IMG/VR virus record: IMGVR_UViG_3300014039_000028
Coordinates: 14,387-78,386 of that record
Reading direction: 5' to 3' (one strand)
DNA from: a virus
Taxonomy: Duplodnaviria > Caudoviricetes
DNA length: 64,000 bases
Part shown: positions 1 to 64,000 of the stretch, one piece after another
How the letters are laid out: each line of letters opens with the position of its first letter
Numbering within the stretch: position 1 is the first letter of the stretch
Translations under genes and position numbers: made by a program
The notes under the pieces: generated by a model
The model's input: only the letters and a program-made list of their open reading frames with translations
Database searches by the model: none
Told to the model about the DNA's origin: nothing

Positions 1-21
1 GCAGCCGCCGCATTTGAACTT

Positions 22-687
22 ATGCAATCCTCATTGCCGCCGAAGTTTGCCCGCCTGTCGTGGTGTCAGTGCCTTGACGAAATGGACAAGCTCGGCAACG
101 GCAGTCCTTTTTTGGAACCAGTTCTCAATGTTGTAGCAAAAGCGTTAAGGCTCGAAAGAATCAAACTGCCTGACGGCGCATACGGGTATCAGCTTTCCAC
201 CCTGCGGAAAGAGGGCACTCTTATGGGCATTTACATCAGGGAGCACGAAACTGTTCTGACCATCCAGATGATGGATGAGGTACGGCAGATAATCGCCGCC
301 CAAAACGACTACCAGCTTCCGGACGAAAAATGGAACCCGGAACTGGTCGCGGCAGAGCAGTACCTAAACAGCCAAAATATGCCAAAGCTCGATATTGAGA
401 TCGAGGCGTGGGTCTATTCCGTAGCCGCAAATGTGGGAAAAGATGCAGACGAGCTATGGGATTGGCCGATACGCAAGTTCAGAGGATTCGACAGAGCAAT
501 CGACAGAACCCTCGGTTACCAAATCTACACGTTGGCTCAAGCGGTCGGGTTCACGAAGTTTGAGAAAGGCGCGCCTTATCCGACGTGGAAATTCGACAGG
601 ATTTCGGAGCTGCCTGCCGGATTCAAGACACTGACACAGCTCGAAGCCAAGGCAAAGGGGCAACTCCCTGAGCCGATGTCACAATAA
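22..687 (+). CDS. Phage tail-associated protein, possibly tail assembly chaperone
   Basis: 221-aa ORF directly upstream of the major tail gene; function from position only. Confidence 0.4.
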   Translation: MQSSLPPKFARLSWCQCLDEMDKLGNGSPFLEPVLNVVAKALRLERIKLPDGAYGYQLSTLRKEGTLMGIYIREHETVLTIQMMDEVRQIIAAQNDYQLPDEKWNPELVAAEQYLNSQNMPKLDIEIEAWVYSVAANVGKDADELWDWPIRKFRGFDRAIDRTLGYQIYTLAQAVGFTKFEKGAPYPTWKFDRISELPAGFKTLTQLEAKAKGQLPEPMSQ

Positions 688-703
688 CAAGGAGTGATAC
701 ATA

Positions 704-1828
704 ATGTATTCTTTCAACCCTCAGTATGAGTTTTCCAAGGGAATCGTGTACTTTGAGGCGTTCGATGTCGCTACCGACGATCTTGTCGGCTTCTCCAAGT
801 ACGTAACCGACTTTTCTCCCGCGGGCAGCATGAATGACGGCGCAGTTGAAGGCGGCCCCGGCAACATGCTTATCATCAACATTCCCGACACCTCCCGTCT
901 GACCTTCACGGCCAAGACCGCCGACTCCGCGCTGAACAACATGGCGCTGACTATCGGCCAGAGCCTGACCGGCAACGGCGTTGTGGAGACCTCGAAGCCC
1001 GTTGTAGCAAACGGTGCGGCGCTGACCATAACCGGTGCTGTGGCTCCCCTCGGCGGTCAGAACGGTGCTGTGGCCTATATTCTCGGTTCTACCGGCAATG
1101 ACAAGGACACTGTGGCAGCGAACAGCGGCAAGGCTTATAAGGTCGGCAGCGACGGCACCATTCAGGGCTTCACCGCTGTTTCCGGCAACACCTACTGTGT
1201 GAAGTATTTCGTGCAGAACAGCTCTGCTCTGCAGCTCGCAGTTCCCGCGCTGTTCCAGCCGAAGGTCGTTCGAGTTCACTTTGCGGTCAACATCTACGCC
1301 AAGAACGGCGGCGGCGATGCGAAGAACTCTTCCCTCTTCAAGATTCGCCACTACTACATCCCCTACTACTTCTTCACCGGCGCGCTGTCCGACACCATCA
1401 ACCAGACCACTCCTGGTTCTGTTGACCTGTCCGGCAACTGCCTGACCGCTGATGAAGTCGGCACCGATGTCTGCGCAAGCAACGCCATGCCGAACTACTG
1501 CTACATCGTTGATGAGTTCGTCTCCGGCACTTCCACCGGTTCCGTCGAGGGCATCTATTTTGTCGGTGCTGGCGCAGGTGTTTCCGTGGCAAGCAGCGAG
1601 ACCACCGAGCTTGTCGCCAAGTACGATGTTGCCGGTAATCTCACCAACATCTCCGACATGAGTGAGGTCACGTTCTCCACTGCGGCGGAGGGAACTGCCA
1701 AGTTCAACGACCCGCACTCTCCTGTGCTGACCGGCGTAGCCGCTGGCACCACCACGGCCACTGTCACCGTGACCAACAGCATTTCCAAGGTGACCTACAC
1801 CGACACAATCCCCGTAACCGTCACCTAA
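704..1828 (+). CDS. Major tail (tube) protein with C-terminal Ig-like domain
   Basis: 374 aa, Gly/Thr/Ser/Val-rich beta composition, ends ...YTDTIPVTVT; RBS AGGAG; followed by terminator; upstream of tape measure. Confidence 0.65.
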   Translation: MYSFNPQYEFSKGIVYFEAFDVATDDLVGFSKYVTDFSPAGSMNDGAVEGGPGNMLIINIPDTSRLTFTAKTADSALNNMALTIGQSLTGNGVVETSKPVVANGAALTITGAVAPLGGQNGAVAYILGSTGNDKDTVAANSGKAYKVGSDGTIQGFTAVSGNTYCVKYFVQNSSALQLAVPALFQPKVVRVHFAVNIYAKNGGGDAKNSSLFKIRHYYIPYYFFTGALSDTINQTTPGSVDLSGNCLTADEVGTDVCASNAMPNYCYIVDEFVSGTSTGSVEGIYFVGAGAGVSVASSETTELVAKYDVAGNLTNISDMSEVTFSTAAEGTAKFNDPHSPVLTGVAAGTTTATVTVTNSISKVTYTDTIPVTVT

Positions 1829-1837
1829 ATCAAAATA

Positions 1838-1863
1838 AAGCCCCCGGCGCAAGTCGGGGGCTT
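1838..1863 (+). terminator. Intrinsic terminator hairpin
   Basis: AAGCCCCCG-gcgcaagt-CGGGGGCTT. Confidence 0.7.
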
Positions 1864-1923
1864 ATCCAAGACAGATGAATGATTCTTTCAACAAGGGATT
1901 ATTCCTGTGTTTTGGAGGGCAAT

Positions 1924-2352
1924 ATGAGCGTTTTACAAGATTATTTGCAGATTCGCGGATTGCTAGATTCGGCCATTGAAAATGCACTAAGAGGCAGCGT
2001 TGCTGATGGGCTAAAAGAAGCAATACAGAAAAAGGCAAAAGAAAATGTTTACAGCTACCCTGCGTCTCCATCCGCTATGTACAAGCGGCGCGAAGAAAAT
2101 GGAGGTCTCATTGATGACACGACCATGCTGACCACCGTCGATGGATTGACACTGACACTGGAAAACACAGCAGAGCCGCAGCACGCCGACGGCATTGATC
2201 TCACTCCAATCGTCGAGGAGGGCGATCCTGCTTGGCATCAGCCCTTTGCTCGTCCCTTTATGGATGAAGCGCGAGACGAATACGTGGACGATGGAAAGGC
2301 CGACAGCGACATTGCAAAAGAACTAAAAGCTATGGGATTTACGGTTTCTTAG
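1924..2352 (+). CDS. Putative tail component, HK97 gp10-like
   Basis: RBS GGAGGG before ATG 1924; ...PFARPFMDEARDE motif resembles gp10-like proteins. Confidence 0.45.
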   Translation: MSVLQDYLQIRGLLDSAIENALRGSVADGLKEAIQKKAKENVYSYPASPSAMYKRREENGGLIDDTTMLTTVDGLTLTLENTAEPQHADGIDLTPIVEEGDPAWHQPFARPFMDEARDEYVDDGKADSDIAKELKAMGFTVS

Positions 2353-2506
2353 GCGGATTTGCAGGCTTTGGAGAGGACTTTTTCTTGGTTTTCGAGGGCT
2401 TATCAGTCCGCAGCATAGCAGCAAGCGCCCACTGCTGGCCGAGAGACATACCTCCTTGACCTTGCGCGAAAGCTTGAGAGGCCATTTGGGATTCATCCCA
2501 ATTCAT
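2339..2506 (-). CDS. 55-aa antisense moron peptide (MNWDESQMASQAFAQGQGGMSLGQQWALAAMLRTDKPSKTKKKSSPKPANPPKKP); not in ORF track
   Basis: Hand-translated; RBS AAAGGGAG; own consensus promoter; internal second RBS AAGGAGGT-ATG. Confidence 0.65.
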   Translation of the reverse strand: MNWDESQMASQAFAQGQGGMSLGQQWALAAMLRTDKPSKTKKKSSPKPANPPKKP

Positions 2507-2529
2507 GATATCAACTCCCTTCTATATAG

Positions 2530-2558
2530 ATTATACACTATGCGCCGTTATGTTGCAA
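2530..2558 (-). promoter_or_regulatory. Sigma-A promoter of the antisense moron
   Basis: TTGCAA-17 bp-TATAAT on the minus strand. Confidence 0.7.
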
Positions 2559-2575
2559 GCGGAGGATAACGCCGA

Positions 2576-5500
2576 ATGAGCACAATAGTACAGATACAAG
2601 TAAATGTAAATGACGCAAAAGCGATAGCCTCGCTGACCAACATAGAGAACATCGGCAAAAGACTGAGCAGCACACCGATAGAGATAAAGGTCAACGCCGG
2701 GGCTGTTGACAAAGTCTCAAAGTCGGTTATCCAGCTGGCAAAAGAGCAGACCAAACAGGCTACTGCAAGCGCAAAGCAGGCAGCGGCAGAAGCCAAGGTT
2801 CAGGTCGCGCAGGAAAAAACGAAGCAAACTTCTAACAGACTTGCCGCACAACAAGAGAAAACCGCGCAGTCGGCCAATAGATTGGCTACTGGACAGACCA
2901 AAGCCGCATCCGCAACGCAAAAAGCGGGCACCGAGGCGCAGAAAACTTCGGCGCTGACCGACCTGCTGGGAGACAGCCTTGGCCGTATCGTTGCAAAACA
3001 GGCCGCATGGCAGCTTATAGGCAACGGCATTACCGCTGTAAAGAACTCTTTTGTTGAAGCTCTTTCCACCATGAAAGAGGTCGACAGTGAGCTTGCGACC
3101 GTGCGCAAGGTAACCGGCATGACCAAGGACGAGATGAATGCTCTTGGCGAATCGGCGTATTCCACCGCATCTAAGTACGGCGTTGCAGCAAACGAGTACC
3201 TCCAGAACGTTTCTACTTTCGCCCGTGCAGGTTACAAAGAAGCCGCACAGGGTCTTGGCGAGTTGGCCATAAAGACGCAGCTTGTCGGCGACACGGATCA
3301 GGAGACAGCATCGCAGTTTCTCCTTTCGGCTGATGCAGCGTGGAAATATCACGGCAATGTTGAAAAGCTTTCCCTCGCGCTGGATGAAGCCAACACCATA
3401 GACAACAACTATGCAACATCCATCCAGAAAATAGCTGAAGGCTTGCCAATCGTTGCCAATGTTGCCTCGATGGCAGGAATGTCCATGGAAGAAACCATGG
3501 CCATGCTTGGCACAATCACCGCCACTACGCAGGAGAGCGGTACAAAGGCGGCAACTGCGGCCAGAGCGCTTATTCTCAACATTCTGGGTGACACCACTAC
3601 TGAAATTTCGGATGGTGTAACAGCAACCGAGGAATCTGTACAGTCCCTTAATGGCATACTCCAGAAGTACGCCCCCGACGTTGTCGCTGCGGCAGAGGCC
3701 ACGGGGAAGCTTATAAACCCGATGGAAGCCATCGAGGCGCTGTCAAAGGCGGCAAAGGACGGTTTAATCTCCGAAGCCGATTTGATGCAGATGGTTTCTG
3801 CTCTCGGCGGAAAACTCCGCACGAACCAGCTCCTTGCGCTCCTTGAAAACTTTGATATGTACAAAAGCATGTTGGCTGATATGGGCGTCGCCGCAGGCAG
3901 CGCCGATCAAGAAGTCAGCGTCATGCTCGATACTTGGGACGCAAAGGCAAATATTCTCAAGAACACATGGACTGAGTTCATCTCCAACATGGTCGATACC
4001 AGCCTTATAAAAGGCGCTCTCGATGTCATTACCGGACTTGTCAAGGCTCTTGACAGTGGTTTTGGACACCTCGTGATTACCGTAGCTGGCGTAACGGCAA
4101 CCTTTGCCGTACTGAGCAGCGGATTAAAAGCGCTAAAAGCTGGAGTAGCTGAGCTTGCCTTGTCACAAGGCCCGTTAGCAGCCGGGATAACGATGACTAC
4201 GGGCGCACTTGATGTATTAACTGGTGCGATGCTTAAAAGCCCGCTGTTTTGGGTAGGGGCTGCCACGGCGGTGATTTACAGCATAGTAAAAGCCGTGGAT
4301 GCGCTTACAGTCACCTATGAAGAGCAGGCACAAATCTTGTCTGACCTTGAATCAGAGTATGAGGCTACCTACGGCGAGGGAACGCGCTTCGACGAACTCA
4401 AGAAGAAGGTTGGCGAACTGACAGTTGCTGAGCAGAATGAATATAACATTCTGAAAATGCGCAACGACGAGGCAGAGCGTCAACTCAAGCTCGCACGTGA
4501 TGCAGAGTACGACAAGTGGATGAATGAAAACTGGAGTAAAAAGACCGCAGTTTCTTCGGACACTTTTAGCAGCAAAGCGGGGCAATCGTCCACTGCTGGT
4601 GCAGACACTGTAAGCAAGTTTAGGAGCGAGTTGGCAGCCGCCCATGACGAATACGCTAAAGGCGAAACTACACTAACCGAGTATAGGAACGCGATCCTCG
4701 ACATTGCGTCAAACTACGACGATCTCTATGACAAGCTTTCCGATTACAAAAAGGATGGCCGCGAGCTCGGCGAGGACGCAGAGAATCTCATTAAAACATA
4801 TGAAGCTGTCGCAAAGCAAGCCAACGATATCGACACTGGCGGAATAGACGCGGAAGCGGATTCCTTCGAGGAAGTAAAGAGCTCGGTCGATGCGGCGACA
4901 GAAGCTTTACAGAGGTACAACGCCGAATTAGAGCAGCTTGGCAACCGGGAAGAAAATGCCAACGCAATCCAGTCTGCATTTAACAAAGCAGTCGAGGATT
5001 TTGGTCAAGGCAAACTCGGCTCGTCTTACATCCGCAGCGTCGTGGATATGATCCTCCCTCCTGATGTATTCCGGGAACTCGGATACAGTTACGAAAAAGG
5101 GATGGACGAAATCCTCAACGGTGTTACTGGTAGAGTTCTTTCGAGCGATAACATAGGGACTGCTTGGTATAACGAACTTCTGGCCGTGCGGGATAGTGGT
5201 GTCCTCGACGGAATTGTCGAGTTCGACGATAGCGGTGCAATAAAAACTATCGCATCCTATAAAAAAGTCGCGGAAGCAATGCAAACGACAGAAGCTTTCG
5301 CTCAGGCGGCAACTGAACACTTGATGTCTCAACAAGATGGGCTTACATTCACCGGTGAACAGGCTGCTAATATAATTGACCAACTCAATGCAAAACTTAA
5401 AGAGAACGGCACGACCGTAAAAGACGGTCAAGCTGGTTTTGAGGCTTTTGTGGATGCATTGTCTTCCGTTACGGGCTTTACCACTGAGGGCACATTGTTC

Positions 5501-7180
5501 GAGGCCATTGAAGGCCTCAGCAATGCGGGAGCGATAGACTGGAATACACTCCTTGGTGTCAATTCCGCCGAAGAAGGTTTGCAGCGAGTAAAAGAACTCT
5601 TTGCAGAGATAAAAGAGTCTAAGGACGACGCTTCGTCAGGCGGAGAAGACATTATCCCTAAGCTTAATATACAGGGACTCAAATCTGTGCCGGAGCTGTA
5701 TAACGAGATTGCAAAAGCGAAAGACAACGCTAGTGGCGATGTCGACGGTTCAGTAAACCTTTCCGGTGCAGCAGAGGCCGAGCAACAACTTGGCGATGTT
5801 AAGCAAGCGAAGGATGACGCAAGTGGTTCCGCAGATGTCGAAACAGGCGCGTCCGGTGCAGCAGAAGCGGAGAGCGAACTGCGCGGCGTTGGTGACGCAG
5901 CAAATGAAATCCCTGATTCCAAGCAGATACGCGTTGCTGTCAGAGACAACGCAAGCGGCGTACTCAATGCAATCTATTCACGCCTTGCCTCGATTCGGAG
6001 CAAAACCGTCACGATCACCACAATAGAGAAAAAATACAAGCAAACAGCAAGCGGTGCCCTCATCCCCACTAACGCGGGCGGCACTCAAAATTCTCCCGGT
6101 GGTCGCGCGGTAGTCAACGACGGTGCTCCCGTTAATGGCAGTTCGGCAGAACTTATCGTGGACAACGGCGATGCCTATATTGCAAACGGCGGCAAAATGG
6201 CAATTGTCGACTTGTCCCCCGGCGCTAAAGTCTACACGGCTAAACAGACGCAGGACATGCTCACCGGCGAGAAGGAAGAAATTCCGATGCACGCAGGTGG
6301 GGCGCTCATTCCAAGCTCTGGCGGCAATGGTGGCGTCTACGGTGGTGACCACAGCGGTGGAACTGGCGTCGGTGGCAGTACAGCCAGCAACACCGAAGAG
6401 GATGATCCGCTTAAAAAGGAAGTCAGTGAAAAGCTCGACAACATAGACAAGCAGATTGAGCTTGCCCGGAACCGGAATGACCGAGCCAAAGAACAGGCTT
6501 TGCAGGAGCAGGCTGCGAAGATGGTTCGAGATTTCGTACAGCAGTACCTCGACAACGGGTACAGCAATACGTCAAATGAAGTTCTCGACCTTCTGAACCG
6601 CGGTTACGGCTACTCTGATGACCTTATGAGCGAGTTGGTCGACTCCTTGGAAGCCCTCACCGATTCGACTAATGCGGCCAACAAGCTTGCAGAGAAGCAG
6701 CAGGCCGTTGATAAGGCACGGCAGGAGCTTGAGAACGCAAAAAAACAGCGCACGGTCAGAATCTATAACCCCGCCACTGGACAGTGGGAATGGGCGGCCA
6801 AGGCTGACGATATCCTCAAAGCTCAAGAAAATCTGGAAAAGGCCGAGAAAGACTATCAGGACACCAAAATTGAGCAGGAACTTGAGGCGCTCAAGAACGG
6901 CAACATCGGCGATATAGGTGACCTGACCATGAGTCCGGCGCTGCGAGAACTGATAGCGAACGCGAGCGACGAAGAGCAAAAGCGCATTGCCGATATTCTG
7001 CACGCCATTTCAGGCGGTGCAAAGAACACTACTGATACTACCGGCGAGAGCATCTTCCGCAGCACCGATAGCCATGACGTATACTACCAGTTCGGCGATT
7101 TGAAGCTCTCCGAAACAGAGGCAAAGAATATGACCGTCAAGGAGCTTGCCGAAATGCTCAAGGCCTTGAAGCTCACTTAA
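2576..7180 (+). CDS. Tail tape measure protein
   Basis: 1534 aa, Ala-rich helical, TP901-like core (EVDSELATVRKVTGM), hydrophobic mid segment. Confidence 0.92.
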   Translation: MSTIVQIQVNVNDAKAIASLTNIENIGKRLSSTPIEIKVNAGAVDKVSKSVIQLAKEQTKQATASAKQAAAEAKVQVAQEKTKQTSNRLAAQQEKTAQSANRLATGQTKAASATQKAGTEAQKTSALTDLLGDSLGRIVAKQAAWQLIGNGITAVKNSFVEALSTMKEVDSELATVRKVTGMTKDEMNALGESAYSTASKYGVAANEYLQNVSTFARAGYKEAAQGLGELAIKTQLVGDTDQETASQFLLSADAAWKYHGNVEKLSLALDEANTIDNNYATSIQKIAEGLPIVANVASMAGMSMEETMAMLGTITATTQESGTKAATAARALILNILGDTTTEISDGVTATEESVQSLNGILQKYAPDVVAAAEATGKLINPMEAIEALSKAAKDGLISEADLMQMVSALGGKLRTNQLLALLENFDMYKSMLADMGVAAGSADQEVSVMLDTWDAKANILKNTWTEFISNMVDTSLIKGALDVITGLVKALDSGFGHLVITVAGVTATFAVLSSGLKALKAGVAELALSQGPLAAGITMTTGALDVLTGAMLKSPLFWVGAATAVIYSIVKAVDALTVTYEEQAQILSDLESEYEATYGEGTRFDELKKKVGELTVAEQNEYNILKMRNDEAERQLKLARDAEYDKWMNENWSKKTAVSSDTFSSKAGQSSTAGADTVSKFRSELAAAHDEYAKGETTLTEYRNAILDIASNYDDLYDKLSDYKKDGRELGEDAENLIKTYEAVAKQANDIDTGGIDAEADSFEEVKSSVDAATEALQRYNAELEQLGNREENANAIQSAFNKAVEDFGQGKLGSSYIRSVVDMILPPDVFRELGYSYEKGMDEILNGVTGRVLSSDNIGTAWYNELLAVRDSGVLDGIVEFDDSGAIKTIASYKKVAEAMQTTEAFAQAATEHLMSQQDGLTFTGEQAANIIDQLNAKLKENGTTVKDGQAGFEAFVDALSSVTGFTTEGTLFEAIEGLSNAGAIDWNTLLGVNSAEEGLQRVKELFAEIKESKDDASSGGEDIIPKLNIQGLKSVPELYNEIAKAKDNASGDVDGSVNLSGAAEAEQQLGDVKQAKDDASGSADVETGASGAAEAESELRGVGDAANEIPDSKQIRVAVRDNASGVLNAIYSRLASIRSKTVTITTIEKKYKQTASGALIPTNAGGTQNSPGGRAVVNDGAPVNGSSAELIVDNGDAYIANGGKMAIVDLSPGAKVYTAKQTQDMLTGEKEEIPMHAGGALIPSSGGNGGVYGGDHSGGTGVGGSTASNTEEDDPLKKEVSEKLDNIDKQIELARNRNDRAKEQALQEQAAKMVRDFVQQYLDNGYSNTSNEVLDLLNRGYGYSDDLMSELVDSLEALTDSTNAANKLAEKQQAVDKARQELENAKKQRTVRIYNPATGQWEWAAKADDILKAQENLEKAEKDYQDTKIEQELEALKNGNIGDIGDLTMSPALRELIANASDEEQKRIADILHAISGGAKNTTDTTGESIFRSTDSHDVYYQFGDLKLSETEAKNMTVKELAEMLKALKLT

Positions 7181-7190
7181 ATCGGGAGAC

Positions 7191-7475
7191 GTGAATATGC
7201 TTGAAGGAATCATAGAGTTTTGGAATGCACTGAAACCCAAGGTGGAGCAGACAGTAAACGAGAAAACCGGGAACTGTCTGCGCGTGGACAGGTTCGATGT
7301 CGTAGCCGCTCCGAGCGATGGGAAGATATCTGTGCGTCAGCCATACGGTCGCACGATATCTATCCCGTACTGCGAAGAGGTCGCAGCCGCCCAAGCCGGA
7401 GACACCGTGCTTGTCATTTGGTGGGGCAGCCTGTCGACCGGCAAAGCATGGTGCTTCGGCGACGGGCCGAAGTGA
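7191..7475 (+). CDS. Small tail protein
   Basis: 94 aa directly after tape measure; (A)GDTVLV motif. Confidence 0.5.
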   Translation: MNMLEGIIEFWNALKPKVEQTVNEKTGNCLRVDRFDVVAAPSDGKISVRQPYGRTISIPYCEEVAAAQAGDTVLVIWWGSLSTGKAWCFGDGPK

Positions 7476-7491
7476 CGGGAGGTGAGAAACT

Positions 7492-9132
7492 TTGCTTTTC
7501 CAGCCATCAAACATAAGCCCTGATGAAATTAACAGCAGCGGGACAGTAGACCTGACGCAGCCGCTGGACATAAGCTGGCAGGTCAATGGAGACTCCCCCA
7601 TGCTAGCGTACCAAATCGTTTTTTACACGAATAATTCTGCTTCTACCAAGAAGTATGATACGGGCAAAGTCTTACTGACAACGCCGTTTTGGGGCGTGAA
7701 TTATGCGGGCGAGACTCAATTCTATACCGTAACGATACCCAAAGCAACATTGAGCGCAAACGGCATTACAAACGGCAATGAGTACAAGTTCGTAATAACC
7801 CAATGGTGGAGCGGCACTGCTTCGGTAACACAATCGACCGCATCGCTGCTTCTCGGTCGGAGCACCCCCACAGTCAAAATATCCGCTATAAGCAATCCAC
7901 TGACAGGGTATTCTGCCACATTCACCGGAACGTATTCACAGGCACAGGGCGATGCTCTTGCATGGGTGCGGTGGCGCATATGCGAAGTTGATAGCGAAGG
8001 CAACCGTGGCGATGCGTTTGTGGACACCGGCAAGATATACGGAACCGGTGAGTTGAGGGTCGACTACTCAGGATTTCTTAACGACACCAGTTACAGCATC
8101 GTCCTTGACGTTCAGACCGTAAACGGCGTTGATGCGTCAAGCGGCTGGGTAGATTTCCATGTTGAATACGAAGTATCCGAAGATTCGGGCGGCAGTGCAA
8201 GCGCCTGTCAGACCTCGGACGGAAGCGTGCTGGTAACTTGGGCGCAGATCGAAACGACTCAAGGTTACGACATCTATCGCAGAACGACCGGACAGAGCAA
8301 TCTTGAAAAGATCGTGACCGTCGGGCGGACAGTCGGGGAGATTCGAGATTGGAGTGCGTGTTCCGGGCAGGAATATACATATTATGTCTTCCCCACAGGC
8401 CCATTGGCATACCTCACTGCTGCAATCGTCACCAACGCCGTGAAAGTGCAGTTCTGGATGTGGAATATCATAGAAGCCACTCCCAATGCAGACGGCACAT
8501 ATACCGCTGTGGCAAGCTACTTCTTCCGCTTTGGCAGCGGCGGTGTGGCTGAGGGACAGTTCTCCAACAACAACTCCCCTACCCTGCAGAAGAACTTCAC
8601 CCGATACCCAACGCGGCAGCCAGAAACGCCTAATTACCTTACCGGCAGCGTCGGCGGTTATATTGGCAAGATAGGCAAGGATGCAACATACTCGGACACC
8701 TTGGCTCAGGCGCGGGCGCTGAGGAATCTCTCGACATCTGAAAACACCTTATTCCTGCGTGACCCCAAGGGGCATTTCCTTAACATCCACACCAATCAGC
8801 CGGTCACGGTAAGTGTAGACCACAAGAGCGTGGCCATGCCGCAGACTGTAACGGTAAGCTGGGCAGAAGTCGGGGATGCCACCGGGCTTAAGATAATCAA
8901 CTCGCCCGAAGCGACGTTCTGGCCGAGTGACGCCATTATATTTACCAGCATAAAGGTCGATCCGTCGACGGGTCGTCTTATATGGACTACCGAGGATGAT
9001 TATGAGTTAGGCTCCGTACTCAGTCTCAAGAACGGAAGACTCATTCAGACAACGACTGACGGCTTTACCGTTGCTGGACTCGAAATCATTGACGGCAACA
9101 CCCTTCAGGCGACTTTGAACGTGGGAGGGTGA
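7492..9132 (+). CDS. Tail/baseplate protein with fibronectin-III-like domain
   Basis: 546 aa, beta-rich, GYDIYRR...YTYYV motif. Confidence 0.6.
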   Translation: MLFQPSNISPDEINSSGTVDLTQPLDISWQVNGDSPMLAYQIVFYTNNSASTKKYDTGKVLLTTPFWGVNYAGETQFYTVTIPKATLSANGITNGNEYKFVITQWWSGTASVTQSTASLLLGRSTPTVKISAISNPLTGYSATFTGTYSQAQGDALAWVRWRICEVDSEGNRGDAFVDTGKIYGTGELRVDYSGFLNDTSYSIVLDVQTVNGVDASSGWVDFHVEYEVSEDSGGSASACQTSDGSVLVTWAQIETTQGYDIYRRTTGQSNLEKIVTVGRTVGEIRDWSACSGQEYTYYVFPTGPLAYLTAAIVTNAVKVQFWMWNIIEATPNADGTYTAVASYFFRFGSGGVAEGQFSNNNSPTLQKNFTRYPTRQPETPNYLTGSVGGYIGKIGKDATYSDTLAQARALRNLSTSENTLFLRDPKGHFLNIHTNQPVTVSVDHKSVAMPQTVTVSWAEVGDATGLKIINSPEATFWPSDAIIFTSIKVDPSTGRLIWTTEDDYELGSVLSLKNGRLIQTTTDGFTVAGLEIIDGNTLQATLNVGG

Positions 9133-9139
9133 GCGCAGA

Positions 9140-10414
9140 ATGTATAGCAAAAACTGGCAGCAATACCTTTCCACGTTAAAGACCGACTTCACAAAACTGG
9201 CAAAACTTGAGTTCCTGCAGCCAAACGGAAGCGTTGCCTTCGCTCTGGATAATCAGGTGGCGAACAAACGTTCCAAAGCCTTTATTCAAGAAGGTGACAT
9301 TACTGTGAACTTACAGAATGGCAGCCGCAGGCAGGTAAACATCTCCCTTGCAAACCTCGATGGAGCTTATGATTATGCGCTTAACAAGATATGGTTCGGG
9401 CAGCAGATCAGACTCTCCGAGGGGCTGATACTTCCGGACGGTACAGACTTCTATATCCCACAGGGAGTGTTCCTTGTGGAGAATCCGGAAGAGGCTTTCG
9501 AGCCGGGACTTCGGCAGGCCTCATATCAGCTGACCGACAAATGGGCAGCAATCGACGGAACACTTGGCGGCAACCTTGAGGGGGCTTACGGCATAAATGC
9601 AGGAACCAACATCTTTGCCGCCATAGCTTCCCTGCTCAGGCTCAACCGCTTTGATATGTCCGGAACGACGGGCGCGCCTATAGATGCAGTCGCACCGCTC
9701 TTTACCAGCTATTACAACGACAAGAAGCAGAAACTGACAGACGGCACAAGTGTGAGTTTGATAACCGCGCCTTACGACTATCTCAGTTCTGAGACAGGAA
9801 ATATCGGTGAGGTCATCCTTGGACTTGTAGAGATGCTGGCCGCTTGGGTCGGCTATAACCCGACCGGAAGGCTGGCTGTCGACCCGTCACAGGATGACAT
9901 CCTTGATACGTCGAAGCCTGTTTTGTGGGATTTCTCGATGGGCAAGCAGCTGATTGGCATCCGGTACGCGCCGAAGCCCGCCGAGGTCTACAACGACGTC
10001 ATTGTAGTTGGCGCGACGAACAACGAAAGCCTTACCGCCCGTGGCAGAGCGCAGAACCGCGACATTTCCTCTGACACCTGCATTAGCCGCATAGGGCTGA
10101 AAACCAAGCGACTTTCAATGAAGGACTATTACTCAGATGAAATGTGTCAGGCGTATGCCGAATGGCAGCTCAAGCGTTATGCCGTGCTGGGCAAGACTGT
10201 GACCTTGACCACGACACAGATGTTCCACATTGTGGAAAACCAGATCATAACCATACGGCGAGAGGACAAGCCCGGAGCGCCCACGGAGAGGCATCTTGTA
10301 CAGGGCTTCACGAGGCCGATAGGGCAGACGGGAACCATGACCATAAACGCAGTTTCAGTCAACGACTTCCCCATTGCTACAGCTGTCACAGACGATGAAA
10401 GAATAGGAGCGTGA
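9140..10414 (+). CDS. Tail hub/baseplate (Tal-like) protein
   Basis: 424 aa, VYNDVIVVG motif, position in tail module. Confidence 0.6.
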   Translation: MYSKNWQQYLSTLKTDFTKLAKLEFLQPNGSVAFALDNQVANKRSKAFIQEGDITVNLQNGSRRQVNISLANLDGAYDYALNKIWFGQQIRLSEGLILPDGTDFYIPQGVFLVENPEEAFEPGLRQASYQLTDKWAAIDGTLGGNLEGAYGINAGTNIFAAIASLLRLNRFDMSGTTGAPIDAVAPLFTSYYNDKKQKLTDGTSVSLITAPYDYLSSETGNIGEVILGLVEMLAAWVGYNPTGRLAVDPSQDDILDTSKPVLWDFSMGKQLIGIRYAPKPAEVYNDVIVVGATNNESLTARGRAQNRDISSDTCISRIGLKTKRLSMKDYYSDEMCQAYAEWQLKRYAVLGKTVTLTTTQMFHIVENQIITIRREDKPGAPTERHLVQGFTRPIGQTGTMTINAVSVNDFPIATAVTDDERIGA

Positions 10415-10420
10415 TAAGAG

Positions 10421-11101
10421 ATGGCACAATACGACCTCGGTAAAGTATCAATCAGACCACGCGGCGCATATGCCGCAAATACCAACTACGAGTTTCTTGA
10501 CAGTGTGCAGAACCTTGGCGGCTCGTGGCTGGCGCTTGCTGCAAGTAAGGATGTTCAGCCCGGTGTCACCGCAGGGTGGCAAAATTACTGGATGATGATA
10601 ACACGGGGCATCAAAACCATTGTCGGCAGCAGCCCGGCGGATGGTCAGACTAAAATCACAATAACATTCACTGATGGCGCGACTGCCACGTACACCTATA
10701 ATAATGAGGTGCTTGCCAACGGCTCAGTAACCCGCGCAAAGCTGGCAAACGACGCGCTGATCAGCCCAGTAAAGTGGGTATCTGCGAGCCCTTACACGGT
10801 TATTGCTGATGACCTTGAGAAGACGATTGTTTTCGATGCGGCTTTAGCTGCCGTCCAGATAAATATGTCCAATGAACTGATCGCGGCATTGCCGACCGGT
10901 GCGTCATTTGCCTTTATGCAATGGTCATCCGCTGACAGTACCAAGCTGACCATTACGGCCGGCTCAGACTATTACATAGGCAAAGCCGGAGAAAAAAGCG
11001 GGACAAAGGGCGGCAGCGTTGCCACAAGCAAACCACGTGTCATGGTCGTAGCGAAAAAGATGACCACTTCAAGCGTGATGATTTTCGGCGTCACGGATTA
11101 A
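10421..11101 (+). CDS. Minor tail/baseplate upper protein
   Basis: N-terminus DLGKVSIRPRGAY...YEFLDSV typical of gut-phage minor tail proteins. Confidence 0.55.
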   Translation: MAQYDLGKVSIRPRGAYAANTNYEFLDSVQNLGGSWLALAASKDVQPGVTAGWQNYWMMITRGIKTIVGSSPADGQTKITITFTDGATATYTYNNEVLANGSVTRAKLANDALISPVKWVSASPYTVIADDLEKTIVFDAALAAVQINMSNELIAALPTGASFAFMQWSSADSTKLTITAGSDYYIGKAGEKSGTKGGSVATSKPRVMVVAKKMTTSSVMIFGVTD

Positions 11102-11115
11102 AAGGAGGCAGACAT

Positions 11116-12036
11116 ATGGGAATGATACCAGTGGGTATAGGCGTCACAAAGGCTGCCGGAGTCGTCCGCATCAGCTACCCTGCGAACAGTACCTTGGTGG
11201 TCAAGGGAACGTCGAGCGGGAAGCAGTTCGCGAAAGACACCAACACCACCTCAAGAGCCAAGGCCTACATATTCCTTGCGCCGATAGGCGACGCGTCATA
11301 CACTCTGACCGCGACGAACACGGCGGGGAAAACCGTATCCAAGAAAGTCTACGTTGCCAAAGATCAAGTGCAGAGCGTGACGTTAGCCTATTTCTCTGCA
11401 ACAATTAAAGTTACTTACCCTGCTAAGAGTACGTGCGTTATAAAGAACAGTTCCGGAACACAGGTGGCCAGCGATACCAATACCGGAACTGCTGCCAAGA
11501 CTTGGACGGCCACGGTTGATGCGAGCGGGACGTATACCATTACCGCAACTGCTACGGATGGTAGTGGCAAGACCAAGTCTACCACCGTATCCATAACCAC
11601 TAATGGGCAGAACGTGAGTGCGACGCTAGCGTATGATTACATAATCTTTAGTAATGCAACCGGGTTAAACCCCATTTATTCCGATGGAGGCGGCGGCGCA
11701 CCGGTTGAGATAGGTACAGATAGTAGCGGGAAAAAAACTCTAACCTTTACTGCCGATGGATATAGCCGCATGTCATATCTAAAACCCGCAATTGATTTGA
11801 CGAATTATGCTACCTTAAAGATTTCCGGATATGCCGATGGCTCTGACACTTATCTTGCCTTTTGGAGCAAAATCCCGCAGGAATATGATCCGAGCATAGT
11901 TGCAAAAGTCGTTCTGTCCAATGGTAGCTCTCCCTCTTCATATACAATAGATGTTTCAAAGTTGTCAGGGAGCTATTACCTTGGAGCACAATATGCTGGT
12001 TCTTACATTGTCACTTATGATTTAAGGCTTGAATAA
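11116..12036 (+). CDS. Putative receptor-binding/tail fibre protein with two tandem Ig-like repeats
   Basis: Repeat units (I/V)xYPAxST...YT(L/I)TAT...V(S/T)xTLAY, then a distinct C-terminal domain. Confidence 0.55.
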   Translation: MGMIPVGIGVTKAAGVVRISYPANSTLVVKGTSSGKQFAKDTNTTSRAKAYIFLAPIGDASYTLTATNTAGKTVSKKVYVAKDQVQSVTLAYFSATIKVTYPAKSTCVIKNSSGTQVASDTNTGTAAKTWTATVDASGTYTITATATDGSGKTKSTTVSITTNGQNVSATLAYDYIIFSNATGLNPIYSDGGGGAPVEIGTDSSGKKTLTFTADGYSRMSYLKPAIDLTNYATLKISGYADGSDTYLAFWSKIPQEYDPSIVAKVVLSNGSSPSSYTIDVSKLSGSYYLGAQYAGSYIVTYDLRLE

Positions 12037-12349
12037 GGAGGAGAGCAGCATGACGATCTACATAGACGACGATTACAAGTGCTACGTCTCCGCAGCTGAG
12101 GGGCGCAGAGCAATTGAGACAGACGAGTTCGACGGCAAGTGCGCGGAGTGGATAGAAAGCTACCGCCTTGTCCCGGCGGGCAAGACATGGACGCGCGAGG
12201 ACGGCGAGGTATTCAAGGGTGAGATGGTGGCCCCGTGGAAAGATTTGAGCGAAGCATACGTAGCCCAGGCGCATTATGCTACGCAGTTAAATAGGCAGTA
12301 TGAAACTGCTCTATCAGCCATTGAGACCGCATTGGAGGTGGCGACATGA
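12029..12349 (+). CDS. Tail fibre-associated small protein
   Basis: 106 aa, IYIDDDYKC...WIESYRLVP motif. Confidence 0.5.
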   Translation: MNKEESSMTIYIDDDYKCYVSAAEGRRAIETDEFDGKCAEWIESYRLVPAGKTWTREDGEVFKGEMVAPWKDLSEAYVAQAHYATQLNRQYETALSAIETALEVAT

Positions 12350-12483
12350 CCATTGAAGAGAGAGCACAGCGGTGTCTTACCCGCATTGCAGAGATCAAGC
12401 AGGGCGGCAGCTCCGCAGAGATCGAGGACATGAAAGCCGCGCTTGAACTGCTCGGCGTGAAAGATGAGGAGGATGAAACATGA
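12346..12483 (+). CDS. 45-aa hypothetical protein (MTIEERAQRCLTRIAEIK...)
   Basis: Hand-translated; ATGA overlaps with both neighbours; RBS GGAGGTG. Confidence 0.6.
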   Translation: MTIEERAQRCLTRIAEIKQGGSSAEIEDMKAALELLGVKDEEDET

Positions 12484-12938
12484 GCTATCTTAAAGGTGCG
12501 CAGAGAATTCGTCCTATAATAGAAAAAGCTATGATCACCGCCGATGACACAACTGCTCTCGAAGCTCCGCAGCTTTCTAAATATTGGGTTGCCGGTGAAA
12601 AAGTCGAGCCGGGCGATAGACGTTATTACGAGCCTACCGAGCGTCTTTACAAGGTCAAAGAAGGTCAAGGGCATACAACACAAGAAGATTGGACACCAGA
12701 TAAAACTCCTGCAATGTGGGCAGTCGTGTCAAACGGCCAGACCGGTACTATCGATGACCCGATAGATGCGGTTCGCGGCATGGAGTATGAGTACGGACTC
12801 TACTATCGTGACCCGGAGGACGGCAAACTTTATCTCTGCGAACGCGCCGGTGAGCAGCCTGGCACAAAGATCACTTTACAGTACCTGCCGCATGAGCTTA
12901 TCGTGCATTACTTTACGGAGGTAATGACTGATGGATGA
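12480..12938 (+). CDS. Tail protein with carbohydrate-binding CBM5/12-like motif
   Basis: LYKVKEGQGHTTQEDWTPDKTPAMW motif. Confidence 0.55.
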   Translation: MSYLKGAQRIRPIIEKAMITADDTTALEAPQLSKYWVAGEKVEPGDRRYYEPTERLYKVKEGQGHTTQEDWTPDKTPAMWAVVSNGQTGTIDDPIDAVRGMEYEYGLYYRDPEDGKLYLCERAGEQPGTKITLQYLPHELIVHYFTEVMTDG

Positions 12939-12982
12939 CGATGATAAAGCTTATAGCGGGCTTTTAACGGAGGATTAGGAAA

Positions 12983-13699
12983 ATGTCTATAATAGAAAAA
13001 GCCATTGCCCAGATGGAAGCGTGGGCTCAGGACGATTCTCACGGTTATGACCAGGCTAACCGTTGGGGGCCTGACTACGACTGTTCATCTGCGGTCATAC
13101 AGGCTTGGCAGAATGCCGGTGTGCCTGTCAAATCCAAGGGCGCGTCATACACCGGGAATATGTATTCAGTATTCAAAGCTTGTGGTTTTGAAGATGCTAC
13201 AGCATCGGTCGACCTCACGACTGGCGCAGGTTTGCAGCGCGGCGATGTGCTTCTAAATTATGTCCATCACACGGCCATGTATTGCGGAAATGGGCAAATA
13301 GTCCAAGCATCAATAAATGAGTATGGGACTACTACTGGTGGACAAACTGGTGACCAAACAGGCCGAGAATTCTATATTCGTAGCTATTATAATTATCCTT
13401 GGGATGTAGTCCTTAGATATAATGGAAGCTCTGAAAATATAGCCCCATCAAACCCCGAAACGCCTAGGCTGAATCGTAATATCGCAGTATCTTTACCTGA
13501 GATACAAAATGGCGATATAGATGTTTCTGTTGCTATGCTTCAGGCGGCGTTAAAGTATAAGGGCTACAATCCAAGATGGGTCGACGGCGAGTTCGGCGCT
13601 CAGACCGGAGCTGCGCTCAAAGCTTTTCAGTCCGACCATGGCTTGGACGCTGACGCAATCTGCGGAAAAGCGACATGGAGCGAGATAACCAAAGCGTAA
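12983..13699 (+). CDS. Endolysin (NlpC/P60- or CHAP-type peptidase plus peptidoglycan-binding domain)
   Basis: GPDYDCSSAV catalytic Cys, HHTAMY His; C-terminal DGEFGAQT...FQSDHGLDADAICG. Confidence 0.85.
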   Translation: MSIIEKAIAQMEAWAQDDSHGYDQANRWGPDYDCSSAVIQAWQNAGVPVKSKGASYTGNMYSVFKACGFEDATASVDLTTGAGLQRGDVLLNYVHHTAMYCGNGQIVQASINEYGTTTGGQTGDQTGREFYIRSYYNYPWDVVLRYNGSSENIAPSNPETPRLNRNIAVSLPEIQNGDIDVSVAMLQAALKYKGYNPRWVDGEFGAQTGAALKAFQSDHGLDADAICGKATWSEITKA

Positions 13700-13710
13700 A
13701 CATATACAGC

Positions 13711-13747
13711 AAGCCCCCAGAGCGTCCATGCGGCGTTCTGGGGGCTT
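13711..13747. terminator. Terminator between convergent late and recombinase operons
   Basis: AAGCCCCCAGA...TCTGGGGGCTT inverted repeat. Confidence 0.7.
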
Positions 13748-13771
13748 TGCCATATCAATTCATCGCCGCGA

Positions 13772-14728
13772 TCAAACGGCTGCCGTAGGGCTTGCTACGG
13801 CGTTTTCAAGCACATTGCCAATGCTGGCTGCGAGTTTTGCAGGGTGTAGGCGCTGGGCGTATATCGCCGTTACCTTGGTGTCAGCGTGGCCGAGAACGCC
13901 GCTTATATCGTCGACCGCAACACCGGCTTCAAGCGCGGCGGATGCAAAGCCGTGACGCAGAGCATGAGAGCGGCAGGCGCTTTCTTCACCTATAACGGAC
14001 TTGGTATATCCGTTGATAAGCTCGGAGAGCTGGGTACGCTCCAACGGCTTCCACTCCCCTGTTTTGCGGCTGACGCAGCCGAACAGCGGCGCATTGTCAT
14101 CGGCAGAGTCCGGACGTATACCGGAGGCGAGGTAGTTTTTCACAGCAGTCTGAGCCGCAGCAGAGAACGGAACCATGCGGGGCTTATCGCCCTTGGTGAC
14201 GCGGAGCATGATGCAGCCGTTCGTCCAATCAAGGTCAGCCGGGGTAAGGGAACGAAGCTCAGAGTTACGCGCACCGGAGAGGAGCATAAGCGTGACCTCC
14301 GCCTGTTCCCTTGCCCATGTAGCCATTTTCTTGCCGTATACGGGGCGTTCAGCGGAGATAAGGGAATGTATCTGCTCAACGCTCAAAACGTGCTCATACG
14401 GCTTTTTCTTGGCTCTGGTGACCTTTCCCTTGGGCGGCATGGCATCGTCGAACACAAACGCCTCTGTATAGCCATATCTGGCCGCAAACTCGGAGAGCTG
14501 ACGGAGCTGCCCCATGTAGAGACTTGCTGTGGTGATAGCATCATGCGCGATGTCCGAACGGAACTTCATCACTGCGGCGGCGGTCACGTCCGCAAAACCG
14601 TGGCGCTCCATGCTCTCGCGGAAGAGTCGGAACGTCCGGGCATAACCAGTGACCGTCTGCACTGACAGCTCGTTATTGCGCATATTCTCTATGTAGGCCG
14701 CACATGCGGCGTCGTATTTCTCAAACAT
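13772..14728 (-). CDS. Second tyrosine recombinase (XerC/D-like)
   Basis: Complete catalytic set: GARNSE (R), TKG (K), HALRH, LGH, TAIY. Confidence 0.9.
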   Translation of the reverse strand: MFEKYDAACAAYIENMRNNELSVQTVTGYARTFRLFRESMERHGFADVTAAAVMKFRSDIAHDAITTASLYMGQLRQLSEFAARYGYTEAFVFDDAMPPKGKVTRAKKKPYEHVLSVEQIHSLISAERPVYGKKMATWAREQAEVTLMLLSGARNSELRSLTPADLDWTNGCIMLRVTKGDKPRMVPFSAAAQTAVKNYLASGIRPDSADDNAPLFGCVSRKTGEWKPLERTQLSELINGYTKSVIGEESACRSHALRHGFASAALEAGVAVDDISGVLGHADTKVTAIYAQRLHPAKLAASIGNVLENAVASPTAAV

Positions 14729-14753
14729 GGGGCGATGCTCCTTTACTATTTAA

Positions 14754-15068
14754 TCAGTAGTCCTCGTCGTCAAGGTCAATAGGGTCGATTTTGAACGTGT
14801 TGAGAACGTTCACCAGACTGTCCAGCTTTGCTTTCTGGGAGGAGAGCCTTGAGTATTTGTCCTCAACCTCCCACGCCATGCTGCTCTCCTCGTCGAACCT
14901 CTCACCGAGGATATTGAGCAACTGAACAACGATGTGGCAATCGCAGTACAGGAATTTCTTCTTTTCCGCTTCCGTAGCGGTGCATAATGTTATCGGCTCG
15001 ATATACATACGGATGGCATCGAGCAGTCCCTGTGTATTTATCATGTGCTTTGCAACTGTATTTGTCAT
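14754..15068 (-). CDS. Hypothetical protein
   Basis: MTNTVAKH... with RBS AAGGGAG, inside the operon. Confidence 0.55.
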   Translation of the reverse strand: MTNTVAKHMINTQGLLDAIRMYIEPITLCTATEAEKKKFLYCDCHIVVQLLNILGERFDEESSMAWEVEDKYSRLSSQKAKLDSLVNVLNTFKIDPIDLDDEDY

Positions 15069-15090
15069 TGTTGTAAATTCTCCCTTTTCA

Positions 15091-15849
15091 TTACTGCGCG
15101 TTTTTCGCGGATGAGATTTTCTTCGAGAAGTAGTTGCGCCCCTTGAAAGTGACAAGGGTCTGCACGGAGGAATAACCGCTTGTCTCCTTTTCAAATTCCT
15201 TGACGGTGAACAAACCGTTCTGCTCATACTGTGAGTAGGGGCGGAGACGACCTTTCTGGTCACGGTATATGTAGTGGTTTATGCCGAGGAAGTTAATAAG
15301 CGTGGACTGTGACACACCGAGAACCTTTGCAGTGTCGCGGAAAGAGAGGTTATCGCCGCGTTCAACAGCTCTGTCGAAATACTCAACCTTTGGAGCGTCG
15401 AGGGCTATCTTCTCTTTCGCGGCGGCAAGCTGGGCGTTGCGCTCCTTGACCTGCGTTGCAAGCTGGATGATAAAATCCGGGTCTTGCAGTATACGGTCAG
15501 CGGCGTTGCCGGTCATATACACGCCGGTGGTACGGACGGATGGTAGCACTTCGGAAGTGACCCACTTACGGAATGGCTTTGCTTCCGGTTTGTCAGAACG
15601 AAGGATTACATTGTACAGCCCAGACTCGTTGACGATATATGCAAGTTGCTTTCGGCCAAGAGAGTCGATGACCTCGGTCTGACCGACCTCATCCGAATCA
15701 AGGCGATTGACAGTATCTTTGATGTGCGTAATTCCTAATATATCACACACATCCTTGAGGACAAACCACGTCGTACCATTGATGATGACGGTACGCATCT
15801 GCTTCTCGTTATAGTTGAAAAGCTGTAAAGAGTTTTCGCTATTTATCAT
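15091..15849 (-). CDS. BRO-N / KilA-C antirepressor
   Basis: WFVLKDVC...VNESGLYNVILRSDKPEAKPFRKWVTSEVLPS; C-terminal QTLVTFKGR. Confidence 0.88.
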   Translation of the reverse strand: MINSENSLQLFNYNEKQMRTVIINGTTWFVLKDVCDILGITHIKDTVNRLDSDEVGQTEVIDSLGRKQLAYIVNESGLYNVILRSDKPEAKPFRKWVTSEVLPSVRTTGVYMTGNAADRILQDPDFIIQLATQVKERNAQLAAAKEKIALDAPKVEYFDRAVERGDNLSFRDTAKVLGVSQSTLINFLGINHYIYRDQKGRLRPYSQYEQNGLFTVKEFEKETSGYSSVQTLVTFKGRNYFSKKISSAKNAQ

Positions 15850-15872
15850 TCTAATAAATCTCCTTTTGTCGG

Positions 15873-15990
15873 TTGACATGGAGACTTCTCGTGTGGTAGT
15901 ATCAGATTTACCAACGAGGAAATCTCCGAGGGAGAATAAGCAAGTCGCATTACTTTGACGGGTATCGGCTTGCTTATTCGGTTTTCACCG
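15873..15990 (+). ncRNA. Predicted antisense sRNA 1 with promoter, between RHH gene and antirepressor
   Basis: TTGACA-18-TAGTAT, then hairpin AATAAGCAAGTCG...CGGCTTGCTTATT. Confidence 0.5.
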
Positions 15991-16158
15991 ATTTATTTCC
16001 TCGTCTATCTTCTGACGAAACCACTCTGTCTTGCCGATGTTCTTTTCGGCAAGTTTGGCTTCAAACTTTTCTGCACGTTCTTTATCTATAAGAAAAGAAT
16101 ACTGCTGCATAGACTTGCGACGGGCGCGGAAATAATCAGACCTATCTTTTTCCGCCAC
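15985..16158 (-). CDS. Ribbon-helix-helix (Arc-like) regulator
   Basis: RRKSMQQYSFLIDKE...TEWFRQKIDEEI; RBS GGAGGTG before GTG. Confidence 0.6.
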   Translation of the reverse strand: MAEKDRSDYFRARRKSMQQYSFLIDKERAEKFEAKLAEKNIGKTEWFRQKIDEEINR

Positions 16159-16174
16159 ACTTATCACCTCCATG

Positions 16175-16216
16175 TGTGACTGGTCACATTATAGCTGTGA
16201 CCAGTCACAATGTCAA
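16175..16216 (-). promoter_or_regulatory. Promoter with two palindromic operators
   Basis: TTGACA-17-TATAAT overlapped by TGTGACTGGTCACA and TGTGACCAGTCACA. Confidence 0.75.
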
Positions 16217-16236
16217 TAGTTATAAACAAATTATTT

Positions 16237-17001
16237 TTACGCGCTTTCCCATTTGCGCGACGCAAGATGCGCCGCATAACGCTGTACGATGCCCTCAAAC
16301 ACGCCGGTGAGCGACGGGTCTTTGGCTATGACCGTGAGTTTGGAAACGCTCTGACGCTCCTTGTATGTCGCTCCTGCGGCCTTGAGACGCTTGCGGAGAT
16401 TGCTCTGCCGCGTCGTGAGGTTGCACCCCACCTTGCGCTCTAATGCGCTATACAGGTCATCGTACATCACGGGATAGCTCATTCCGTATTCTTCGCACAG
16501 CCCGGAAAGGTACTTCTTCATGTTCTCCTGCCACTCGTCGCGCCCCACGGCGGGGACGGAACAGGCTTCAATGACTTTCTGCTGATTGGCTTCAATCGCG
16601 GCAAGTCTGCGCTCCTGCTCAACGTTTATCTGAGCTTGGAGCTGGAACATTTCTGCGGTGGTCATGGGCTTGGTGATTCTCTCGCGCATTTTCTCGAACG
16701 CGCTGACGTACATTGCGGTAAAGATAACGCCCTTTTCACCGGTCATCTTATTTGCCACCATATCACAGCCTTTTTTCGTCAGCAGATAGCACGGACGCTC
16801 TTTATCTTGGGAGTCTATGTAAGTACTGGGGATGAAAAAGTCAGCCAATCCAATTTTGGATTCGCTTGATTTATCAAGAATATCGCAGTAATTCTTGATG
16901 TCGCGCATCAGATGCGCGTGCTGTTTGCCGACAGCTTCGGCAACTTCTCTGCTGTCTATGACCTCAACACCGCTGCGGTCGATAATGGTCAATTCATTCA
17001 C
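16237..17001 (-). CDS. Rha family regulator/antirepressor
   Basis: IDSREVAE...HAHLMRDI...CYLLTKKGCDMVANKMTGEKG. Confidence 0.88.
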   Translation of the reverse strand: MNELTIIDRSGVEVIDSREVAEAVGKQHAHLMRDIKNYCDILDKSSESKIGLADFFIPSTYIDSQDKERPCYLLTKKGCDMVANKMTGEKGVIFTAMYVSAFEKMRERITKPMTTAEMFQLQAQINVEQERRLAAIEANQQKVIEACSVPAVGRDEWQENMKKYLSGLCEEYGMSYPVMYDDLYSALERKVGCNLTTRQSNLRKRLKAAGATYKERQSVSKLTVIAKDPSLTGVFEGIVQRYAAHLASRKWESA

Positions 17002-17029
17002 TATTCTATCCTCCTGCGTAAAATACTGT

Positions 17030-17135
17030 TTGACAGGAGTTCCGCTAAATGATAGAATAATTTCACAAGCGGAGAACTCCGTTAGTGGAATAAGCAGGTC
17101 GTTTTCATTGGAAGTGGGGCGACTTGCTTATTTTT
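17030..17135 (+). ncRNA. Predicted antisense sRNA 2 with promoter, between RHH gene and Rha
   Basis: TTGACA-17-TAGAAT, then hairpin AATAAGCAGGTCG...CGACTTGCTTATT and a T-run. Confidence 0.55.
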
Positions 17136-17304
17136 CAACAAAAGCCTCTAACATTTTTATGCCATCTCTTATCCCTTCCGTTCGTTTGAGATTGCGTTCT
17201 TCACAATATTTGTCAAGGACTTCGAGCTCGTGATTGTCGAGGCGAACATGAATAGGATTTGATTTTGGATTCTCTGCTGGAGGTCTACCCGTTTTAGGGG
17301 ACAT
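17128..17304 (-). CDS. Ribbon-helix-helix (CopG/Arc-like) regulator
   Basis: KTGRPPAENPK...IHVRLD...RTEGIRDGI; upstream promoter with TTGTAGCCC repeats. Confidence 0.7.
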   Translation of the reverse strand: MSPKTGRPPAENPKSNPIHVRLDNHELEVLDKYCEERNLKRTEGIRDGIKMLEAFVEK

Positions 17305-17420
17305 AGTTTTCACCTGCCTTTTTGTAGCCCCACAAGTATATTACTACTTGTAGCCCAAAATGTCAATAGCTATTATATGATAATTTTTACGCCCCGTGAA
17401 AACGGGGCGTTTGAGCCTAA

Positions 17421-18251
17421 TCAAAGGAATCTTCCTTTAAGTTCTGCATTGTAAGCGTCCATAGCATCGCAGAATTTTACTGTCCACAGTTCTACCGATA
17501 GTTCATCAACGTTGACATTATAGGTGGCTTCCATCTTCAAATCGTCGTGCATTACTTCTGCCCCGAAAAGATTGCTCGTACTAAAAGTGATAGTCACATT
17601 GCAGTAGTAAACCTCCCTGTCGGCCAGCTCCTTTCTCGACAAAGAATCTGACGTTATCGAATAACGATGGTACGACTGCGGGCTCATAATGTATTTGTCT
17701 TTCAGCGTCTCCTCAACATCGAACATTGACGAAAAAGCAGCATAATACATTAAGCACGTCTGTTTTTGCTCACGTGTCATGAGAGGGCTGTACTCAACAA
17801 TCTCGGCGTATATGTCGTCCAAGTCAGAAGAGTCTACCGTACTTTGCGTAGAAATACTCTCTACAACCGCCGCCGCTTTCAGTGTTCCCACTTGTTCAAC
17901 AGCTTCCAGGAGCATGTCAGTATTCGCGATACGATTCCGCACATCATCTGTGGCACTTTCATACTGCGCGTAAACATCCATGATAAGGTCATATTCGTCA
18001 GCGGTATAGTCAGTACACACAGCGACTATCGACGCATCAAGCGTACTTGCCTCCTTTGCCAGCTTTATTCTCGGCACAAACACGATTGCAAATGCTACGA
18101 TCAGAAGCGTAACGGCTCCTCCAATGATGCACCAAGTTTTCACTTTCTTTTTCGGTTTGCTCGCATCTTTGTTCAGTTCGTCCAGCACGTTGTCAGGTTG
18201 AAGCTTCGTGTCTACCCCCGCTTCGCGATTGTCTGCAGAACATTCTTTCAT
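17421..18251 (-). CDS. Membrane-anchored hypothetical protein (moron)
   Basis: One TM segment (WCIIGGAVTLLIVAFAIVFV) after a Lys cluster; acidic external domain. Confidence 0.6.
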   Translation of the reverse strand: MKECSADNREAGVDTKLQPDNVLDELNKDASKPKKKVKTWCIIGGAVTLLIVAFAIVFVPRIKLAKEASTLDASIVAVCTDYTADEYDLIMDVYAQYESATDDVRNRIANTDMLLEAVEQVGTLKAAAVVESISTQSTVDSSDLDDIYAEIVEYSPLMTREQKQTCLMYYAAFSSMFDVEETLKDKYIMSPQSYHRYSITSDSLSRKELADREVYYCNVTITFSTSNLFGAEVMHDDLKMEATYNVNVDELSVELWTVKFCDAMDAYNAELKGRFL

Positions 18252-18382
18252 CTCATTTACCTCCCATATTTATTTTCGGTTAGGATGTTTATAGTGTATC
18301 ATAGCAGTGTGAGCAATTCAAGGGTGAAAGAAAATAGCAGGGGGGATACGTTTGCGTCGTTCCCTTCCGCTTAGTATGGCAG

Positions 18383-18411
18383 TTGACAGGCGCGGAGATA
18401 ATAAGTATAAT
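18383..18411 (+). promoter_or_regulatory. Sigma-A promoter of the TA operon
   Basis: TTGACA-17-TATAAT. Confidence 0.75.
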
Positions 18412-18441
18412 AAAAACGGCAGAACGTAAGGAGGTGGAACC

Positions 18442-18930
18442 ATGGATAAAATTACAAATGTTGCCGACTATATCATTAAACGTTACCGCGAGTTGACGGG
18501 TGAGTATCTGGACGAAATGAAGCTCCATAAGCTTCTGTATTTCACTCAAAGGGAGGCATTTGCAATTTTAGGCGAGCCTGCTTTTGACGGTGAATTTGAA
18601 GGGTGGAAATATGGCCCCGTTTCGCGCGACGTGCGAAATAGCTTTATGAATGGCGAGATCATAGTTCCTACGCAGCCAATTTCCGATAGCGTACAATACA
18701 TTGCCAGCAATGTAATAATGGAGTATGGCTCGTTAGCTTCATGGAAACTAAGCGAGCTATCTCACAGAGAGATTTCATGGAACAATGCCCGAAAAGGACT
18801 TGCGCCGAGTGAAAACGGGAACCGCGTTATTGACCTTAATGACATTAAGGAAGATGCGAAAAAGGTTCGCCCGTATGACCATCTGTGGGATATGTACTAT
18901 GATGAATTTGATGATGCCGATGCCTTATGA
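18442..18930 (+). CDS. Panacea (SocA/DUF4065) antitoxin
   Basis: VADYII...MKLHKLLYF...FEGWKYGPV signature. Confidence 0.85.
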   Translation: MDKITNVADYIIKRYRELTGEYLDEMKLHKLLYFTQREAFAILGEPAFDGEFEGWKYGPVSRDVRNSFMNGEIIVPTQPISDSVQYIASNVIMEYGSLASWKLSELSHREISWNNARKGLAPSENGNRVIDLNDIKEDAKKVRPYDHLWDMYYDEFDDADAL

Positions 18931-19298
18931 TAGGGAAAATATATAAGGCATGGACATCATTTTACGATCAGACAACGCGCCGAATGTCATACAAGGCACG
19001 ACCGGCATTAGTTTTAGCAAAAGCCGATGCCGACGATTATGTCATTTTGCCGGTTTCCTCTATCTCAATCAAAACCAATATTGATCCGATATATGACATA
19101 GAGATCGACCCTGTCCTATATCCGAAACTTAATTTAACAAGAACTTCATACGTCCGGACTCATAAGCAAACCATAGTACATCGTGCAAGTTTACGCGATG
19201 TAATCGGAGATATGAAATCAGACTATGAAGAGTTGTATCTTGAAATACTCGAAAAGCGCGAAGCATTCAGCAGTTCCATAACGCAACAAGCTCTTTAA
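18927..19298 (+). CDS. Putative PemK/MazF-like toxin paired with Panacea
   Basis: KARPALVL...VILPVSS; ATGA overlap with the antitoxin. Confidence 0.6.
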   Translation: MIGKIYKAWTSFYDQTTRRMSYKARPALVLAKADADDYVILPVSSISIKTNIDPIYDIEIDPVLYPKLNLTRTSYVRTHKQTIVHRASLRDVIGDMKSDYEELYLEILEKREAFSSSITQQAL

Positions 19299-19370
19299 GC
19301 AAGAAAATAGCAGGGCAAATAGCCCAGCCTTTGTTCTATTCCCTTTGTCGCGTTTCCTTTGTTTTAGTTG

Positions 19371-19545
19371 TTGACTTTCGCTGTAGAAAATGATATATTC
19401 TCACTAAGGACGGTTCCCGCTGGTGTCACAGCAAGAAACGGCCAACTCTACAAGTTTATAGCTTGAAATTGCCGCTTCTTGCTGGGGTTAGGGGGCGGCT
19501 ATTTCTTTAGGTTTGCACCCAAACCAATAGCCGCGAGTACAAGCA
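19371..19545 (+). ncRNA. Type I antitoxin RNA with promoter, convergent on toxin 3' end
   Basis: TTGACT-17-TATATT; stems CAGCAAGAA/TTCTTGCTG and GCGGCTATT/AATAGCCGC. Confidence 0.6.
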
Positions 19546-19576
19546 TAAATAGTGCTATTGTATCTGTTATACTCAT
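19499..19576 (-). CDS. Type I toxin-like membrane peptide, 25 aa (MSITDTIALFMLVLAAIGLGANLKK)
   Basis: Hand-translated; single TM plus KK tail; RBS CGGAGGT; promoter TTGAAT-17-TATTAT at 19636-19664. Confidence 0.75.
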   Translation of the reverse strand: MSITDTIALFMLVLAAIGLGANLKK

Positions 19577-19668
19577 GGCGATACCTCCGTAGTATGTAAC
19601 TTGCAGAAGTTCGCCTCCGTCCTTAGCTTGTAGGGATAATATCATATTATGCAGGATAATTCAACCAG

Positions 19669-19698
19669 AGAAGCTCCACGGATGACCGTGGAGCTTTT
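19669..19698. terminator. Terminator ending the leftward early operon
   Basis: AAGCTCCACGG-atga-CCGTGGAGCTT plus T-run. Confidence 0.7.
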
Positions 19699-19701
19699 TG
19701 A

Positions 19702-19974
19702 TCATCTGGGCATCGCTGCGTCCTCAGCGCATTTGCGGAGGAATGCGTATAGTCCAGGAGCGACAAGTGTGTTGGTATAGAGTTCCTCATTCGGGGCATC
19801 CGCAAGGCTCACCGAAACATCAAACGTGCCAGCGGGATATGATGAAAAATCTCCGTAGTATTCTGCTGCTCCTCGCAGCGCGGCAGAAACTGATTCAGCC
19901 ACTATACCAACAAGGTGCGTTGCAGAACCGTACTGTGAGGAGGTAGGGGCAGTGGTAGTCCTCACAAGGTACAT
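19702..19974 (-). CDS. Hypothetical protein
   Basis: MYLVRTTT..., last gene of the leftward operon. Confidence 0.45.
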   Translation of the reverse strand: MYLVRTTTAPTSSQYGSATHLVGIVAESVSAALRGAAEYYGDFSSYPAGTFDVSVSLADAPNEELYTNTLVAPGLYAFLRKCAEDAAMPR

Positions 19975-19978
19975 ACGC

Positions 19979-20410
19979 TTAACCGTCTGCGTTTTTAAGT
20001 TCTCCACGCTCGATAAGCCCTCCTTCGTCGAATCCTTCGTAGTAAAATTCCTCGCTGCCCGCTTCGCCTTTCTTCGGAATCTCAACCGACGGATCGCGGA
20101 GCCGGTCAAAGCGCACTCTCGTAACAGTCGGGCGCGTCTGGGTAACTTTGCGCCCATCGAAATTGTAAGAAACCGACTTGAGTTGATACTCCACAATGAC
20201 GGTCTGTCCTTTTTTGAGATACTGCGTGACGACCTCGCTCATGCGCCCGTAGGCCACGAATGACGGGAAATCATAGGTCGATTTCCCGTGCGGGCGAAAG
20301 TCACGCTCACACGCAAGAGTGAATTGCGCATAGGGCTTACCGTCGACTGTGCCGTACTTCTGTACCGGATTGCCAGTCAAGTAGCCCATTATGCGCCCAT
20401 CGTTCAGCAT
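19979..20410 (-). CDS. Divergent single-stranded DNA-binding protein (second SSB)
   Basis: GYLTGNP...FTLACERDF...VAYGRMSE...YLKKG OB-fold pattern. Confidence 0.75.
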   Translation of the reverse strand: MLNDGRIMGYLTGNPVQKYGTVDGKPYAQFTLACERDFRPHGKSTYDFPSFVAYGRMSEVVTQYLKKGQTVIVEYQLKSVSYNFDGRKVTQTRPTVTRVRFDRLRDPSVEIPKKGEAGSEEFYYEGFDEGGLIERGELKNADG

Positions 20411-21291
20411 ATCTCCACCACCAGTTTCAGTTTATTTTCGTAGTAGACGGCGCACTCACGGCTTATGCCGTTGCCGAAGAGACTGACGGGTATCATCTTA
20501 CCCCCGATATTGCCGAAGCTAAAACCGCGTCCCTGTGCGCTCTCAGTAAAGGCGATAGTCTCTTTGAAATCTATGTCCTTGATATTAGGCACAAGCGAAA
20601 GCGACGTTGTGTCGATGCGCATGGACTGCGGCGCTATCTTGATGGCCGTACCGTTATTGAAACGGATGTGATGTTCGGATATCTTTTCGATTTTCATTAC
20701 TTGTCTGCTCCCCTTTCTCTTTTGTCTCTATACGGTTTACACAGCGTGTACTTCCAGCCATGCGGTACTTTTTCGAGTTTGCACCAGCCGTCGTAGAAAT
20801 ACCTCATATCGCCGAAGTATTTACCGCCGGGTGCGATGTTATTATACCATGTGTCGTAGTCCGGGTAAATGCCGGAATTGATATTTGCGCGGCAGTATTC
20901 AAGAACCTTTTCGGGATCCCGCTCCTGCGTGTAGATTTTCACTATCTTATAGTGATCGCCGCCATACTCACGCTGGCCAGCGAATAGTTTCTTATGGTAC
21001 ATTCTTGTATTCTTCCTCCTATTTGAATTTTACAGTCACGTCGTATTCCTGCTTGAGCGCGTTCTTGACGTCCGCAAAGGAAATGTCTCTGGAATTGAGC
21101 TGGGCACAGTAGAAATCTACCTCTTTTGCAAGGCGCTCGATCTCGTCATCCGGGAAACCGTGCTTGTCCTTGAGGATAAACAGGATCATGGTAGAAATGA
21201 AGTTTGCACCCTCTGCGCGTCCGGAAGTAAGCGCCCGGTCGACGTCCTGCTGCGTGCGCGGAATACTGCGGGGAGATTTCTTTCTTTTCAT
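20404..21291 (-). other. Three small hypothetical genes (20404-20697, 20697-21002, 21019-21291)
   Basis: Tightly coupled ORFs. Confidence 0.55.
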
Positions 21292-21980
21292 CCGCGCCCT
21301 CCGTAGATAACTCCGCTGACGGAGATATTAATATTGTAGCGTTCCTTGAGCGTCATAAGAGACACTGTATCATCAAGAACTCTCTGCCGCTCTGCAAGCA
21401 TGTCCGGGGTCATATCTCCCTTTTTGAGCATCTTATCGTAGCCGTAGCGGGTGGAGACGCATTTATCGGCGATAGTATTTGCCTTTATGTAGTCCACTCT
21501 GACGGGTGCAACGAAACTATCTCTAAGTTTCTCCATTGCCTTGCGCTGATGCTCCTTATCGAGCATGCGAAAAACCTCAAACGCTTCTAAGCCAGTAGAT
21601 TTTCGCAAAGACGGCAGGACTTCATCGAACAGCCATTTCTCAAAGCGCTCAGCAGAAGGCAGTTTGCTGTGCGCAATAAGACGATAAACATTGCCCTCGG
21701 TTATGAACGATATCTCATTTATTTGTTCGGTGGCCGTTCCGTACTGGTTTACTGTAAGGGAGACCCCCTCGCGTTTCACGACCCCCTCTCTTTTACAGTG
21801 TCTACGCACAGCATCCCAAGGATTGGAATAGCCCAACACACGGCAAACATCTGTACTACTGAGAAGATATCTCCCGTCCTCGTATATTGCCCTGACCTTG
21901 CCGAAATCTTCATGTTCTAAGATTTTCAATGCCATAGGCGACGGTTCATTTTTGACTTTTACTTTCTGTTTTGTCATCAT
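21288..21980 (-). CDS. BRO-N antirepressor-like protein
   Basis: FGKVR...DVCRVLGYSN...ITEGNVYRLIAHSKLPSAERFEKWLFDEVLPS. Confidence 0.85.
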   Translation of the reverse strand: MMTKQKVKVKNEPSPMALKILEHEDFGKVRAIYEDGRYLLSSTDVCRVLGYSNPWDAVRRHCKREGVVKREGVSLTVNQYGTATEQINEISFITEGNVYRLIAHSKLPSAERFEKWLFDEVLPSLRKSTGLEAFEVFRMLDKEHQRKAMEKLRDSFVAPVRVDYIKANTIADKCVSTRYGYDKMLKKGDMTPDMLAERQRVLDDTVSLMTLKERYNINISVSGVIYGGRG

Positions 21981-22222
21981 TCCCTCCTATCCTCGGTCGT
22001 AAATATTATCTTGCTGCCATTGGGAAACTCGAAATTGAGCCTGCATCCGAAGAAGTCCGCCGCGCCGATAAGATCGGACACGGAGAAACTGTCCTTCTGG
22101 AACTTATTGCTCAAGGCTTGCGGGGAAATACTCAAGGCTTCGGCAAGCTCTCTATGTGTCGTGCCGGTGAGCGCAAGCAAGGCCTTGACCTTTGTACCGA
22201 CCAAATCTGCATCACTCCTCAA
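21977..22222 (-). CDS. XRE-family HTH regulator
   Basis: TTHRELAEALSISPQALSNK. Confidence 0.75.
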   Translation of the reverse strand: MRSDADLVGTKVKALLALTGTTHRELAEALSISPQALSNKFQKDSFSVSDLIGAADFFGCRLNFEFPNGSKIIFTTEDRRE

Positions 22223-22278
22223 ATTAAATTAAACAAAATTACGGATTAAAGAAATGGCAAAACGGATTAAAGTGTTTA

Positions 22279-22557
22279 TCATTTTCGCGAGGTCACGAAA
22301 ATGGTGGTTTCATCGGCCTTTTTTGCACGGTCTGCGCAGTCAGCCCAGAACGTGGCGGCAGAGCGCGGCGTGGCGAATGCAACAGGCGTTCGGTGCTTCA
22401 AACTGCCGCAGGCCACGCCGAAGAGAGTCTTTGCGATACCCTTCGCGGGGTACGTCAGGGAGGTTATATGCGCCTCCGCGCCACACCATGGGCATTGGCA
22501 GAGAGATACGCCCTCCGGCGTCGGGATGGTCTCGGAAACGGGTCTACTTATTGACAT
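22279..22557 (-). CDS. Lar-family restriction alleviation-like protein
   Basis: LCQCPWCGAEA...VACG...AATFW pattern. Confidence 0.5.
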   Translation of the reverse strand: MSISRPVSETIPTPEGVSLCQCPWCGAEAHITSLTYPAKGIAKTLFGVACGSLKHRTPVAFATPRSAATFWADCADRAKKADETTIFVTSRK

Positions 22558-24071
22558 TACAGCACCTCCGCCGGTTCTTTGAGCCATTCCAGACGGCACT
22601 CGGCACACGTCGGTCTACGGCAACGCCGACTTTCATCAGCCGGACAAAATGTGAGGTTTTCCGCCAACTCCTCGTCAGTCATATTTCTGATTTTGTCCGC
22701 GCGGGTGAATACCACGTCCGGGCACTCCCGTTTTCTTGCATCTTTACAAGCTTTCCCGCCGTAGTTCAGCAGGCAGCCAGACACTCGGCATCTATCACAA
22801 AGTTTCATTCAAAGTCCCCTCTCCCAAATTTCCCGGTAGATTCGGAACTGTTCTCGAAGTGGTGCGGGAATCAATCTCCGCTCCATTTCCAGCATGAGTA
22901 ACCGCTCTGCTTGGCGCTTGGACATACGATTTTTCTCTTTCGGCGGTAGCCTGCCCTCTTTGGCTGCGATCGCAACTGGGTTTGTTTTATGCTGACCCAT
23001 CATCTGCCCTCCTGTTCCATGCTCTAATTGCTTTTTCCCCTTCTTCGACTGAAGGTCAATCTCCTTTGTACCAGACACCCAAACCTCTTGCGCCACAAGT
23101 CCAACAGCTTCCGCAAACGGTCTTTTCCACGGCATCGACAGTCAAAGAGCCATCGCCCCCGCAGAACGGACACGGTCTAAGTTCGCTCATTGGCTTCAGC
23201 ATCCTTTCTCGGTCTGAGTTTCCAACCAAGGAAACCGCATTCTTTAGTCATATAAAGTTCGTACTTTTTCAGCGTCTCGTAGACTTTATCAATGCAGCAA
23301 CAGTCATCTGCAGTGCACTCGCGATTTTCTCTGTCCCAATGCTCACAATCAGGACAGACAAAGTGAAAGCAGAAATCCTGGCATGCCTCCTGAAAATCGT
23401 CAGCCGTCATTCCGCTATCATCCGGATCAACGTATCCCCAAAGCTCACTGGACAGGAAGTCACACTTTTCATGCGAAAACCAGTCATACACACTTCCCTC
23501 GTATACGAGGACATCATATTTGTACCTTTCCCCCGGCTCTATGTACTGGTTACAGAAGGAACACACATGGCGCTTTCGGGCTTTTCTCCACTGAGATTTC
23601 AATATATCAGGCATCGGTGTAACCTCCGTCCATTCTCGCGCCGCAGTTGGGGCAGTAATGTCCAAGCGTAAATTCGGAAAACACGGTTCTGCAAGCGGAA
23701 CACCTTTTGTTTTCGTACTCTGGTATCGGAATCCATCGTCCATGCGCCACATCCTCGAACTGTTTGAGGTGTTCGCGCAGTTCCGCGCATACCCATGCCG
23801 CCTGATAGAGAAGCGCTAAAACGCCCTCTATGCTGTCGGTTCCATCGACCAGCCACTCTGCCATAGTAAACGAAATATCGCTATCAGACATAGTTTCTGG
23901 AAATGCGGCGTATTTCGTATGTCTACGCACAAGCTTTCGTATCAAATCAAACAGGGTTATGTCCGCACCGTTCTCTCCGTATCCACGCACCCACGTTTCC
24001 TTGTCTTTGACGTAGAACAGATTTAGTGCCGTTTGGGTATTGTTTTTTGGGGTATCAGTTGTAAGCCTCAT
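22557..24071 (-). other. Four small hypothetical, mostly Cys-rich genes (22557-22808, 22809-23003, 23177-23614, 23607-24071)
   Basis: Coupled ORFs, several with CxxC pairs. Confidence 0.55.
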
Positions 24072-24878
24072 TTAGTTCTCCTTTCTCACTCCACCGCTGC
24101 AAAAGAAATCGTCCTCCACAGGGATGCAACCGTAGAGCGCGCCCATCGGCTCCGAGCAGAATCTCTTTCCGAACATGTTCGCGATCTTCTTTCTGCCCTT
24201 GACAGTCACAAGCGTCTGCGCGCCGGTTTTATCGCCGTTGACGTACTCCTTGAGAGTGAAGTAGCCGTTATTGGTCTCGGCGTATGGTCTGAGCTGCTGT
24301 TTCTTGTCTCTGTAAAGATATCCCGCGGCAATTAGTGAACGTATCATTTCGCGCTCCCCAATGTGCAGTTCTTTGGCGGTCTCTCGGAATGAAAGATTGT
24401 TTCCACGGTCAATGAGCGCGTCAAAATAAGTGACCTTCGGCGTATCAGCCTTGACTTTCTCGTTGAGTCTCTTTACCGTCTCAAGGGTCGAGCGGAAAAG
24501 TATCTTCGTCTGCTCGTCCGCGTAGGGCAAATATGTGTCGATGAACATATCGTCATTTGCCACATAGCCGCCAGTACGCCTTATCGTCGGGATGATTTCA
24601 TCAGCAACAAGCGCCTGAAATCGTTCCGCAGTTTCATTCTTGGCTTTCATTGCGAGACGGTAGAAGATATTTTCGGGGATGTAATCGTCGTGCCCACAAG
24701 TGGGCACGCCCAGTTCCTGCAAATACCCGTCGACTCGCTTCCATCTGACAACTTCGTTGCCACTGGCGGCAATGCGAGTAAATCCCAGCCCACGGGCAAC
24801 AGCCTCAAGATTGAGGTATGCAGTTCCGTCCTTTTCGTAGCAGTCCACACCGCTGATGTTCATAATTTCGTTTGGCAT
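24072..24878 (-). CDS. Phage antirepressor with KilA-C domain
   Basis: AYLNLEAVARGLGF...YIPENIFYRLAMKAKNETAERFQ...IPTIRRTGGY; C-terminal QTLVTVKGR. Confidence 0.85.
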   Translation of the reverse strand: MPNEIMNISGVDCYEKDGTAYLNLEAVARGLGFTRIAASGNEVVRWKRVDGYLQELGVPTCGHDDYIPENIFYRLAMKAKNETAERFQALVADEIIPTIRRTGGYVANDDMFIDTYLPYADEQTKILFRSTLETVKRLNEKVKADTPKVTYFDALIDRGNNLSFRETAKELHIGEREMIRSLIAAGYLYRDKKQQLRPYAETNNGYFTLKEYVNGDKTGAQTLVTVKGRKKIANMFGKRFCSEPMGALYGCIPVEDDFFCSGGVRKEN

Positions 24879-24922
24879 TTGCTATGTTCCTTTCTGATTC
24901 TATGTAGTTCTTCTGAGGTGTT

Positions 24923-24951
24923 GGGATGGTAGCATAGCTGTCAAGCGCAAA
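24923..24951 (-). promoter_or_regulatory. Compressed promoter-like motif C (TTGACA-N7-TACCAT)
   Basis: TTTGCGCTTGACAgctatgcTACCATCCC, about 48 nt upstream of the operon's first gene. Confidence 0.55.
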
Positions 24952-25029
24952 ATCGGCGTTTTCCTTGGTTTTGATGTAAAAAGCGCGGATTTTTGTATTG
25001 TATCCATAATGCTTTGTCCATCTACGCAG

Positions 25030-25195
25030 CAAAGTTTGTGCAGTTCTCCCCACGTAGTCGGGTGTTTTTCTGTGGCTCTCCTCGACCTTGTGGGGTGATT
25101 CTGTACAGATCCCCCGACGTAGTGACCTAATGTTGTACAGCCCTCCCGGAGGACGTTTTGGGAACGTAGTGACCTGTTTCTGTGCAGTTCCCCTA
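25030..25195. repeat. Cluster of imperfect short repeats (TGTRCAG...CCC and ACGTAGT)
   Basis: TGT(G/A)CAG at about 25037, 25102, 25134, 25181; ACGTAGT at 25052, 25117, 25164. Confidence 0.55.
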
Positions 25196-25336
25196 ACAAG
25201 CTTTTTGCGGTGATATGGTGTAGAAATAAAGCAACTGAACATCCATATTAAATGTTGCGGCGGTGAAGTCCCGCCAGTTGTCGAACTCGCCTTCGTGCAG
25301 CTCGCCCTCACACAGCCATTCGGCATAAATCTTCAT
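25193..25336 (-). CDS. 47-aa hypothetical protein (MKIYAEWLCEGELHEGEFDNWRDF...)
   Basis: Hand-translated, directly downstream of the next gene. Confidence 0.45.
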   Translation of the reverse strand: MKIYAEWLCEGELHEGEFDNWRDFTAATFNMDVQLLYFYTISPQKAC

Positions 25337-25345
25337 TTCCGTGTA

Positions 25346-25768
25346 TTACATCTCCTTTATCAGTTTTATAAAGCCCTGCTGGTTGAGGTTCTTGAGCCAA
25401 ATATGCAGGAACTCGTCAAGGCTCACGCGCAGACGCTGCGAGTACATCATCTGGCCGTCCACGTCCTTGTAAACTTCGTCGTAGCTCCCGGTATAGTCAT
25501 TTCGGAAAAGTACCGGCTCAATGGTTTGTGCGGCTTCGTCGACCGCAAACTCGATCTCAGGATCAGCCATAAGGTCGTCGTTCAGCTCAGAGTAATGCGC
25601 GATGTAATACACGGGACGGCCTTTATAATCCGAGAAGTAAAGGAACTCGGCGGCAAGGCGCGTGTACGGTTCATTCTCCACACTGATATGAAAGTCGTGT
25701 CGAGAAAGCGCCTCCAAGATGGGGCGCAAGTCCTGATAGTTCTGCTTCGCGTGTTTCAGTTCGGTCAT
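25346..25768 (-). CDS. Conserved hypothetical protein (DUF6908-like)
   Basis: IAHYSELNDDLMADPEIEF motif; RBS GGAGGA. Confidence 0.55.
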   Translation of the reverse strand: MTELKHAKQNYQDLRPILEALSRHDFHISVENEPYTRLAAEFLYFSDYKGRPVYYIAHYSELNDDLMADPEIEFAVDEAAQTIEPVLFRNDYTGSYDEVYKDVDGQMMYSQRLRVSLDEFLHIWLKNLNQQGFIKLIKEM

Positions 25769-25789
25769 GTTCGTAAATCCTCCCAAGTA

Positions 25790-26110
25790 TTTTGCGGGCG
25801 CGTGTTCACGCAAAACCCGCAGTTCTTCTGTTGGCCGTGTTCAGGGGCGCGGAAACTTCCCAGTAAAATCCCGCGGGCGTGTTCAGCCCCCCCAAGACTT
25901 CCGCGCTCCCTGTTCACATTCCGGGGCGTGGTCGCTCAACTCTGCCCCGTTCGGTGATCCTGCCGGACACGTCCGGCGGCGGGTGCAATCTGTTTTCTTC
26001 GGGGAGATGCACCAGCTCCCCACGGCCTTACATCAGCACCCCGGCAGGCTGACCGCCGTTTATAGCGATGGGCGCGCGTCCTAATATCTCGCGCCGGGTT
26101 TAATCCTGTT
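25790..26110. other. GC-rich non-coding structured element
   Basis: Stem GGGGCGCGGAA (25844-54) / TTCCGCGCTCCC (25899-910); four TGTTCA copies. Confidence 0.45.
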
Positions 26111-26187
26111 TTCTTGCCCATGAGCGCCCGCCATATAGGCGGCTGGACTTGCACCAGCGGCGGCGGATGCCGTCGGCCTTGCGGGTA

Positions 26188-27075
26188 TTAAGCGGCGATT
26201 ATGGCCGCGCGTATTTGCTCGATGATTTCATATATCTTTGCGCTGCCGGTGCCGCTGTTGCGCTTGTAATAGCGCACAGAGTACCGCGGCGCGCCCTCGA
26301 TAATGGTAACGCTGCATTGCGCAAAGCTGTTGAGGATCCACCCGCGAGTGCGCAAGGGAATTTTCACGCCGTGCGCGTCGGCTATCTCTACCAATAAAGC
26401 GCCGTCTTTTATCAAACCGCCGCGGGTAAAAATCTCCTCGGCCTTCTTTATCTCTTGCCGGTGCTGCTCTTCCTGCTCTGCTCTTTCCTTTGTTTCCTGC
26501 TCTTCACGTTCACGGCGGGCGGCTTCTTCTCTCGCTTCTCCATCGGCGCGCAGTTTTGCGGACAGCTCCGCGCACTTGCCAAGCTCCCCGAGTACAGCCG
26601 CGCCGACGAAGTCGGCGAACGTGCCGCCGTTGTCGCGGGCGTTGATGTAATTACGAACGCGAACGCGCAGACGATCCCGGATATAATCCGCTTGCCGTGC
26701 TGGGTCTGAGCCGTACCGAAGTATTACGGGCTCTTCCAGCTCTCGCAGCCTGTTAACCTCGTCGCCGCTGCTCCTTTGCCAGACTCGCGCGCGTTATTCC
26801 CGTGTGCCGTATAGCTCCACGCAAGCCGGGAAAAAACCTAGAACATCGGTAAATTTATAATCTGTCATCCGCAGCGGCACTAAATAGTTGTTGATCTCGA
26901 CATAAAGAAAATACCTGTCGCGCTCGTTGGCGGGGTATTGGTTTTTCTCTGTACAGGTCCAAAGCTTGTACGACTCCGCGCCGTTGCTGACCTCGCGCAC
27001 AAAATCCGCGCGGCAGTTTTTGCCCTCGCGGTTATACATGCCATTGACAAAAAGCGGCTTTTTTAACGTGCTCAT
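26188..27075 (-). pseudogene. 295-codon gene interrupted by one in-frame TAA at 26794-26796
   Basis: ORFs 26794-27075 and 26188-26415 share a frame; the intervening region is stop-free (...YGTRE*RARVWQR...EREEQETKERAEQEEQ...). Confidence 0.7.
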
Positions 27076-27172
27076 GTGGTAAAACCTCCGTATTTTTTAG
27101 GCTCAAAGCCTGTAAAAACGCCTTGCAATCAAGACGCTTTTACAGACTGCCGGGAAAAGCCCCGGCAAGCTG

Positions 27173-27996
27173 TTAATAGAGATAGTACCAGACAATAAAT
27201 TTTGATTCTTTGCCGTCTGCGCTGCTCCATGGGGTATACCATGCTTTCCGCCTTTGCTTCCGGCGCTGTTCAACAAATTTCTTTGCCTGCTCTTCCGTGT
27301 CGACGAAATGGAATGTTTCTTGATGCCTCATTTCTATATCTCCATTCTTGCAAATTCCCGCATTTCCGCGGCTATATCTTCCGGGGTATTCGCGAATTTC
27401 GCTAACCATTCCGGGAAGTGCTGCGATAAATAGGACTCAAGGTTTTCAAGATTTCCCGGCTTGCCTGCGATTTCCTTTATGGCGGCTACAAAATCCGACG
27501 CCGCTTTTGCTGTCTCATCAGTTGTGTAAACCACTTTGCAGGACTTTCCGCCGGGGCAAATAAATTCTCGATCTTTTCCGGCATGTTCGCAGCGGCTCCC
27601 GCAATTCTTGCAATTGTCATGCTTAACCATTTTGAAACCTCCTCAAATAAAATACATAGTCCCGTCCAGCTCGACGGCGACAGCCTCTTGTTTCAGTTCG
27701 TCCCGCATACGGACGGCAAAATTAACTACATCGTCCAAGTGCTCATCAAGCGCAGACTGCGCAGCATAGGCGAACACGGCGTTGTTGTCTTCGGTAATAA
27801 GCCCGTGCGCCTCGCTCATCCAGTAGCCGCGAACAGGCGTTGACGTTGCCCCGCCGAAGCACTGAGACAGCAGCGTAGCGGCCTCATGCACGTATGCGCT
27901 TGTATCGCCTGCCGTGTTTGCGTCAACGGTTCCGGGAACGTAAACCGTTATTTGGTGGCTGAGGCTGAAAGAGTTTTTCAAGATATTATTATTCAT
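27173..27996 (-). other. Three small hypothetical genes (27173-27331, 27334-27630, 27643-27996)
   Basis: Coupled ORFs downstream of the promoter near 28040. Confidence 0.55.
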
Positions 27997-28035
27997 GTTC
28001 TGACCTCCTGCGCCCGTCTGGGCTTGTCTGACTGT

Positions 28036-28146
28036 ATGTATAATACACTGTTTAACAGTACATTGCAATTCGCAAAATGAACAAATAACGTACTGTTTAA
28101 TAGTGCATATTGTACGGCTTGACAGTACACGAAAAGTTATATATAA
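28036..28146. promoter_or_regulatory. Divergent promoters with TACTGTTWAAYAGTG operators
   Basis: Minus: TTGCAA-tgtactgttaaacagtg-TATTAT; plus: TTGACA-17-TATAAT; extra operator at 28091. Confidence 0.7.
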
Positions 28147-28169
28147 TGAGTGATGAAAGGGGGCTATTT

Positions 28170-28397
28170 ATGGCCGTGAGTGATAGCAGGCGGCGAGCAA
28201 ATAATAAATGGGATGCTGCCAACATGACAACGCTTGGATGTCGAATGAAACGATCTGACGCGGAGGAATTCAAGGCGGCGTGCAAGGACTCCGGAACGAC
28301 CCCGAACGCCGTTTTTAATACTGCCGTCGCCGAATTTATGCAGGATTACGCAGAAGAAAAATTATTGAATGGAGGAAAAAAACATGGGTATGAGTGA
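28170..28397 (+). CDS. RHH-like regulator (SRRRANNKWD type)
   Basis: RRANNKWDAANMTTLGCRMK...TPNAVFNTAVAEF. Confidence 0.65.
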   Translation: MAVSDSRRRANNKWDAANMTTLGCRMKRSDAEEFKAACKDSGTTPNAVFNTAVAEFMQDYAEEKLLNGGKKHGYE

Positions 28398-28858
28398 TGC
28401 GCAATTTAAGGCTTTTTTGCGGGTGGCTCTTAGGGATTTAACGGAAGCCCTGAAAGCCGCCACACCTGAAGAGAAAGATGCTATTATAAAAGCCCTTGCC
28501 GACGACTTCCAGAAGTCGCTGGAGGATTAAACGGAGGTAAAAAACAGTGCCGACTGAGCAGGAAATGAAAGAAGCCCGGAAGGCGATAGCCTACGATCTT
28601 TTACAGATTATCGAGGCACAGCCGGAAAAACAGGCGTACACCGCCGAAGAGGTAAAAAAACTTATTAAACTTTACGTCAGCACGGCGAACCAAGACTAAA
28701 AAGGAGGGTATAACAATATGAATATGTCCGAGAGTGCAAGAATTATAGTAGGCTTGCGCAGTAAAGGTTGGAACGATACCGATATAACAAACTTTATCCT
28801 TTGGGTAGAAACCGGCGAAGAGCAGTACAGACCGGAAAAGAAAGCCGAAGAAAAGTAA
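28384..28858 (+). other. Three micro-ORFs: 28384-28530 (48 aa), 28547-28699 (50 aa), 28718-28858 (46 aa)
   Basis: Hand-translated; each has a GGAGG RBS; all below the ORF-track cutoff. Confidence 0.65.
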
Positions 28859-28926
28859 AAAAGAATGTAAAAAGGCAAGAGAGCAGGCTTGAAAAACTTC
28901 GGTCTGCTCTCTTTTTATATAATTTG

Positions 28927-28991
28927 TACTGTTTAACCGTGCAAATTTGTGCAAATTGCGTCTTGCGCTGTACTGTTAAACAGTGTATAAT
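28927..28991 (+). promoter_or_regulatory. Promoter with the same operator as 28036-28146
   Basis: TTGCGC-tgtactgttaaacagtg-TATAAT; second operator TACTGTTTAACCGTG at 28927. Confidence 0.7.
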
Positions 28992-29050
28992 AACACACGT
29001 AAATAAGAAAAACACATCTGACAGATCAGATATTAAACGGAGGGTTAAAA

Positions 29051-30040
29051 ATGAAGTATTTCGCACAGTGCAAAAACCTTGAGGAACTCAAGAAGGAATT
29101 TAGACGGCTGGCCATGATCCACCATCCCGACAGGGGCGGCGACGTCGAGACCATGAAAGAGATCAATAACGAGTATGACATGATGTTTCCCGTGCTCAAG
29201 GCCAAGACAGCCGCGCAGAGCACCGAAACCGCCCAGAGCACCCGCAGCGAGTTTTACACCGCGAACGGCTGGAAGGGCGAACGGTACGAAGCCGGGCGCA
29301 GTCTCAAGGAAATAGCGCAGCTTGTCCGCGCGTACATTAAGGAATTTTTCCCGGACTACCGTTTCAGCGTCCGCACGGCCTACGCTTCCATGTGTCAGGA
29401 ACTTCACGTTGACATGAAAGAAGCCCCCGCGGAGATCTTCAAGACCTATGAGGAAATGACAGACGATGATATTTCCGAGTGTTGGCGGAAGGCCACCCGC
29501 AACAGTGTATGGACCCTCAACAGCTGGAACAAGGCCGAGGAGAAAGCCGAATTTGAAAGAATTTGGAGCAAGTACGGCGCATTTTACAAGTGCTTGACCG
29601 ACAAGACCCGCGCGACAGTGAAGGCCGTTGACGAGTATGTGAACAGCTTCAATTATGATGATTGCGATAGCATGATCGACTATTTTGACGTTAATTTCTA
29701 TTACTTCGGATGCCTGCAAAGCCCCGGCGCCGTGAAGATCGTTCCCCGCGCTCCAAGAGCCGAGAAGCGCCCCGCCAAGGCCGAGAGCAAAGCCCCAGCA
29801 CCGGCAGACAAGGCCGAGAAGCCCGAACAGATAGCCCCGGCAAAGCTCGCAGCGCTCCGCGTTGAGTTTAATACAGAACATGACGGGATCGAGGTTTATT
29901 TTAACTCCAAGCCCTCACAGGCCACACGTGACGCGCTCAAGGCCGCGGGGTATCGTTGGCATAGCGTTAAAAAATGCTGGTTCGCAAAACGCACCGAGGC
30001 GCATTTACAGGCGCTCAAAAAGATAGAAGACGCAGCATAA
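29051..30040 (+). CDS. J-domain (DnaJ-like) protein fused to an LPD29-like domain
   Basis: LKKEFRRLAMIHHPDRGGD (HPD motif); SFNYDDCDSMIDYFDVNFYY. Confidence 0.75.
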   Translation: MKYFAQCKNLEELKKEFRRLAMIHHPDRGGDVETMKEINNEYDMMFPVLKAKTAAQSTETAQSTRSEFYTANGWKGERYEAGRSLKEIAQLVRAYIKEFFPDYRFSVRTAYASMCQELHVDMKEAPAEIFKTYEEMTDDDISECWRKATRNSVWTLNSWNKAEEKAEFERIWSKYGAFYKCLTDKTRATVKAVDEYVNSFNYDDCDSMIDYFDVNFYYFGCLQSPGAVKIVPRAPRAEKRPAKAESKAPAPADKAEKPEQIAPAKLAALRVEFNTEHDGIEVYFNSKPSQATRDALKAAGYRWHSVKKCWFAKRTEAHLQALKKIEDAA

Positions 30041-30089
30041 AAGCCGGGCATTTGCCCGGCTTATTTTTTGAGAAAATGTAAAGTTATGC

Positions 30090-30118
30090 TTGACAATCAG
30101 TATATACTGATGTAAAAT
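30090..30118 (+). promoter_or_regulatory. Promoter with palindromic operator
   Basis: TTGACA-atcagtatatactgatg-TAAAAT; ATCAGTATATACTGAT is a perfect palindrome. Confidence 0.75.
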
Positions 30119-30159
30119 AGAATCATCCCAAAAGGGAAATCTAAAAAGGAGGTTAGGCA

Positions 30160-30276
30160 GTGGCAAAAAGGCAAAAGAAAGCCCCTGACAAGCTGGAGAT
30201 CGTCCGCGTGGTTTTGGAGATGCTGGCATACATCGCGACCATAGCGGCGGCAGTCTGGCAGATAGTCAAGAGCTAA
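30160..30276 (+). CDS. 38-aa basic-then-hydrophobic membrane peptide (MAKRQKKAPDKLEIVRVVLEMLAYIATIAAAVWQIVKS)
   Basis: Hand-translated; RBS AAGGAGGT, GTG start. Confidence 0.7.
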   Translation: MAKRQKKAPDKLEIVRVVLEMLAYIATIAAAVWQIVKS

Positions 30277-30344
30277 TCCGACAAGGGGCGCGGCGGCGTA
30301 AGCCGCCCGCCCTGCCTGAAGCCATTATAAGCCAATGTAAGAAG

Positions 30345-30503
30345 ATGTGCAAGCGAAAGTTTAGAAACTCGGCGTTATATCTGTTGTTTGCGCTCAACTG
30401 TGTAAATGCGATTAAGCAGGGCGCTAACTGGATCTTTTGGGTCTCCGCGGCGCTTGTCGCAGCTGTCGCAGTCCTTGACATTATGGAGGCCGTGAAGAAA
30501 TGA
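30345..30503 (+). CDS. 52-aa membrane peptide (MCKRKFRNSALYLLFALNCVNAIKQGANWIFWVSAALVAAVAVLDIMEAVKK)
   Basis: Hand-translated; two hydrophobic segments; overlaps the next start. Confidence 0.55.
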   Translation: MCKRKFRNSALYLLFALNCVNAIKQGANWIFWVSAALVAAVAVLDIMEAVKK

Positions 30504-30697
30504 GCGAACGACCGCAAGACCGATACAACAAGGCCAAGACAACAACGGTATTACTCCGGCTCAACAAGTCCACAGACACGGATGTTATTAACGCATTAGA
30601 ACAGCAGCCGAATAAATCAGGCTATATTAAATCATTGATCAGAGCAGACATTGAAAGGAGACAGAAAAATGAAGAAAATAATCAGCGATTGTTTTAA
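30500..30697 (+). CDS. RHH regulator/antitoxin-like protein
   Basis: RYNKAKTTTVLLRLNKSTDTDVINALEQQPNKSGYIKSLIRADI. Confidence 0.7.
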   Translation: MSERPQDRYNKAKTTTVLLRLNKSTDTDVINALEQQPNKSGYIKSLIRADIERRQKNEENNQRLF

Positions 30698-30911
30698 TCT
30701 TGGCGGCGAACGCCTTTATAACGGTGAGCAGCTTTTACAGACCGTCCGGGAATACGGCGATTATATCGACCTTGACAGCGGCGTAACGATAAAGGCAACC
30801 GGGGACGGCAGATATTATAACGATGCGGACGATCTCGACAGATACGCGGCGGTCTTTGATTGGGACGAAGACGCCGAGCAAGGCGAATTAATCGGATTCG
30901 TGCAGCTGTGA
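30669..30911 (+). CDS. Small acidic hypothetical protein
   Basis: MKKIISDCF..., RBS AAAGGAG. Confidence 0.5.
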   Translation: MKKIISDCFNLGGERLYNGEQLLQTVREYGDYIDLDSGVTIKATGDGRYYNDADDLDRYAAVFDWDEDAEQGELIGFVQL

Positions 30912-30919
30912 AACAACGC

Positions 30920-32240
30920 AATATAAAGCCCCTGAGACGGTCAGCAATGGCCGTCTTTTTTATCGCCCTTATGCAGATGTCGACCGGAGACACGATCCGC
31001 GCCCACGCCCTTTATTATATATTACTTAGATTATATATTATATATCTAAGATGTTATATATACTGTGTGTATAGGTATATATTAATAACCTATGTAATAT
31101 TAGAATATGCCGCCGTTCCCGTTCAGGACACCGAGCACCAGGAGCGCCCGCGCATGCGACCACCAAAGCCCGAACCAGACGCAAGGACGCGCCACAGCAG
31201 CCCGTAACAAGTGCCATATATCGCGCCCTATTCTTTATATGCCTTAGCCCCCCCAAGCCCAGCACCACACACGGCGGAGCTTTACACAGCCGCACAGCTC
31301 CCCCCCACCCTTTTATATATAAATATCTAAGATATATATTATATATATTTAAGATTTATAATATATGTGTGTATGTAATGTGTATATATCTCTATAGGTA
31401 TATATAAAATAAGCGCTACTAAGAAGAGAGAGCAAACACAAACAGAGAGAACATCACGCACAGCCGGAGCAAAGAGCAGAGCAATACCACAAAGAAAAGA
31501 GAGAACACCGCCAAGAGAAGCAAGGACACAGCAACACCCAACACAACACGCCGCTGACTGTCGAACCATGTTGATACAGTTCTTCAGACGGGGGAGTGTC
31601 GCCGATTCGCACTTGTTCACGATTTTGGGAGAAATCGCGAGATTTTGCGAGTTTTCAAAAGCTCCACAAAACCGCCGTCAGCGCAGCCGCGGCCGCTTAA
31701 CTCTAGTCATTTGTGTAATAATGACTAGAGATAGTGCCCCGCCCCCACTTCCAAAACCGCGCGGGGGCTTGATTTTTCAAGGTTTTCCGGTGGCAGTCCC
31801 ATTCTCTCACTCATTCACTTCCTCCCTCCAACCATCCCTCCTTTCCATCCCCTCCCCCCCTACTTAAAAATCGAATTTAAGATTTCAAAAGGTTCTCCGG
31901 GCGAAGTTGCTATTTATAGGTCAAATCCCCCTATTCAATTATAATCTGGTTGAAATGCAGATAATCATCCGCTCTGTTTTTGCGTTATTCGTGCCTGACG
32001 CGCTCTCTGGCGCATTTTGCACGTCTCGGCGGTGTAGTTTTATCCCTGAATATTAAAATCGATTTTAAGGTCGTTCTCGCGCGTTTTAAGACGCATTGTT
32101 TTTGAGTGACTTTCAGCCCACTCTCGGATAATAACCGGGTCACACTCAACAACGCTTCGTCTGTCGGTCGGGTATGGTTGAGATAGTGACCGGCGCAGAA
32201 CGCAAAAAAGAGGCCACCTCCGTAGAGATGACCTCTTGAT
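30920..32240. other. 1.3 kb non-coding convergence region with strongly skewed low-complexity blocks
   Basis: TA-rich blocks near 31010-31105 and 31310-31410, A/G-rich 31410-31555, C-rich 31735-31860. Confidence 0.7.
31701..31730. repeat. 11-8-11 inverted repeat resembling a tyrosine-recombinase site
   Basis: CTCTAGTCATT-tgtgtaat-AATGACTAGAG. Confidence 0.55.
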
Positions 32241-32243
32241 ATT

Positions 32244-33098
32244 TTACTCGCTATAATCTAATTCACCAGCCAACACATCGGGAACAATGGCTGTGACAAT
32301 TCTCCTCCCGCATCTTGGACAACGGAACGGATCAAATTTCCACAAGCGTACCATGCCCTCCGATTCCTTCTTACACGACAACGATGCGAGTGTGAACCCG
32401 CAGTGTTCGCATACCGGCTTGAACTTCATGGTCGTTATATCTGGCTCTTCGCCGAGGAAGGTTCCTTCAAGCAAATCCGTCGAGTGGTCAACCTCCGTAA
32501 ACCGCACCAGTTCGGCCATTGCGTCGTAGGCTTCCTGAGGAGTATCAAAGAGCATACCTCCCATCACCTCGTTTGCACCATCCGTGCATAAGAGGCACTC
32601 GCCCCAGCCGTCGTGATGGATACCGTAGCTCAAGCCGCTCCACGGGTCTGATTCGTATGCACAGCCGAGCTCACCATGATAGTTTCCCTCGTCATCATGC
32701 ACGCCGATGTGCAGCTTCTCCTTGCCGCAGAGCGGACACCTATACATCTTCGGCGTCCCGTTGAGAGCGCACACGATGCCGTAACAGTATACCTCGCCCT
32801 CCTCCATGATTTTGAACTCTGCGTGCGGTAGCTCAGTCTCGTATGCCCATGAGCAGTCTCTTCCTTCGGGGCACCACACTGCTTTGATGGGCAGGGAACG
32901 TCCTTCTCCACGCTTGAGCACACCGCCCTCGAAACAGTCGCACTCTCCGTCTATTGCGCCCCTCAACTCTGCGAGGTCGTCGGATGCGCCGAACACGACG
33001 AGGAAATCCAGATTTTCTGCGAGGATTGCTTCATCTTCCGTTATCTCATTACCATACTGCCGCCCATCAAGTTTCGCGGCAAATTCTTCAACTGTCAT
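32244..33098 (-). CDS. Hypothetical multi-module phage protein
   Basis: 284 aa with FGASDDLAELRGAI domain and Cys-rich segments. Confidence 0.6.
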   Translation of the reverse strand: MTVEEFAAKLDGRQYGNEITEDEAILAENLDFLVVFGASDDLAELRGAIDGECDCFEGGVLKRGEGRSLPIKAVWCPEGRDCSWAYETELPHAEFKIMEEGEVYCYGIVCALNGTPKMYRCPLCGKEKLHIGVHDDEGNYHGELGCAYESDPWSGLSYGIHHDGWGECLLCTDGANEVMGGMLFDTPQEAYDAMAELVRFTEVDHSTDLLEGTFLGEEPDITTMKFKPVCEHCGFTLASLSCKKESEGMVRLWKFDPFRCPRCGRRIVTAIVPDVLAGELDYSE

Positions 33099-33739
33099 TT
33101 CTTGTCCACCTCGTCTATAAAGGTCGCCGCCTCATCTGCGACGTGCAGGAAGAACGCCAGCGGATTGCGTCGGAAAGTATCTCCCGCTGCTCTGGCTTCA
33201 CCCTCCTGCCATGAACTCATGTGATAGCGGATTGCGGTCGCTTCGTCTACTGACAGAGACATGAACCGCTGGAGAATGAAAACGCTCTTTTCCCCGTGGC
33301 CGTAGATGAGCTTCTCGTCGATCTCATAAGCCTGTACTGTCTCCCAAATGAAATCTCCAACTGCGTCGTGCTTTACTGTCCACTTCTCCGCAGCGGCAAC
33401 CTTTTCAGGATCGTATATTTTCTGGTTACGGCAGCTCGGCTTGTACATATTGGCTTTGCAGAGATCGTGGAAAAGCGCGACAATGGCTATGGTTTCTTCG
33501 GTATATGGGCAGTTCTCGCCATATTCCTCGTGCAGAAGTCTGCACAGTCTCCCGTATACATTCAAACTGTGCTCGCACAGTCCACCCGGAACTGCGAGGT
33601 GATGACGCGAACTCGCCGGGGCTTCAAAGAAGTCCGAGTGCAGGTCAAGCCACGCTATCAGCCCGGTCGTGTTGTCGCGGGTGATGTTTTCCAAGACGAT
33701 ATTGACAAACCCTTCCTTGTTTTTCTCGATGTTAATCAT
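33095..33739 (-). CDS. HD-domain phosphohydrolase
   Basis: APASSRHHL...GGLCEHSLNV...ALFHDLCK...HG...AIRYHM...LHVAD. Confidence 0.85.
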   Translation of the reverse strand: MINIEKNKEGFVNIVLENITRDNTTGLIAWLDLHSDFFEAPASSRHHLAVPGGLCEHSLNVYGRLCRLLHEEYGENCPYTEETIAIVALFHDLCKANMYKPSCRNQKIYDPEKVAAAEKWTVKHDAVGDFIWETVQAYEIDEKLIYGHGEKSVFILQRFMSLSVDEATAIRYHMSSWQEGEARAAGDTFRRNPLAFFLHVADEAATFIDEVDKK

Positions 33740-33762
33740 TTTGTTCTGTTCCTCCATAAATT

Positions 33763-36700
33763 TCAGTCGCTTATCGCGAAGTTGATATTATTGGTCAAGC
33801 TCACCTCAAGCCATTTCAACTCTTCAGCCGTCAGTATGCGATTGGTCGCGCGCAAGATAACCGCTGTCGTCCGATTCGGACAAGCTACACATTCGCATCG
33901 GTGCAAACTGCTCGACTCGTTCACCCTGAACGGGCAGTTGCTGGCGTAGCACTCCATTACTCGATCTCCTGCAACCAAAATTCGCGACGGCAATCCGGAC
34001 AATATTTGTTAATAGTCATGCAGCTTCCATCTTCGCCGCGATGGCGCGGTACAAGCTCATTTGGGCAAATATCCAACACGCCATCGGCTCTTACTCGAGC
34101 GTCAGGCCACTGTTTCAGAAATTCGCTCTGCCGAGTCTTGACAGGGTTCCGTTTAGACCATTGTTCAACTATTCCAACCATTTCCTCAGGACGGTTATAG
34201 AGAAGTTGTATACACGATATGCCAACGCTGAGGCTCTCTCCGAGGGGACAATAACGACATGTCGTTCTAAATGCTTGGCACATGCGATTTCTCTCTTTTG
34301 CAAATTCAACTGCGTCCATCATTTACCCTCCATTTCTCGCCGCAGCGCTGCTCCCATCTTTACCATCTCTTCCAGCGTTGGTGCGTGTTCGCACACGAAA
34401 CTGCCACTGAGGGCACAACTCCAACACATAATTCCTCCTGTAAGCGCCCAGCACCGATTGCACAACACTCGGCAATCTTCCTTGAGGTTGGTGTTTTCTT
34501 CTTCCAGAGAGCCCACCTTTTCCCGATACTGCTTTTTCAGCTTCGACAGCTCCGCCTTGAGCCTTTTATTTTCCTCGGTCGCGTCCGAGGACATCTTGTT
34601 GCGAAATTCATTTAAGTCCATTTGTTACTCTCCTTTCCGCATGCGAGCAAAAATCTTTTGGGTATGGATTTTGTAGCCCGTCTTCATGCACGCAAAATCC
34701 ATTGCCAGTGAGCGCATACATGCTGAAGAAATTACATTCTTCACACCTTACCACTTTTATGACATCCGCTGCTGGGACATCGTTTATGGCCTTTGCAATT
34801 CGGCCAGTGCTTGTCTGCCCAAGCCACACCTCTTTTACTGCTGCTTGCGTAGCCGCTTCACGTTCTATGTACTCAGTCATTATTTTTTCTCCATTCTGAG
34901 CATCCGCCATTGTTCTTCCATACGCAGCGGTCGCATTTGCCGTAGCACTTTTTATGTTCAGCCATTGTTATTGCCTCTCTGCTGAACGGACTATTTGGAA
35001 GTGGCAGCAGATGCGATTTACAGTGTACTCAACACCATATCGGAAATCCATGTCGGTTCCGGCTACATCGTCAGTGTGATAGTCCGCATAAATCTCTTCA
35101 AGAATTTTCCGCAGTTTCTTCTTTGTGATAAGTCCGAACATTTTTACCTCCTATTCGTCGCTCTTTTTCATTCCAAGCGAGCAAAAATCATTACACCTTG
35201 TTGTGACGGTTCCGAATCGTTCACACTTGCCGTAGTCTCGGTTGACCTGTGTATGTCTTTGCCAAAATTGGCAGTCTTTGCACCTAACCACTGGAACTGC
35301 GTCGACGGTAGGTGCAGAAAACAAGTCATCAACTTTCAGAAACCACTCATTTTTAGGGAAACATCCAAATTCAGTCTGAAAGCTGTATTTCTTCTTTTTG
35401 TTGAGTCTATCCGCGTCAATCAGCCGCATTGTCATCGTCTCCCCTTCTCTGCAATGCGGCAACATCTTTATCCCAGCAGTCTTTCGGGAATCTATCGTTC
35501 ATCAGGTGTATCATCCCTTTCTCTCGGAAACGCTATGATTGCACCTTCGTACAGTTTGCTCCTGTCAACTTCGCAACTGTCAAAGAGTATTCCCCGTGGC
35601 CTTCCACATGCAATAGCCACGCTGGCGGCTATCACGTCGTCGGGAATATCAAGTGTTATTTTCATCTCTGCTCCCCCTTACCACCCGTAAAAGAGCACGG
35701 TTTGGGTCTCCCAGTCTATCGCCTTATACAGCCTGACCAACTCGAAAATCTGGTGTTCGTACTGCCATGAGCCGCATATGAATTCATGCGTTTCATCAAG
35801 GTCAATAGCGCCGAGCCTCTCCCACCATTTAAGTTTTTCGGTGATAAAGTCGCGTATTTTATCTATGCTCTTGATGTCATCCCGCTCTATGGAAAAACCT
35901 CCCGGAAGAAGTTGCTTTCCGCCGTCCACAAGTAAGTCTTTATACGCCTCTATGATTTTGCGCTTGTATATCTCGATAGCTTCAAGCACACCGGGCTTAC
36001 CAACGACATACGGATCATAGTCCGAAACGTCCGCCTGAACTTCTTTGCCTGTAAACAGCGGTTCGCCTTTGCTATAAATCCGGTCTGCCGTATCGTCCCA
36101 ATACAGTTTCCCAAATTCAAAGATTTCCTTTTTGTCAAGAAACTTGTCGTCGTTAAACGAGAACCATCCGTTCCCAGCTTCTACACCCTTTGATTTTGCG
36201 TAGTCGCAAAGCTCATTCAAGGTCATGTTCTTGACCTCTTCGCACTTGCTTTTATCAACAAGATAAAAATAATGTCTATATCCCATTTTCACTTTCCTTT
36301 CTGAACATCACTACCCGAACCACATCATCGATCTGCACTTCCGTGTCCTCAAAGGGGAACTGGCCGCAATGCGGGCAGACAATAGTGTCGTGCACTTCGT
36401 CGAGGCCGAGTTCGCCGCCAACCCAAAGAGGTGTGGTATCAACTATCACAGCGCCGTTATCCATTTCCGTAAAGGAATGTTTTGTGATCGTGTTTCCACC
36501 GTCAAAATTCTCCATCACAAGCTCTATTGCAGTGAGCTCACGACCGCACTTTTCGCACTTCATTTTCTCTGCCCTCCCATCTGCCCCCACAAATCCTTCA
36601 ACGCAAGTTCCGTAAAGAATTTGTCCGAATACGCCGAACATCTGTTTTCGGGGTCGACCCACTGTGAGAAGCGTGTGCACCTGATCTTATCGTCTATTTT

Positions 36701-38895
36701 TCTTTTGGGATTCGCGTACTCGCAGTATTGGCACTGCACTTTATACGTCATCGCGTTCGCACATCCAGTCATCATTTGCTACACCCGACCTTTTGCCCTT
36801 TTGGCGGATTGGGCAGCGGCATCCAATGAGAGACGAATTTGTTGAGTGCCCAGCCTTTTGAGATTTGAATTTCACAATCCGAACCTGCCATATCCGGGAG
36901 ATATGCCAGAACACGCTCGTCCTCCTCTGGCAGTTTGTCCTCGACTTTTGTCCACTTGGACGCGGGGGCGTCAGCATCCTCCTCAAGCCTCTGCATCCAC
37001 TCGCACTCAGATGGCTCGCAAGGTTGGTCCGAGTGAAACTCATTGCACATATTGCAGATGATCGTCTTGGCTGTTTCGATTTTCGTATGTCCGTTCATTC
37101 TTTTCCCTCCATAAGTTACAACTGAGTCTGTTGTTGGAGGCGGCGGAATACTCGACGCATCGCTCCATCCAGTCGGTTGATATCCCCCGCTTCGGCGTTC
37201 GATGTCTGGCCGCTGAACACCACATTTTCTTCTATAAATGCAGTCACTCGTCATCTTCTACCTCCGCTATCCACATACTTATTTCTTTCTCTGCCGCGTC
37301 TAATGCCTCGTCCAGTGTCCGCCCTTTCCATTCATAATGCCGCGCGGGGCCGAGCACGTAGCAATGAAGACTGATTACATACCAGTTGGGAGCGTCCTCT
37401 CCGCTTCCCGCCAGTTCAAAGTAGTCCGGGAACTCAAACAGCAGCTCCATGTGCCCCTCATACGTCTTACAACAGGGGTCTATTTCGAGCGCTTTCTTTA
37501 TTCCAGCCATAACTTTCCGACGCAGCGCAAGGAATCTCTTATACGATTTTTCCACTTAGATTCTCACCTCACCGCTTAATCAATTTCAGCCACAAGGCAT
37601 CCGCGATTGAGAACAGCGCCCATATTCCGAAAAATTCGGTTTTGGGCTCTACGTCGTTCATGTCATACCAAATTGCCACCAAGAAAAACAAAAGACTCAT
37701 CCGCAGTCCCTCTTCACTCATAAAGCCCAAGACTCACAAACAGTCTCTTGGCTTCCTCGTCATACGCCTTATAATCCGGGTACTTGTCCAAAATGTCAGC
37801 GTACTTACACTTCTTCTGTCCCCCACATGCCTTGCGGTCTTTGCAATATACGCAGCCGTATTTCTTCTGCGAGTCCGGATTAACACCTACATACCCCTCC
37901 GAGCTGCCCAAGCCCTCGCGCGAGCCTTTTCGCTCTCTGGTACATCCGCAGTTTCTGACTCGTCCCGTGCGGATATCATATCCACGGCGGACAAATGTTT
38001 TCCCGCATATCCGACAGCGGCAGTTGAAATACGCACCCAAAGACCCACCGGAGCGCTTTTCGTTGTAACTCAGGACTTCTATGTCGTGGAATGTCTGCCC
38101 TGATATGTCGATGATTTTCATGTTGTCTCCTCTATTGTCTCAAGCAAAGCGATCAGCCCGAAAAACGACCTCGGATTTATCCCAGTCTTTTCCTTTGCCG
38201 CTGTCAAATGAAATTCCACTGTGGAGTTGTTCATGTTCAGCGCTCTGGCCGTAGCTGTGGCGTTCATATTGTTTTCGGCATAAGTGCAAATTACGCGCTT
38301 GCACTTCTCGGTTAATGGCCGTGGGCATTTGTCCATTCGGCTCCCCTCCTCTCTGCATAATGCGAATATTTATTCATCCGGTAAAAATTCTGCGGGGCAT
38401 ATCATATTTGTCTCTATCAGGAACGCCAATTTGAACTGTGGTACGGTAAAAATGCCCTCTTCCACAAGAACTTCTACACCGTGCTTCAGCGCTTCTCCAT
38501 CAATCACGGTTCCTTGCGGATAGCCAATAAACTGCGTGACAAAACGCTTTACCGCTTCAAATTGTTCGCTCGAAGCCCACACGATAGTCCCTCACTTCCG
38601 ACATGTCTACAACTCTCAACCTTGCTTGGTAATGGAAATCACCAGAACCGTCCTGCCAGAATCTCCACTCTATGAAACGGCTAAGCTCCTTGGATGTAAC
38701 GAGCTTTTCTACGAGATCCTTCTCGCCGAACTCCTTTATAATATCTTCGCCGAAGGTTTCCATCTCTTCGCGTGAATATATCCTTGTAGCTACGAAAGTT
38801 TCAGGCCGCAAATTGATCCGAACAACTTTAGGCGGCGGCAGTTGTTCTGTATACCCACCCAGTTTGCGTATGATCCAGCGCTTAATTTTGTTCAT
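33763..38895 (-). other. Run of about 15 small hypothetical genes, many Cys-rich; includes AP2/HNH-adjacent-like 37714-38121 and PucR/CdaR-HTH-like 38118-38336
   Basis: Overlapping stop/start ORFs in the track; functions not assignable. Confidence 0.55.
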
Positions 38896-39595
38896 CGTTC
38901 ATTCTCCCCTCCATCACAAAAAGACTTTGCTGTGCCGTATATTCGTTGAAGCGCTCTTCTTGAAGCTTGAAATACGTTGGGTCTATTTCGCAGCCCACGA
39001 AATCAAGTCCTGCGTCATAGGCCGCGATTCGGCTGCTGCCGCTTCCGAGATGCGTGTCAAGGATCCGGTCTCCGGGTTTCGCGTAGTTTTTGAAAATCCA
39101 CCGATAGAGTGCGACTGCCTTTTGCGTAGGATGAATCTGTTTCTCGTTCAGCTTTTTGTTCCCCTGCTGAATCGTGCCCTCTTCAACGCTCTTCCCTTGC
39201 AGCATTCCATTCCACATGAAGCGGAATATCCTGACGCTGGTAAAGAGGTCTGTCGCGGCCAGCTCACAGTCGGAAAAACTGCTTGAGGAATTGCACTTGT
39301 CCCACACGATTCGCCCCGGCGCGAAGCGATAGTCAAAGTAATTGCATCCCCACACTATGTAATGCTTGGCAACGCGCCGAAGTTCCTCAAAATATTCCGC
39401 GTTTGGAATGTCCCACTGTGGGGAGATGGGATAATCCCTGTGAACGCCGATTTTGCTGACACGGCTCCCGTAATAGCCGCGCCTTTCCGGTCCTGAGAAA
39501 TATGGCGGGTCAACTACTGCGAGGTCGAACGCCTTGTCAGGAACTGTGCGCATGTACTCCATGCAGTCGCAGTTGACTACTATGCTTTCGCTCAT
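38882..39595 (-). CDS. DNA amino-methyltransferase (N6-A/N4-C, beta class)
   Basis: VVDPPY (motif IV), IHPTQK, ILDTHLGSGS (motif I). Confidence 0.9.
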   Translation of the reverse strand: MSESIVVNCDCMEYMRTVPDKAFDLAVVDPPYFSGPERRGYYGSRVSKIGVHRDYPISPQWDIPNAEYFEELRRVAKHYIVWGCNYFDYRFAPGRIVWDKCNSSSSFSDCELAATDLFTSVRIFRFMWNGMLQGKSVEEGTIQQGNKKLNEKQIHPTQKAVALYRWIFKNYAKPGDRILDTHLGSGSSRIAAYDAGLDFVGCEIDPTYFKLQEERFNEYTAQQSLFVMEGRMNDEQN

Positions 39596-39607
39596 TTCAT
39601 CACTCCC

Positions 39608-40138
39608 TTACACTTCATCTCCCCATGCGTCCCAGCCGGGGAATCGTTCTCTCGCAAATATCTCTATGCGCGGCTCATAGCTCACCAGTTCTATCATGCG
39701 GCGCATTTCTTCGGGCTTGCGGCTGTGCACCGTTTTGGGTGCATAGAATCCCGTTTTTCCCTGACAGCGTTTACCTTCGGGAGAAACTTTGTAAGGCAAG
39801 CGCTTTTTCGTCGTGGCAAATATGCAATGTTCAGTCAGTCCTCTGTAATACTGTCCCAAGCCCTGCTGGTTTTTCATCCACGTTATCGTTGTCACATACT
39901 CGAATCCCCACGCCTTCACGCATTCAATGGCGGCGGGTAGATAATTATTGGTAGCCCAGCAGTACAGATGGCACCCGTCAGGGGCTGCAAGTTGCATGAC
40001 CGGGAGCGCCTTGATCTCGGCAACAGACATCAAACTGTAGTGCTTGTCCGCTCCGCGCTTGATTTTGCCGCCTCCCCGCTCTGGCCACGGCGGGTCTATG
40101 TAGATTGTGCGGTATTTGTCACTTGGAAAGTCGTTCAT
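39608..40138 (-). CDS. MT-A70 family adenine methyltransferase
   Basis: YRTIYIDPPW, HYSLMS, HSRKPEE, RIEIFARERFPGWDAWGDE. Confidence 0.9.
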   Translation of the reverse strand: MNDFPSDKYRTIYIDPPWPERGGGKIKRGADKHYSLMSVAEIKALPVMQLAAPDGCHLYCWATNNYLPAAIECVKAWGFEYVTTITWMKNQQGLGQYYRGLTEHCIFATTKKRLPYKVSPEGKRCQGKTGFYAPKTVHSRKPEEMRRMIELVSYEPRIEIFARERFPGWDAWGDEV

Positions 40139-40256
40139 ACGCCCTCCTTGATTTTGAAAAACTGACAGCCGCGGCCTTTATCGCAGTCGTTGGCGCAGAA
40201 CCGGCATGGATTCGCATCGAGCACCAACAGTTTGACGATTCGGCACAGCCGTTCTT

Positions 40257-40861
40257 TCATGTTGAACTGTCCTCCTCAGTTTTAGGGTACAAATCTTCCA
40301 AATCCCCCGCGAGACGGTGATACTCGCTGTTTTCCTCGATTTCAGCCTTGAGACGGTTCGCCAAATCCTCAATTCGCGTCTGTTGTTTGAGCAGTGTAGT
40401 CACGCACTCATCGAGATATTGCGCAGCGGCAAGATAGCCGCACTTGCCTATCGCTCTTCCATCCTTGCCATCTCTAAGAGCTTCCTCTTTAAGGTCAGCA
40501 AGGAACCTCACCAGAGTTGCCATACGATTTGGTGCATAATTACTCACTTTTCATTTCCCTCCTCATAATTGTCTTTCAAGTATCTGTTTCGTCTGCAACA
40601 GGAGCATTTCTGGTGCTTTTGCTTATTCTTGCAAGTACCGCAACCGCCGATAGTAATACTGTCTGCGAGAAGCGGATTGTTCGCTATGAAATTCGCTTCC
40701 AGTAGCTGGATTGTGTTCAGAAGAGCGCTGTCCATATACGGACTGTCATTCGTCATTCGGTTAAGGCGGCACTTACCTAAAAAATCCAGCAAGTGGTCAA
40801 AATTGATATACCTGACTGCGTTGCCGTATAACTTCACGCGCTCCTTCTCTTTCCTTGTCAT
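40257..40861 (-). other. Two small hypothetical genes (40257-40547, 40544-40861)
   Basis: Coupled ORFs. Confidence 0.5.
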
Positions 40862-43125
40862 TAGCGCACCACGGCTCCTCTCAAAAATTCATCTAAGTCA
40901 CCGGATATACCGGCATCCTCGTCTCCGAAATGTCTCTTTACGACAGCAATCGGGAACTGCTCAATTTCGCTTGCCCAACGGCAGTTTTCCGCGCCGTGGA
41001 TTTCAGCCCAGCACAGCGGAAACCCGCCTATACCGTCGAACAGTGAACCAAGCGTCGCGTCCGCCGGTAGATACTCGCTTATGCGGCGCAGCAGCCATTT
41101 CCAGAACGGGAGAGCGATGCTGTTGCCAAGGGCTTTATATTTAGGCGCATCAGATTCTTTATGTACGCGTCCTTTCTCATCTGTCCACTCACCTATGTCA
41201 ACCCATCCGTCCGGGAATCCCTGAAGTCTGGTACATTCCAGCGGGGTCAGTCTACGCACTGCGCCTGACTGTCGGCATATATTGTTGAGATTGAGACTTG
41301 AGCCACCAGATTCTTTAGCTTGAAGCGTACCGTTCACATCGCCGTTCTCCGTAAAATTTCTGCAATCTACAGCAGCTGAAAGAACATAAGTTGTTGAATC
41401 CTCGCGAAACGAGTCCTTTCCTGAGGCGCGTAAGGTGTGTGCTACGAGCATATCGTTATAAGCGTCCTGCCCGTTGTAGCTTCCAGCGTGTGCTCCCGGT
41501 GAGAGTGTTCCGGTTACCTGTTGATATGTAAGTGGGACTTGATTTCCGCCAGTTCCCATCCTTGCTTGTAGGCTCGGTACAACCTCGCCGCACTCTCTTA
41601 TGACATCATTCGCATGGCTCATATCCAATATTGCAGGAACTTGATTCGTGCCGCTTGAAACCGCTGATAATGTAGGTGAGGTCTCTTCTGCATAACCTAT
41701 ACTGCCCGCTTTCGCACCTTGTCCAGACTTAAACGCTGCCACTATATGCTTGTCTGCCACGGTGATGGTCGGCGCAGGATCACCATCCTTGCCGATTCCA
41801 AGACCGTTCCCGCTACCGTCGTTCTTGCGGGTATCTCCTCCGCCCTTGAATCGCGTCGCTTTGTCGTTTATTGGGATGACTACCGATTCCGCGCCGTGCT
41901 GTTGGGTGCTTGCGACTGCTGGATAAGTGCCTGCTTCAACTGTTCCGGCAGGTCTTTCCCTCTGCTTTCCGCTCTCCGGAGTATCCCCTGACAGGCTGCA
42001 CGGCTCAAATAATATTTCGTGGGCGGTGCTTCCTCCAAAATCTGCGACAACCGAGATTCTACTGTTGGATAGTTGAACGTTCCAAGTCCGTAGAATGTCA
42101 TGCCCGACCAGTTGAGCAAGGCTCTTTCCATTTGCGGATTCCTCATTCATATACCCCCTTATCACGGTTAAAACAGATTTTGCCCAGCCGAAGAAGTTCG
42201 GCGCATCGGGATTCGTCTCCATCGCACAGTTTAGATAAGCTCCAGTGACATTTAGCGTGCGCAGCAGGGTTTGGAAACAAGTGCAGATTCGACGGATCGT
42301 TATTTCGCTTGTTGCAGTCGATGTGATGAACTCGTTCTGAAGAAGTGAGTGCGCGTCCAAGGTGTTTCTCAACCACGCTCCTATGGATATATTTTCTTCT
42401 GCAATTTTCGATGACGTACTCGTACCCTCTGTCATCTGCGCGAACAAGTCCATCTGGATTTCGCCAACTCTTGAACCCAAGTTTTCTTGCTCTTTTGGAT
42501 AATTCGCTTCCATCTCGTCCAAGAAGCGTTGCCACCTCTTTATGGTCTCTTCCTTTTGAAGCGAGAATAATTTTATCCTCTTCTGGAGTCCATCTTCGGA
42601 TAGCCACTTTGCGCGGCACTCCGATTTTTTCGGCGCGATGCCTAATCGCGCACACGCTTCGACCCAGTCTATCAGCAATATCTCTGTGAGGCATTGAAGC
42701 ATAATGCTGTCTGATATAATTGTCCTCTTGCTGAGTAAATAGTGGATGTTTGCCCATACTATCCCAATTCTCCTTCTTCTTTGCGGAACGCCGCAATACT
42801 GCGCATCGTGAATCTGCGGGTCTGGAATAAAGCCAATCTCAGTCATCATATCCAAGGCAGCTACAAAATCCTCTCCATTATTGCTACTCAACATTCCGGG
42901 CACATTCTCAAACACCACAAATTTAGGGTACTTTCCTCTGGTCGATGAATACATCTCGCTGATTACCCTAACAGCTTCAATGTATAGACCAGAACGATTC
43001 CCTGCTAGTCCCATACGCCTCCCAGCGATACTCAAATCCTGACAAGGCGAACCAAAGGTGATGACATCTACCGGCTCTATTTCAGCGCCGTTTATCTTCG
43101 TTATATCTCCTAAATGTCTCACCAA
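40861..43125 (-). CDS. C5-cytosine DNA methyltransferase alpha subunit, circularly permuted, with a 237-codon insertion
   Basis: FGSPCQDLS (IV), FENVPG (VI), VPQRRRR (VIII), RRLTPLEC, YKALGNS (X), then LFDGIGGF (I) and WASEIE (II) at the C-terminus. Confidence 0.9.
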   Translation of the reverse strand: MVRHLGDITKINGAEIEPVDVITFGSPCQDLSIAGRRMGLAGNRSGLYIEAVRVISEMYSSTRGKYPKFVVFENVPGMLSSNNGEDFVAALDMMTEIGFIPDPQIHDAQYCGVPQRRRRIGIVWANIHYLLSKRTIISDSIMLQCLTEILLIDWVEACARLGIAPKKSECRAKWLSEDGLQKRIKLFSLQKEETIKRWQRFLDEMEANYPKEQENLGSRVGEIQMDLFAQMTEGTSTSSKIAEENISIGAWLRNTLDAHSLLQNEFITSTATSEITIRRICTCFQTLLRTLNVTGAYLNCAMETNPDAPNFFGWAKSVLTVIRGYMNEESANGKSLAQLVGHDILRTWNVQLSNSRISVVADFGGSTAHEILFEPCSLSGDTPESGKQRERPAGTVEAGTYPAVASTQQHGAESVVIPINDKATRFKGGGDTRKNDGSGNGLGIGKDGDPAPTITVADKHIVAAFKSGQGAKAGSIGYAEETSPTLSAVSSGTNQVPAILDMSHANDVIRECGEVVPSLQARMGTGGNQVPLTYQQVTGTLSPGAHAGSYNGQDAYNDMLVAHTLRASGKDSFREDSTTYVLSAAVDCRNFTENGDVNGTLQAKESGGSSLNLNNICRQSGAVRRLTPLECTRLQGFPDGWVDIGEWTDEKGRVHKESDAPKYKALGNSIALPFWKWLLRRISEYLPADATLGSLFDGIGGFPLCWAEIHGAENCRWASEIEQFPIAVVKRHFGDEDAGISGDLDEFLRGAVVR
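41880..42146 (-). CDS. Nested EcoHK31I-type methyltransferase beta subunit (alternative frame)
   Basis: SRLSQILE...KYYLSRAACQGILRRAESRGKDLP (motif IX); ATG overlaps the HNH stop. Confidence 0.75.
   Translation of the reverse strand: MRNPQMERALLNWSGMTFYGLGTFNYPTVESRLSQILEEAPPTKYYLSRAACQGILRRAESRGKDLPEQLKQALIQQSQAPNSTARNR
42143..42757 (-). CDS. Nested HNH endonuclease with two N-terminal Myb/SANT-like repeats (alternative frame)
   Basis: FTQQED / WTPEED repeats; VHHIDCNKRNNDPSNL...H..CH; RBS AAGGAG. Confidence 0.85.
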   Translation of the reverse strand: MGKHPLFTQQEDNYIRQHYASMPHRDIADRLGRSVCAIRHRAEKIGVPRKVAIRRWTPEEDKIILASKGRDHKEVATLLGRDGSELSKRARKLGFKSWRNPDGLVRADDRGYEYVIENCRRKYIHRSVVEKHLGRALTSSERVHHIDCNKRNNDPSNLHLFPNPAAHAKCHWSLSKLCDGDESRCAELLRLGKICFNRDKGVYE

Positions 43126-43173
43126 AAACCACCTCCTTCATGCCAGCGCGAGTGCGTCTGGCTCTTTGGTGCT

Positions 43174-43202
43174 GGGATGGTAGCACCCGTGTCAAGCGCA
43201 AA
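43174..43202 (-). promoter_or_regulatory. Compressed promoter-like motif A (TTGACA-N7-TACCAT)
   Basis: TTTGCGCTTGACAcgggtgcTACCATCCC upstream of the MTase operon. Confidence 0.55.
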
Positions 43203-43360
43203 CGAACCAGATGGCGCAGAACTGCGACGTTGTTTTGTGCAAGTATCACAAAATTTCAAGCTTAATGAACGTAGAAAAGCAGCCCTTTCAATTTGAAAAG
43301 GCTGTTTTTTTCGTATACCTATACAAATTTTGATGTTTTGGCGATTCCCAAGCGCAAAAA

Positions 43361-43386
43361 TGCGCTTGACACGCCGTGTATCATCC
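43361..43386 (+). promoter_or_regulatory. Compressed promoter-like motif B (TTGACA-N7-TATCAT)
   Basis: TGCGCTTGACAcgccgtgTATCATCC upstream of the sigma-factor operon. Confidence 0.55.
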
Positions 43387-43410
43387 TTGCACCGAAAAAG
43401 AAAGAAGCGG

Positions 43411-44120
43411 ATGCCTATGCAGGAGGCCGAGCTTAAAGCCGCGGCAGTCGGCATACTCACATATCTGGCGATTGCAAATGAGGAGACCACGCGGCACAGC
43501 GGAGAGGCGGCGGAAATTATGGAGTTTGACGCGCCATACAATCCATCCGCGTTCAAACTGGCGATGCAGTATCTCGCGCGGATGGACATGGAAGAAACGG
43601 AGGTGGAGTTATGGAAGCGGTAATAATACTGCTTATCTGTACGGTTATCCCTGTAACAGTTGGTTGCGCGATGCACATCAAATTTGCGCACGAACGGTGG
43701 GTTTCTTATTTAGAGCAGAAATCAAGTTACAAACATATAACGGTCTCTCCTGAAATTTTCAAAACAATGCTTTACACCCTCTCCTATGAAATGAGCGCTT
43801 TGCCTTACGGCATAATGTGGCATAGACCTACATCACGACGCCATGGGAGCGAGCCTATCTTGGTGTACGGTAGAAATCGGCTCGAACAAGAGCAGATGAA
43901 CCTTGCTCTGACTGTATACCTCGATAAGCAAGCAAAAGCGCGGGAGAGACGCAAAGAACTCGCCAACGATGCAACTACTGATTCGTTAAAGCAAGTCCAA
44001 GACGACCTCCAACGTATCATCGACGGCAATCTCCGCGCCGCGCAGGAGGCCGCGCGGAAAAATCAAGAGATTATGGAGCGTCTATCAGTAACAACCGCTA
44101 CACACGGAGGCGCACCATGA
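43411..44120 (+). other. Two hypothetical genes (43411-43623; 43611-44120 with N-terminal TM)
   Basis: First genes after motif B. Confidence 0.5.
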
Positions 44121-44635
44121 ACAGCCGTGAAGAGGCCGAGTGGCTTTACCTTGAGAATGAAAAACTCATTTATGGCGCTTTGTATCAATATTTCCCGGCG
44201 CTCGCGTCTGATGAGGACATTCAGCAGATCGCGGGGATCGGTCTCTGGAAAGCCTGTTTGAACTACGATGAGGATAAGTCGTGCTTCTCAACTGCCGCAT
44301 ACAAATTCATCAAGACCGAAGTGCTGCAGGAACTACGAAAAAGGCGACGCCGAGGCAAAATCACAGCAATACCTTTCACTGCATTGGTGTGCGATTCGAC
44401 CACCGAGGGCAGAGAAGAGCTGGATATCCTTACCATTAGTCCGAGTCTTGATGACATTGACTGGTGTGACATGGAAACGTTTTGGGCATCATTGACCGAA
44501 CGCCAGCAGTTCATCGTCAAGGCGCGTATATCTGGGCTGACTGATGAGGAAATCGCCGCCGCACTGGGTTTGTCTCGCACATTGATTATCCATGAAAAGA
44601 AAAACATTCGGCGAAAAGCCGAGGAAACATTATGA
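44117..44635 (+). CDS. Phage sigma-70-family sigma factor (regions 2 and 4 only)
   Basis: EDIQQIAGIGLWKACLNYDEDK..FSTAAYKFIK; LTERQQFIVKARISGLTDEEIAAALGLS. Confidence 0.85.
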   Translation: MNSREEAEWLYLENEKLIYGALYQYFPALASDEDIQQIAGIGLWKACLNYDEDKSCFSTAAYKFIKTEVLQELRKRRRRGKITAIPFTALVCDSTTEGREELDILTISPSLDDIDWCDMETFWASLTERQQFIVKARISGLTDEEIAAALGLSRTLIIHEKKNIRRKAEETL

Positions 44636-45078
44636 ATGGAGGAGGGCTAAAGATGCCACTACTTAACTACACCACGAAAGTGGATGTCTATACCACGATA
44701 GGTGCTATACAGGGGCAGCTTGTAAAGCACGGAGCAAAGAAGATCATGCAGGAATATGACGATGCCGGTCGCATAACGGCTCTATCTTTCCAGATAGACA
44801 CGCCCAACGGGATACGGGGCATAAAGCTTCCGTCTAATGCAGAGGCGGTTAGGCACGTGCTCGCACGACAGAAAGTCAAATGTGATGTTGAGCAGTCTGA
44901 ACGAGTTGCGTGGCGTATCATCAAAGACTGGGTAGAAGCTCAAATGGCAATTCTTGAAAGTGAGATGGTGCAGATGGATGAAATCTTTTTGCCATATATG
45001 CTCAACAGTAAAGGTCAGACAGTTTTTGAAGCATATCAGAGCCAGCAGTTATGGCTTGGAGATGGAGGAGAAAAATGA
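44632..45078 (+). CDS. Conserved hypothetical phage protein
   Basis: LNYTTKV...QSERVAWRIIKDWVEAQMA. Confidence 0.6.
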   Translation: MNGGGLKMPLLNYTTKVDVYTTIGAIQGQLVKHGAKKIMQEYDDAGRITALSFQIDTPNGIRGIKLPSNAEAVRHVLARQKVKCDVEQSERVAWRIIKDWVEAQMAILESEMVQMDEIFLPYMLNSKGQTVFEAYQSQQLWLGDGGEK

Positions 45079-45788
45079 GCAAACCAATTTATGTTCCAAA
45101 AGGAAAAGCCAAAGAATATGGCGACTATGCGATCAATATTTACACAGGATGTCCACACCGTTGCTTTTACTGCTTCGCCCCGAATGTGCTCCACCGCGAC
45201 AGAGAGACTTTTCACACAAATGTCAAGCCGAGAGAGAACATAGTCGAGGAAGTCCGAAAGCAGATCGAACGTGAACACATCACCGGACGGCTCATTCATC
45301 TATGGGTGCTTTCTCACATTAACTCCTTTATGGTGGTTATGACCCGTGATGGTTTTACCCTGCTCGTTATGGGCTACAACGGCAAACTCGCCATGAAGTT
45401 CAAGGAAGCCTATATCAAGCAGTTCAATGCAATGGAAAGTGTTCTTCGCAAGAAAATGATAGCGCGTGAAAGAGGTCGAGCTTCCAGAGAATTTTTAACG
45501 GATTCCATACAGCAGTCCGATGAGGATGCGCGTATGCACGGGCACGCCTACTCAACCTATACCAACTGCATCTACAAGGTGCTTTTCGGGAAATCCGCGG
45601 CTCAGTTGCGGATGGACTACGGCATAGGCAGGACAGACAATCTCCGAGATTGCTTCTCGCCCGAGGATTTAGCGGCAGTGGACTCTATGGAGCATTTAGT
45701 AAGTGGTTTGGTCGCCTGTGGCTGGGAGTATGGGCGGATAAAAGACTTCATCGAGCAGACAAACACACAAAAGGCTTTAATGGCGTGA
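45075..45788 (+). CDS. Chimeric ORF: radical SAM N-terminus fused to the C-terminal part of a Rha protein
   Basis: NIYTGCPHRCFYC (CxxxCxxC), then MTRDGFTLLVMGYNGKLAMKFKEAYI. Confidence 0.7.
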   Translation: MSKPIYVPKGKAKEYGDYAINIYTGCPHRCFYCFAPNVLHRDRETFHTNVKPRENIVEEVRKQIEREHITGRLIHLWVLSHINSFMVVMTRDGFTLLVMGYNGKLAMKFKEAYIKQFNAMESVLRKKMIARERGRASREFLTDSIQQSDEDARMHGHAYSTYTNCIYKVLFGKSAAQLRMDYGIGRTDNLRDCFSPEDLAAVDSMEHLVSGLVACGWEYGRIKDFIEQTNTQKALMA

Positions 45789-45797
45789 GGAGGTCAC

Positions 45798-46757
45798 ATG
45801 ACGTTTGACGAACTTAATATCATTATCCCCATATACGAGCGTGGGGAAAGCATAGTTCCCACGCTTCAAAGTCTGCTGTTGCAGACCAAAGACGATTTTT
45901 CAGTCACGTTTGTTCTCGACGGGGCGGACGCTGTTGCGGAAGATGCCATTGTCCGCCATTACATCGATCGTCCGTATAATATCTATCTCATGCCGCATAG
46001 AGGCGTTGGTGCTACGAGGAATACAGGGCTGATAACTTCGGATTCACCTTACGTTATGTTCCTTGATGCCGACGATTTGCTGCTGCCAAACGCCGTAGGA
46101 ACGATTCTGAACGCTATTGATCACGGCTTTGACATGATGGTAGGCAAGACCATGCGCGAAGCCGAGAACGGCAATTTTGAGGTCGTAGGGGGCGCACAGA
46201 TGACATGGATCCATGGACGCGTGTATTCAAGGGAGTTTCTGACGAAGTACGACATTCACTTTCCGGATCTGCCCATGTGCGAGGACTTGGCTTTCAATAT
46301 GCTTTGCGCTGAGTTCGCCCAGCGCGTCCCTGAGACGCAGTGGCCGATACATATCCAAAGGTATACCCCCGGCTCACTGTCGCACGCAGAGGGTTCTTTG
46401 CGGCTCCAAGCTGAGACATACATTGAGACTTGCATATTCTACGTTGAAAGCGCAGCCAGATTCAGGTCACTGGACAAGCTCATGATACTACCCGCCGCGC
46501 TGGCCGCTTGCTACTATTACCTCGATTCTGTGGAGCGAGAATTTCCGGGAGATACCGAGCTATATCACAAAATGTGCAAGCAGTTTTCAGACTTGATAGA
46601 CATCAGCGATTTCTATGCGCTCAACTCAATACCCGAATGGCAAAGCCGCTTTGCAATGGCTTTGGCAACTCCCGCGAGACCGTTCAAGAAAACCTATATA
46701 CCGGCGCAGACATTTGAGCAGCGAATAACAAATGCGAAATTGGAGGCTTTGAAATGA
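45798..46757 (+). CDS. Glycosyltransferase family 2
   Basis: IIIPIY, GVGATRNTGL, YVMFLDADD, CEDLAFN. Confidence 0.85.
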   Translation: MTFDELNIIIPIYERGESIVPTLQSLLLQTKDDFSVTFVLDGADAVAEDAIVRHYIDRPYNIYLMPHRGVGATRNTGLITSDSPYVMFLDADDLLLPNAVGTILNAIDHGFDMMVGKTMREAENGNFEVVGGAQMTWIHGRVYSREFLTKYDIHFPDLPMCEDLAFNMLCAEFAQRVPETQWPIHIQRYTPGSLSHAEGSLRLQAETYIETCIFYVESAARFRSLDKLMILPAALAACYYYLDSVEREFPGDTELYHKMCKQFSDLIDISDFYALNSIPEWQSRFAMALATPARPFKKTYIPAQTFEQRITNAKLEALK

Positions 46758-46939
46758 AGAAACTTACGAAAGAAAGGGTACTATCCATAGAACACAGCAT
46801 CCTCTTGGAGCAGAACCTTTCCGCCACTTTTGGATTGCCGGATGCAAGCAATGCTTGGCTTGAGGCTTACATTTGCGGCGTTGTCGATATGACGCAAGCC
46901 ATCATCGAAGCGCTTGAGGATGAGGAGGAAGCACAGTAA
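46754..46939 (+). CDS. Small hypothetical protein
   Basis: Coupled 61-aa ORF. Confidence 0.5.
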   Translation: MKKLTKERVLSIEHSILLEQNLSATFGLPDASNAWLEAYICGVVDMTQAIIEALEDEEEAQ

Positions 46940-47565
46940 TGCAAATTAAACTTTTTGAAAATGAGGAATTCGGCAAAGTCCGCACGGTCACAATTGATGG
47001 TGTCCCGTGGTTTGTCGGGGCGGATGTGGCTATAGCCTTAGGTTACATCAATCCTCGCGACGCGCTTGCGAAACACGTTGATGCAGAGGATAGGGGTGTC
47101 GCGAAATGCGACACCCTTGGTGGCATACAAACCTTATCCATCATCAACGAGAGCGGCACATACAGTCTGATTATGTCCAGTAAATTGCCCTCCGCAAAGC
47201 GCTTTAAGCGGTGGGTTACGAGCGAAGTCCTCCCAGCACTCCGAAAGGGAGCTGGGCTTGAGGCCATTGAAGCCCTCAAGATGCTTTCGCGTGAGAATCA
47301 GAAGCGGGGCAATGCAGCCCTTTACGCCGCAATCCCGGATATTGATCGAGCCACATACTGCAAGGCCGCTTCCATAACCGGAAAAGAGATTGCCAACCGA
47401 ATGGGGCTGGATAAGCGGATCCCAAAGGCCGACGTGCCACCTGAGTTTCTGCCTGAATACGATTCTGTGTTCTCCGATGTAACTCACCTCATGGTTCTCA
47501 ACGAACGATATGGGCTTGGACTATCGGTAAGCCATGCGATCCATCAAAAGAGCAATGCAGTCTAA
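46939..47565 (+). CDS. BRO-N antirepressor-like protein
   Basis: FENEEFGKVR...WFVGADVA...INESGTYSLIMSSKLPSAKRFKRWVTSEVLP. Confidence 0.88.
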   Translation: MQIKLFENEEFGKVRTVTIDGVPWFVGADVAIALGYINPRDALAKHVDAEDRGVAKCDTLGGIQTLSIINESGTYSLIMSSKLPSAKRFKRWVTSEVLPALRKGAGLEAIEALKMLSRENQKRGNAALYAAIPDIDRATYCKAASITGKEIANRMGLDKRIPKADVPPEFLPEYDSVFSDVTHLMVLNERYGLGLSVSHAIHQKSNAV

Positions 47566-47586
47566 ACAAAAGCTTCGCCCGAAGTC

Positions 47587-47704
47587 TTGCCACAAATATA
47601 ATCCTTGTGTATTATAAGAGTGTCATATACGTGGGTGATGTTCAACTCCATATAATGTTACCTCCTTCTCAAACGAAAGCACCGCTTTGACCGGCGGTGC
47701 TTTT
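47587..47704 (+). ncRNA. Predicted ~85-nt sRNA with anti-SD motif (promoter included)
   Basis: TTGCCA-17-TATTAT; ACCTCCTTC; terminator AAAGCACCGC...GCGGTGCTTTT. Confidence 0.45.
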
Positions 47705-47823
47705 GTTATTTTTGAACTTCTCGAAAAAGTTACCGATTCAAAAGTGTGGACATGTCCACACTTGATGCAGTAAAATGCGGTTTTTTGCTTAGTGGAACTG
47801 GAAATTGCATTTTTCAAAAGTTA

Positions 47824-47874
47824 AGAAAAAAGCCCCAAAACCTTAGTTTTTTCAAGGTTTTGAGGCTTTTTCTT
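47824..47874 (-). terminator. Terminator downstream of attP
   Basis: AAAAAGCCCCAAAACCTT...AAGGTTTTGAGGCTTTTT. Confidence 0.7.
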
Positions 47875-47921
47875 TGGAGCTGGTAATGTGACTCGAACAC
47901 ACGACCTGCTGATTACGAAGC
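47875..47921 (-). mobile_element. attP core: 3' half of tRNA-Thr(CGT)
   Basis: CTTCGTAATCAGCAGGTCGTGTGTTCGAGTCACATTACCAGCTCCA contains anticodon CGT, T-arm and CCA; no D-arm; next to the integrase 3' end. Confidence 0.85.
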
Positions 47922-47927
47922 AGTGTT

Positions 47928-49214
47928 CTATGAATCTATAACCGCCTCGTGCCAATGGTTTCCCGAACTGGAAATTATTTTGTCCACGTTTTTGTCCACA
48001 TCCGGACTTTTTTTGTTTTTGCGAAATGCGTCAATAAGTTCAGAATCTGAGAGAAGATCATCCTCGTCGACGTCGGTATAAATGTTGGCTGTAAGCGCCA
48101 TATCTGAATGTCCCATGTACCGTTGGGCATCCCTAAGTTTGACCCCGGCTTTCTTCAAATCGGTGCAGTAGGTATGTCTTAGATCGTAAAGCACAAGGTC
48201 ATCGGCTATGCGATGTCCATTTCTCGGCTGCGTTGGGTTGTCCGGATCCGGGTACATTGGTGTGCCATCAGGCAGCAGATCGGACGGATCATATATATGT
48301 CCCTTTGCAGTATACTCCGCTCCGAGAGCAATGTCCATATCACGTTTAAGATTTTCCCACCACCTGCGTATACAGGTTTCTGTGACCATCGTTTTTCCGT
48401 CTCGCTGGGTAAACAGAAAATCTGTGGAAGATTTCTCTGCAACGGCCTTTTTCAGCTCATCGGCCAAATCGAGCGGGATGGGTATTTGCCGAAGTCCTGC
48501 ATGAGATTTTGGGCCTCCACCGAGGGCTTTTGTTCCCGACTCAACACTGTCGCGAACAGTAAGAACCCTTTTCGTTAAATCGAGGTCAGCAACTGTCAGA
48601 GCGGAACATTCGTTAGGGCGCACACCGGTTCCGATAAGAAACTTTGCCCACAGTCCATGTTTATTGCGTTCCACTACGATGTCGAATGCGTCTCTCTCTG
48701 CAGCTGTCAGCGCTCTCCTACGCCCTTTTTCAGCGGCGGGCAATTCCAGTTTCAAAGACGGGTCAAAGATAATCACGCGCGAGGCTACTGCCTGTGAGAA
48801 CATTGCTTTAATGACTATGCGCAGCTTTGAAACATGAGAAAAGGATTTTGTGGCTTCCCGGTTCAGTATATTTCGCAGGTGCGTGTCTGTTACCGCCTCA
48901 AGCTTTTTTCTGCCTATTGCGGGTATGATAATGTTATTTATCATCCGCTCATACATACTGTACGATTTCTCGGTCATAGTATTGCGGCGTTTGGCCGTGC
49001 CCGGTTTACGCACTTTCGGCTTAACGTATGTGTCAAGCCAAGTCTGTGCCCAGTCCGCAACTGTGGGATTAACGAGTGCCTTTTCCTTGTTCTCCAGTTC
49101 TGCAAGTTTCAGGGCTATTTTTTCCTTGCAGTCCGCCTCATCTCTACCCTTGACGTAGTAGCGCTGCCCCATATATGTAAAACTTGCCGACTTCCGTGCA
49201 GGAGATTTTGTCAT
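47928..49214 (-). CDS. int: Phage integrase (tyrosine recombinase)
   Basis: GVRPNE, YDLRHTYC, MGHSD, IYT; SAM-like N-terminal domain; beside attP. Confidence 0.92.
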   Translation of the reverse strand: MTKSPARKSASFTYMGQRYYVKGRDEADCKEKIALKLAELENKEKALVNPTVADWAQTWLDTYVKPKVRKPGTAKRRNTMTEKSYSMYERMINNIIIPAIGRKKLEAVTDTHLRNILNREATKSFSHVSKLRIVIKAMFSQAVASRVIIFDPSLKLELPAAEKGRRRALTAAERDAFDIVVERNKHGLWAKFLIGTGVRPNECSALTVADLDLTKRVLTVRDSVESGTKALGGGPKSHAGLRQIPIPLDLADELKKAVAEKSSTDFLFTQRDGKTMVTETCIRRWWENLKRDMDIALGAEYTAKGHIYDPSDLLPDGTPMYPDPDNPTQPRNGHRIADDLVLYDLRHTYCTDLKKAGVKLRDAQRYMGHSDMALTANIYTDVDEDDLLSDSELIDAFRKNKKSPDVDKNVDKIISSSGNHWHEAVIDS

Positions 49215-49236
49215 TTCCTCTCTCCCCTTTTAATCA

Positions 49237-49935
49237 TTAACCTTTGCGCCATGCTCTTATCTCGCGCAAGGCTATCCATGCGATCGCACCTATCCCGATG
49301 ATAAAGACGAGAAGGAGCACCGCGGCAAATATACTGAGCTGTCCAAAGAGGATAAGCCCCTTGTCGTTCAGATTAAAGTCCATAACGAGGTAGTAACCCA
49401 ACGAGACTTCGAGTATTCCCGCCAAGAAAAGCAAAATATAGATAATCGGTTTTCTGGACGTAAGTTCCTTAGTCACACGCGCATTTTCTCTCATCAGACC
49501 GTCGTTGATAGCGTTCAAGCGGTTTACCTCGCCTTGAAGTCGAACATTTTCCAGTTCCAGTTCGTGAACACGGTCACGCTGATCTGAGAGCTGCTCGCTG
49601 CCATTGGCAAGTCTCTCGTTCTCCGCGGTCAGTTCGCGGATCCGCTGCAGGAGTACCTCTCGCTCGTAAGCTGGCTGCAACCCAAACACTTCGTCCGCAG
49701 ACAGCTCAAGAGCATCGATCAACGCTATCGCGTCAGATACCTTTGGGTTATCCTGCGTGTCTGCGCTTATTTTACAGACAGTCGAATAAGATACGCCTGA
49801 CTGGTCAGCCAACGCCTGATTTGTCAGTCCTTTTTCCGTGCGAGCTTTTTTGATTTTCTCCGTAAAATCCTCAAAAAACTGCTGCAATCGCTGGTACGAT
49901 GTCACAATTCTCCCCTCCAAACAAAATTTCTCCAA
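49237..49935 (-). CDS. XRE HTH, coiled-coil and two-TM membrane protein
   Basis: GLTNQALADQSGVSYSTV; heptad region; two C-terminal hydrophobic helices. Confidence 0.7.
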   Translation of the reverse strand: MEKFCLEGRIVTSYQRLQQFFEDFTEKIKKARTEKGLTNQALADQSGVSYSTVCKISADTQDNPKVSDAIALIDALELSADEVFGLQPAYEREVLLQRIRELTAENERLANGSEQLSDQRDRVHELELENVRLQGEVNRLNAINDGLMRENARVTKELTSRKPIIYILLFLAGILEVSLGYYLVMDFNLNDKGLILFGQLSIFAAVLLLVFIIGIGAIAWIALREIRAWRKG

Positions 49936-50269
49936 AAGAAAGAACTCCTGTTTCGACCCTTTTCGACTGACTTCTCCGAATCGAACAGGTATTCTCTTTT
50001 TAGGAGATGGACTTTGAAGATTTCATCTGCTACCATCGAAAGCGTAGCAGATACCCGTGCAATGTTCTATCTGCTGCAAGCTCCGGCGGAGGCGGCAACC
50101 AAGGCCGGAGCGTTTTTGCAAAAAGAGAAAATCTGCAAGCGTATAGACGCTTACAGTTTTGCGATGGGCGGCGGCAGGGCGGCGTATCCTGCATCTCAGA
50201 TTCCCTTTCGGGAGCGTCGGGAGCCTTTCCGACCTCAACGCCCAGTGGTATTCTGTTCGCGTCTGCTTA

Positions 50270-50734
50270 TTATTTATCTTCTGTTAAAATTCGCATTATC
50301 GCCATTATATCTACCTGAGGGCGAATAGTTCCGCTATCAACAAGATTGAGAAACTTCAAAGCCTTTCTCGTTATTGCCTCAACCATATTCGTTTCATGTA
50401 CTATATAGGGCTGCCCGCCAATAGTCCAACTTCTCAGTATGTAATCCTCGGTAATTGGAAACATATTCCCAATGTTGAAGCCGCGTTCTCTGCCCGCGAC
50501 TTGACCGATGTGGTAATAAATACAGTTCCCCTTACCTCGCTTCGCCTCTTCTCTGGCGATTTTCGCTTTAATGTTATCAACTTGAGAAGAAATCGGTATC
50601 ATCCACAGTAAGCCATTCAGGTCTTTTATAGCGAAGAAAAACGGACGCTTCTCGTTTTTATTATCGACCCAATGCGAATTGGGAAATCTCTTGAAATATT
50701 CATCCTTAATGATATACAACCCGTTTTGCGTCAT
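50270..50734 (-). CDS. cptN: Type III toxin, CptN family endoribonuclease
   Basis: GLYIIKDEYF...KRPFFFAIKD..GLLWMIPISSQ...IGNMFPITEDYI. Confidence 0.85.
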   Translation of the reverse strand: MTQNGLYIIKDEYFKRFPNSHWVDNKNEKRPFFFAIKDLNGLLWMIPISSQVDNIKAKIAREEAKRGKGNCIYYHIGQVAGRERGFNIGNMFPITEDYILRSWTIGGQPYIVHETNMVEAITRKALKFLNLVDSGTIRPQVDIMAIMRILTEDK

Positions 50735-50761
50735 TTGTCTATGTCTCTTCTTTCTAAACAG

Positions 50762-50791
50762 AAAAGCCCCACGAGGAGACGTGGAGCTTTT
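50762..50791 (-). terminator. Terminator between antitoxin repeats and toxin
   Basis: GAAAAGCTCCACG-tctcct-CGTGGGGCTTTT. Confidence 0.8.
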
Positions 50792-50792
50792 C

Positions 50793-50884
50793 TGTAAGCA
50801 AGACACACTCTTGTATCCCGCTGGTGCCAAGCGGTAGTTGTAAGCAAGACACACTCTTATATCCCGCTGATGCCAAGCGGCAGT
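50793..50884 (-). ncRNA. Type III antitoxin RNA (cptI): two tandem 46-nt repeats
   Basis: ACT(G/A)CCGCTTGGCA(T/C)CAGCGGGATA(T/C)AAGAGTGTGTCTTGCTTACA x2; pseudoknot CCGCT/AGCGG plus GGCAY/GTGTC; promoter TTTACT...TATAAT near 50950-50980. Confidence 0.85.
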
Positions 50885-51062
50885 CAGATGGCGCAGACGC
50901 AGAACTAAAGTCCTTTGTCATGGCAAGCAGTCACCCGCTTGCAGAACCATTATACCACATCTTACGCAAAAGTAAACAGAAAAGTCCCTCTGTATTCAAT
51001 TTTACGGATTGTCCAGCTGTGTCCAGTTGATTAAATACTAAAAAACATACGCAACAAATAAA

Positions 51063-51245
51063 TTGATGGGAGGTAAGGTGTTGTCGGATTATGGACGAAC
51101 CAAGTTTGAGGAAGAAGTCCTCATGTTGTTTCACAAGGTCGAACCGGAGCGCCGGGAAGAATTTATTTCCCTGCTGCGAAAGTGCGCAGCATCTGAAGAA
51201 CAGACTCCCTCTGTTCCGGAGCAATCCTTTTCAATAGCTCTTTAA
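51063..51245 (+). CDS. Small hypothetical protein convergent on cI
   Basis: RBS GGAGGT; overlaps the cI 3' end. Confidence 0.4.
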   Translation: MMGGKVLSDYGRTKFEEEVLMLFHKVEPERREEFISLLRKCAASEEQTPSVPEQSFSIAL

Positions 51246-51729
51246 CCTCATCAGTCTGGCGCAAAAGCTCATCGCTTTCAATAGCGGTGGGCTTTTTTAT
51301 TTTGTCTAAAAACTCCTCAACTTCCGCGCGGCAGTCGAGAACATCAGCAATGGCATAGATGTCATCCATAGATACTCTCGGCATGTTGCCTACCCTTAGG
51401 CTCTCAATAATGTTGTCCTTATTTGAAACCTTGGCTTCTTCCTGAGCAAATTCATAAGAAATTTGAGAATCATAACATGCACGAGAAAAAATGCCGAATA
51501 GTTCCTCTTGCTCCTCTTCCGCAGGCATAATGATTCCCAAGATTTCGTCTACGCTCACACCGAAGTAAGTAGCAAGTTTCCCAGCAGTAGCGCTGTCAGG
51601 CAACTGTGATGGCTTGTCCCAACGTTTCCACTTTGTTGTAACGCTGTTGCTTAGTCCCACGTCGGCGGCGGCGCGGGAAGGGCTTACGCCTTTGGCGCGG
51701 CACAAAGCTACATATCTGTCAAAAAACAC
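51163..51729 (-). CDS. CI-like repressor (XRE HTH)
   Basis: GVSPSRAAADVGLSNS...KLATYFGVSVDEILG; divergent from cro. Confidence 0.85.
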   Translation of the reverse strand: MFFDRYVALCRAKGVSPSRAAADVGLSNSVTTKWKRWDKPSQLPDSATAGKLATYFGVSVDEILGIIMPAEEEQEELFGIFSRACYDSQISYEFAQEEAKVSNKDNIIESLRVGNMPRVSMDDIYAIADVLDCRAEVEEFLDKIKKPTAIESDELLRQTDEVKELLKRIAPEQRESVLQMLRTFAAGK

Positions 51730-51763
51730 AATTATCGCCCCTTGTTTTTGTGCATAACAACAA

Positions 51764-51900
51764 TTCTAACTGAAAGACGATGACGGTTATTGACTTTCTA
51801 ACTACAAGACGATATAATATGCCCGTAATCTACTTCGAGTTAGAGAATATGCGAGTATTTATATTTATGGTCAACTATAAATTACCACATTTTCTAACTC
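51764..51900. promoter_or_regulatory. Lysis/lysogeny switch region
   Basis: TTGACT-17-TATAAT; direct repeats TTCTAACTGAAAGACGAT and TTCTAACTACAAGACGAT plus further CTAACT half-sites. Confidence 0.7.
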
Positions 51901-51936
51901 TGGTCAAGTAGGAATGTCGGAAAGAGAGGTGGCATT

Positions 51937-52137
51937 TTGAAAGAAGCATGGACAGGTCAGGTTGTAGGCGACATGCACGTTTACGAGATAACTTTCAACG
52001 ACATCGCGTCAAAGACTGGCTATAACCCAAAATACATATGCGCTTTGCTGAATGGTTCATATAAAGCCGACAGGGCAAGGAAGAAAATCGAAGCAGCAAT
52101 GTATCAGCTTATTGCTGAAAAGGAGAGAAACGCATGA
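51937..52137 (+). CDS. Cro-like regulator
   Basis: WTGQVVGDMH...ITFNDIASKTGYNPKYICALLNG. Confidence 0.7.
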   Translation: MKEAWTGQVVGDMHVYEITFNDIASKTGYNPKYICALLNGSYKADRARKKIEAAMYQLIAEKERNA

Positions 52138-52931
52138 ACGAATTGCAGGTATTCAAGAACGAAAAGTTCGGCACAGTCCGAACCATCACAGAGAACGGCA
52201 GAACGCTCTTCTGCGGGACTGACGTGGCAAGAGCTTTAGGCTACACAAATCCACAGAAAGCCATACGCGATCACTGCAAGGGGGGAACGAAACGTTCAGG
52301 GGTCTCCCTTACCACTAATCAGCACGGAGTGACAACGGAGCAAATCACGGAAATGACGTTTATTCCAGAGGGTGACATTTACCGGCTGGCGGCGCGTTCC
52401 AAGCTTCCCGGTGCGGACGAATTTGAGCGCTGGATATTCGACGAAGTGCTTGTCTCGGTGAACCACCACGGCGCTTACATGACTTCTGAGGCAATAGAGC
52501 AGGCTCTACTCAATCCTGACACGATTATCAAACTTGCAACAACTCTCAAAGAAGAGCGTGAACAGCGCATGGCACTTGCTGCAAAAATCAAAGAGGATGC
52601 TCCGGCTACCAATCTTGGTTATGCCGTAACCGCCGCTGATGACTCCATTCTGATCGGCGTAATGGCAAAAATTCTCAGGCAGAACGGGTATGACACCGGC
52701 GAGCAGAGGTTATTCGAGACGCTGCGCAGAGAGGGCTTCCTCATCAAGTCCGGCAGCGACAGAAACATGCCGACGCAGCGTGCTCTTGAAATGGGACTGT
52801 TCACCATCAAGGAAAACGTGCATGTCACCCCAAACGGCAGTTTCACGACGCGCACGACGTTAGTGACAGGCAAAGGTCAGAGCTACTTCGTCAATCGCTA
52901 CTGTGGAAAGAAAACGGAGGGGAAGAAATGA
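52134..52931 (+). CDS. BRO-N / KilA-C antirepressor
   Basis: FGTVRT...DVARALGY...IPEGDIYRL; C-terminal TTLVTGKGQSYF. Confidence 0.9.
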   Translation: MNELQVFKNEKFGTVRTITENGRTLFCGTDVARALGYTNPQKAIRDHCKGGTKRSGVSLTTNQHGVTTEQITEMTFIPEGDIYRLAARSKLPGADEFERWIFDEVLVSVNHHGAYMTSEAIEQALLNPDTIIKLATTLKEEREQRMALAAKIKEDAPATNLGYAVTAADDSILIGVMAKILRQNGYDTGEQRLFETLRREGFLIKSGSDRNMPTQRALEMGLFTIKENVHVTPNGSFTTRTTLVTGKGQSYFVNRYCGKKTEGKK

Positions 52932-55108
52932 GTCCGAATGATGAAAACTTTGTGAACGGCATACGGCCTTGCAGTTTGCCCAAGGAAAAGCTGGAAAAAC
53001 TGCTCTCCAGAATAAAGTTTAAGCGCGTTCTGGTGGAAGCAGAGTTCGATACCGAAACTTCAAGGGCGATAGCAAAGGAGCTTCAAGAGCTGATTGCGGA
53101 GCTTTATCAAATCAAGGCGGACGTGAAATCGCTGGACAGCTATTTGCTTGATGAGTATCTCGACTGCATTGTAGATGTGACAGAGTATTTGCATGAGTAC
53201 ATATCGGTGCAGTTCCCTATACGCCACCATTGCAAGACGCACAAGGCGGTTGCGGAATACGAATCTCGGAAAGCAAGGGCAATGCGAAAGTGGGAGCGTT
53301 TCAAAAAGAAGGTTGAGCGCCGCTGGCATAGCACTCAACCCTCCCCCACATCACGAGGTTAGACGTTGACGGCTGCAACCGTTACCATCAAACCCCCGGC
53401 GGGAACGGATTAAAGTGCGGGAAATACTTCCTGTCCATTTTGAGCAACGAGCCGCAGCGAAAGCATACGGTTTCAGGCTCCGTTACGTCGAACACTTCTT
53501 TGCAGCACGGACACTGAATTGTGTACTGCTCTCGCCCTGCGACCTTCGCAATAGGTTTCACTTGAAAAACTTTCCGTTCCGCCATTTAATCACCCCCTTT
53601 GCATGAAAGTGGGGCAAAAGAAAGAGGACGACACCTCTCTCCGGTTCAATATAACACAGTTTCGGGGTGAGGACAATCAAAAATCTACTCTGAGGAGTGA
53701 ATATCAAATGGACAGCATCGCATCGGTTTTCATTCTCGTTGTCTTGGTTACATGGGGCGTGATCGCCCTGCTCAATCGAATAGTCACGGAAGAAGAGAGA
53801 CGCCATCACGACAGCGAGCGTGCATGGCAGGAAGCGGGGTACTGAATATGGCTTTCCGTATGCCGCCGTGCAAGGACGCGCACGGCAATGAGTGTCCGGA
53901 ACGTTCACTCGGCTGTCAGGGTACATGCAAGCGCATGAAGGAGTACCAAGAGTTCCTTAATGAGCATGACCGCGCTGCACGCCAGAAAGAGCGGCTGCTG
54001 TCTAAATATCAATTCGAGATGTCTGAAAGTGTAAGGCGATACGGCGGATGCCGCACACCGAGACAGATTTGCAAGGACATCAGGAAACGCGAGGAAAGGA
54101 GACTGCGCAATGCCAAGGTCAAAGTTGATGCGGGATCCCGCTGAGGACGTTATTGCCGAGGAGATACGCAAGAACTACGGCGGAATGATGAATCTGGCTA
54201 CGGTTCAAAGCTTTCTCGGCGTCAAGGATTGCAGGACTGCCCGACGTTTCCTTAACGGTGTTACAAGTTATTCCATAAATGGCCGAAGCATGTGGATGGC
54301 CTCTGACATTGCTCACAGGCTGGTGGAGGTAAGGGACTTATGATGATCGTCGCCACTATCCCCCAAGGCAGCTACGTAAAAATTGCCGCGAGCGCCGTAA
54401 TGCCGTGGAAATCCATCGACGCAATCGCCACTGTCACGACGCGTCTGACCGAGCCGCAAGAGGTCATAGACCGCTGCCTTAACTGCACATGTCCAGAGTG
54501 CTGGAACTGCATTGCATCCCGCAGCAAGCGCGCAAAAGCAAGAAAGGAGGCTCAGTAATGGGTGCGTGTCATCAATGCAAATGCTTCTACTGCGAAAATC
54601 TCTGCACCAAGAAGTGCCCTATCGGGCGCGTGTGTTCCACCTGCTATAAGGGAACGAACGGCCAAAGCTTCAAGATCACGCACTGCGACAAGCAGGTTCC
54701 TTACGATCCTACATACACCGTCACAACCGCCCCGCAAAGACCCAAGCACAATCGTAAACCTTTGATCCGCAAAAACAAGCGGACAAGCAATAAGAAAAAA
54801 ATAGGAGGATAAAAATGGGATATTACAGCGGAATCATCGAACACGACACCGGTATGCACGCCGATGCCGATCAGCAGGTCGCCGGACAGTCCATGATGAG
54901 GGTGGAGGTCACCCTTTCAGAGTACCGCGACCTCGTCGAGAAAAACGCCATTGCGTCGCATAAGCTCGGTCTCGCAAATGATCGTATCACCGAGCTGAAG
55001 CAGAAGCTTTACGATGCTCTGAAAGTCCTGGACGCGGACAACAAACTGACCGCCATGCAGAAAGAAGACTTTCAGAAACTTCTCGGCGACTATCAGGTCA
55101 AAAAGTAA
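52928..55108 (+). other. Small early genes (52928-53362, 53848-54144, excisionase-like 54110-54343, 54340-54558, 54558-54812, 54815-55108) plus antisense Zn-finger ORF 53388-53585
   Basis: Coupled ORFs after cro/ant. Confidence 0.55.
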
Positions 55109-55132
55109 TTTTAACAGGAGGAAAATCATGCT

Positions 55133-55993
55133 ATGAACGAATCTCTTATGTCGCGCTCCCCTGCTACTCAGATGAGCGTCTATCAGGAAAGCAAGGAGCT
55201 TTCCGAAATCAAGGGTAAGATGTACCTTGCCCGTCAGTTTCCCCGCGATCCTGAAATGTCCATGCAGAATGTTCTCCGCGAGTGCCAGAGGAAAGACCTT
55301 GCGGAAGCGGCGCAGTATGAGTTCCCGCGCGGCGACAGCGTTGTCAGAGGCCCGTCTATCCGTCTGGTGGAAGTCCTTGCCCGTCATTGGGGCAACATCA
55401 TGTCCGGCATAACCGAGGTGGATGTGCAGGACGACACGACGACAATAAAGTGCTTTGCATGGGATTTGGAGACAAATGCCTCCGATGAAAAGACCTTCTC
55501 CGTGAAGCATGAGCGCTCGACGAAGAAAGGCAGCTACCGTCTGACCGACGAGCGCGATATCTATGAAATGGTCGCCAACAAGGGTGCAAGGCGTAAGAGA
55601 GCCTGTCTGCTGGCCGTCATGCCCGGCTGGTACGTCGATGCGGCGCTGGAAGAGTGCGACAAGACGCTTTCCGACTCACTTTCCAAGAGCGGAGAGAGTT
55701 TGGAAGAGATAATCGAAAAGACAGTGGCCGCCTTTGCTGGCTTCGGTATCACCCCAGAGCAGATCAGCGCCAAACTCAACAAGGATATCGACAAACTCAG
55801 CAACAACGACATCGTCAAACTCCGTCATCTGTATTCCGCCATCAAGGACGGCTTTGTAAAGGCCACAGATGCCTTTGGAATCGCTTCTGCTTCCGATGCT
55901 GCTCTTCCCTCTACGGACGAGGAAAACGCGCTGGAAGCCCTTAATAAGAAGCTTGCAAAGAGCAGGGAGAAGCGCAGTGGAACTGACGCGTGA
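55133..55993 (+). CDS. Putative single-strand annealing protein/recombinase
   Basis: ARQFPRD...GPSIRLVEVLARHWGN; directly upstream of exonuclease and SSB. Confidence 0.55.
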   Translation: MNESLMSRSPATQMSVYQESKELSEIKGKMYLARQFPRDPEMSMQNVLRECQRKDLAEAAQYEFPRGDSVVRGPSIRLVEVLARHWGNIMSGITEVDVQDDTTTIKCFAWDLETNASDEKTFSVKHERSTKKGSYRLTDERDIYEMVANKGARRKRACLLAVMPGWYVDAALEECDKTLSDSLSKSGESLEEIIEKTVAAFAGFGITPEQISAKLNKDIDKLSNNDIVKLRHLYSAIKDGFVKATDAFGIASASDAALPSTDEENALEALNKKLAKSREKRSGTDA

Positions 55994-56873
55994 TAATTAT
56001 TACACGCCTGAGGTCGATTGGGAGTACATGTCGTGCTCCCAATATCAGGCATGGAATGAATGCGAGGCGCGGGAACTGGCTATTCTGCAGGGGCGCTGGC
56101 AGCCGGAGGAGAAAGAGGCCTTTCTCGTCGGCAATTACTTCCACACGCACTTTGAATCCCCGGAAGCACACGAGCAGTTCTGCAACGAGCATTTCGACAA
56201 GATATTCAAGACCAAGACCATCAAAGGCAAGGGCGGCATGCCCGACCAGACGGTCGTTACCGGCAAATATGCTCCCTATGAGCAGGCTGACAAGATGATA
56301 CAGACCGCTGAAAATGACGAGTTGATACAGTCTCTTGTCGGTCTGCCGGGTGAGAATGAAATGATAATGCACGGCAAACTCTTCGGCGTGCCGTGGCGTA
56401 TCAGGCTCGACAAATACGTCCCTGACGGGCGCATGATCATCGACTACAAGACCGTTGCAAACATCGGAGAGCTGAAATGGAGCGATGAACTTCACGAAAA
56501 GGTGACGTTCATAGACGCTTACGGCTACATGATGCGTGCCGCCGTCTACAGCGAGATTGAAAAGCAGTACGCAGGGAGCAAAGAAGACCCACAGTTCATC
56601 ATCATCGCTATATCGAAGCAAGACCCGCCTGATAAAGACGTGCTCAGTCTTAATCACCGACAGCGATATGACTATGAGCTTGAGAAAATCGCCAAGCGCT
56701 TGCCCATGATCCAGATGATAAAAGAGGGGCGCACAAAGCCCAAGCGCTGCGGGTACTGCGATTACTGCCGCGCAACTAAAAAACTCTGGGGGATAAGACC
56801 TTATTACTCACTCATGCCCGAATTTCGAGAGGAGCGCGAGGATGATGCAGCCGCAGAGTTCCGTCCTGAATGA
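55977..56873 (+). CDS. PD-(D/E)XK exonuclease (DUF3799-like)
   Basis: YMSCSQYQ, WRIRLDKY, IIDYKT, YGYMMRAAVY. Confidence 0.85.
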   Translation: MELTRDNYYTPEVDWEYMSCSQYQAWNECEARELAILQGRWQPEEKEAFLVGNYFHTHFESPEAHEQFCNEHFDKIFKTKTIKGKGGMPDQTVVTGKYAPYEQADKMIQTAENDELIQSLVGLPGENEMIMHGKLFGVPWRIRLDKYVPDGRMIIDYKTVANIGELKWSDELHEKVTFIDAYGYMMRAAVYSEIEKQYAGSKEDPQFIIIAISKQDPPDKDVLSLNHRQRYDYELEKIAKRLPMIQMIKEGRTKPKRCGYCDYCRATKKLWGIRPYYSLMPEFREEREDDAAAEFRPE

Positions 56874-57189
56874 AAGAGATCGTTGTTGGGTCGTTCATAA
56901 GCGCCGCGCTTGTTGGAGTTCGTGCCCGCTTTGCGGAGCATCCATAAGGTGGGTGCGCTTATGGGACGGCACATACTCCCCTTGCGACGAGGAACCGGTT
57001 TTATTCTGGGTTCCGGAGAACCAAAAGGGGCGGTACAAGGTCGTCCTAAAGGGCGAGATTTGGGAGCACGTCTCTCTCAAAGTCCCACCCGGAAAGAAAG
57101 CAAAATATGCGAGTCTCCCGCATTATTATTCATGTCCCAAACTCCGTGCCGAGCGCCGGGAATGGGCATTACGCCACAAGGAATGGTAG
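56842..57189 (+). CDS. Zn-finger hypothetical protein
   Basis: CPLCGASIRW...PCD...PHYYSCP. Confidence 0.55.
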   Translation: MMQPQSSVLNERDRCWVVHKRRACWSSCPLCGASIRWVRLWDGTYSPCDEEPVLFWVPENQKGRYKVVLKGEIWEHVSLKVPPGKKAKYASLPHYYSCPKLRAERREWALRHKEW

Positions 57190-57198
57190 GAAAAATCT

Positions 57199-57654
57199 AT
57201 GCTTAACAAAGTATTGCTTCAGGGGCGTTTCGTCAGAGACCCCGAAATTCGCACAACGCAGAGCGGTAAATCTGTCGTGTCTTTCACTCTGGCCGTGGAT
57301 CGTGATTTCGCGCCGCAGGGTCAGCAGAAAGAAACCGACTTCATCAACTGTACCGCTTGGAACGGCACGGCTGATTTCATCGCCAAGTATTTCTCCAAAG
57401 GCAGCATGGCTACCCTCTGCGGCAGCTTGCAGATACAGAACTACACTGATCGCGACGGCAACAAGAGGACTTCCCCGAATGTCAACGTCGAGAACATCTA
57501 TTTCGCCGGTGACAAGCGCTCCGAGAAGTCCGAGGGTAAGCCGAAAGAGCAGCCCTCATCAAAAGACGAATCTGCATATTCTTCCAACTCCAATCCTGCG
57601 CCGAAGCAGACGTTTGAGGAACTGGATGGCGATGGGGACGACCCGCCTTTCTGA
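57199..57654 (+). CDS. ssb: Single-stranded DNA-binding protein
   Basis: MLNKVLLQGRFVRDPEIR...FTLAVDRDF; acidic tail DDPPF. Confidence 0.93.
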   Translation: MLNKVLLQGRFVRDPEIRTTQSGKSVVSFTLAVDRDFAPQGQQKETDFINCTAWNGTADFIAKYFSKGSMATLCGSLQIQNYTDRDGNKRTSPNVNVENIYFAGDKRSEKSEGKPKEQPSSKDESAYSSNSNPAPKQTFEELDGDGDDPPF

Positions 57655-57667
57655 TGCGAGGTAGCAC

Positions 57668-57934
57668 ATGAGAGACAGGACAACAATTTCAAATGAGGTC
57701 GTGGGGCGGTATTCTTTCAGCCGCCTCACACCCAACGCACAGGCGCTGTATTTCCATCTCTGCTTTGCCGCAGATGATGAGGGCGTTGTGCATGATCCGG
57801 CAGCAGTGCTCAACAAGGTATGTGCAGACAGTCTTGATCTGGAAGAGCTGATCTCCGCTGACTTCATCACCAGTCTTGGCGAAAGCGGCGTATTCATCCG
57901 CCATTGGGCACAGCATGTCGGGATAGATGACTAA
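57668..57934 (+). CDS. Stand-alone replication-initiator N-terminal domain (type 1)
   Basis: NAQALYFHLCFAADDEGVV pattern; 88 aa only. Confidence 0.65.
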   Translation: MRDRTTISNEVVGRYSFSRLTPNAQALYFHLCFAADDEGVVHDPAAVLNKVCADSLDLEELISADFITSLGESGVFIRHWAQHVGIDD

Positions 57935-57951
57935 GGAGGGGGGCACACATC

Positions 57952-58245
57952 ATGCCTTGCATAAACATCTTCGATCCCCAAATAGCCACGAAGTATGGTG
58001 TCAATGCCGCCATTCTCTTCGAGGATATACTCGTCAATAGCTTAACGTCTTACGATGGTCGGCGATGGTTGCGCAGCAGCGTGAGACAATTCGGAGAGAA
58101 GTATCCCTATATGTCAACAAAAGCAATAAACAAGGCGTTAAAAACGCTTGCAGACGCAGGACAGATTACGGTCGGCAACTTCAACGACGACCCGCACGAC
58201 AGAACACTGTGGTACGCAGTCTGCGACGAGCGTTACTTGAGATAG
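57952..58245 (+). CDS. Stand-alone initiator winged-helix domain (type 2)
   Basis: FDPQIATKYGVNAAILF...HDRTLWY pattern; 97 aa. Confidence 0.65.
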   Translation: MPCINIFDPQIATKYGVNAAILFEDILVNSLTSYDGRRWLRSSVRQFGEKYPYMSTKAINKALKTLADAGQITVGNFNDDPHDRTLWYAVCDERYLR

Positions 58246-58246
58246 T

Positions 58247-58570
58247 GTGGAGGTAAAAGTGGAACAGGAAAGAGATTTCAAGGGTGTATGGATTCCCAAG
58301 GTCATTTGGCTCGATGTGCGGTTAAGTGCGCTTGATAAGCTTATCCTTTCAGGAATTGCCTGCATTTGCGCCGTCGATGAATACGATTGTTTTGCCAGCA
58401 ATAAGGCAATCGCGGACTTTTGCGGGTGCAGCGAATCCAAGGTAACAAAATCAATATCCCTACTTGCCAGTATCGGTTATTTGCAAATCAAGTCCTTTGA
58501 CGGCAGGGAGCGAAAAATGAATATACCTCCCCAATATGCAACGCTATGGAGGAACTACCAAAATGGCTGA
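58247..58570 (+). CDS. Stand-alone initiator HTH domain (type 3)
   Basis: RDFKGVWIPKVIWLD...CFASNKAIADFCGCSESKVTKSISLL; 107 aa. Confidence 0.7.
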   Translation: MEVKVEQERDFKGVWIPKVIWLDVRLSALDKLILSGIACICAVDEYDCFASNKAIADFCGCSESKVTKSISLLASIGYLQIKSFDGRERKMNIPPQYATLWRNYQNG

Positions 58571-59453
58571 AAAAAGATTCTTTTGGCTTAAATTGCAGGA
58601 AGATTTCTTCAAAAGCAAGCGCATAAAAAAACTCAGGAGAATCGCCGGGGGCGACACCTACACGATCATCTACCTCAAGATGCAGCTTATGGCAATAAAA
58701 AACGGTGGGTGTCTGGAATACACAGGGCTGGAAAGTTCTTTCGCAAGGGAACTGGCGCTTGACATCGACGAAGACCCAGAAAACGTGGCGATAACAGTCA
58801 ACTTTCTGCTTTCGTGCGGCCTGATGGAAACAAGCGATAACGCCGAATATTTTCTCCCCTACGCCGTGCTGAACACCGGCAGCGAAAGCAGCTCGGCACA
58901 GCGGGTCAGAGATTATCGGGAACGGAAAATGTTACAGAAAGATAACAGAGCGTTACCTTGTAACACCGATGTAACAAAGTGTAACACAGAGAAAGAGATA
59001 GAGTTAGATAAAGAGATAGATAGAGAGATAAATATATATAATAACTCTCAAAAAGAAAGTAAACCAAAGAAAAAGTTCTCTTCCGACGATGGCGATGCTC
59101 CACCAGATGTCAGCCCCGCAAGCGGCACTGACGCGCGCCCCCAAAAGGAAGAGAAAGTTTTCGACGCAGACAGCGACGCCTATAAGGCCGCAGCATACCT
59201 CGCTCAGAAAATCGAGAAGAACTATCCAAACGTGAAACCACCAACCGAAAAGGATAAACAGCGCTGGGCGGCAGACTTTGACAAGTGTAACCGCATAGAC
59301 GGCTACGATTGGTGGGACATCTCCGATGTTCTCCGTTTTTCACAACAGAGTCCTTTCTGGCGGAAGAATATCCTCTCAGGGAAGAAATTCAGGGAAAAGT
59401 ACGAACGGCTGCTGATTGAAATGACGGAGGAGAATCGCAAGAATGGCAAGTGA
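58563..59453 (+). CDS. Phage replisome organizer / replication initiator
   Basis: KRFFWLKLQEDFF..KRIKKLRRIAGGDTYTIIYLK; C-terminal FWRKNILSGKKFREKY. Confidence 0.9.
   Translation: MAEKRFFWLKLQEDFFKSKRIKKLRRIAGGDTYTIIYLKMQLMAIKNGGCLEYTGLESSFARELALDIDEDPENVAITVNFLLSCGLMETSDNAEYFLPYAVLNTGSESSSAQRVRDYRERKMLQKDNRALPCNTDVTKCNTEKEIELDKEIDREINIYNNSQKESKPKKKFSSDDGDAPPDVSPASGTDARPQKEEKVFDADSDAYKAAAYLAQKIEKNYPNVKPPTEKDKQRWAADFDKCNRIDGYDWWDISDVLRFSQQSPFWRKNILSGKKFREKYERLLIEMTEENRKNGK
58931..59045. repeat. Putative replication origin iterons inside the initiator gene
   Basis: Repeated GTAACA/GTTAC, then AGATA repeats and an AT-rich tract. Confidence 0.6.
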
Positions 59454-60759
59454 TGATAAAGAGCTTCTGTATGCGATTTCGTATAACCAGAACGCAGAAC
59501 TATCCGTAACCGGTGCTTACCTCATTGACCCCCACTACCTGAACCGTGTCGCGGGGACGCTACAAGCGGAGGACTTTATGAATCCCCTCTGTGCAAAGCT
59601 GTACACCGCCGCAACAAAGGCATTTAGGGAGGGCAAGATTCTTGACCCTGTAATGGCGCGGGACGTGATTCTCCACGACACGCCCGACCCCGACGCCTTT
59701 CTTGTCAACTGCATGAACATGTGCCCGTCAGTTTCCGCTGCGGAAGATCACGCCGAGTACATACACGCTCAAGCAAAGGAACGGCGGCTTCGATCGAGGA
59801 TAGACGAAGCCCTCACCTCCCAGTCAGGGGATGGCCTTGCCGTGGAAATCGCCGGGATATGTCAGGACTACATAAGCGGCAAGCTCGGACGGAGCCACAC
59901 CATGGCGCAGACGCTGAACAAGCTCATGGATTCCCTGTCGGCTCCCCCGGCAAACCGAGTTGAAACCGGCTTCACAAGAGTGGATGCTCTGCTTAAAGGC
60001 ATGAGAGCTGGAAACCTTGTGATAGTGGCAGCTCGACCGGCAGCGGGCAAGAGTATTTGGGCACAATGCGTAGCCATGAATGTGGCGAGAACCGGAAAGT
60101 CCGTGCTGCTCTACTCGCTCGAAATGAGCGACGAGGAGTTGGGCGAACGCATCATCTCCGGAGCATCCGGGGTACAGCTCGACAGAATCACCGATCACGA
60201 CCTCGACGAGCAGGCTTGGAAACGGCTCTCGGATGCGTGCCAATATCTGTACGACCTGCCGCTCATAATCAACGACGATCCCGGTGTTACCACCAGCAAG
60301 ATACGCGCCGAGGCTCGAACAACGAAAAACTTGGGGCTGATAATAATCGACTTCATGACGCTGATGAAGAGCGAGGGCAAATATGACAGCCGAAACCTTG
60401 AGGTTGGGGCGATAAGCCGAGAACTGAAGCTTTTGGCGATGGAGCTTAACATCCCCATCATCGTCATTTCACAGCTCAACCGAAGCGTTTCTGACACGGA
60501 CAGACCTACTCTGGCGGCACTCCGTGACAGCGGTGAGCTTGAGCAGAACGCCAACAAGGTCATTTTCCTGTGGAACATTGACGTCGAGCAGGGCATAAAG
60601 GGCATCGCCGTAGCGAAGAACCGTCAAGGCCGATGCGGAGCCGTGCAAATGCGGTTCATAGGCGATCAGATGCGTTTCGTGGAAATGCGAGCCGACGAGG
60701 AGGTTTGGTCAAAGACCACTCCCCCTCGCCGTCGTGGAAAATGGGAGGATGACGACTGA
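59443..60759 (+). CDS. dnaB: Replicative DNA helicase
   Basis: VAARPAAGKS (Walker A), YSLEMS, IIIDFMTL, SQLNR, LRDSGELEQNA, KNRQG. Confidence 0.95.
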   Translation: MASDDKELLYAISYNQNAELSVTGAYLIDPHYLNRVAGTLQAEDFMNPLCAKLYTAATKAFREGKILDPVMARDVILHDTPDPDAFLVNCMNMCPSVSAAEDHAEYIHAQAKERRLRSRIDEALTSQSGDGLAVEIAGICQDYISGKLGRSHTMAQTLNKLMDSLSAPPANRVETGFTRVDALLKGMRAGNLVIVAARPAAGKSIWAQCVAMNVARTGKSVLLYSLEMSDEELGERIISGASGVQLDRITDHDLDEQAWKRLSDACQYLYDLPLIINDDPGVTTSKIRAEARTTKNLGLIIIDFMTLMKSEGKYDSRNLEVGAISRELKLLAMELNIPIIVISQLNRSVSDTDRPTLAALRDSGELEQNANKVIFLWNIDVEQGIKGIAVAKNRQGRCGAVQMRFIGDQMRFVEMRADEEVWSKTTPPRRRGKWEDDD

Positions 60760-60900
60760 TGGTTTTGATACCGGATGACCCCATAGTGCGCAGTATGGAG
60801 CGCACAGGATATCCGCCGTGGATGCAGGACGATATCTGCGGCAACGATGATAACGAGAAAATCGAAGGCTGGCCAGAAAACTGGCATGAGGAGGAGAAGA

Positions 60901-61311
60901 ATGAAGATCACACTTGATCCCGGTGCTTATGTGCCTGTGAGAGCACATGCCACCGATGCGGGGCTTGACCTCAAGTCCCCGAAGCTTGTATACATACCGC
61001 CCTATTCCAGCGTTGTGATAGATACCGGCATCCACGTTGAGATACCAGAGGGCTACGCCGGGATGCTCAAGAGCAAGAGCGGGCTCAACATCAAGCATGA
61101 CATCACCAGCGACGGGGTCGTGGACTGCGGATTCACTGGAAGCATACAGGTGAAACTCTACAACCACGGCAGCCACGGCTACGAAGTTAAGAACGGCGAC
61201 AAGATTACACAGTTGGTTCTTACGCCAATCATCACCCCGGCAATCGAGCTTGTGGATGAGCTCAAGGACACCGAGCGTGGAAGCAAAGGCTTCGGGAGCA
61301 GCGGACGATGA
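60901..61311 (+). CDS. dut: dUTPase
   Basis: AGLDL, KSKSGL, GVVDCGFTG, GDKITQL, RGSKGFGSSG. Confidence 0.93.
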   Translation: MKITLDPGAYVPVRAHATDAGLDLKSPKLVYIPPYSSVVIDTGIHVEIPEGYAGMLKSKSGLNIKHDITSDGVVDCGFTGSIQVKLYNHGSHGYEVKNGDKITQLVLTPIITPAIELVDELKDTERGSKGFGSSGR

Positions 61312-61929
61312 GTGTTTACGATATTTGCATAGCGACCGCGGTTCTCGTATTTGTGATGCTGGCGATTATGACCATCTACGTCAGCATCGTTCAAGAACAC
61401 CTTGCGAAGATGAAAGAGCTTGTTGAAGAGTCCGCTTGGGCTGACAAAGAAAAGGTCGAAGCCCTCGACGAGAGAAAGTATACCCCACGCAAGCCCGAAC
61501 ACCTCGCGCCGGTCGACGCTGACTTTTTCATTATGCCCGACGGGACGAAAATTCACAGAACGAGCACCACGAAGAGACGCAGATAGCCGTCAGAGGTCAC
61601 AGGAAGCCGTACAACAGCGTTTCGGGCGCTCGGTAATGAATTTACATGTCCAAAGTCCAAACGCTGTCAAAGCGGTCACAAGCGGCCTTTAACGCAAAGG
61701 GAGGAATGCGATGGTTGAAACAGAATACCCACCTCGGTGCTCAATGCGGATGTTCGAGGGAGTGAGGACACAATACCCTCTTTTCCGAGAGAATGGCCGT
61801 GCCCTGTACTGGACAATCGAACATCACGCGGAGGTAAGCCTTGGGGACTATGAGGTAGTGAAGAAAGGCAAAAGCTATTATTTCCAGCAGCTTGGCAAGG
61901 CTGTTGAGTTTTTCAATCAGGAGGGATAA
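61308..61929 (+). other. Two small hypothetical genes (61308-61586 with TM; 61711-61929)
   Basis: ORF track. Confidence 0.45.
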
Positions 61930-62119
61930 ACAACGCTCAGAGTAACTGATGACTTTGAAATACTGATACAAGGCGGGTCAAATGACCTTCTTACACAGTA
62001 CGGCACTCTGACCGCAAACATGTACAGGAGTTTCATCGAAAACGATGTAGGCGAGCCAGCAGAAGTCATGTTGATGCTGACAAAGGCGCTTGTAGCGGGC
62101 ATAGAAGCTGCGCAGAAAG

Positions 62120-62482
62120 GTGGCGAAGCCGATGGAGATTAAGGACAGCGGCGAAAGAACAGAGTTTGGAACCGGCGCTGTGCGCGATATGCACACCGGG
62201 AAAGGTAAAATGGATCTTCTGCCTTGGGCGGCAATCATGGAAGTCTCCAAGCACTGTGAACAGGGAGCTTTGAAATATGGCGAGCACAATGTTGATCGAG
62301 GCATCCCCCTTTCATCGCTTTGTGATTCTGGGGCAAGACACCTTGCCAAGTTCTTCGACGGTTGGGATGACGAGCCGCATCTTACCGCCGCCGTTTGGAA
62401 TCTCCTATGGGCGCTGGAAATGAAACTCAAGCGTCCGGATATGTGCGATATACCTTGGAGGGCTGAAAATGATAAAAATTGA
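62120..62482 (+). CDS. dATP/dGTP diphosphohydrolase domain protein (DUF5664-like)
   Basis: FGTGAVRD...GKMDLLP...GALKYGEHN...HLTAAVWN. Confidence 0.8.
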   Translation: MAKPMEIKDSGERTEFGTGAVRDMHTGKGKMDLLPWAAIMEVSKHCEQGALKYGEHNVDRGIPLSSLCDSGARHLAKFFDGWDDEPHLTAAVWNLLWALEMKLKRPDMCDIPWRAENDKN

Positions 62483-63182
62483 GAACGATGAAATCTACGG
62501 TTGGAGAGCGGCCATCCGCGGAATGAGAAATCCTAAGAACTCATGGGAAAAGAGCGACAGCGAATTTGACAGGAAAGTAAGCACCTATTTCGATGAGAAC
62601 GATGTGCCGTGTATAGACTTCAGAAAGTTCGTCATAGGTCCGGACGACTTGAAGCTTATGGTCAAGCTTTGCAACGCCGGTACAGACCACGGGAAATTCA
62701 TGCGCATGATTACTGTCACCGCAGACATCACCGCGCCGCTGTATTGGTGGAAAGAGTATGATACATACAAGGTCGGCACAGTTGCCAACTCGTGTTCCAC
62801 CATGCACACGATAACTGACAAGGAGTTTGAACTTGACGATTTCAGCCATGAGCATCTGATCGACTCGCCTTTGGTTGAGGAAAAGCCGGGGCAGCCTGCC
62901 TTACTGAATATGCAAGCGCGGGAGATATTAGTAGTTCTCGTCAATGTCCTGAACGCCGCCAGATTCAACTACCTCAAGACGAAAGATAAGAGATACTGGT
63001 GGCAGATAATCCAGCTTCTTCCGAGCAGCTATAACCAGCGGCGAACGGTGCAGCTCAACTATGCGGTACTGCGGAACATGTATCATGCACGAAAGGGACA
63101 TAAGCTCGATGAGTGGAGGGACTTCTGCGCATGGATGGAGACACTTCCCTACTCAAGGCTTATAACTTGGGATTTGACATGA
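62469..63182 (+). CDS. ThyX-like (flavin-dependent thymidylate synthase-like) phage protein
   Basis: HGKFMRMI...APLYWWKEYDTYKVGTVANSCSTMH...RKGHKLDEW. Confidence 0.6.
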   Translation: MIKIENDEIYGWRAAIRGMRNPKNSWEKSDSEFDRKVSTYFDENDVPCIDFRKFVIGPDDLKLMVKLCNAGTDHGKFMRMITVTADITAPLYWWKEYDTYKVGTVANSCSTMHTITDKEFELDDFSHEHLIDSPLVEEKPGQPALLNMQAREILVVLVNVLNAARFNYLKTKDKRYWWQIIQLLPSSYNQRRTVQLNYAVLRNMYHARKGHKLDEWRDFCAWMETLPYSRLITWDLT

Positions 63183-63775
63183 GATACGACAGTCTTGAGG
63201 ATATGCCCCCGGCGCTGCGGCAGCGTGTGGAAAGTCAGCTTGCGAGAGATCGCGCTGCCCAAACCAAGAGGCGGCTTGCGTCAGGTTTTGCCGAGGCAAG
63301 CAAGAGTGCAGGGGCAGCTCTTGAAAAAGACGCGGACGCTTTTCGCCGACTTAGTCAAGATATGGCAGCAAACTGGCAGGAGAAAAAGCCCAAGAGGAAG
63401 TACAACAATCAGCCGACTGAGCGTCTTTTGCCAAATGGCGAGTGCATCAAGTTTGGAAGCAAAACCGAGGCAGCGTATTATGACGAGTTGGTCTTGCGGG
63501 AAAAGCTTGGTCAGGTGCGAAAAATTCGCTTGCAGGTGGAATACCTGCTGAAACCGGCATACACGGACGGCGAGACCGGGGAGCGTATACCGCGAATAGC
63601 ATACTTCGCGGACTTCGTTTTCGAGGAACTTCGCGAGGATGGGAACTGGACGACCCGTATCGTGGACACCAAGGGCGGCGGACGGAAGGGCACCAGCACC
63701 AAAACCTTTGCCATAAAACGCAAGCTCATGGCAGACAAGGGCTACTTCATCGACACGATCGAGCGACGGAGGTGA
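63179..63775 (+). CDS. DUF1064-family PD-(D/E)XK nuclease-like protein
   Basis: FGSKTEAAYY...LQVEY...YFADFVF...VDTKG...FAIKRKL. Confidence 0.8.
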   Translation: MRYDSLEDMPPALRQRVESQLARDRAAQTKRRLASGFAEASKSAGAALEKDADAFRRLSQDMAANWQEKKPKRKYNNQPTERLLPNGECIKFGSKTEAAYYDELVLREKLGQVRKIRLQVEYLLKPAYTDGETGERIPRIAYFADFVFEELREDGNWTTRIVDTKGGGRKGTSTKTFAIKRKLMADKGYFIDTIERRR

Positions 63776-64000
63776 TTTTGTGACACCGGAAGAGTACACG
63801 GCATGTAAGCGCCGAGAGTACATGCGCAAGTATCAAGCCGAGTATTGGCGCAAAAATTCCGATAAAATCAAAACTCAACGCAGAAAACGACGGGATAAAA
63901 GGATTGGTGACGAAGAAAAAGTTTAGACTCTGTTGCCAAAGTTCCGTTTCCGTCATATCATACAAGAGAACATAGAAAATTTCAGGCAGAGTGCTCAAGA

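Follow-up and report, generated by a model that had tools for sequence, protein, structure and literature searches.

A TTGACA box seven base pairs from the -10 hexamer in three probable operon promoters of a temperate gut phage

Introduction

The rule that 17 bp separate the -35 and -10 elements underlies nearly all bacterial promoter prediction. A preliminary description of a 64,000-nt window of a phage genome (positions 14,387 to 78,386 of IMG/VR record IMGVR_UViG_3300014039_000028) drew attention to three motifs at the heads of large operons, in which TTGACA and a -10-like hexamer are only 7 bp apart. It proposed that they form a phage-specific promoter class read by the phage's own sigma factor or by a remodelled host sigma factor, and named an operator or extended -10 promoters with an adjacent box as alternatives. 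The locus thus raises two questions: whether these blocks are promoters, and what reads a TTGACA placed so close to the -10 hexamer.

Results

Three conserved blocks precede phage operons

The phage is a temperate gut phage with a complete genome of 78,386 bp, and our motif scan covered all of it. The three motif copies described earlier were recovered and are the only ones: GCGCTTGACA-N7-TAYCATCC-NN-RCACC occurs exactly three times (sites A, B, and C; Table 1), with B and C back to back on the minus and plus strands, respectively. The conserved block is longer than first described, as CC-NN-RCACC follows the second hexamer at all three sites. Each block lies in a non-coding gap and is oriented toward a gene with a ribosome binding site. 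The distance to the first genes, given before as 25-55 nt, is revised to 26-45 nt between the predicted +1 and the start codon. With up to two mismatches allowed, GCGCTTGACA-N7-TAYCAT was found in the whole genome at sites A, B, and C only and the reversed control gave no match; from the information content of the pattern we estimated a chance expectation of ~1e-4 or less. A chance origin was rejected on these grounds, there being three exact matches of 23-33 nt where none is expected. The looser pattern TTGACA-N7-TAYCAT with two mismatches gave 13 matches vs 7.3 expected, which is not significant alone.

Table 1. Promoter blocks and associated features in the window (profile matches with E-values where given).
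Feature	Position	Strand	Details
Site A block	24917..24949	-	TGCGC 24949-24945; TTGACA 24944-24939; spacer GCTATGC 24938-24932; TACCAT 24931-24926; CC-CA-ACACC to 24917; predicted +1, A at 24919
Bro-N/KilAC antirepressor, 268 aa, first gene behind site A	24072..24878	-	PF03374 1.2e-22, PF02498
Further genes behind site A		-	More Bro-N, SSB, small genes (gene calls)
Site B block	43168..43200	-	TGCGC 43200-43196; TTGACA 43195-43190; spacer CGGGTGC; TACCAT 43182-43177; CC-CA-GCACC to 43168; predicted +1, A at 43170
C5 DNA methyltransferase, 754 aa, first gene behind site B	40861..43125	-	PF00145 8.8e-42
Genes after the methyltransferase			MT-A70, N6/N4 methylase, small genes (gene calls)
Hairpin with T-runs on both sides	43280..43304		Between divergent sites B and C; conserved
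Site C block	43361..43393	+	(T/C)GCGC 43361-43365; TTGACA 43366-43371; spacer CGCCGTG; TATCAT 43379-43384; CC-TT-GCACC to 43393; predicted +1, A at 43391
Site C operon	43417..47565	+	68-aa and 169-aa unknown proteins, sigma factor, 141-aa protein
Later genes of the site C operon		+	Rha, GT2 glycosyltransferase, 61-aa protein, Bro-N (gene calls and Pfam)
Phage sigma factor, 172 aa	44117..44635	+	TIGR02937 1.8e-15, PF04542 7.7e-09

Site A lies in a 314-bp gap with same-strand genes upstream, so that no strand switch is involved. All three sites have a conserved C-A at the expected -1/+1 position, a hint of initiation there that is only suggestive. As the preliminary description had noted, two sites have a TGn: A and B read TGcTACCAT. 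At site C the TG is displaced by 1 bp, abutting the hexamer, and it is missing in some relatives. The palindrome AAGCGCA-N4-TGCGCTT at site C is likewise lost in relatives.

The blocks do not contain canonical promoters

The spacing of a canonical sigma-A/sigma-70 promoter (17 +/- 1 bp) is not seen at any of the three sites or in any relative, where the spacer is 7 bp, and a consensus scan for a -35/-10 pair found none at site A, B, or C. The hexamers located 16-18 bp upstream of TAYCAT are GATTTT, TCGTTT, and AAAAAT, and those 17 bp after TTGACA are ACACCT, GCACCA, and GCACCG. Neither set is promoter-like, and a hidden canonical promoter was therefore rejected. The phage carries perfect canonical promoters elsewhere, at 28119 (12/12 matches), 30090, and 51790 (the lysogeny switch), from which we infer an ordinary host polymerase. 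No copy of the block lies in the switch region (51.7-51.9 kb), which is served by canonical promoters of its own. Together with the asymmetry of the block, this speaks against a CI/Cro-type operator, and the operator alternative raised earlier was set aside.

One could also imagine that the block belongs to the first part of a transcript started further upstream, and serves there as a sigma-dependent pause site or as a loading site for antitermination. The model would be the lambda PR' paused complex. A normal promoter lies upstream of it, its elements (TTGACT-N1-AACGAT) are part of the transcribed DNA, Q is involved, and regions 2 and 4 of sigma can bind the -35-like and -10-like elements despite their closeness. 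To our knowledge, no other case is known in which one sigma binds a -35 word together with a -10-like word so near to it. The spacing there is 1 bp, however, and no upstream promoter is seen at sites A, B, or C: there is no promoter-like -10 within 10-25 bp upstream of any block, the upstream flanks differ among the three sites, and in the matches listed for the general N7 class (below) an upstream promoter is not conserved either, the sole signal being a weak T at -34. Although spacer-type contacts affect sigma-dependent pausing (PMC3173786), we consider this explanation highly improbable.

Conservation in relatives points to an extended -10 element

The spacer-length check called for in the preliminary description gave a clear answer, as homologous loci all keep 7 bp, and the blocks are retained even where a relative's sigma factor shares only 60% identity. 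Spacer variants among the relatives are GCTATGC, TGGGTGT, CGGGTGC, and GCCATGC. The four leading spacer bases at sites A and B vary while the TG(C/T) beside the hexamer is invariant across all four variants, which is the signature of an extended -10 element. Conservation extends from the box to about +3. In one relative (L203) there is a mosaic joint, where homology with the site B region stops ~9 nt past the predicted +1 and is followed by a different first gene. These two boundaries correspond to the span of a polymerase footprint. The GCGC preceding TTGACA is kept at all three sites and in relatives, and not in the general N7 class; it may represent an extra phage-specific contact.

These patterns bear on whether the phage sigma factor reads the motif, either as TTGACA plus TAYCAT at 7 bp or as a TTGACA -35 with RCACC serving as the -10 some 17-18 bp away, with site C closing a positive feedback loop. 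The sigma gene is in the site C operon, every relative with the sigma factor also has sites B and C, and RCACC is conserved 17-18 bp after TTGACA. Nevertheless, established holoenzyme structure indicates that regions 2 and 4 on core cannot span a 7-bp spacer, and pairing TTGACA with RCACC does not explain why TAYCATCC is invariant and the TG conserved; no -35/-10 pair 16-18 bp apart, as expected for an ECF/sigma-H-like promoter, accounts for the conserved positions. By profile matches the sigma factor consists of regions 2 and 4 only, with no recognisable region 3, and the nearest structure to its region 2 is sigma-H (3mzy). Reading of an extended -10 TG needs region 3, which disfavours this protein as the reader. 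Site C is also the sole visible promoter of the sigma gene, so that a strictly sigma-dependent site C could never start, and the proposed feedback loop has no other visible promoter to initiate it. The promoters stay constant where the sigma factor has diverged to 60% identity, and a distant homologue (L199, 32% identity) has no such motif nearby. Co-occurrence of motif and sigma factor within the family was uninformative: its members are all close kin, and the site A records without the sigma gene are fragments, 53-77% complete. With the layout also conserved in sigma-less phages and bacterial DNA (below), reading by the phage sigma factor, as initially proposed, is very unlikely.

The layout is conserved in an unrelated phage family

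The 7-bp layout was also found in a second family, 14-15 kb siphoviruses gathered by terminase homology alone. TTGAC(A/T)-N7-TAC(G/C)(A/C)T is present in all 12 sequence variants (TerL 73-100% identical), in a non-coding gap ahead of a one-strand gene set, where it is the only recognisable promoter region. The spacer is constant in length, 7 bp in each variant, but unconstrained in sequence. A G at -14 is present in members without a normal -35 and absent from the three that have an additional TTGACA at 18 bp, so that the G and the normal -35 compensate for each other. A search of this family against Rfam returned nothing, and a known RNA element was rejected on this basis.

No sigma factor or helix-turn-helix (HTH) protein is recognisable in the second family, and tblastn between the two phage families found no shared protein, and hence no common reader. 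These observations weigh on an alternative in which host sigma-A reads the -10 while a phage regulator (an activator replacing -35 recognition, or a core-promoter repressor) binds the GCGCTTGACA box and switches the three operons together. Such a regulator is favoured by the GCGC beside TTGACA, which is conserved at the three sites and in relatives but not in the general N7 class, and by site C, which has neither a properly placed TG nor a -35 and should need help. The operons include genes for antirepressors, methylases, and the sigma factor, plausible targets for joint timing, and the phage further encodes several HTH proteins along with numerous small genes of unknown function. On the other hand, the box is asymmetric, and dyads are the usual targets of phage repressors and activators; the layout is kept in a 14-kb phage where no regulator is recognisable, and that phage's only recognisable promoter must fire without phage proteins; and TTGACA-N7 is common in unrelated contigs. 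On balance we find a dedicated phage regulator rather unlikely.

A 7-bp spacing is enriched in public sequence

We scanned public contigs for CTTGACA-N(3-15, including TGn)-TATAAT; the figures for contigs refer to samples of matches, not totals. Among the matches listed for viral contigs, 32 of 119 had N7, with 2-13 at each other spacing, and replacing TATAAT with TATACT gave N7 in 23 of 101 listed matches. Metagenome contigs behaved similarly (N7 in 29 of the 118 matches listed, N8 in 19). When only listed matches in a non-coding context were considered, N7 accounted for 36 vs a mean of 5.4 at other spacings. A ribosome binding site and ORF start were present within 200 nt downstream of 38 of the 70 N7 sites listed, at a median of 41 nt, vs 12 of 70 when the other direction was examined. 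The scan of 201 Clostridia genomes gave 52 N7 sites vs 13 for the reversed control; N6 was enriched in these chromosomes too (32 vs 5), making the peak blunter than in the contig scans. The promoter behaviour and fixed spacer claimed in the preliminary description are thus upheld, but its phage specificity is not supported, as the layout occurs in unrelated sigma-less phages, contigs, and Clostridia.

Only the two phage families contain the full word. When the exact 19-mer was sought with a variable gap in 185,579 species genomes, there was no N7 excess (N7 in 6 of 120, in coding-like context), and the idea of a chromosomal promoter word of one host was rejected. Nor did we find a rule by which TTGACA serves as the -35 for another promoter lying 10 bp further downstream: in one listing of contig matches, TAnnnT is present 16-18 bp after TTGACA in roughly a quarter (counted by eye). 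As a check for spacer bias, 99 canonical N17 promoters were inspected and showed no TTGACA-like preference at -25 to -20.

Discussion

Given their position, conservation, and spacing, it is very probable that blocks A, B, and C are promoters; they are most likely read by the RNA polymerase of the host rather than by the phage sigma factor. Of the possibilities raised initially, extended -10 promoters with an adjacent box fit best. We propose that the host primary (sigma-A) polymerase would read all three blocks with TAYCAT as the -10 box, aided at sites A and B by the TG at -15/-14, and would start ~7 nt downstream of TAYCAT at the A of the conserved RCACC. There is no -35 at 17 bp; instead, GCGC-TTGACA at -29 to -20, nearer by one helical turn and so facing the same side of the DNA, would be a fixed-distance substitute for -35 recognition, contacting either the polymerase itself or an accessory protein, with no need for the phage sigma factor. 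Judged from sequence comparison, we give this reading an even chance. It counts against the proposal that TTGACA is the word of sigma region 4, for which a box only 7 bp away from the -10 is out of reach in the established holoenzyme geometry. In addition, a bare -10 at site C, without a properly placed TG, should be weak, which favours a helper protein.

The TAnnnT hexamer, the TG at -15/-14, the lack of a -35 at 17 bp, and a predicted start ~7 nt downstream liken sites A and B to the extended -10 class (TGnTATAAT; the Gram-positive "-16 TRTG"), and TATGcTACCAT at site A fits TRTG. However, the described class does not include an invariant TTGACA placed 4 bp ahead of the TG, and site C lacks the TG. 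Two phage systems have a displaced box. T4 middle promoters join a host sigma -10 to a MotA box (TGCTTtA) at -30, 11-13 bp from the -10, and two phage proteins act there, with AsiA in sigma appropriation. The resemblance lies in an upstream box at a fixed distance replacing -35 recognition, but our layout is also found in settings that rule out a phage factor. P1 late promoters, which lend some support to a regulator site, combine a -10 with a 9-bp inverted repeat centred near -22, have no -35, and need phage-encoded Lpa and host SspA; they too are present in several copies heading co-regulated phage operons. By contrast, our box is centred at -22.5 to -24.5 with no dyad symmetry, and the operons behind it are of accessory/early rather than late type.

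A further parallel is the Z-element, located near -22 to -18, which replaces the -35 through the beta-prime zipper with Thermus, Escherichia coli, and Bacillus subtilis polymerase; it was originally recognised in two promoters of phage T7, A1 and A2 (Yuzenkova et al., 2011; PMC3173786). Those authors predicted -10/Z and -10/Z/-35 promoter classes (PMC3173786). The Z-element is a spacer element near -21 that substitutes for the -35 when the -10 is good, and our box would act likewise; in the second phage family the box occurs with or without a -35, which would correspond to both predicted forms, and compensates with the TG. The Z-element is a loose AACCT/AACAT consensus 4 bp from the hexamer (PMC3173786), whereas the box described here is the -35 consensus itself at 7 bp, and the two overlap by only 2 nt. 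Beyond this paper, our literature searches found no published description of a short-spacer TTGACA class. A bolder and distinctly tentative proposal is that TTGACA exactly 7 bp from the -10 is a general, undescribed basal element, read by bacterial polymerase without extra factors. The beta-prime zipper plus zinc-binding region, or sigma region 4 in a non-standard position, could provide a third anchor beside the -35 and the TG, used for whole gene sets by phages that infect Gram-positive hosts and occasionally by bacteria.

These observations indicate that the -35 consensus word recurs at a second, sharp distance, 7 bp from an extended -10, in a layout that is conserved within two unrelated phage families and peaks distinctly in public viral and metagenomic DNA. 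If the host polymerase reads the box directly, the "-10/Z" class, predicted in 2011 and never defined, would gain a sequence and a natural test set, and promoter calling in phage genomes would improve. Alternatively, if a factor reads the box, that factor must be widespread. The regulatory picture of this phage also changes: its sigma factor is a product of the promoter class and probably not its reader, so that its targets are to be sought elsewhere. A bipartite word count for a separate late-promoter motif returned only coding coincidences (CTTGA-N9-CAAGC) and an AT-rich repeat region. Finally, the conserved hairpin in the divergent region between sites B and C probably insulates the two promoters from each other.

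Three Short-Spacer Sites and Their Conservation

The three short-spacer motifs claimed in the preliminary description are real: TTGACA, a 7-bp spacer (N7) and the -10-like hexamer TAYCAT match exactly at three places, here called sites A, B and C (see the table of features). Every copy has TGCGC on its 5′ side and CC-NN-RCACC on its 3′ side, forming a block of 33 bp beyond which the flanks of the three sites are unrelated. Searching the whole genome for the 23-nt core with up to two mismatches gave these three positions and no others; the reversed control gave no match. All three sites are in non-coding gaps, and the gene that each one faces has a ribosome-binding site. A conserved hairpin lies in the 158 bp that separate the divergent sites B and C. 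Site A would be an internal promoter inside a run of minus-strand genes and does not mark a strand switch.

Positions of the sites and of other phage features (window coordinates)
Feature	Position	Strand	Description
Site A	24926-24944	-	target gene, Bro-N/KilAC antirepressor
Site B	43177-43195	-	target, 754-aa C5 methyltransferase, then two further methylases
Site C	43366-43384	+	two small genes without assignment, then 172-aa sigma, Rha, glycosyltransferase, Bro-N
GATAC-N2-3-TACAAA(A), at A	24989-25003	-	
GATAC-N2-3-TACAAA(A), at B	43236-43252	-	
GATAC-N2-3-TACAAA(A), at C	43304-43320	+	
Two small genes	43417-44120		68 aa and 169 aa
Phage sigma	44117-44635	+	172 aa
Tape-measure-sized ORF	2576-7180		1534 aa
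Integrase-family gene	13772-14728	-	
Integrase	47928-49214	-	
HTH repressor-type gene	49237-49935	-	
HTH repressor-type gene	51163-51729	-	
Early operon	from about 51.9 kb	rightward	antirepressor, recombination nuclease, replisome organiser, DnaB, dUTPase
SocA_Panacea gene	near 18.4-18.9 kb		toxin-antitoxin type
Ordinary promoter	28119		TTGACA-17-TATAAT
Ordinary promoter	30090		TTGACA-17-TAAAAT
Ordinary promoter at switch	51790		TTGACT-17-TATAAT
TATATA-type repeats	31016-31406		non-coding
Terminal-repeat promoter motif	63933-63961		TTGCCA-17-TATCAT

Homologous sites A, B and C are present in about a dozen gut phages of 44-79 kb. Spacer conservation in relatives had been proposed as a check, and N7 proved invariant at the homologous sites; when viral contigs were scanned for TGCGCTTGACA-N{0,30}-TAYCATCC, N7 accounted for 50 of the 63 matches listed. 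Relatives retrieved by sigma homology, at identities as low as 60%, have a nearly unchanged B-C control region, also when the adjacent genes are different. In the relative L203, site B leads into a different methylase as its first gene, and homology ends about 9 nt beyond the predicted start. Site A spacers occur in four variants among relatives (GCTATGC, TGGGTGT, CGGGTGC and GCCATGC), in which the TG(C/T) adjoining the hexamer is fixed and the first four bases vary; judged by its sequence, the fixed TG(C/T) is an extended -10 TG at -15/-14. If TAYCAT occupies -12 to -7, positions -1/+1 are the conserved C-A of RCACC. Each TTGACA box is preceded, at 37-46 bp, by the loosely shared element GATAC-N2-3-TACAAA(A), whose copies at B and C are well conserved among relatives. 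In most relatives, a further TTGACA precedes the site A box by about 30 bp.

The Phage Sigma Factor Is an Unlikely Reader

The protein encoded behind site C is a genuine sigma factor (TIGR02937, 1.8e-15). Pfam and NCBIfam match its regions 2 and 4 only, region 2 being nearest to sigma-H, and neither database matched a region 3. In the established holoenzyme structure, core polymerase keeps regions 2 and 4 about 17 bp apart, and therefore no member of the sigma-70 family should read boxes 7 bp apart. This geometry and the lack of a recognisable region 3 make it unlikely that the phage sigma reads the motif, as had been suggested. It might instead read TTGACA together with RCACC at 17-18 bp, but then TAYCATCC, which is invariant, and the conserved TG would have no role, and the protein has no recognisable region 3 with which to read the TG. 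Moreover, no promoter other than site C is visible for the sigma gene, and a strictly sigma-dependent site C could not be turned on; the proposed positive feedback loop would likewise have no other visible promoter to start it. The motif was not found near a 32%-identical sigma of another phage. In relatives, the 68-aa and 169-aa genes (the latter 188-206 aa there) always lie upstream of the sigma gene; they have no family match and are candidate partners or regulators of sigma.

The 7-bp Layout as a Probable General Promoter Class

The layout is not confined to this phage. In viral contigs scanned for CTTGACA-N-TGnTATAAT (total spacer 3-15, deduplicated), N7 made up 32 of the 119 matches listed, with 2-13 for each other spacing (binomial P 3e-10); with TATACT as the -10 it made up 23 of the 101 listed (P 2e-6). 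The TATAAT pattern in metagenome contigs gave 29 N7 and 19 N8 sites among 118 matches listed (P 2e-8). Restricted to non-coding context, the matches listed comprised 36 N7 sites, versus a mean of 5.4 for other spacings. A ribosome-binding site and ORF start lay within 200 nt downstream of 38/70 listed N7 sites, versus 12/70 in the opposite direction (median 41 nt). Across 201 Clostridia genomes, TTGACA-N4-TGnTATAAT had 52 matches versus 13 in the reversed control; the N6 spacing was also enriched (32 versus 5), so the chromosomal peak is less sharp than that of the contig scans. Canonical N17 promoters are an estimated 20-25 times commoner than N7 (overlap of two scans, matches listed), and are not biased towards TTGACA-like sequence at -25 to -20.

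In some contigs (L348, L331) successive small genes each follow an N7 promoter. The viral contig L348 has at least four GNTTGACA-N4-TGGTATAAT promoters within 1 kb (positions 200-1110), each before a small gene, and the 7-bp layout appears to be the standard promoter of this cluster; no relative of L348 was found among isolated phages. In two other viral contigs, L349 and L356, the close-set TTGACA forms the right-hand arm of a palindrome, TTGTCAA-N3-5-TTGACA(A); in some phages, then, the box also belongs to an operator-like dyad.

The TGCGCTTGACA scan also matched phages of 14-15 kb, a family recovered from metagenomes of lakes and other environments. Its genes all share one strand (transglycosylase, HNH, TerL, portal, protease-capsid, tape measure, CHAP lysin), and its TerL shows about 28% identity to actinophage terminases. 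No protein common to this family and the window phage was detected by tblastn, and no sigma or HTH protein was recognised in it with Pfam or PHROGs. Relatives were collected by TerL alone (12 distinct sequence variants, TerL identity 73-100%), so the result could not be biased by motif choice: TTGAC(A/T)-N7-TAC(G/C)(A/C)T stands in every member with upstream flank, in the non-coding gap before the one-strand gene set. The spacer is always 7 bp, its sequence variable. Three members have an additional TTGACA at 18 bp, where others have TTGCAA or TTGCGC; G at -14 is present in members lacking such a -35 box and absent in the three with one, an alternation that is the usual trade-off of primary-sigma promoters. 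With so small a genome, host polymerase alone must fire this promoter. Retention of the layout without a recognisable sigma speaks against a phage-specific class read by the phage sigma.

These one-strand siphoviruses form a large family (L018, L031, L212-L291). Their DnaA boxes (CTGTGGATAAC, TTGTCCACA) are repeated just upstream of the site, clustered beside the only recognisable promoter region, and a conserved 5′ hairpin follows downstream. Many of the contigs start 36 bp ahead of TerL, suggesting that the genome has fixed ends at this point.

Proposed Mechanism

Perfect or near-perfect ordinary promoters occur in the phage, and the host therefore has a normal primary sigma. On sequence grounds, the most likely reader of the (extended) -10 box is host sigma-A holoenzyme, anchored by TTGACA in place of the -35. 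Transcription would start at the A of RCACC (24919 and 43170 on the minus strand, 43391 on the plus strand). The box, whose centre is at -22.5 and faces the same side of the helix as a normal -35, would be a fixed-distance anchor replacing the missing element, and may be touched by the polymerase itself or by an accessory protein. The closest case in the literature is the Z-element (PMC3173786), which lies in the spacer at -22 to -18 and works through the beta-prime zipper; with Thermus, E. coli and B. subtilis polymerase it can stand in for the -35 box, and the paper predicts promoter classes of -10/Z and -10/Z/-35 type. However, the TTGACA box overlaps the Z-element by two bases only and differs in sequence, so we do not class it as one.

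A serious rival is that a phage regulator binds GCGCTTGACA at the sites of the window phage: GCGC is kept there and not in the general N7 class, and site C alone looks weak.

Genome Context

The window covers bases 14387-78386 of a 78,386-bp IMG/VR record rated complete by CheckV. About 100 bp at the start of the record recur at its end, which makes a circular or terminally redundant genome probable. It belongs to a temperate, siphovirus-like phage. It has two integrase-family genes, at least seven antirepressor-type genes (Bro-N, KilAC or Rha) scattered across the genome, and a SocA_Panacea gene. The promoter motif within the terminal repeat (bases 1-130 of the genome record, L206) is followed by a GC-rich hairpin with a T-run and then by the gene that opens the presumed structural block, an order that recalls antitermination-controlled late operons. 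The most repeat-rich spot by bipartite word count is the densely packed TATATA-type stretch, a possible origin or large operator.

Follow-up and report, generated by a model that had tools for sequence, protein, structure and literature searches.

In Aeromonas phage Aeh1, the free-standing homing endonuclease gene mobE splits the host gene nrdA, and the products of the two ORFs assemble. A related arrangement was found in the 64,000-nt stretch of phage DNA analysed here (the window), where an HNH endonuclease gene lies inside a C5 DNA methyltransferase (MTase) gene. As with nrdA/mobE, a homing endonuclease gene without intron or intein sits within a conserved gene whose function would be kept unspliced. 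However, the Aeh1 host gene is cut into two ORFs, whereas the main ORF in the window is uncut and only a small beta gene is restarted.

Out-of-frame hidden HNH genes were described in the DNA methylases of the actinobacteriophages ShiLan and Pacc40 in 2023 and 2025 (PMC9957025, PMC11855218). An earlier note on the window, which knew of no described element of this type, is outdated in that respect. In ShiLan, as in the window, a complete HNH gene occupies another same-strand frame of a phage methylase gene whose own frame is stop-free. Both lack intron and intein signatures, the start of the insert mimics the residues past the insertion site when read in the host frame, and the frame offset is equal (the host frame is the HNH frame +1). 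The proteins differ. ShiLan combines an N6/N4 methylase (gp65, PF01555) with an HNH of the zinc-finger type, whereas the window encodes a C5 MTase and an HNH_3 endonuclease. The window HNH did not match the ShiLan sequence; the two belong to different families but represent the same kind of element. No ribosome-binding site was found for ShiLan, and leaderless initiation was proposed, while the window HNH has a canonical Shine-Dalgarno sequence made from codons of a host motif. ShiLan also has no third-frame ORF, whereas the window cassette restarts an overlapping beta gene, with all three frames coding. Hidden insertion without splicing is thus already published, and the window cassette is a richer version of it, not a new kind.

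A homologous cassette was present in cluster J mycobacteriophages (Thibault gp102-105, Hannaconda gp107, Constella, Yeet, Schatzie and others). The cluster J HNH was 46% identical to the window HNH over 97% of its length, with a beta-prime ORF directly behind it, and the cassette likewise followed the QRRRR of a C5 MTase whose frame was open. The cluster J MTases differ in their standard motif order and in a further frame switch before motifs IX-X. Annotations of these loci varied between one methylase, an HNH protein plus a hypothetical protein, and 'coding region not determined'. We found no paper interpreting the cluster J cassette, which is known from GenBank annotation only, and no description in the literature of a beta restart or a three-frame layout.

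M.EcoHK31I depends for its activity on a small beta polypeptide read from an alternative frame within the alpha gene (PMC2836561). The window beta-prime resembles the beta chains of M.EcoHK31I and M.EaeI in being small and encoded in this way. The nearest named Atlas cluster to the 88-aa window ORF was the 'EaeI methyltransferase beta subunit family' (score 0.75), which is a lead only. The M.EcoHK31I beta chain is said to carry motif IX, whereas in the window motif IX (RRLTPLECTRLQGFP) is in the main MTase frame and the beta frame has LSQILE..KYYLS.

The methyltransferase locus and its insert

All features of the locus were on the minus strand. The main ORF (alpha frame, 40861-43125) encoded a 754-aa C5 MTase matching PF00145 (8.8e-42) and TIGR00675 (1.7e-35). 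The earlier note had read this frame as open through the insert, and it contained 0 stops. The motifs were ordered IV, VI, VIII, target-recognition (TRD) modules, IX, X, I, II. Motifs I, IV (PCQ), VI (ENV), VIII (QRRRR), IX and X were all present, with invariant residues in the alignment. Motifs I-II (LFDGIGGF...ASEIE, 40864-41055) lay at the C-terminal end of the protein. This circular permutation is context for the locus and lies outside the cassette.

The insert spanned 711 nt (237 codons, 42061-42771). The note had placed AGAAT repeats at its two boundaries and a contiguous motif VIII after its removal, and both were seen. The repeats were at 42767-42771 and 42056-42060, and in-silico deletion of 42061-42771 left a 517-aa ORF reading QRRRRISVVADFGG, which is also what insert-free MTase homologues read. 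The insertion site, directly after motif VIII (QRRRR), was common to phage MTases and to those of metagenome-assembled genomes (MAGs) from several phyla. A syntenic phage (L002) was without the cassette. Among the MTase relatives compared, we found no near-identical pair of filled and empty alleles with closely matching flanks, so recent homing is not demonstrated. The window MTase was closest to two gut-type insert-bearing alleles (82% and 63%); beyond those two, it was no closer to insert-bearing MTases than to insert-free ones. The idea that the N-terminal catalytic half travelled together with the cassette from a distant MTase lineage was not supported by similarity.

The HNH gene (42143-42757) encoded 204 aa and a stop from its own ATG, 2 nt downstream of (one nt behind) the MTase frame. 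The note's 204-aa HNH protein with an intact motif in another same-strand frame was borne out by matches to Pfam HNH_3 (PF13392, 2.2e-10) and to several HNH PHROGs, including phrog_323 (8e-21). Two helix-turn-helix-like repeats preceded the HNH_3 core, in which the HH...N...H residues were invariant. The repeats themselves, which the note had called Myb-like, were real (33% mutual identity, E 4e-6), but the Pfam labels for them, Myb and sigma-70 region 4, were weak. A PDB search with the HNH sequence gave no significant match.

Both internal start signals coincided with codons of an overlapping gene. The QRRRR codons of motif VIII (CAA AGA AGA AGG AGA, 42769-42783) contained an AAGGAG Shine-Dalgarno sequence at 42770-42775, 12 nt before the HNH ATG, in agreement with the note's proposal that the Arg codons supply the ribosome-binding site. 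Motif VIII contained AGG Arg codons of this kind, giving an AGGAG-type Shine-Dalgarno, in 12 of 14 insert-bearing alleles vs 0 of 7 insert-free ones. The third nested ORF, whose start had been claimed to overlap the HNH stop, was likewise found. This 88-aa ORF (beta-prime, 41880-42146) began at an ATG overlapping the HNH TGA as ATGA. Its first approximately 29 codons (42061-42146) were encoded by the cassette, and the remainder overlapped the MTase frame downstream of the insert. The beta-prime Shine-Dalgarno was formed by conserved C-terminal GVY codons of the HNH gene, and 16 of 18 lineages had a similar motif 9-12 nt upstream of the beta-prime ATG. The ATG, an MRDxQ leader and the Shine-Dalgarno were conserved in 16-18 lineages.

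Openness and conservation in the three frames

The cassette was found within C5 MTases of about 19 diverged lineages (HNH identity 33-63%), which included gut phages, cluster J mycobacteriophages and MAGs of several phyla. Six of these lineages were scored for openness, and retrieval by HNH alone brought 13 further loci, in all of which the cassette followed motif VIII and the MTase frame had 0 stops. A count of stops in the MTase frame of relatives, a point raised in the earlier note, gave 0 in every intact C5-MTase copy across the approximately 19 lineages. The remaining frame contained 5-21 stops across these lineages, with 15 in the window. The six scored lineages had 0 stops in the MTase frame vs 10-19 in the other frame, and six free-standing HNH relatives had 8-21 stops in the equivalent of the MTase frame. 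One further copy (L140) showed decay in both frames.

The probability of an open MTase frame was calculated with the HNH protein held fixed and its synonymous codons randomised. For the window, it was 1.1e-4 with uniform codons and 1.7e-5 with the codon usage of the locus itself, so the rough 1e-5 of the note was about right. The six lineages gave values of 1e-6 to 2e-3 each. The open frame nevertheless lacked conservation of sequence. Between lineages, amino acid identity was 0.42-0.61 in the HNH frame, approximately 0.30 in the MTase frame and approximately 0.28 in the unused, stop-filled frame. Variable sites within one lineage fell 14/12/39 on the three HNH codon positions, and within-lineage changes in the MTase frame were approximately 1 synonymous to 3 non-synonymous, as in the neutral expectation.

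Downstream of the insert, the beta core (LSQILE...KYYLS...ACQGILRRAE.RGK.LP..L..AL, 41925-42050) was conserved in the beta frame, while the MTase frame over the same segment (VADFGG..EILFE..) was merely open. Mean identity over the core reached 0.58 for the beta frame, compared with 0.31 for the MTase frame and 0.28 for the third frame, and all 28 pairs showed higher conservation in the beta frame than in the MTase frame. As to frame-specific selection, which the note had proposed to check, the HNH gene and the beta core were conserved in sequence, and the MTase frame was only open. Judged by these comparisons, the three-frame layout is under selection. Across the insert the MTase frame is selected for openness only, not for sequence, and the HNH frame and the downstream beta core are under purifying selection.

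Insert-free relatives already contained an overlapping +1-frame beta gene spanning motifs VI-VIII. A native beta ORF of 126-131 codons with the same start was found inside annotated MTases of Streptococcus and Ruminococcus phages. Taken alone, this native ORF was only modestly improbable by chance, with an openness probability of 0.004-0.28 per gene. An MRDxQ-like beta-prime ORF was present in all HNH-retrieved loci except L035. A beta start supplied by the cassette, as the note suggested, fitted 18 of the 19 lineages scanned, the leader of L035 being different. A search with a beta profile recovered 4715 representative proteins, and the beta domain stood at the head of many proteins of 250-620 aa. 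Searches of Pfam, NCBIfam and the PDB with the beta core or the 88-aa ORF gave no match, including to solved C5 MTases. The segment LSQILE..KYYLS may resemble the one following motif VIII of canonical enzymes.

Two further ideas about the beta frame were considered. One held that the 3' end of the cassette is a degenerate target duplication, with the beta-prime leader derived from the native segment before the core. It was rejected: against a profile of 62 native sequences the best real leader scored 0.4 bits, and shuffled sequences reached 7.7. The other was a +1 frameshift at the AGA/AGG Arg codons joining alpha to beta, which is inapplicable to the insert-bearing allele because the insert separates alpha and beta.

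Alternative explanations

Group I introns of phages frequently harbour HNH genes and lie within conserved motifs. The insert could accordingly be a self-splicing intron, of group I or another type, with an HNH ORF and an MTase frame that is open incidentally. Read in the MTase frame, the insert opens with residues similar to those past the insertion site (GIVWA vs SVVAD), and the ShiLan authors weighed a similar mimicry of post-site residues as a possible sign of an intron (PMC11855218). However, positions 40500-43800 gave no intron family and no ribozyme core in a permissive Rfam scan, and the HNH ORF and beta-prime leader nearly fill the insert, leaving no room for such a core. The host frame of an intron need not be open, but there were 0 stops in about 19 diverged lineages. 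We therefore consider an intron extremely improbable. As for protein splicing, Pfam detected no intein domain in the proteins of the locus, and the insert, read in the MTase frame, begins with G and finishes in ..SRI, whereas an intein would begin with C/S/T and end with HN. Splicing is excluded by sequence arguments only. It is also very unlikely, if slightly less so than an intron, that the insert encodes a selected, functional domain in the MTase frame (an exaptation). A recognisable start pattern (IL.KKT..S....Q.L.EIL) did recur across lineages, but it is a shifted reading of the conserved HNH segment SQEEDDFIR.NY. The identity of the MTase-frame reading was equal to that of the unused frame, its substitutions were neutral-like, and it had no Pfam match.

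Two other explanations are somewhat less remote, though both seem unlikely. The MTase may be made in pieces, comparable to the Aeh1 nrdA/mobE split, with an N-terminal catalytic half, a downstream half that has its own start, and a frame kept open for another reason, possibly ribosomes moving to downstream genes or the avoidance of Rho-dependent polarity. In one locus (L006) a stop ends the alpha frame, and it is the beta frame, started at MRDKQ, that continues across the TRDs and motifs IX, X, I and II; the frequent position of the beta domain at the head of longer proteins, and the frame switch of cluster J phages before motifs IX-X, point the same way. However, the window beta-prime frame ends at 88 codons, and only the open alpha frame gives access to the TRDs and to motifs IX, X, I and II. 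Read-through is thus the sole way of joining the catalytic motifs to the rest in this allele. A 237-residue passenger after motif VIII might even so inactivate the MTase, in which case the openness would serve another role, such as avoiding polarity. The other explanation takes the 88-codon ORF to be a non-functional shadow, so that two frames matter. The ORF had no Pfam, NCBIfam or PDB match, long spurious ORFs were frequent in the window, and the N-terminal motifs of native beta derive from MTase motif VI (ENV) read in a shifted frame, which makes their conservation passive. Set against this are the higher identity of the beta frame over the core in every pair, the retention of the ATG, leader and Shine-Dalgarno, and the occurrence of native beta with the same start and length in distant phages.

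Proposed mechanism and implications

We favour, at a probability of about three in four, a mobile HNH homing-endonuclease cassette that spares its host locus by overlapping coding and not by splicing. This was also the reading of the earlier note, and the approximately 19 lineages with an open host frame, set beside free-standing relatives with a closed one, support it. The cassette would insert into a phage C5 MTase gene immediately past motif VIII (QRRRR), severing the native beta gene and bringing a new start and a leader of approximately 31 aa for its conserved C-terminal core. One transcript would then give rise to three products, MTase, HNH and beta-prime, and we infer that all three proteins are made. 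The MTase would be translated through the 237 codons, which would form a stop-free passenger loop at the junction of the catalytic and target-recognition domains, and it is probably still active. The HNH would initiate at its own ATG via the Shine-Dalgarno from the AGR Arg codons of motif VIII. Beta-prime would initiate on or just before the HNH stop, using the Shine-Dalgarno from the HNH GVY codons, and it may work with the MTase. The HNH would presumably cut or nick insert-free alleles and so spread by homing.

Comparison of the lineages establishes the three-frame architecture, the conserved insertion site and the conserved start signals at the sequence level. We are evenly divided on a stronger version, in which the cassette is a co-adapted three-frame mobile element that targets the single site of C5-MTase loci with a pre-existing alpha/beta overlap, keeps alpha open, substitutes a start, a Shine-Dalgarno and a conserved leader of its own for the severed 5' half of beta, and draws the HNH Shine-Dalgarno from recoded motif VIII Arg codons.

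The hidden homing-endonuclease strategy thus reaches the C5 MTases of human-gut phages and environmental lineages, beyond the N6/N4 methylases of actinophages. To the published cases the locus adds clear ribosome-binding sites, free-standing relatives with closed frames as a natural control, and selection statistics for each frame. Gene callers report such a locus as one long "methylase", losing HNH and beta, or split it arbitrarily, as in the cluster J annotations. The restarted beta gene is absent from Pfam and NCBIfam and yet widespread (4715 representative clusters). A selfish insert can preserve two overlapping host genes, resulting in a stretch that uses all three forward frames. If the stronger version is true, one 0.7-kb insert sustains three translated products, in MAGs assigned to Planctomycetota and Verrucomicrobiota as well as in Actinomycetota and Bacillota phages. 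Were beta essential, imprecise deletion of the cassette would kill the MTase, and the selfish element would thereby be stabilised.

Arrangement of the methyltransferase locus

The virus record, whose closest named relatives are phages of Ruminococcus, Oscillospiraceae and Faecalibacterium from the gut, is 78,386 bases long and complete according to CheckV. On its minus strand, with a divergent promoter region just upstream, the MTase locus heads a row of modification genes. The C5 DNA methyltransferase (MTase) ORF (40861-43125; 754 aa; PF00145, 8.8e-42; TIGR00675, 1.7e-35) stays open across a 204-aa HNH ORF in another same-strand frame (42143-42757; HNH_3, 2.2e-10; phrog_323, 8e-21), the only copy of this HNH in the whole record. 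In the third frame, an 88-codon ORF (beta-prime, 41880-42146) begins with an ATG that overlaps the HNH stop as ATGA. Apart from the Myb-like label, the facts given in the earlier note were all borne out. The AGAAT pentamers (42767-42771 and 42056-42060) are spaced 711 nt apart, and deletion of 42061-42771 in silico restored a contiguous catalytic motif VIII, as had been claimed, in a 517-aa ORF reading QRRRRISVVADFGG, identical to insert-free homologues there. The proposed Myb-like repeats held in part: the internal repeat of the HNH protein is clear (E 4e-6), while the Myb label rests on weak Pfam hits.

The window MTase is circularly permuted, with motif III/IV (HLGDITK..PCQ) first and motifs I-II (LFDGIGGF..ASEIE) last, in a tail at 40864-41055. 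This C-terminal tail was common to 120/120 homologues among the matches listed; in more distant relatives with the same cassette, L009 and L020, the motifs follow the standard order. Downstream in the operon (38882-40138, minus strand) lie two more methyltransferase genes, a 237-aa N6/N4 type (DPPY) and a 176-aa MT-A70-like protein (DPPW), an arrangement syntenic with L002.

The open host frame and its interpretation

The MTase frame corresponds to the HNH frame shifted by +1. With the HNH protein fixed and synonymous codons randomised, the probability of an open MTase frame in the window was 1.1e-4 for uniform codons and 1.7e-5 with the codon usage of the locus, in line with the earlier view that an off-frame insert without stops was unlikely to arise by chance. 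The remaining frame contained 15 stops. The relatives provide stronger evidence than this codon test. About 30 database MTases bearing an insert at this position came out of a protein search; they fall into two lineages, with identities between them of only ~51% (MTase frame) and 61% (HNH frame). Such a sample is biased towards open frames, and therefore further loci were retrieved by HNH alone. All the intact copies found within C5-MTases (those of the window, the L001 lineage, L003, L009, L011, L012, the cluster J mycobacteriophages, L028, L029, L032-L036 and L108-L112) were free of stops in the MTase frame and had 5-21 in the other, with HNH proteins 32-63% identical to that of the window. 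The chance of an open frame, computed for six lineages, was 1e-6 to 2e-3 per lineage. As a natural control, six free-standing genes related to this HNH had 8-21 stops in the frame corresponding to the MTase frame. A decayed embedded cassette in an Acidimicrobiaceae MAG (L140, 2157-3600) had two stops in the MTase frame and a frameshifted HNH; its beta-prime-like ORF was still intact.

Comparison between lineages gave amino-acid identities over the insert of 0.42-0.61 for the HNH frame, ~0.30 for the MTase frame and ~0.28 for the unused frame with its many stops. Among five DNA sequences of the L001 lineage, 14/12/39 variable sites lay at HNH codon positions 1/2/3. The ratio of synonymous to non-synonymous changes was ~1.5 to 1 when read in the HNH frame and ~1 to 3 when read in that of the MTase. 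By these values the HNH is under purifying selection, and the MTase-frame reading of the insert is a passenger selected for openness only. The same MTase-frame figures do not support a functional passenger domain. Where the insert begins, the pattern seen in the MTase frame comes from the conserved HNH stretch SQEEDDFIR.NY, read with a shift.

An intron would give no reason for an open host frame, and the insert has no Rfam match and leaves almost no non-coding room. For an intein, no domain was found in Pfam and the junction residues are wrong. An MTase working as separately translated parts is real for some relatives, L006 being an actual case, but the beta frame of the window ends after 88 codons, so that its target-recognition parts (TRDs) and motifs IX, X, I and II are reachable by read-through only. 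The dual-coded arrangement itself is confirmed, and the proposed mechanism, dual coding instead of splicing, is supported by strong comparative evidence from sequence.

Severing and restart of the beta gene

Because the HNH insertion sits exactly in the overlap of alpha (the main MTase frame) and beta (a small gene in another frame), the native beta ORF is severed. In every lineage a new ORF begins at the HNH stop or a few codons before it and, in all but L035, has a cassette-specific, MRDxQ-like leader of ~31 aa leading into the beta core. An SD-like motif (AAGG, AGGAG or GGAGG), made by the codons for the conserved GVY at the HNH C-terminus, precedes the beta-prime ATG by 9-12 nt in 16/18 lineages. 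The HNH ATG lies 8-14 nt downstream of the motif VIII codons for QRRRR. AGG is among these codons, forming AAGGAG or AGGAGG, in 12/14 insert-bearing alleles and 0/7 insert-free ones (Fisher's exact test, ~3e-4). Judged by these counts and the restart ORFs across lineages, both supplies proposed for the window, of the HNH ribosome-binding site by motif VIII codons and of a coupled beta start by the cassette, are general among insert-bearing alleles.

In a stretch of 42-44 codons downstream of the insert, the conservation pattern was reversed. Mean identity across eight loci was 58% for the third-frame peptide, 31% for the MTase frame and 28% for the remaining frame. The beta peptide (LSQILE..KYYLS..ACQGILRRAE.RGK.LP..L..AL; VADFGG..EILFE.. 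in the MTase frame) was the better conserved in 28/28 pairs which, together with the frequent SD-like motif, makes it unlikely that beta-prime is a shadow ORF.

The beta sequence is not confined to insert-bearing genes. The uninterrupted annotated MTases of Streptococcus phages Javan422 and Javan191 and of two Ruminococcus-type phages contain a +1-frame ORF of 126-131 codons, with the same start and spanning motifs VI-VIII. On direct reading, its N-terminal motifs (e.g. DTW.GKT) are MTase motif VI in a shifted frame and do not count as independent evidence for beta. A beta profile matched 4715 representative proteins at E <= 1e-3. In the best 150 of these, which were 135-620 aa long, beta was mostly N-terminal. 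It thus occurs in two forms, a small protein and the leading part of a "beta-long" subunit to which the TRD and motifs IX and X belong; one lineage has both forms (L001 fused, L006 split). Beta had no match in Pfam, NCBIfam or PDB, and the closest named Atlas cluster was the "EaeI methyltransferase beta subunit family" (weak score, 0.75). A precedent is M.EcoHK31I, whose alpha gene also encodes the beta chain, in an alternative frame (PMC2836561).

Between the close relatives L001 and L006, and also in L002 and L022, a different frame carries the TRD modules. In fused alleles alpha continues and beta is short; in split alleles alpha ends and it is beta that continues, for 470-570 aa. The segments at the joins appear modular, unlike simple homopolymer slips. 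In Faecalibacterium phage FP_Toutatis (L019, 1126-2546), annotated with two separate "DNA-cytosine methyltransferase" CDSs, motifs IV-VI share a frame with the beta C-terminal core, and motif VIII onward occupies another.

Relation to known hidden endonucleases

The earlier note knew of no described element of this type, but the kind is already published. The ShiLan domain was first described in 2023 (PMC9957025) and recognised in 2025 as an out-of-frame HNH in the methylase of a mycobacteriophage, where the host frame stays open and there is neither intron nor intein; the same paper presented Pacc40 as a second case, and no ribosome-binding site was found for ShiLan (PMC11855218). Since ShiLan gp65, when checked, proved to be an N6/N4 methylase (PF01555) with an unrelated zinc-finger HNH and no third-frame ORF, the window cassette is of the same kind but of a different family. 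Its true homologues include the cassettes of cluster J mycobacteriophages (HNH 46% identical, beta-prime ORF directly behind), a region annotated inconsistently in GenBank. Our literature search found no paper on cassette restart of an overlapping beta gene or on a three-frame layout, and these are what the window cassette adds as a variant.

In the cluster J phages Hannaconda (L020) and Thibault (L018), a further MTase frame change precedes motifs IX-X (~2840-2935). Its presence in both suggests a further split or programmed shift rather than sequencing error; Thibault has an extra frame change after motif II. In the relative P0004 (1012 aa), motifs IX and X are separated by a second HNH_3 insertion (residues ~735-915), which is in frame with the MTase and hence read as part of the protein. 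In Mycobacterium phage MKC-IRE-02 (L021), a zinc-finger HNH ORF related to that of ShiLan (2246-2854, plus strand) lies antisense inside an N6/N4 (DPPY) methyltransferase CDS (1941-3494, minus strand) whose frame is open over that stretch. Free-standing HNH or homing-endonuclease genes also lie directly upstream of or near related MTases (L158, 156-656; L025, 434-1048; L001, 2177-2692), one of them overlapping the start of the MTase. Such MTase loci appear to be hot spots for homing-endonuclease genes.

Taken as a whole, three-frame coding is conserved here across phyla, with start signals assembled from the codons of overlapping genes, and the beta gene is widespread and uncurated.

Follow-up and report, generated by a model that had tools for sequence, protein, structure and literature searches.

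A C5 cytosine methyltransferase gene of a tailed phage stays open across a second gene, encoding a Myb-HNH endonuclease, that is read in another frame of the same strand. The locus lies within the window, a 64,000-nucleotide stretch of IMG/VR record IMGVR_UViG_3300014039_000028 (positions 14,387 to 78,386). Taken as a whole, it is probably best explained as a homing-type cassette that does not splice and that resides in the alpha/beta C5 methyltransferase genes of phages. New here are how deep the family runs, the cassette that replaces resident sequence, and the evidence from conservation and structure prediction for the methylase-frame reading of the nuclease gene (the passenger) as a selected and folded domain.

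Locus layout and genome context

The window is part of a 78-kb single-contig phage genome containing an integrase and a tail gene, which points to a temperate phage. The alpha chain (754 aa; minus strand, 40861..43125) matched PF00145 (E 9e-42), and its core matched M.HhaI (E 6e-8). Alpha was circularly permuted: motifs III-VIII were followed by the passenger domain, a low-confidence TRD region, motif X, and motifs I-II. The catalytic PCQ, ENV, motif I and motif X were all intact, and alpha/beta presumably acts as a methylase. The alpha Shine-Dalgarno (SD) site, AAGGAGGT, was located at 43131-43138.

Motif VIII (PQRRRR; minus strand, 42769..42786) contained in its Arg codons the SD of the nuclease gene, AAGGAG (42770-42775), 12 nt before the HNH ATG. 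The hidden endonuclease (204 aa; minus strand, 42143..42757) lay in the third frame with respect to alpha, on the same strand and offset by two bases. It comprised two Myb-like repeats (profile match to c-Myb, E 1e-4) and an HNH_3 core (E 2e-10) with His/Asp/Asn/His residues intact; an intact HNH catalytic motif with a DNA-binding domain is a homing-endonuclease feature. The ORFs, PF00145 and HNH_3 matches thus agreed with the first-pass annotation, which had described a 754-codon methylase frame open across a 204-codon Myb-HNH gene with an intact HNH motif. The passenger (237 aa; minus strand, 42061..42771) started with a strand after motif VIII and was predicted to form a helical bundle with one disordered loop. 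The beta chain, a motif IX-type subunit of 88 aa in the +1 frame (minus strand, 41880..42146), had its own SD, AAGGGGGT, at 42153-42160 within the C-terminal codons of HNH. Its ATG overlapped the HNH TGA, as had been noted before and as the ORFs around 42143-42146 confirm. Neither beta nor the passenger matched Pfam, PHROG or NCBIfam, and an additional copy of the alpha, HNH or beta gene was not found in the same genome.

The C5 gene was one of three methyltransferases clustered at 38882-43125 (minus strand), with an N6/N4 enzyme at 38882-39595 and an MT-A70 enzyme at 39608-40138. At 45051-45788 (plus strand), a Radical-SAM N-terminal piece was joined to a Rha-family domain, by appearance a recombinant or truncated gene. 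Within alpha (40866-43125), residues 356-620 formed a long low-confidence region of short repeated motifs, highly variable in length among relatives; these are likely shuffled target-recognition modules.

Distribution of filled and empty alleles

Among the best 120 alpha homologues, the gap between motif VIII and the next conserved block was 3 residues in about 80 (empty; 79 with exactly 3) and 240 residues in 30 (filled). With the alpha-frame insert as query, at least 70 clusters at 50% identity were recovered; the match followed motif VIII immediately in nearly all of them, and in a DNA-level sample of three insert clusters HNH and beta were in the same frames in all three. Embedded loci came from gut and environmental metagenomes, from MAGs labelled Oscillospiraceae, Roseburia, Lachnospiraceae and Planctomycetales, and from cluster J mycobacteriophages. 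HNH copies were 32-65% identical pairwise; the cassette layout was fixed and the HNH catalytic residues were intact throughout. Judged by sequence, the motif VIII family is old and widespread, occurring in gut Clostridia phages, a Planctomycete MAG and cluster J mycobacteriophages across several phyla.

Filled and empty states were interleaved on trees of the downstream part (45-110 columns, the S5 tree being a quick tree), with 11-15 changes, at least 5-7 of them forced by supported branches. Interleaving would be expected from repeated invasion; ordinary segment shuffling can give the same pattern, so it is not proof of homing. Cluster J contained a filled allele in Bombitas and empty alleles in Porcelain and Omega, and HNH was annotated in some cluster J records.

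Protein P0008 (1012 aa) contained a type-2 cassette and a second HNH_3, inserted in frame after RLQGFP and ahead of the segment that precedes motif X; its ends did not obviously resemble those of an intein. In L016, L017, L030, L034 and protein P0034, alpha ended about 90-110 codons past the HNH end and the beta frame continued into the TRD and motif X. By these frames, the C-terminal half of the methylase swaps between frames among relatives.

Open methylase frame across the nuclease gene

Loci were retrieved through HNH, so retrieval was independent of an open alpha frame. The alpha frame was stop-free in 23 of 23 embedded loci (four of them cut by contig ends); stops in relatives, named earlier as an observation that would count against dual coding, were thus searched for and not found in these loci. 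With the HNH protein held fixed, 6-10 alpha-frame stops were expected. The remaining third frame across HNH had 9-30 stops in full-length embedded copies and 15 in the window's own copy; the idea that all three frames are used therefore held at the short HNH/beta overlap and failed across HNH. Homologues of HNH outside methylases had 2-13 stops in the alpha-equivalent frame, except for two short partial matches. One escaped HNH copy outside any methylase (L035, 48% identical) retained an alpha-peptide relic with five stops. The 23 open frames against 6-10 expected stops, the stops in relatives outside methylases and the escaped copy together indicate that the open alpha frame is kept by selection. 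The escaped copy also had a frameshift near HNH's own C-terminus (L035:2400-3100).

For a single copy, the frame would be open with a probability of about 6e-4 when the HNH protein and base composition are held fixed, and of 0.008 when the gene's own codons are shuffled. Both values exceed the 1e-5 or so first estimated, and it is the family, rather than the window copy alone, that makes chance untenable.

L073 had an open frame across a partial HNH match, with motif VIII absent. Phage Thibault (L064; JN201525 gp102-105) had a one-base frameshift near alpha codon 44 with the downstream insert still stop-free; its HNH and beta are the annotated gp103 and gp104. A near-identical allele (L068:1286-2500) had a 33-nt in-frame HNH deletion and a second deletion that truncated beta and fused it to the C-terminal frame; this allele is probably decaying. 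Because carriers such as Thibault, with its frameshift, and L068, with its truncated beta, appear decayed, not every open frame represents a working enzyme.

Translation signals and the rebuilt beta gene

In filled copies, 34 of 48 motif VIII Arg codons were AGR, versus 46 of 115 upstream, and empty alleles mostly used CGN. Mean anti-SD energy at the HNH SD was -7.1 versus a background of -2.7. In 13 of 14 copies HNH started 26 or 29 nt past the Pro of motif VIII, downstream of the AGR-rich Arg codons; the SD was weak in 2-4 of 13. The AGR enrichment and the site at 42770-42775 bear out the proposal that motif VIII supplies the HNH ribosome-binding site.

A second ORF nested in the +1 frame around motif VIII was conserved, as in M.EcoHK31I-type alpha/beta enzymes. 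In empty alleles beta started between motifs VI and VIII. The beta frame between these motifs was open in all three empty alleles and closed in all 13 filled copies. In the filled copies beta had its own SD and started 11 or 14 nt downstream of a Gly codon conserved near the end of HNH. In the window copy, the initial ~29 beta codons arrive with the cassette. Exact removal of the 711 nt would also strip beta of its SD, its start and a conserved W-x-G segment. Dependence of beta on the inserted element, one half of an earlier lock-in proposal, is therefore supported by the closed VI-VIII frame. Strict stop/start coupling, the other half, was not upheld: the ATGA overlap occurred in only 2 of 14 copies, and beta has its own SD. 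The ORFs, SD sites and their conservation suggest that three SD sites on one mRNA would give alpha, Myb-HNH and beta.

Conservation and predicted fold of the passenger

HNH third codon positions coincide with alpha second positions. Four-fold sites of HNH were 48.5% conserved versus 26.5% expected, with the same result after excluding Leu and Val; in the single-coded part of the same genes they were saturated (26.7 versus 25.1 expected). Alpha identity in the insert was 29.5%, against 20.5±0.3 in shuffles that preserved the HNH protein and forbade stops; third-frame identity was likewise above its null (26.4 versus 20.2). Alpha substitutions were conservative (-0.82 versus a null of -1.06±0.02), compared with -0.94 versus -1.00±0.02 in the third frame. 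By these measures alpha-frame residues are conserved beyond stop avoidance. RNA folding of the insert gave a z of 0.03 and no consensus structure was found over 13 copies, so RNA structure does not explain the alpha-frame conservation.

AlphaFold2 modelled the passenger alone as a helical bundle (pLDDT 80, pTM 0.78), also seen within the alpha model, although such confidence can rise with alignment depth and the alpha-frame alignment inherits HNH-frame signal. The loop at alpha 219-242 was modelled as disordered. Excess conservation was lowest in this loop (0.23) and high in the helices, and the natural 33-nt deletion, which preserved both frames, fell in the loop.

The AlphaFold model of alpha with beta scored 0.88, against 0.02 for the best of three controls; its core/motif IX part may pass through likeness to solved C5 enzymes. 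Its runs agreed in at least 60% of contacts, with a partner pLDDT no lower than 80. Among reference pairs, 58 of 80 solved and 2 of 110 mismatched ones attained this mark, counts that are rough because own alignments were used. The best predicted contacts joined beta 1-33 to alpha 76-125 and to passenger segments 137-148, 168-186 and 307-317. The predicted interface was slightly more conserved, a weak enrichment (p 0.04). In fold searches the best passenger hit, a syntaxin helical bundle (Z 9.1, rmsd 2.5, 115 aligned), was under the level meaningful for helical bundles; the best value against the Atlas was 0.85, and Foldseek against viral models gave no match at E<=0.001. The insert had been described as reading like off-frame sequence. 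Its conservation and predicted fold speak against that description, and the passenger appears to be a selected, folded domain, not mere filler.

Junctions of the mobile cassette

Between filled copies and the best empty allele, identity was about 65% over motifs III-VI, about 30% over VI-VIII, and 71-98% downstream. Type-2 cassettes were 88-100% identical to each other and were joined to several downstream allele types. The Bombitas allele matched those of Porcelain and Omega at motif I, and agreement resumed a few codons beyond motif VIII. In the window copy identity to the empty allele L015 began at 42062, and the type-2 allele joined 10 nt further on; 3' junctions clustered just past motif VIII in three lineages. 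These junctions indicate that what moves is the 5' half of the gene, a cassette of motifs III-VIII, HNH and the beta start, which takes the place of the recipient's own segment. In this copy it spans 42063..43125 (minus strand), the 5' end not being mapped.

The AGAAT pair reported in the first-pass annotation was present at 42767-42771 and 42056-42060 with the stated spacing of 711 nt. The accompanying picture of an insertion bounded by repeats did not stand, since the upstream VI-VIII segment had been replaced too. Likewise, comparing filled with empty homologues did separate 240-residue from 3-residue gaps and yielded no clean 711-nt insertion. The positions of the window and type-2 junctions identify the second AGAAT (minus strand, 42056..42060) as the recipient allele's own Arg-Ile codons at the motif VIII end, left by a crossover just 5' of it.

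AGAAT occurred five times in the methylase gene. A target-site duplication was rejected for AGAAT, which was not conserved and was unrepeated in the type-2 allele. The insert's 3' end might be a decayed motif VII-VIII duplicate: one alignment was suggestive, but a profile scan of 37 copies showed no peak at the expected offset.

Proposed mechanism and alternatives

An ancestral HNH gene would have inserted just after motif VIII, where beta normally overlaps alpha. The beta start would have been relocated behind HNH and the upstream motifs VI-VIII copy would have become single-coded, as is observed in filled copies. The alpha-frame reading of HNH, kept stop-free, may then have been selected into a helical domain that is predicted to pack against the new beta N-terminus. 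Being co-adapted, motifs VI-VIII, the passenger and the N-terminus of beta would travel together as a block. The most likely target of HNH is the empty allele, nicked in or close to the dual-coded stretch of motifs VII-VIII, a form that filled alleles lack. Repair would then copy in the entire 5' half; one crossover would fall immediately 3' of motif VIII and the other far upstream, around motifs I-III, where the junctions are seen. The nick and repair steps are proposed by analogy to intronless homing with co-conversion (PMC2988022), and homing itself we infer solely from the patchy distribution. A single mRNA would give three proteins from three SD sites with alpha read straight through the nuclease gene, and the host enzyme would survive thanks to a passenger that folds out of the way and contributes to holding the rebuilt beta.

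Excision of the 711 nt or 237 aa by an unrecognised self-splicing intron or intein is very improbable. The insert length is a multiple of three, and excision would restore the protein sequence of the empty allele. However, the insert had no Rfam match to a group I or II intron core and lacked RNA structure, and at the intein level there was no family match and no Cys/Ser/Thr-His-Asn ends at the junctions. Insert ends also vary between lineages, and splicing would delete the beta SD and start and would need no stop-free, conserved alpha frame. The earlier preference for dual coding over splicing is upheld by this lack of signatures and by selection on the frame. A dead methylase whose frame stayed open through chance or recent insertion is scarcely credible, even with a single-copy chance of 0.008 that is not negligible and a few broken carriers: all embedded loci are open across deep divergence, the escaped copy gains stops, and the catalytic motifs are intact.

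It is unlikely, yet deserves real weight, that the passenger is a merely tolerated loop, selected only against stops, whose apparent fold and contacts follow from the conservation of HNH, as proposed for ShiLan. The third-frame excess and the weak interface enrichment fit this reading, as do ShiLan inserts modelled at low confidence (PMC11855218). Against it, alpha was far more conserved and conservative than the third frame in nulls that fixed HNH and forbade stops, and excess conservation followed the helices rather than the loop. More doubtful still is a domesticated module, in which dual coding and translation are real but the cassette has lost homing and passes between phages by their usual recombination; HNH would persist in some other function, either cleaving the DNA of rival phages or binding DNA with its Myb repeats. 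The age of the cassette, its fixed layout, the travel of the entire 5' half with HNH, and the free shuffling of segments among phage methylase genes would suit such a module; the family-wide integrity of the catalytic residues, the near-identical type-2 cassettes on varied downstream halves and the 3' junctions clustered in three lineages argue for the homing-type cassette instead.

Comparison with known systems

The ShiLan domain and the Pacc40 gp60 insert are hidden out-of-frame HNH genes in actinobacteriophage methylases (PMC11855218, PMC9957025). The ShiLan hiding strategy was published in 2025 (PMC11855218), which overturns the initial statement that no element of this type had been described. 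ShiLan and the motif VIII family share an insert of about 200-240 codons that is stop-free in the methylase frame, an HNH in the third frame (the same relative frame), no intron or intein features, and a patchy filled/empty distribution. Their HNH_3 cores were distantly alike (E 7e-7, 44% over 55 aa), and the passenger had no similarity to the ShiLan insert sequence. ShiLan gp65, an N4/N6 (DPPY) methylase, carries an HNH of the zinc-finger type that lacks a ribosome-binding site; the in-frame product is of low confidence, and ShiLan elements have diverged little. In contrast, the motif VIII family comprises at least 70 clusters across several phyla, with a C5 methylase, a site after motif VIII, an HNH with Myb repeats, SD sites, a nested beta gene that the element has rebuilt, and a passenger that is conserved and predicted to fold. 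By sequence comparison, the motif VIII element is in the ShiLan-type functional class and separate from the ShiLan domain sequence family. A paper on the motif VIII family was not found in the literature searched, mostly outside subscription journals.

In M.EcoHK31I, the beta chain with motif IX lies wholly within alpha in another frame, and alpha carries motifs I-VIII, X and the TRD (PMC2836561). Nesting of beta in a different frame is shared, a likeness of gene layout; here, unlike M.EcoHK31I, alpha is permuted, the beta start and N-terminus are supplied by a nuclease cassette, and a partner restriction enzyme is not evident. The free-standing phage HNH endonucleases T4 mobA/mobE and the Aeh1 nrdA system are known for intronless homing and genes-in-pieces (PMC2988022). 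They share the absence of splicing, a nicking HNH and co-conversion of flanking host sequence, nicking and co-conversion being supposed here. In those systems the host gene is split or the nuclease lies between genes, whereas here the host frame reads through the nuclease gene.

Implications

The ShiLan observation, made on a few near-identical copies, is extended to a deep family with built-in controls, among them the escaped copy L035, which shows frame decay once released from the methylase. The cultured cluster J alleles, filled in Bombitas and empty in Porcelain and Omega, suit direct testing of non-splicing homing. Gene callers record only one of the three proteins, so most annotations lack such nucleases and beta subunits. 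Should the predicted fold and contacts prove right, the passenger would be a rare example of a long domain that arose de novo by overprinting, one whose ancestral frame is known and whose function can be predicted. We put at slightly less than even the chance that a selfish nuclease gene, read off-frame, has given rise by overprinting to a new ~230-residue helical domain that works within the host enzyme by holding beta. The methylase would then need the nuclease gene twice, for the domain and for the beta start, and a parasite would have been fixed by dual coding in dozens of phage lineages across several bacterial phyla.
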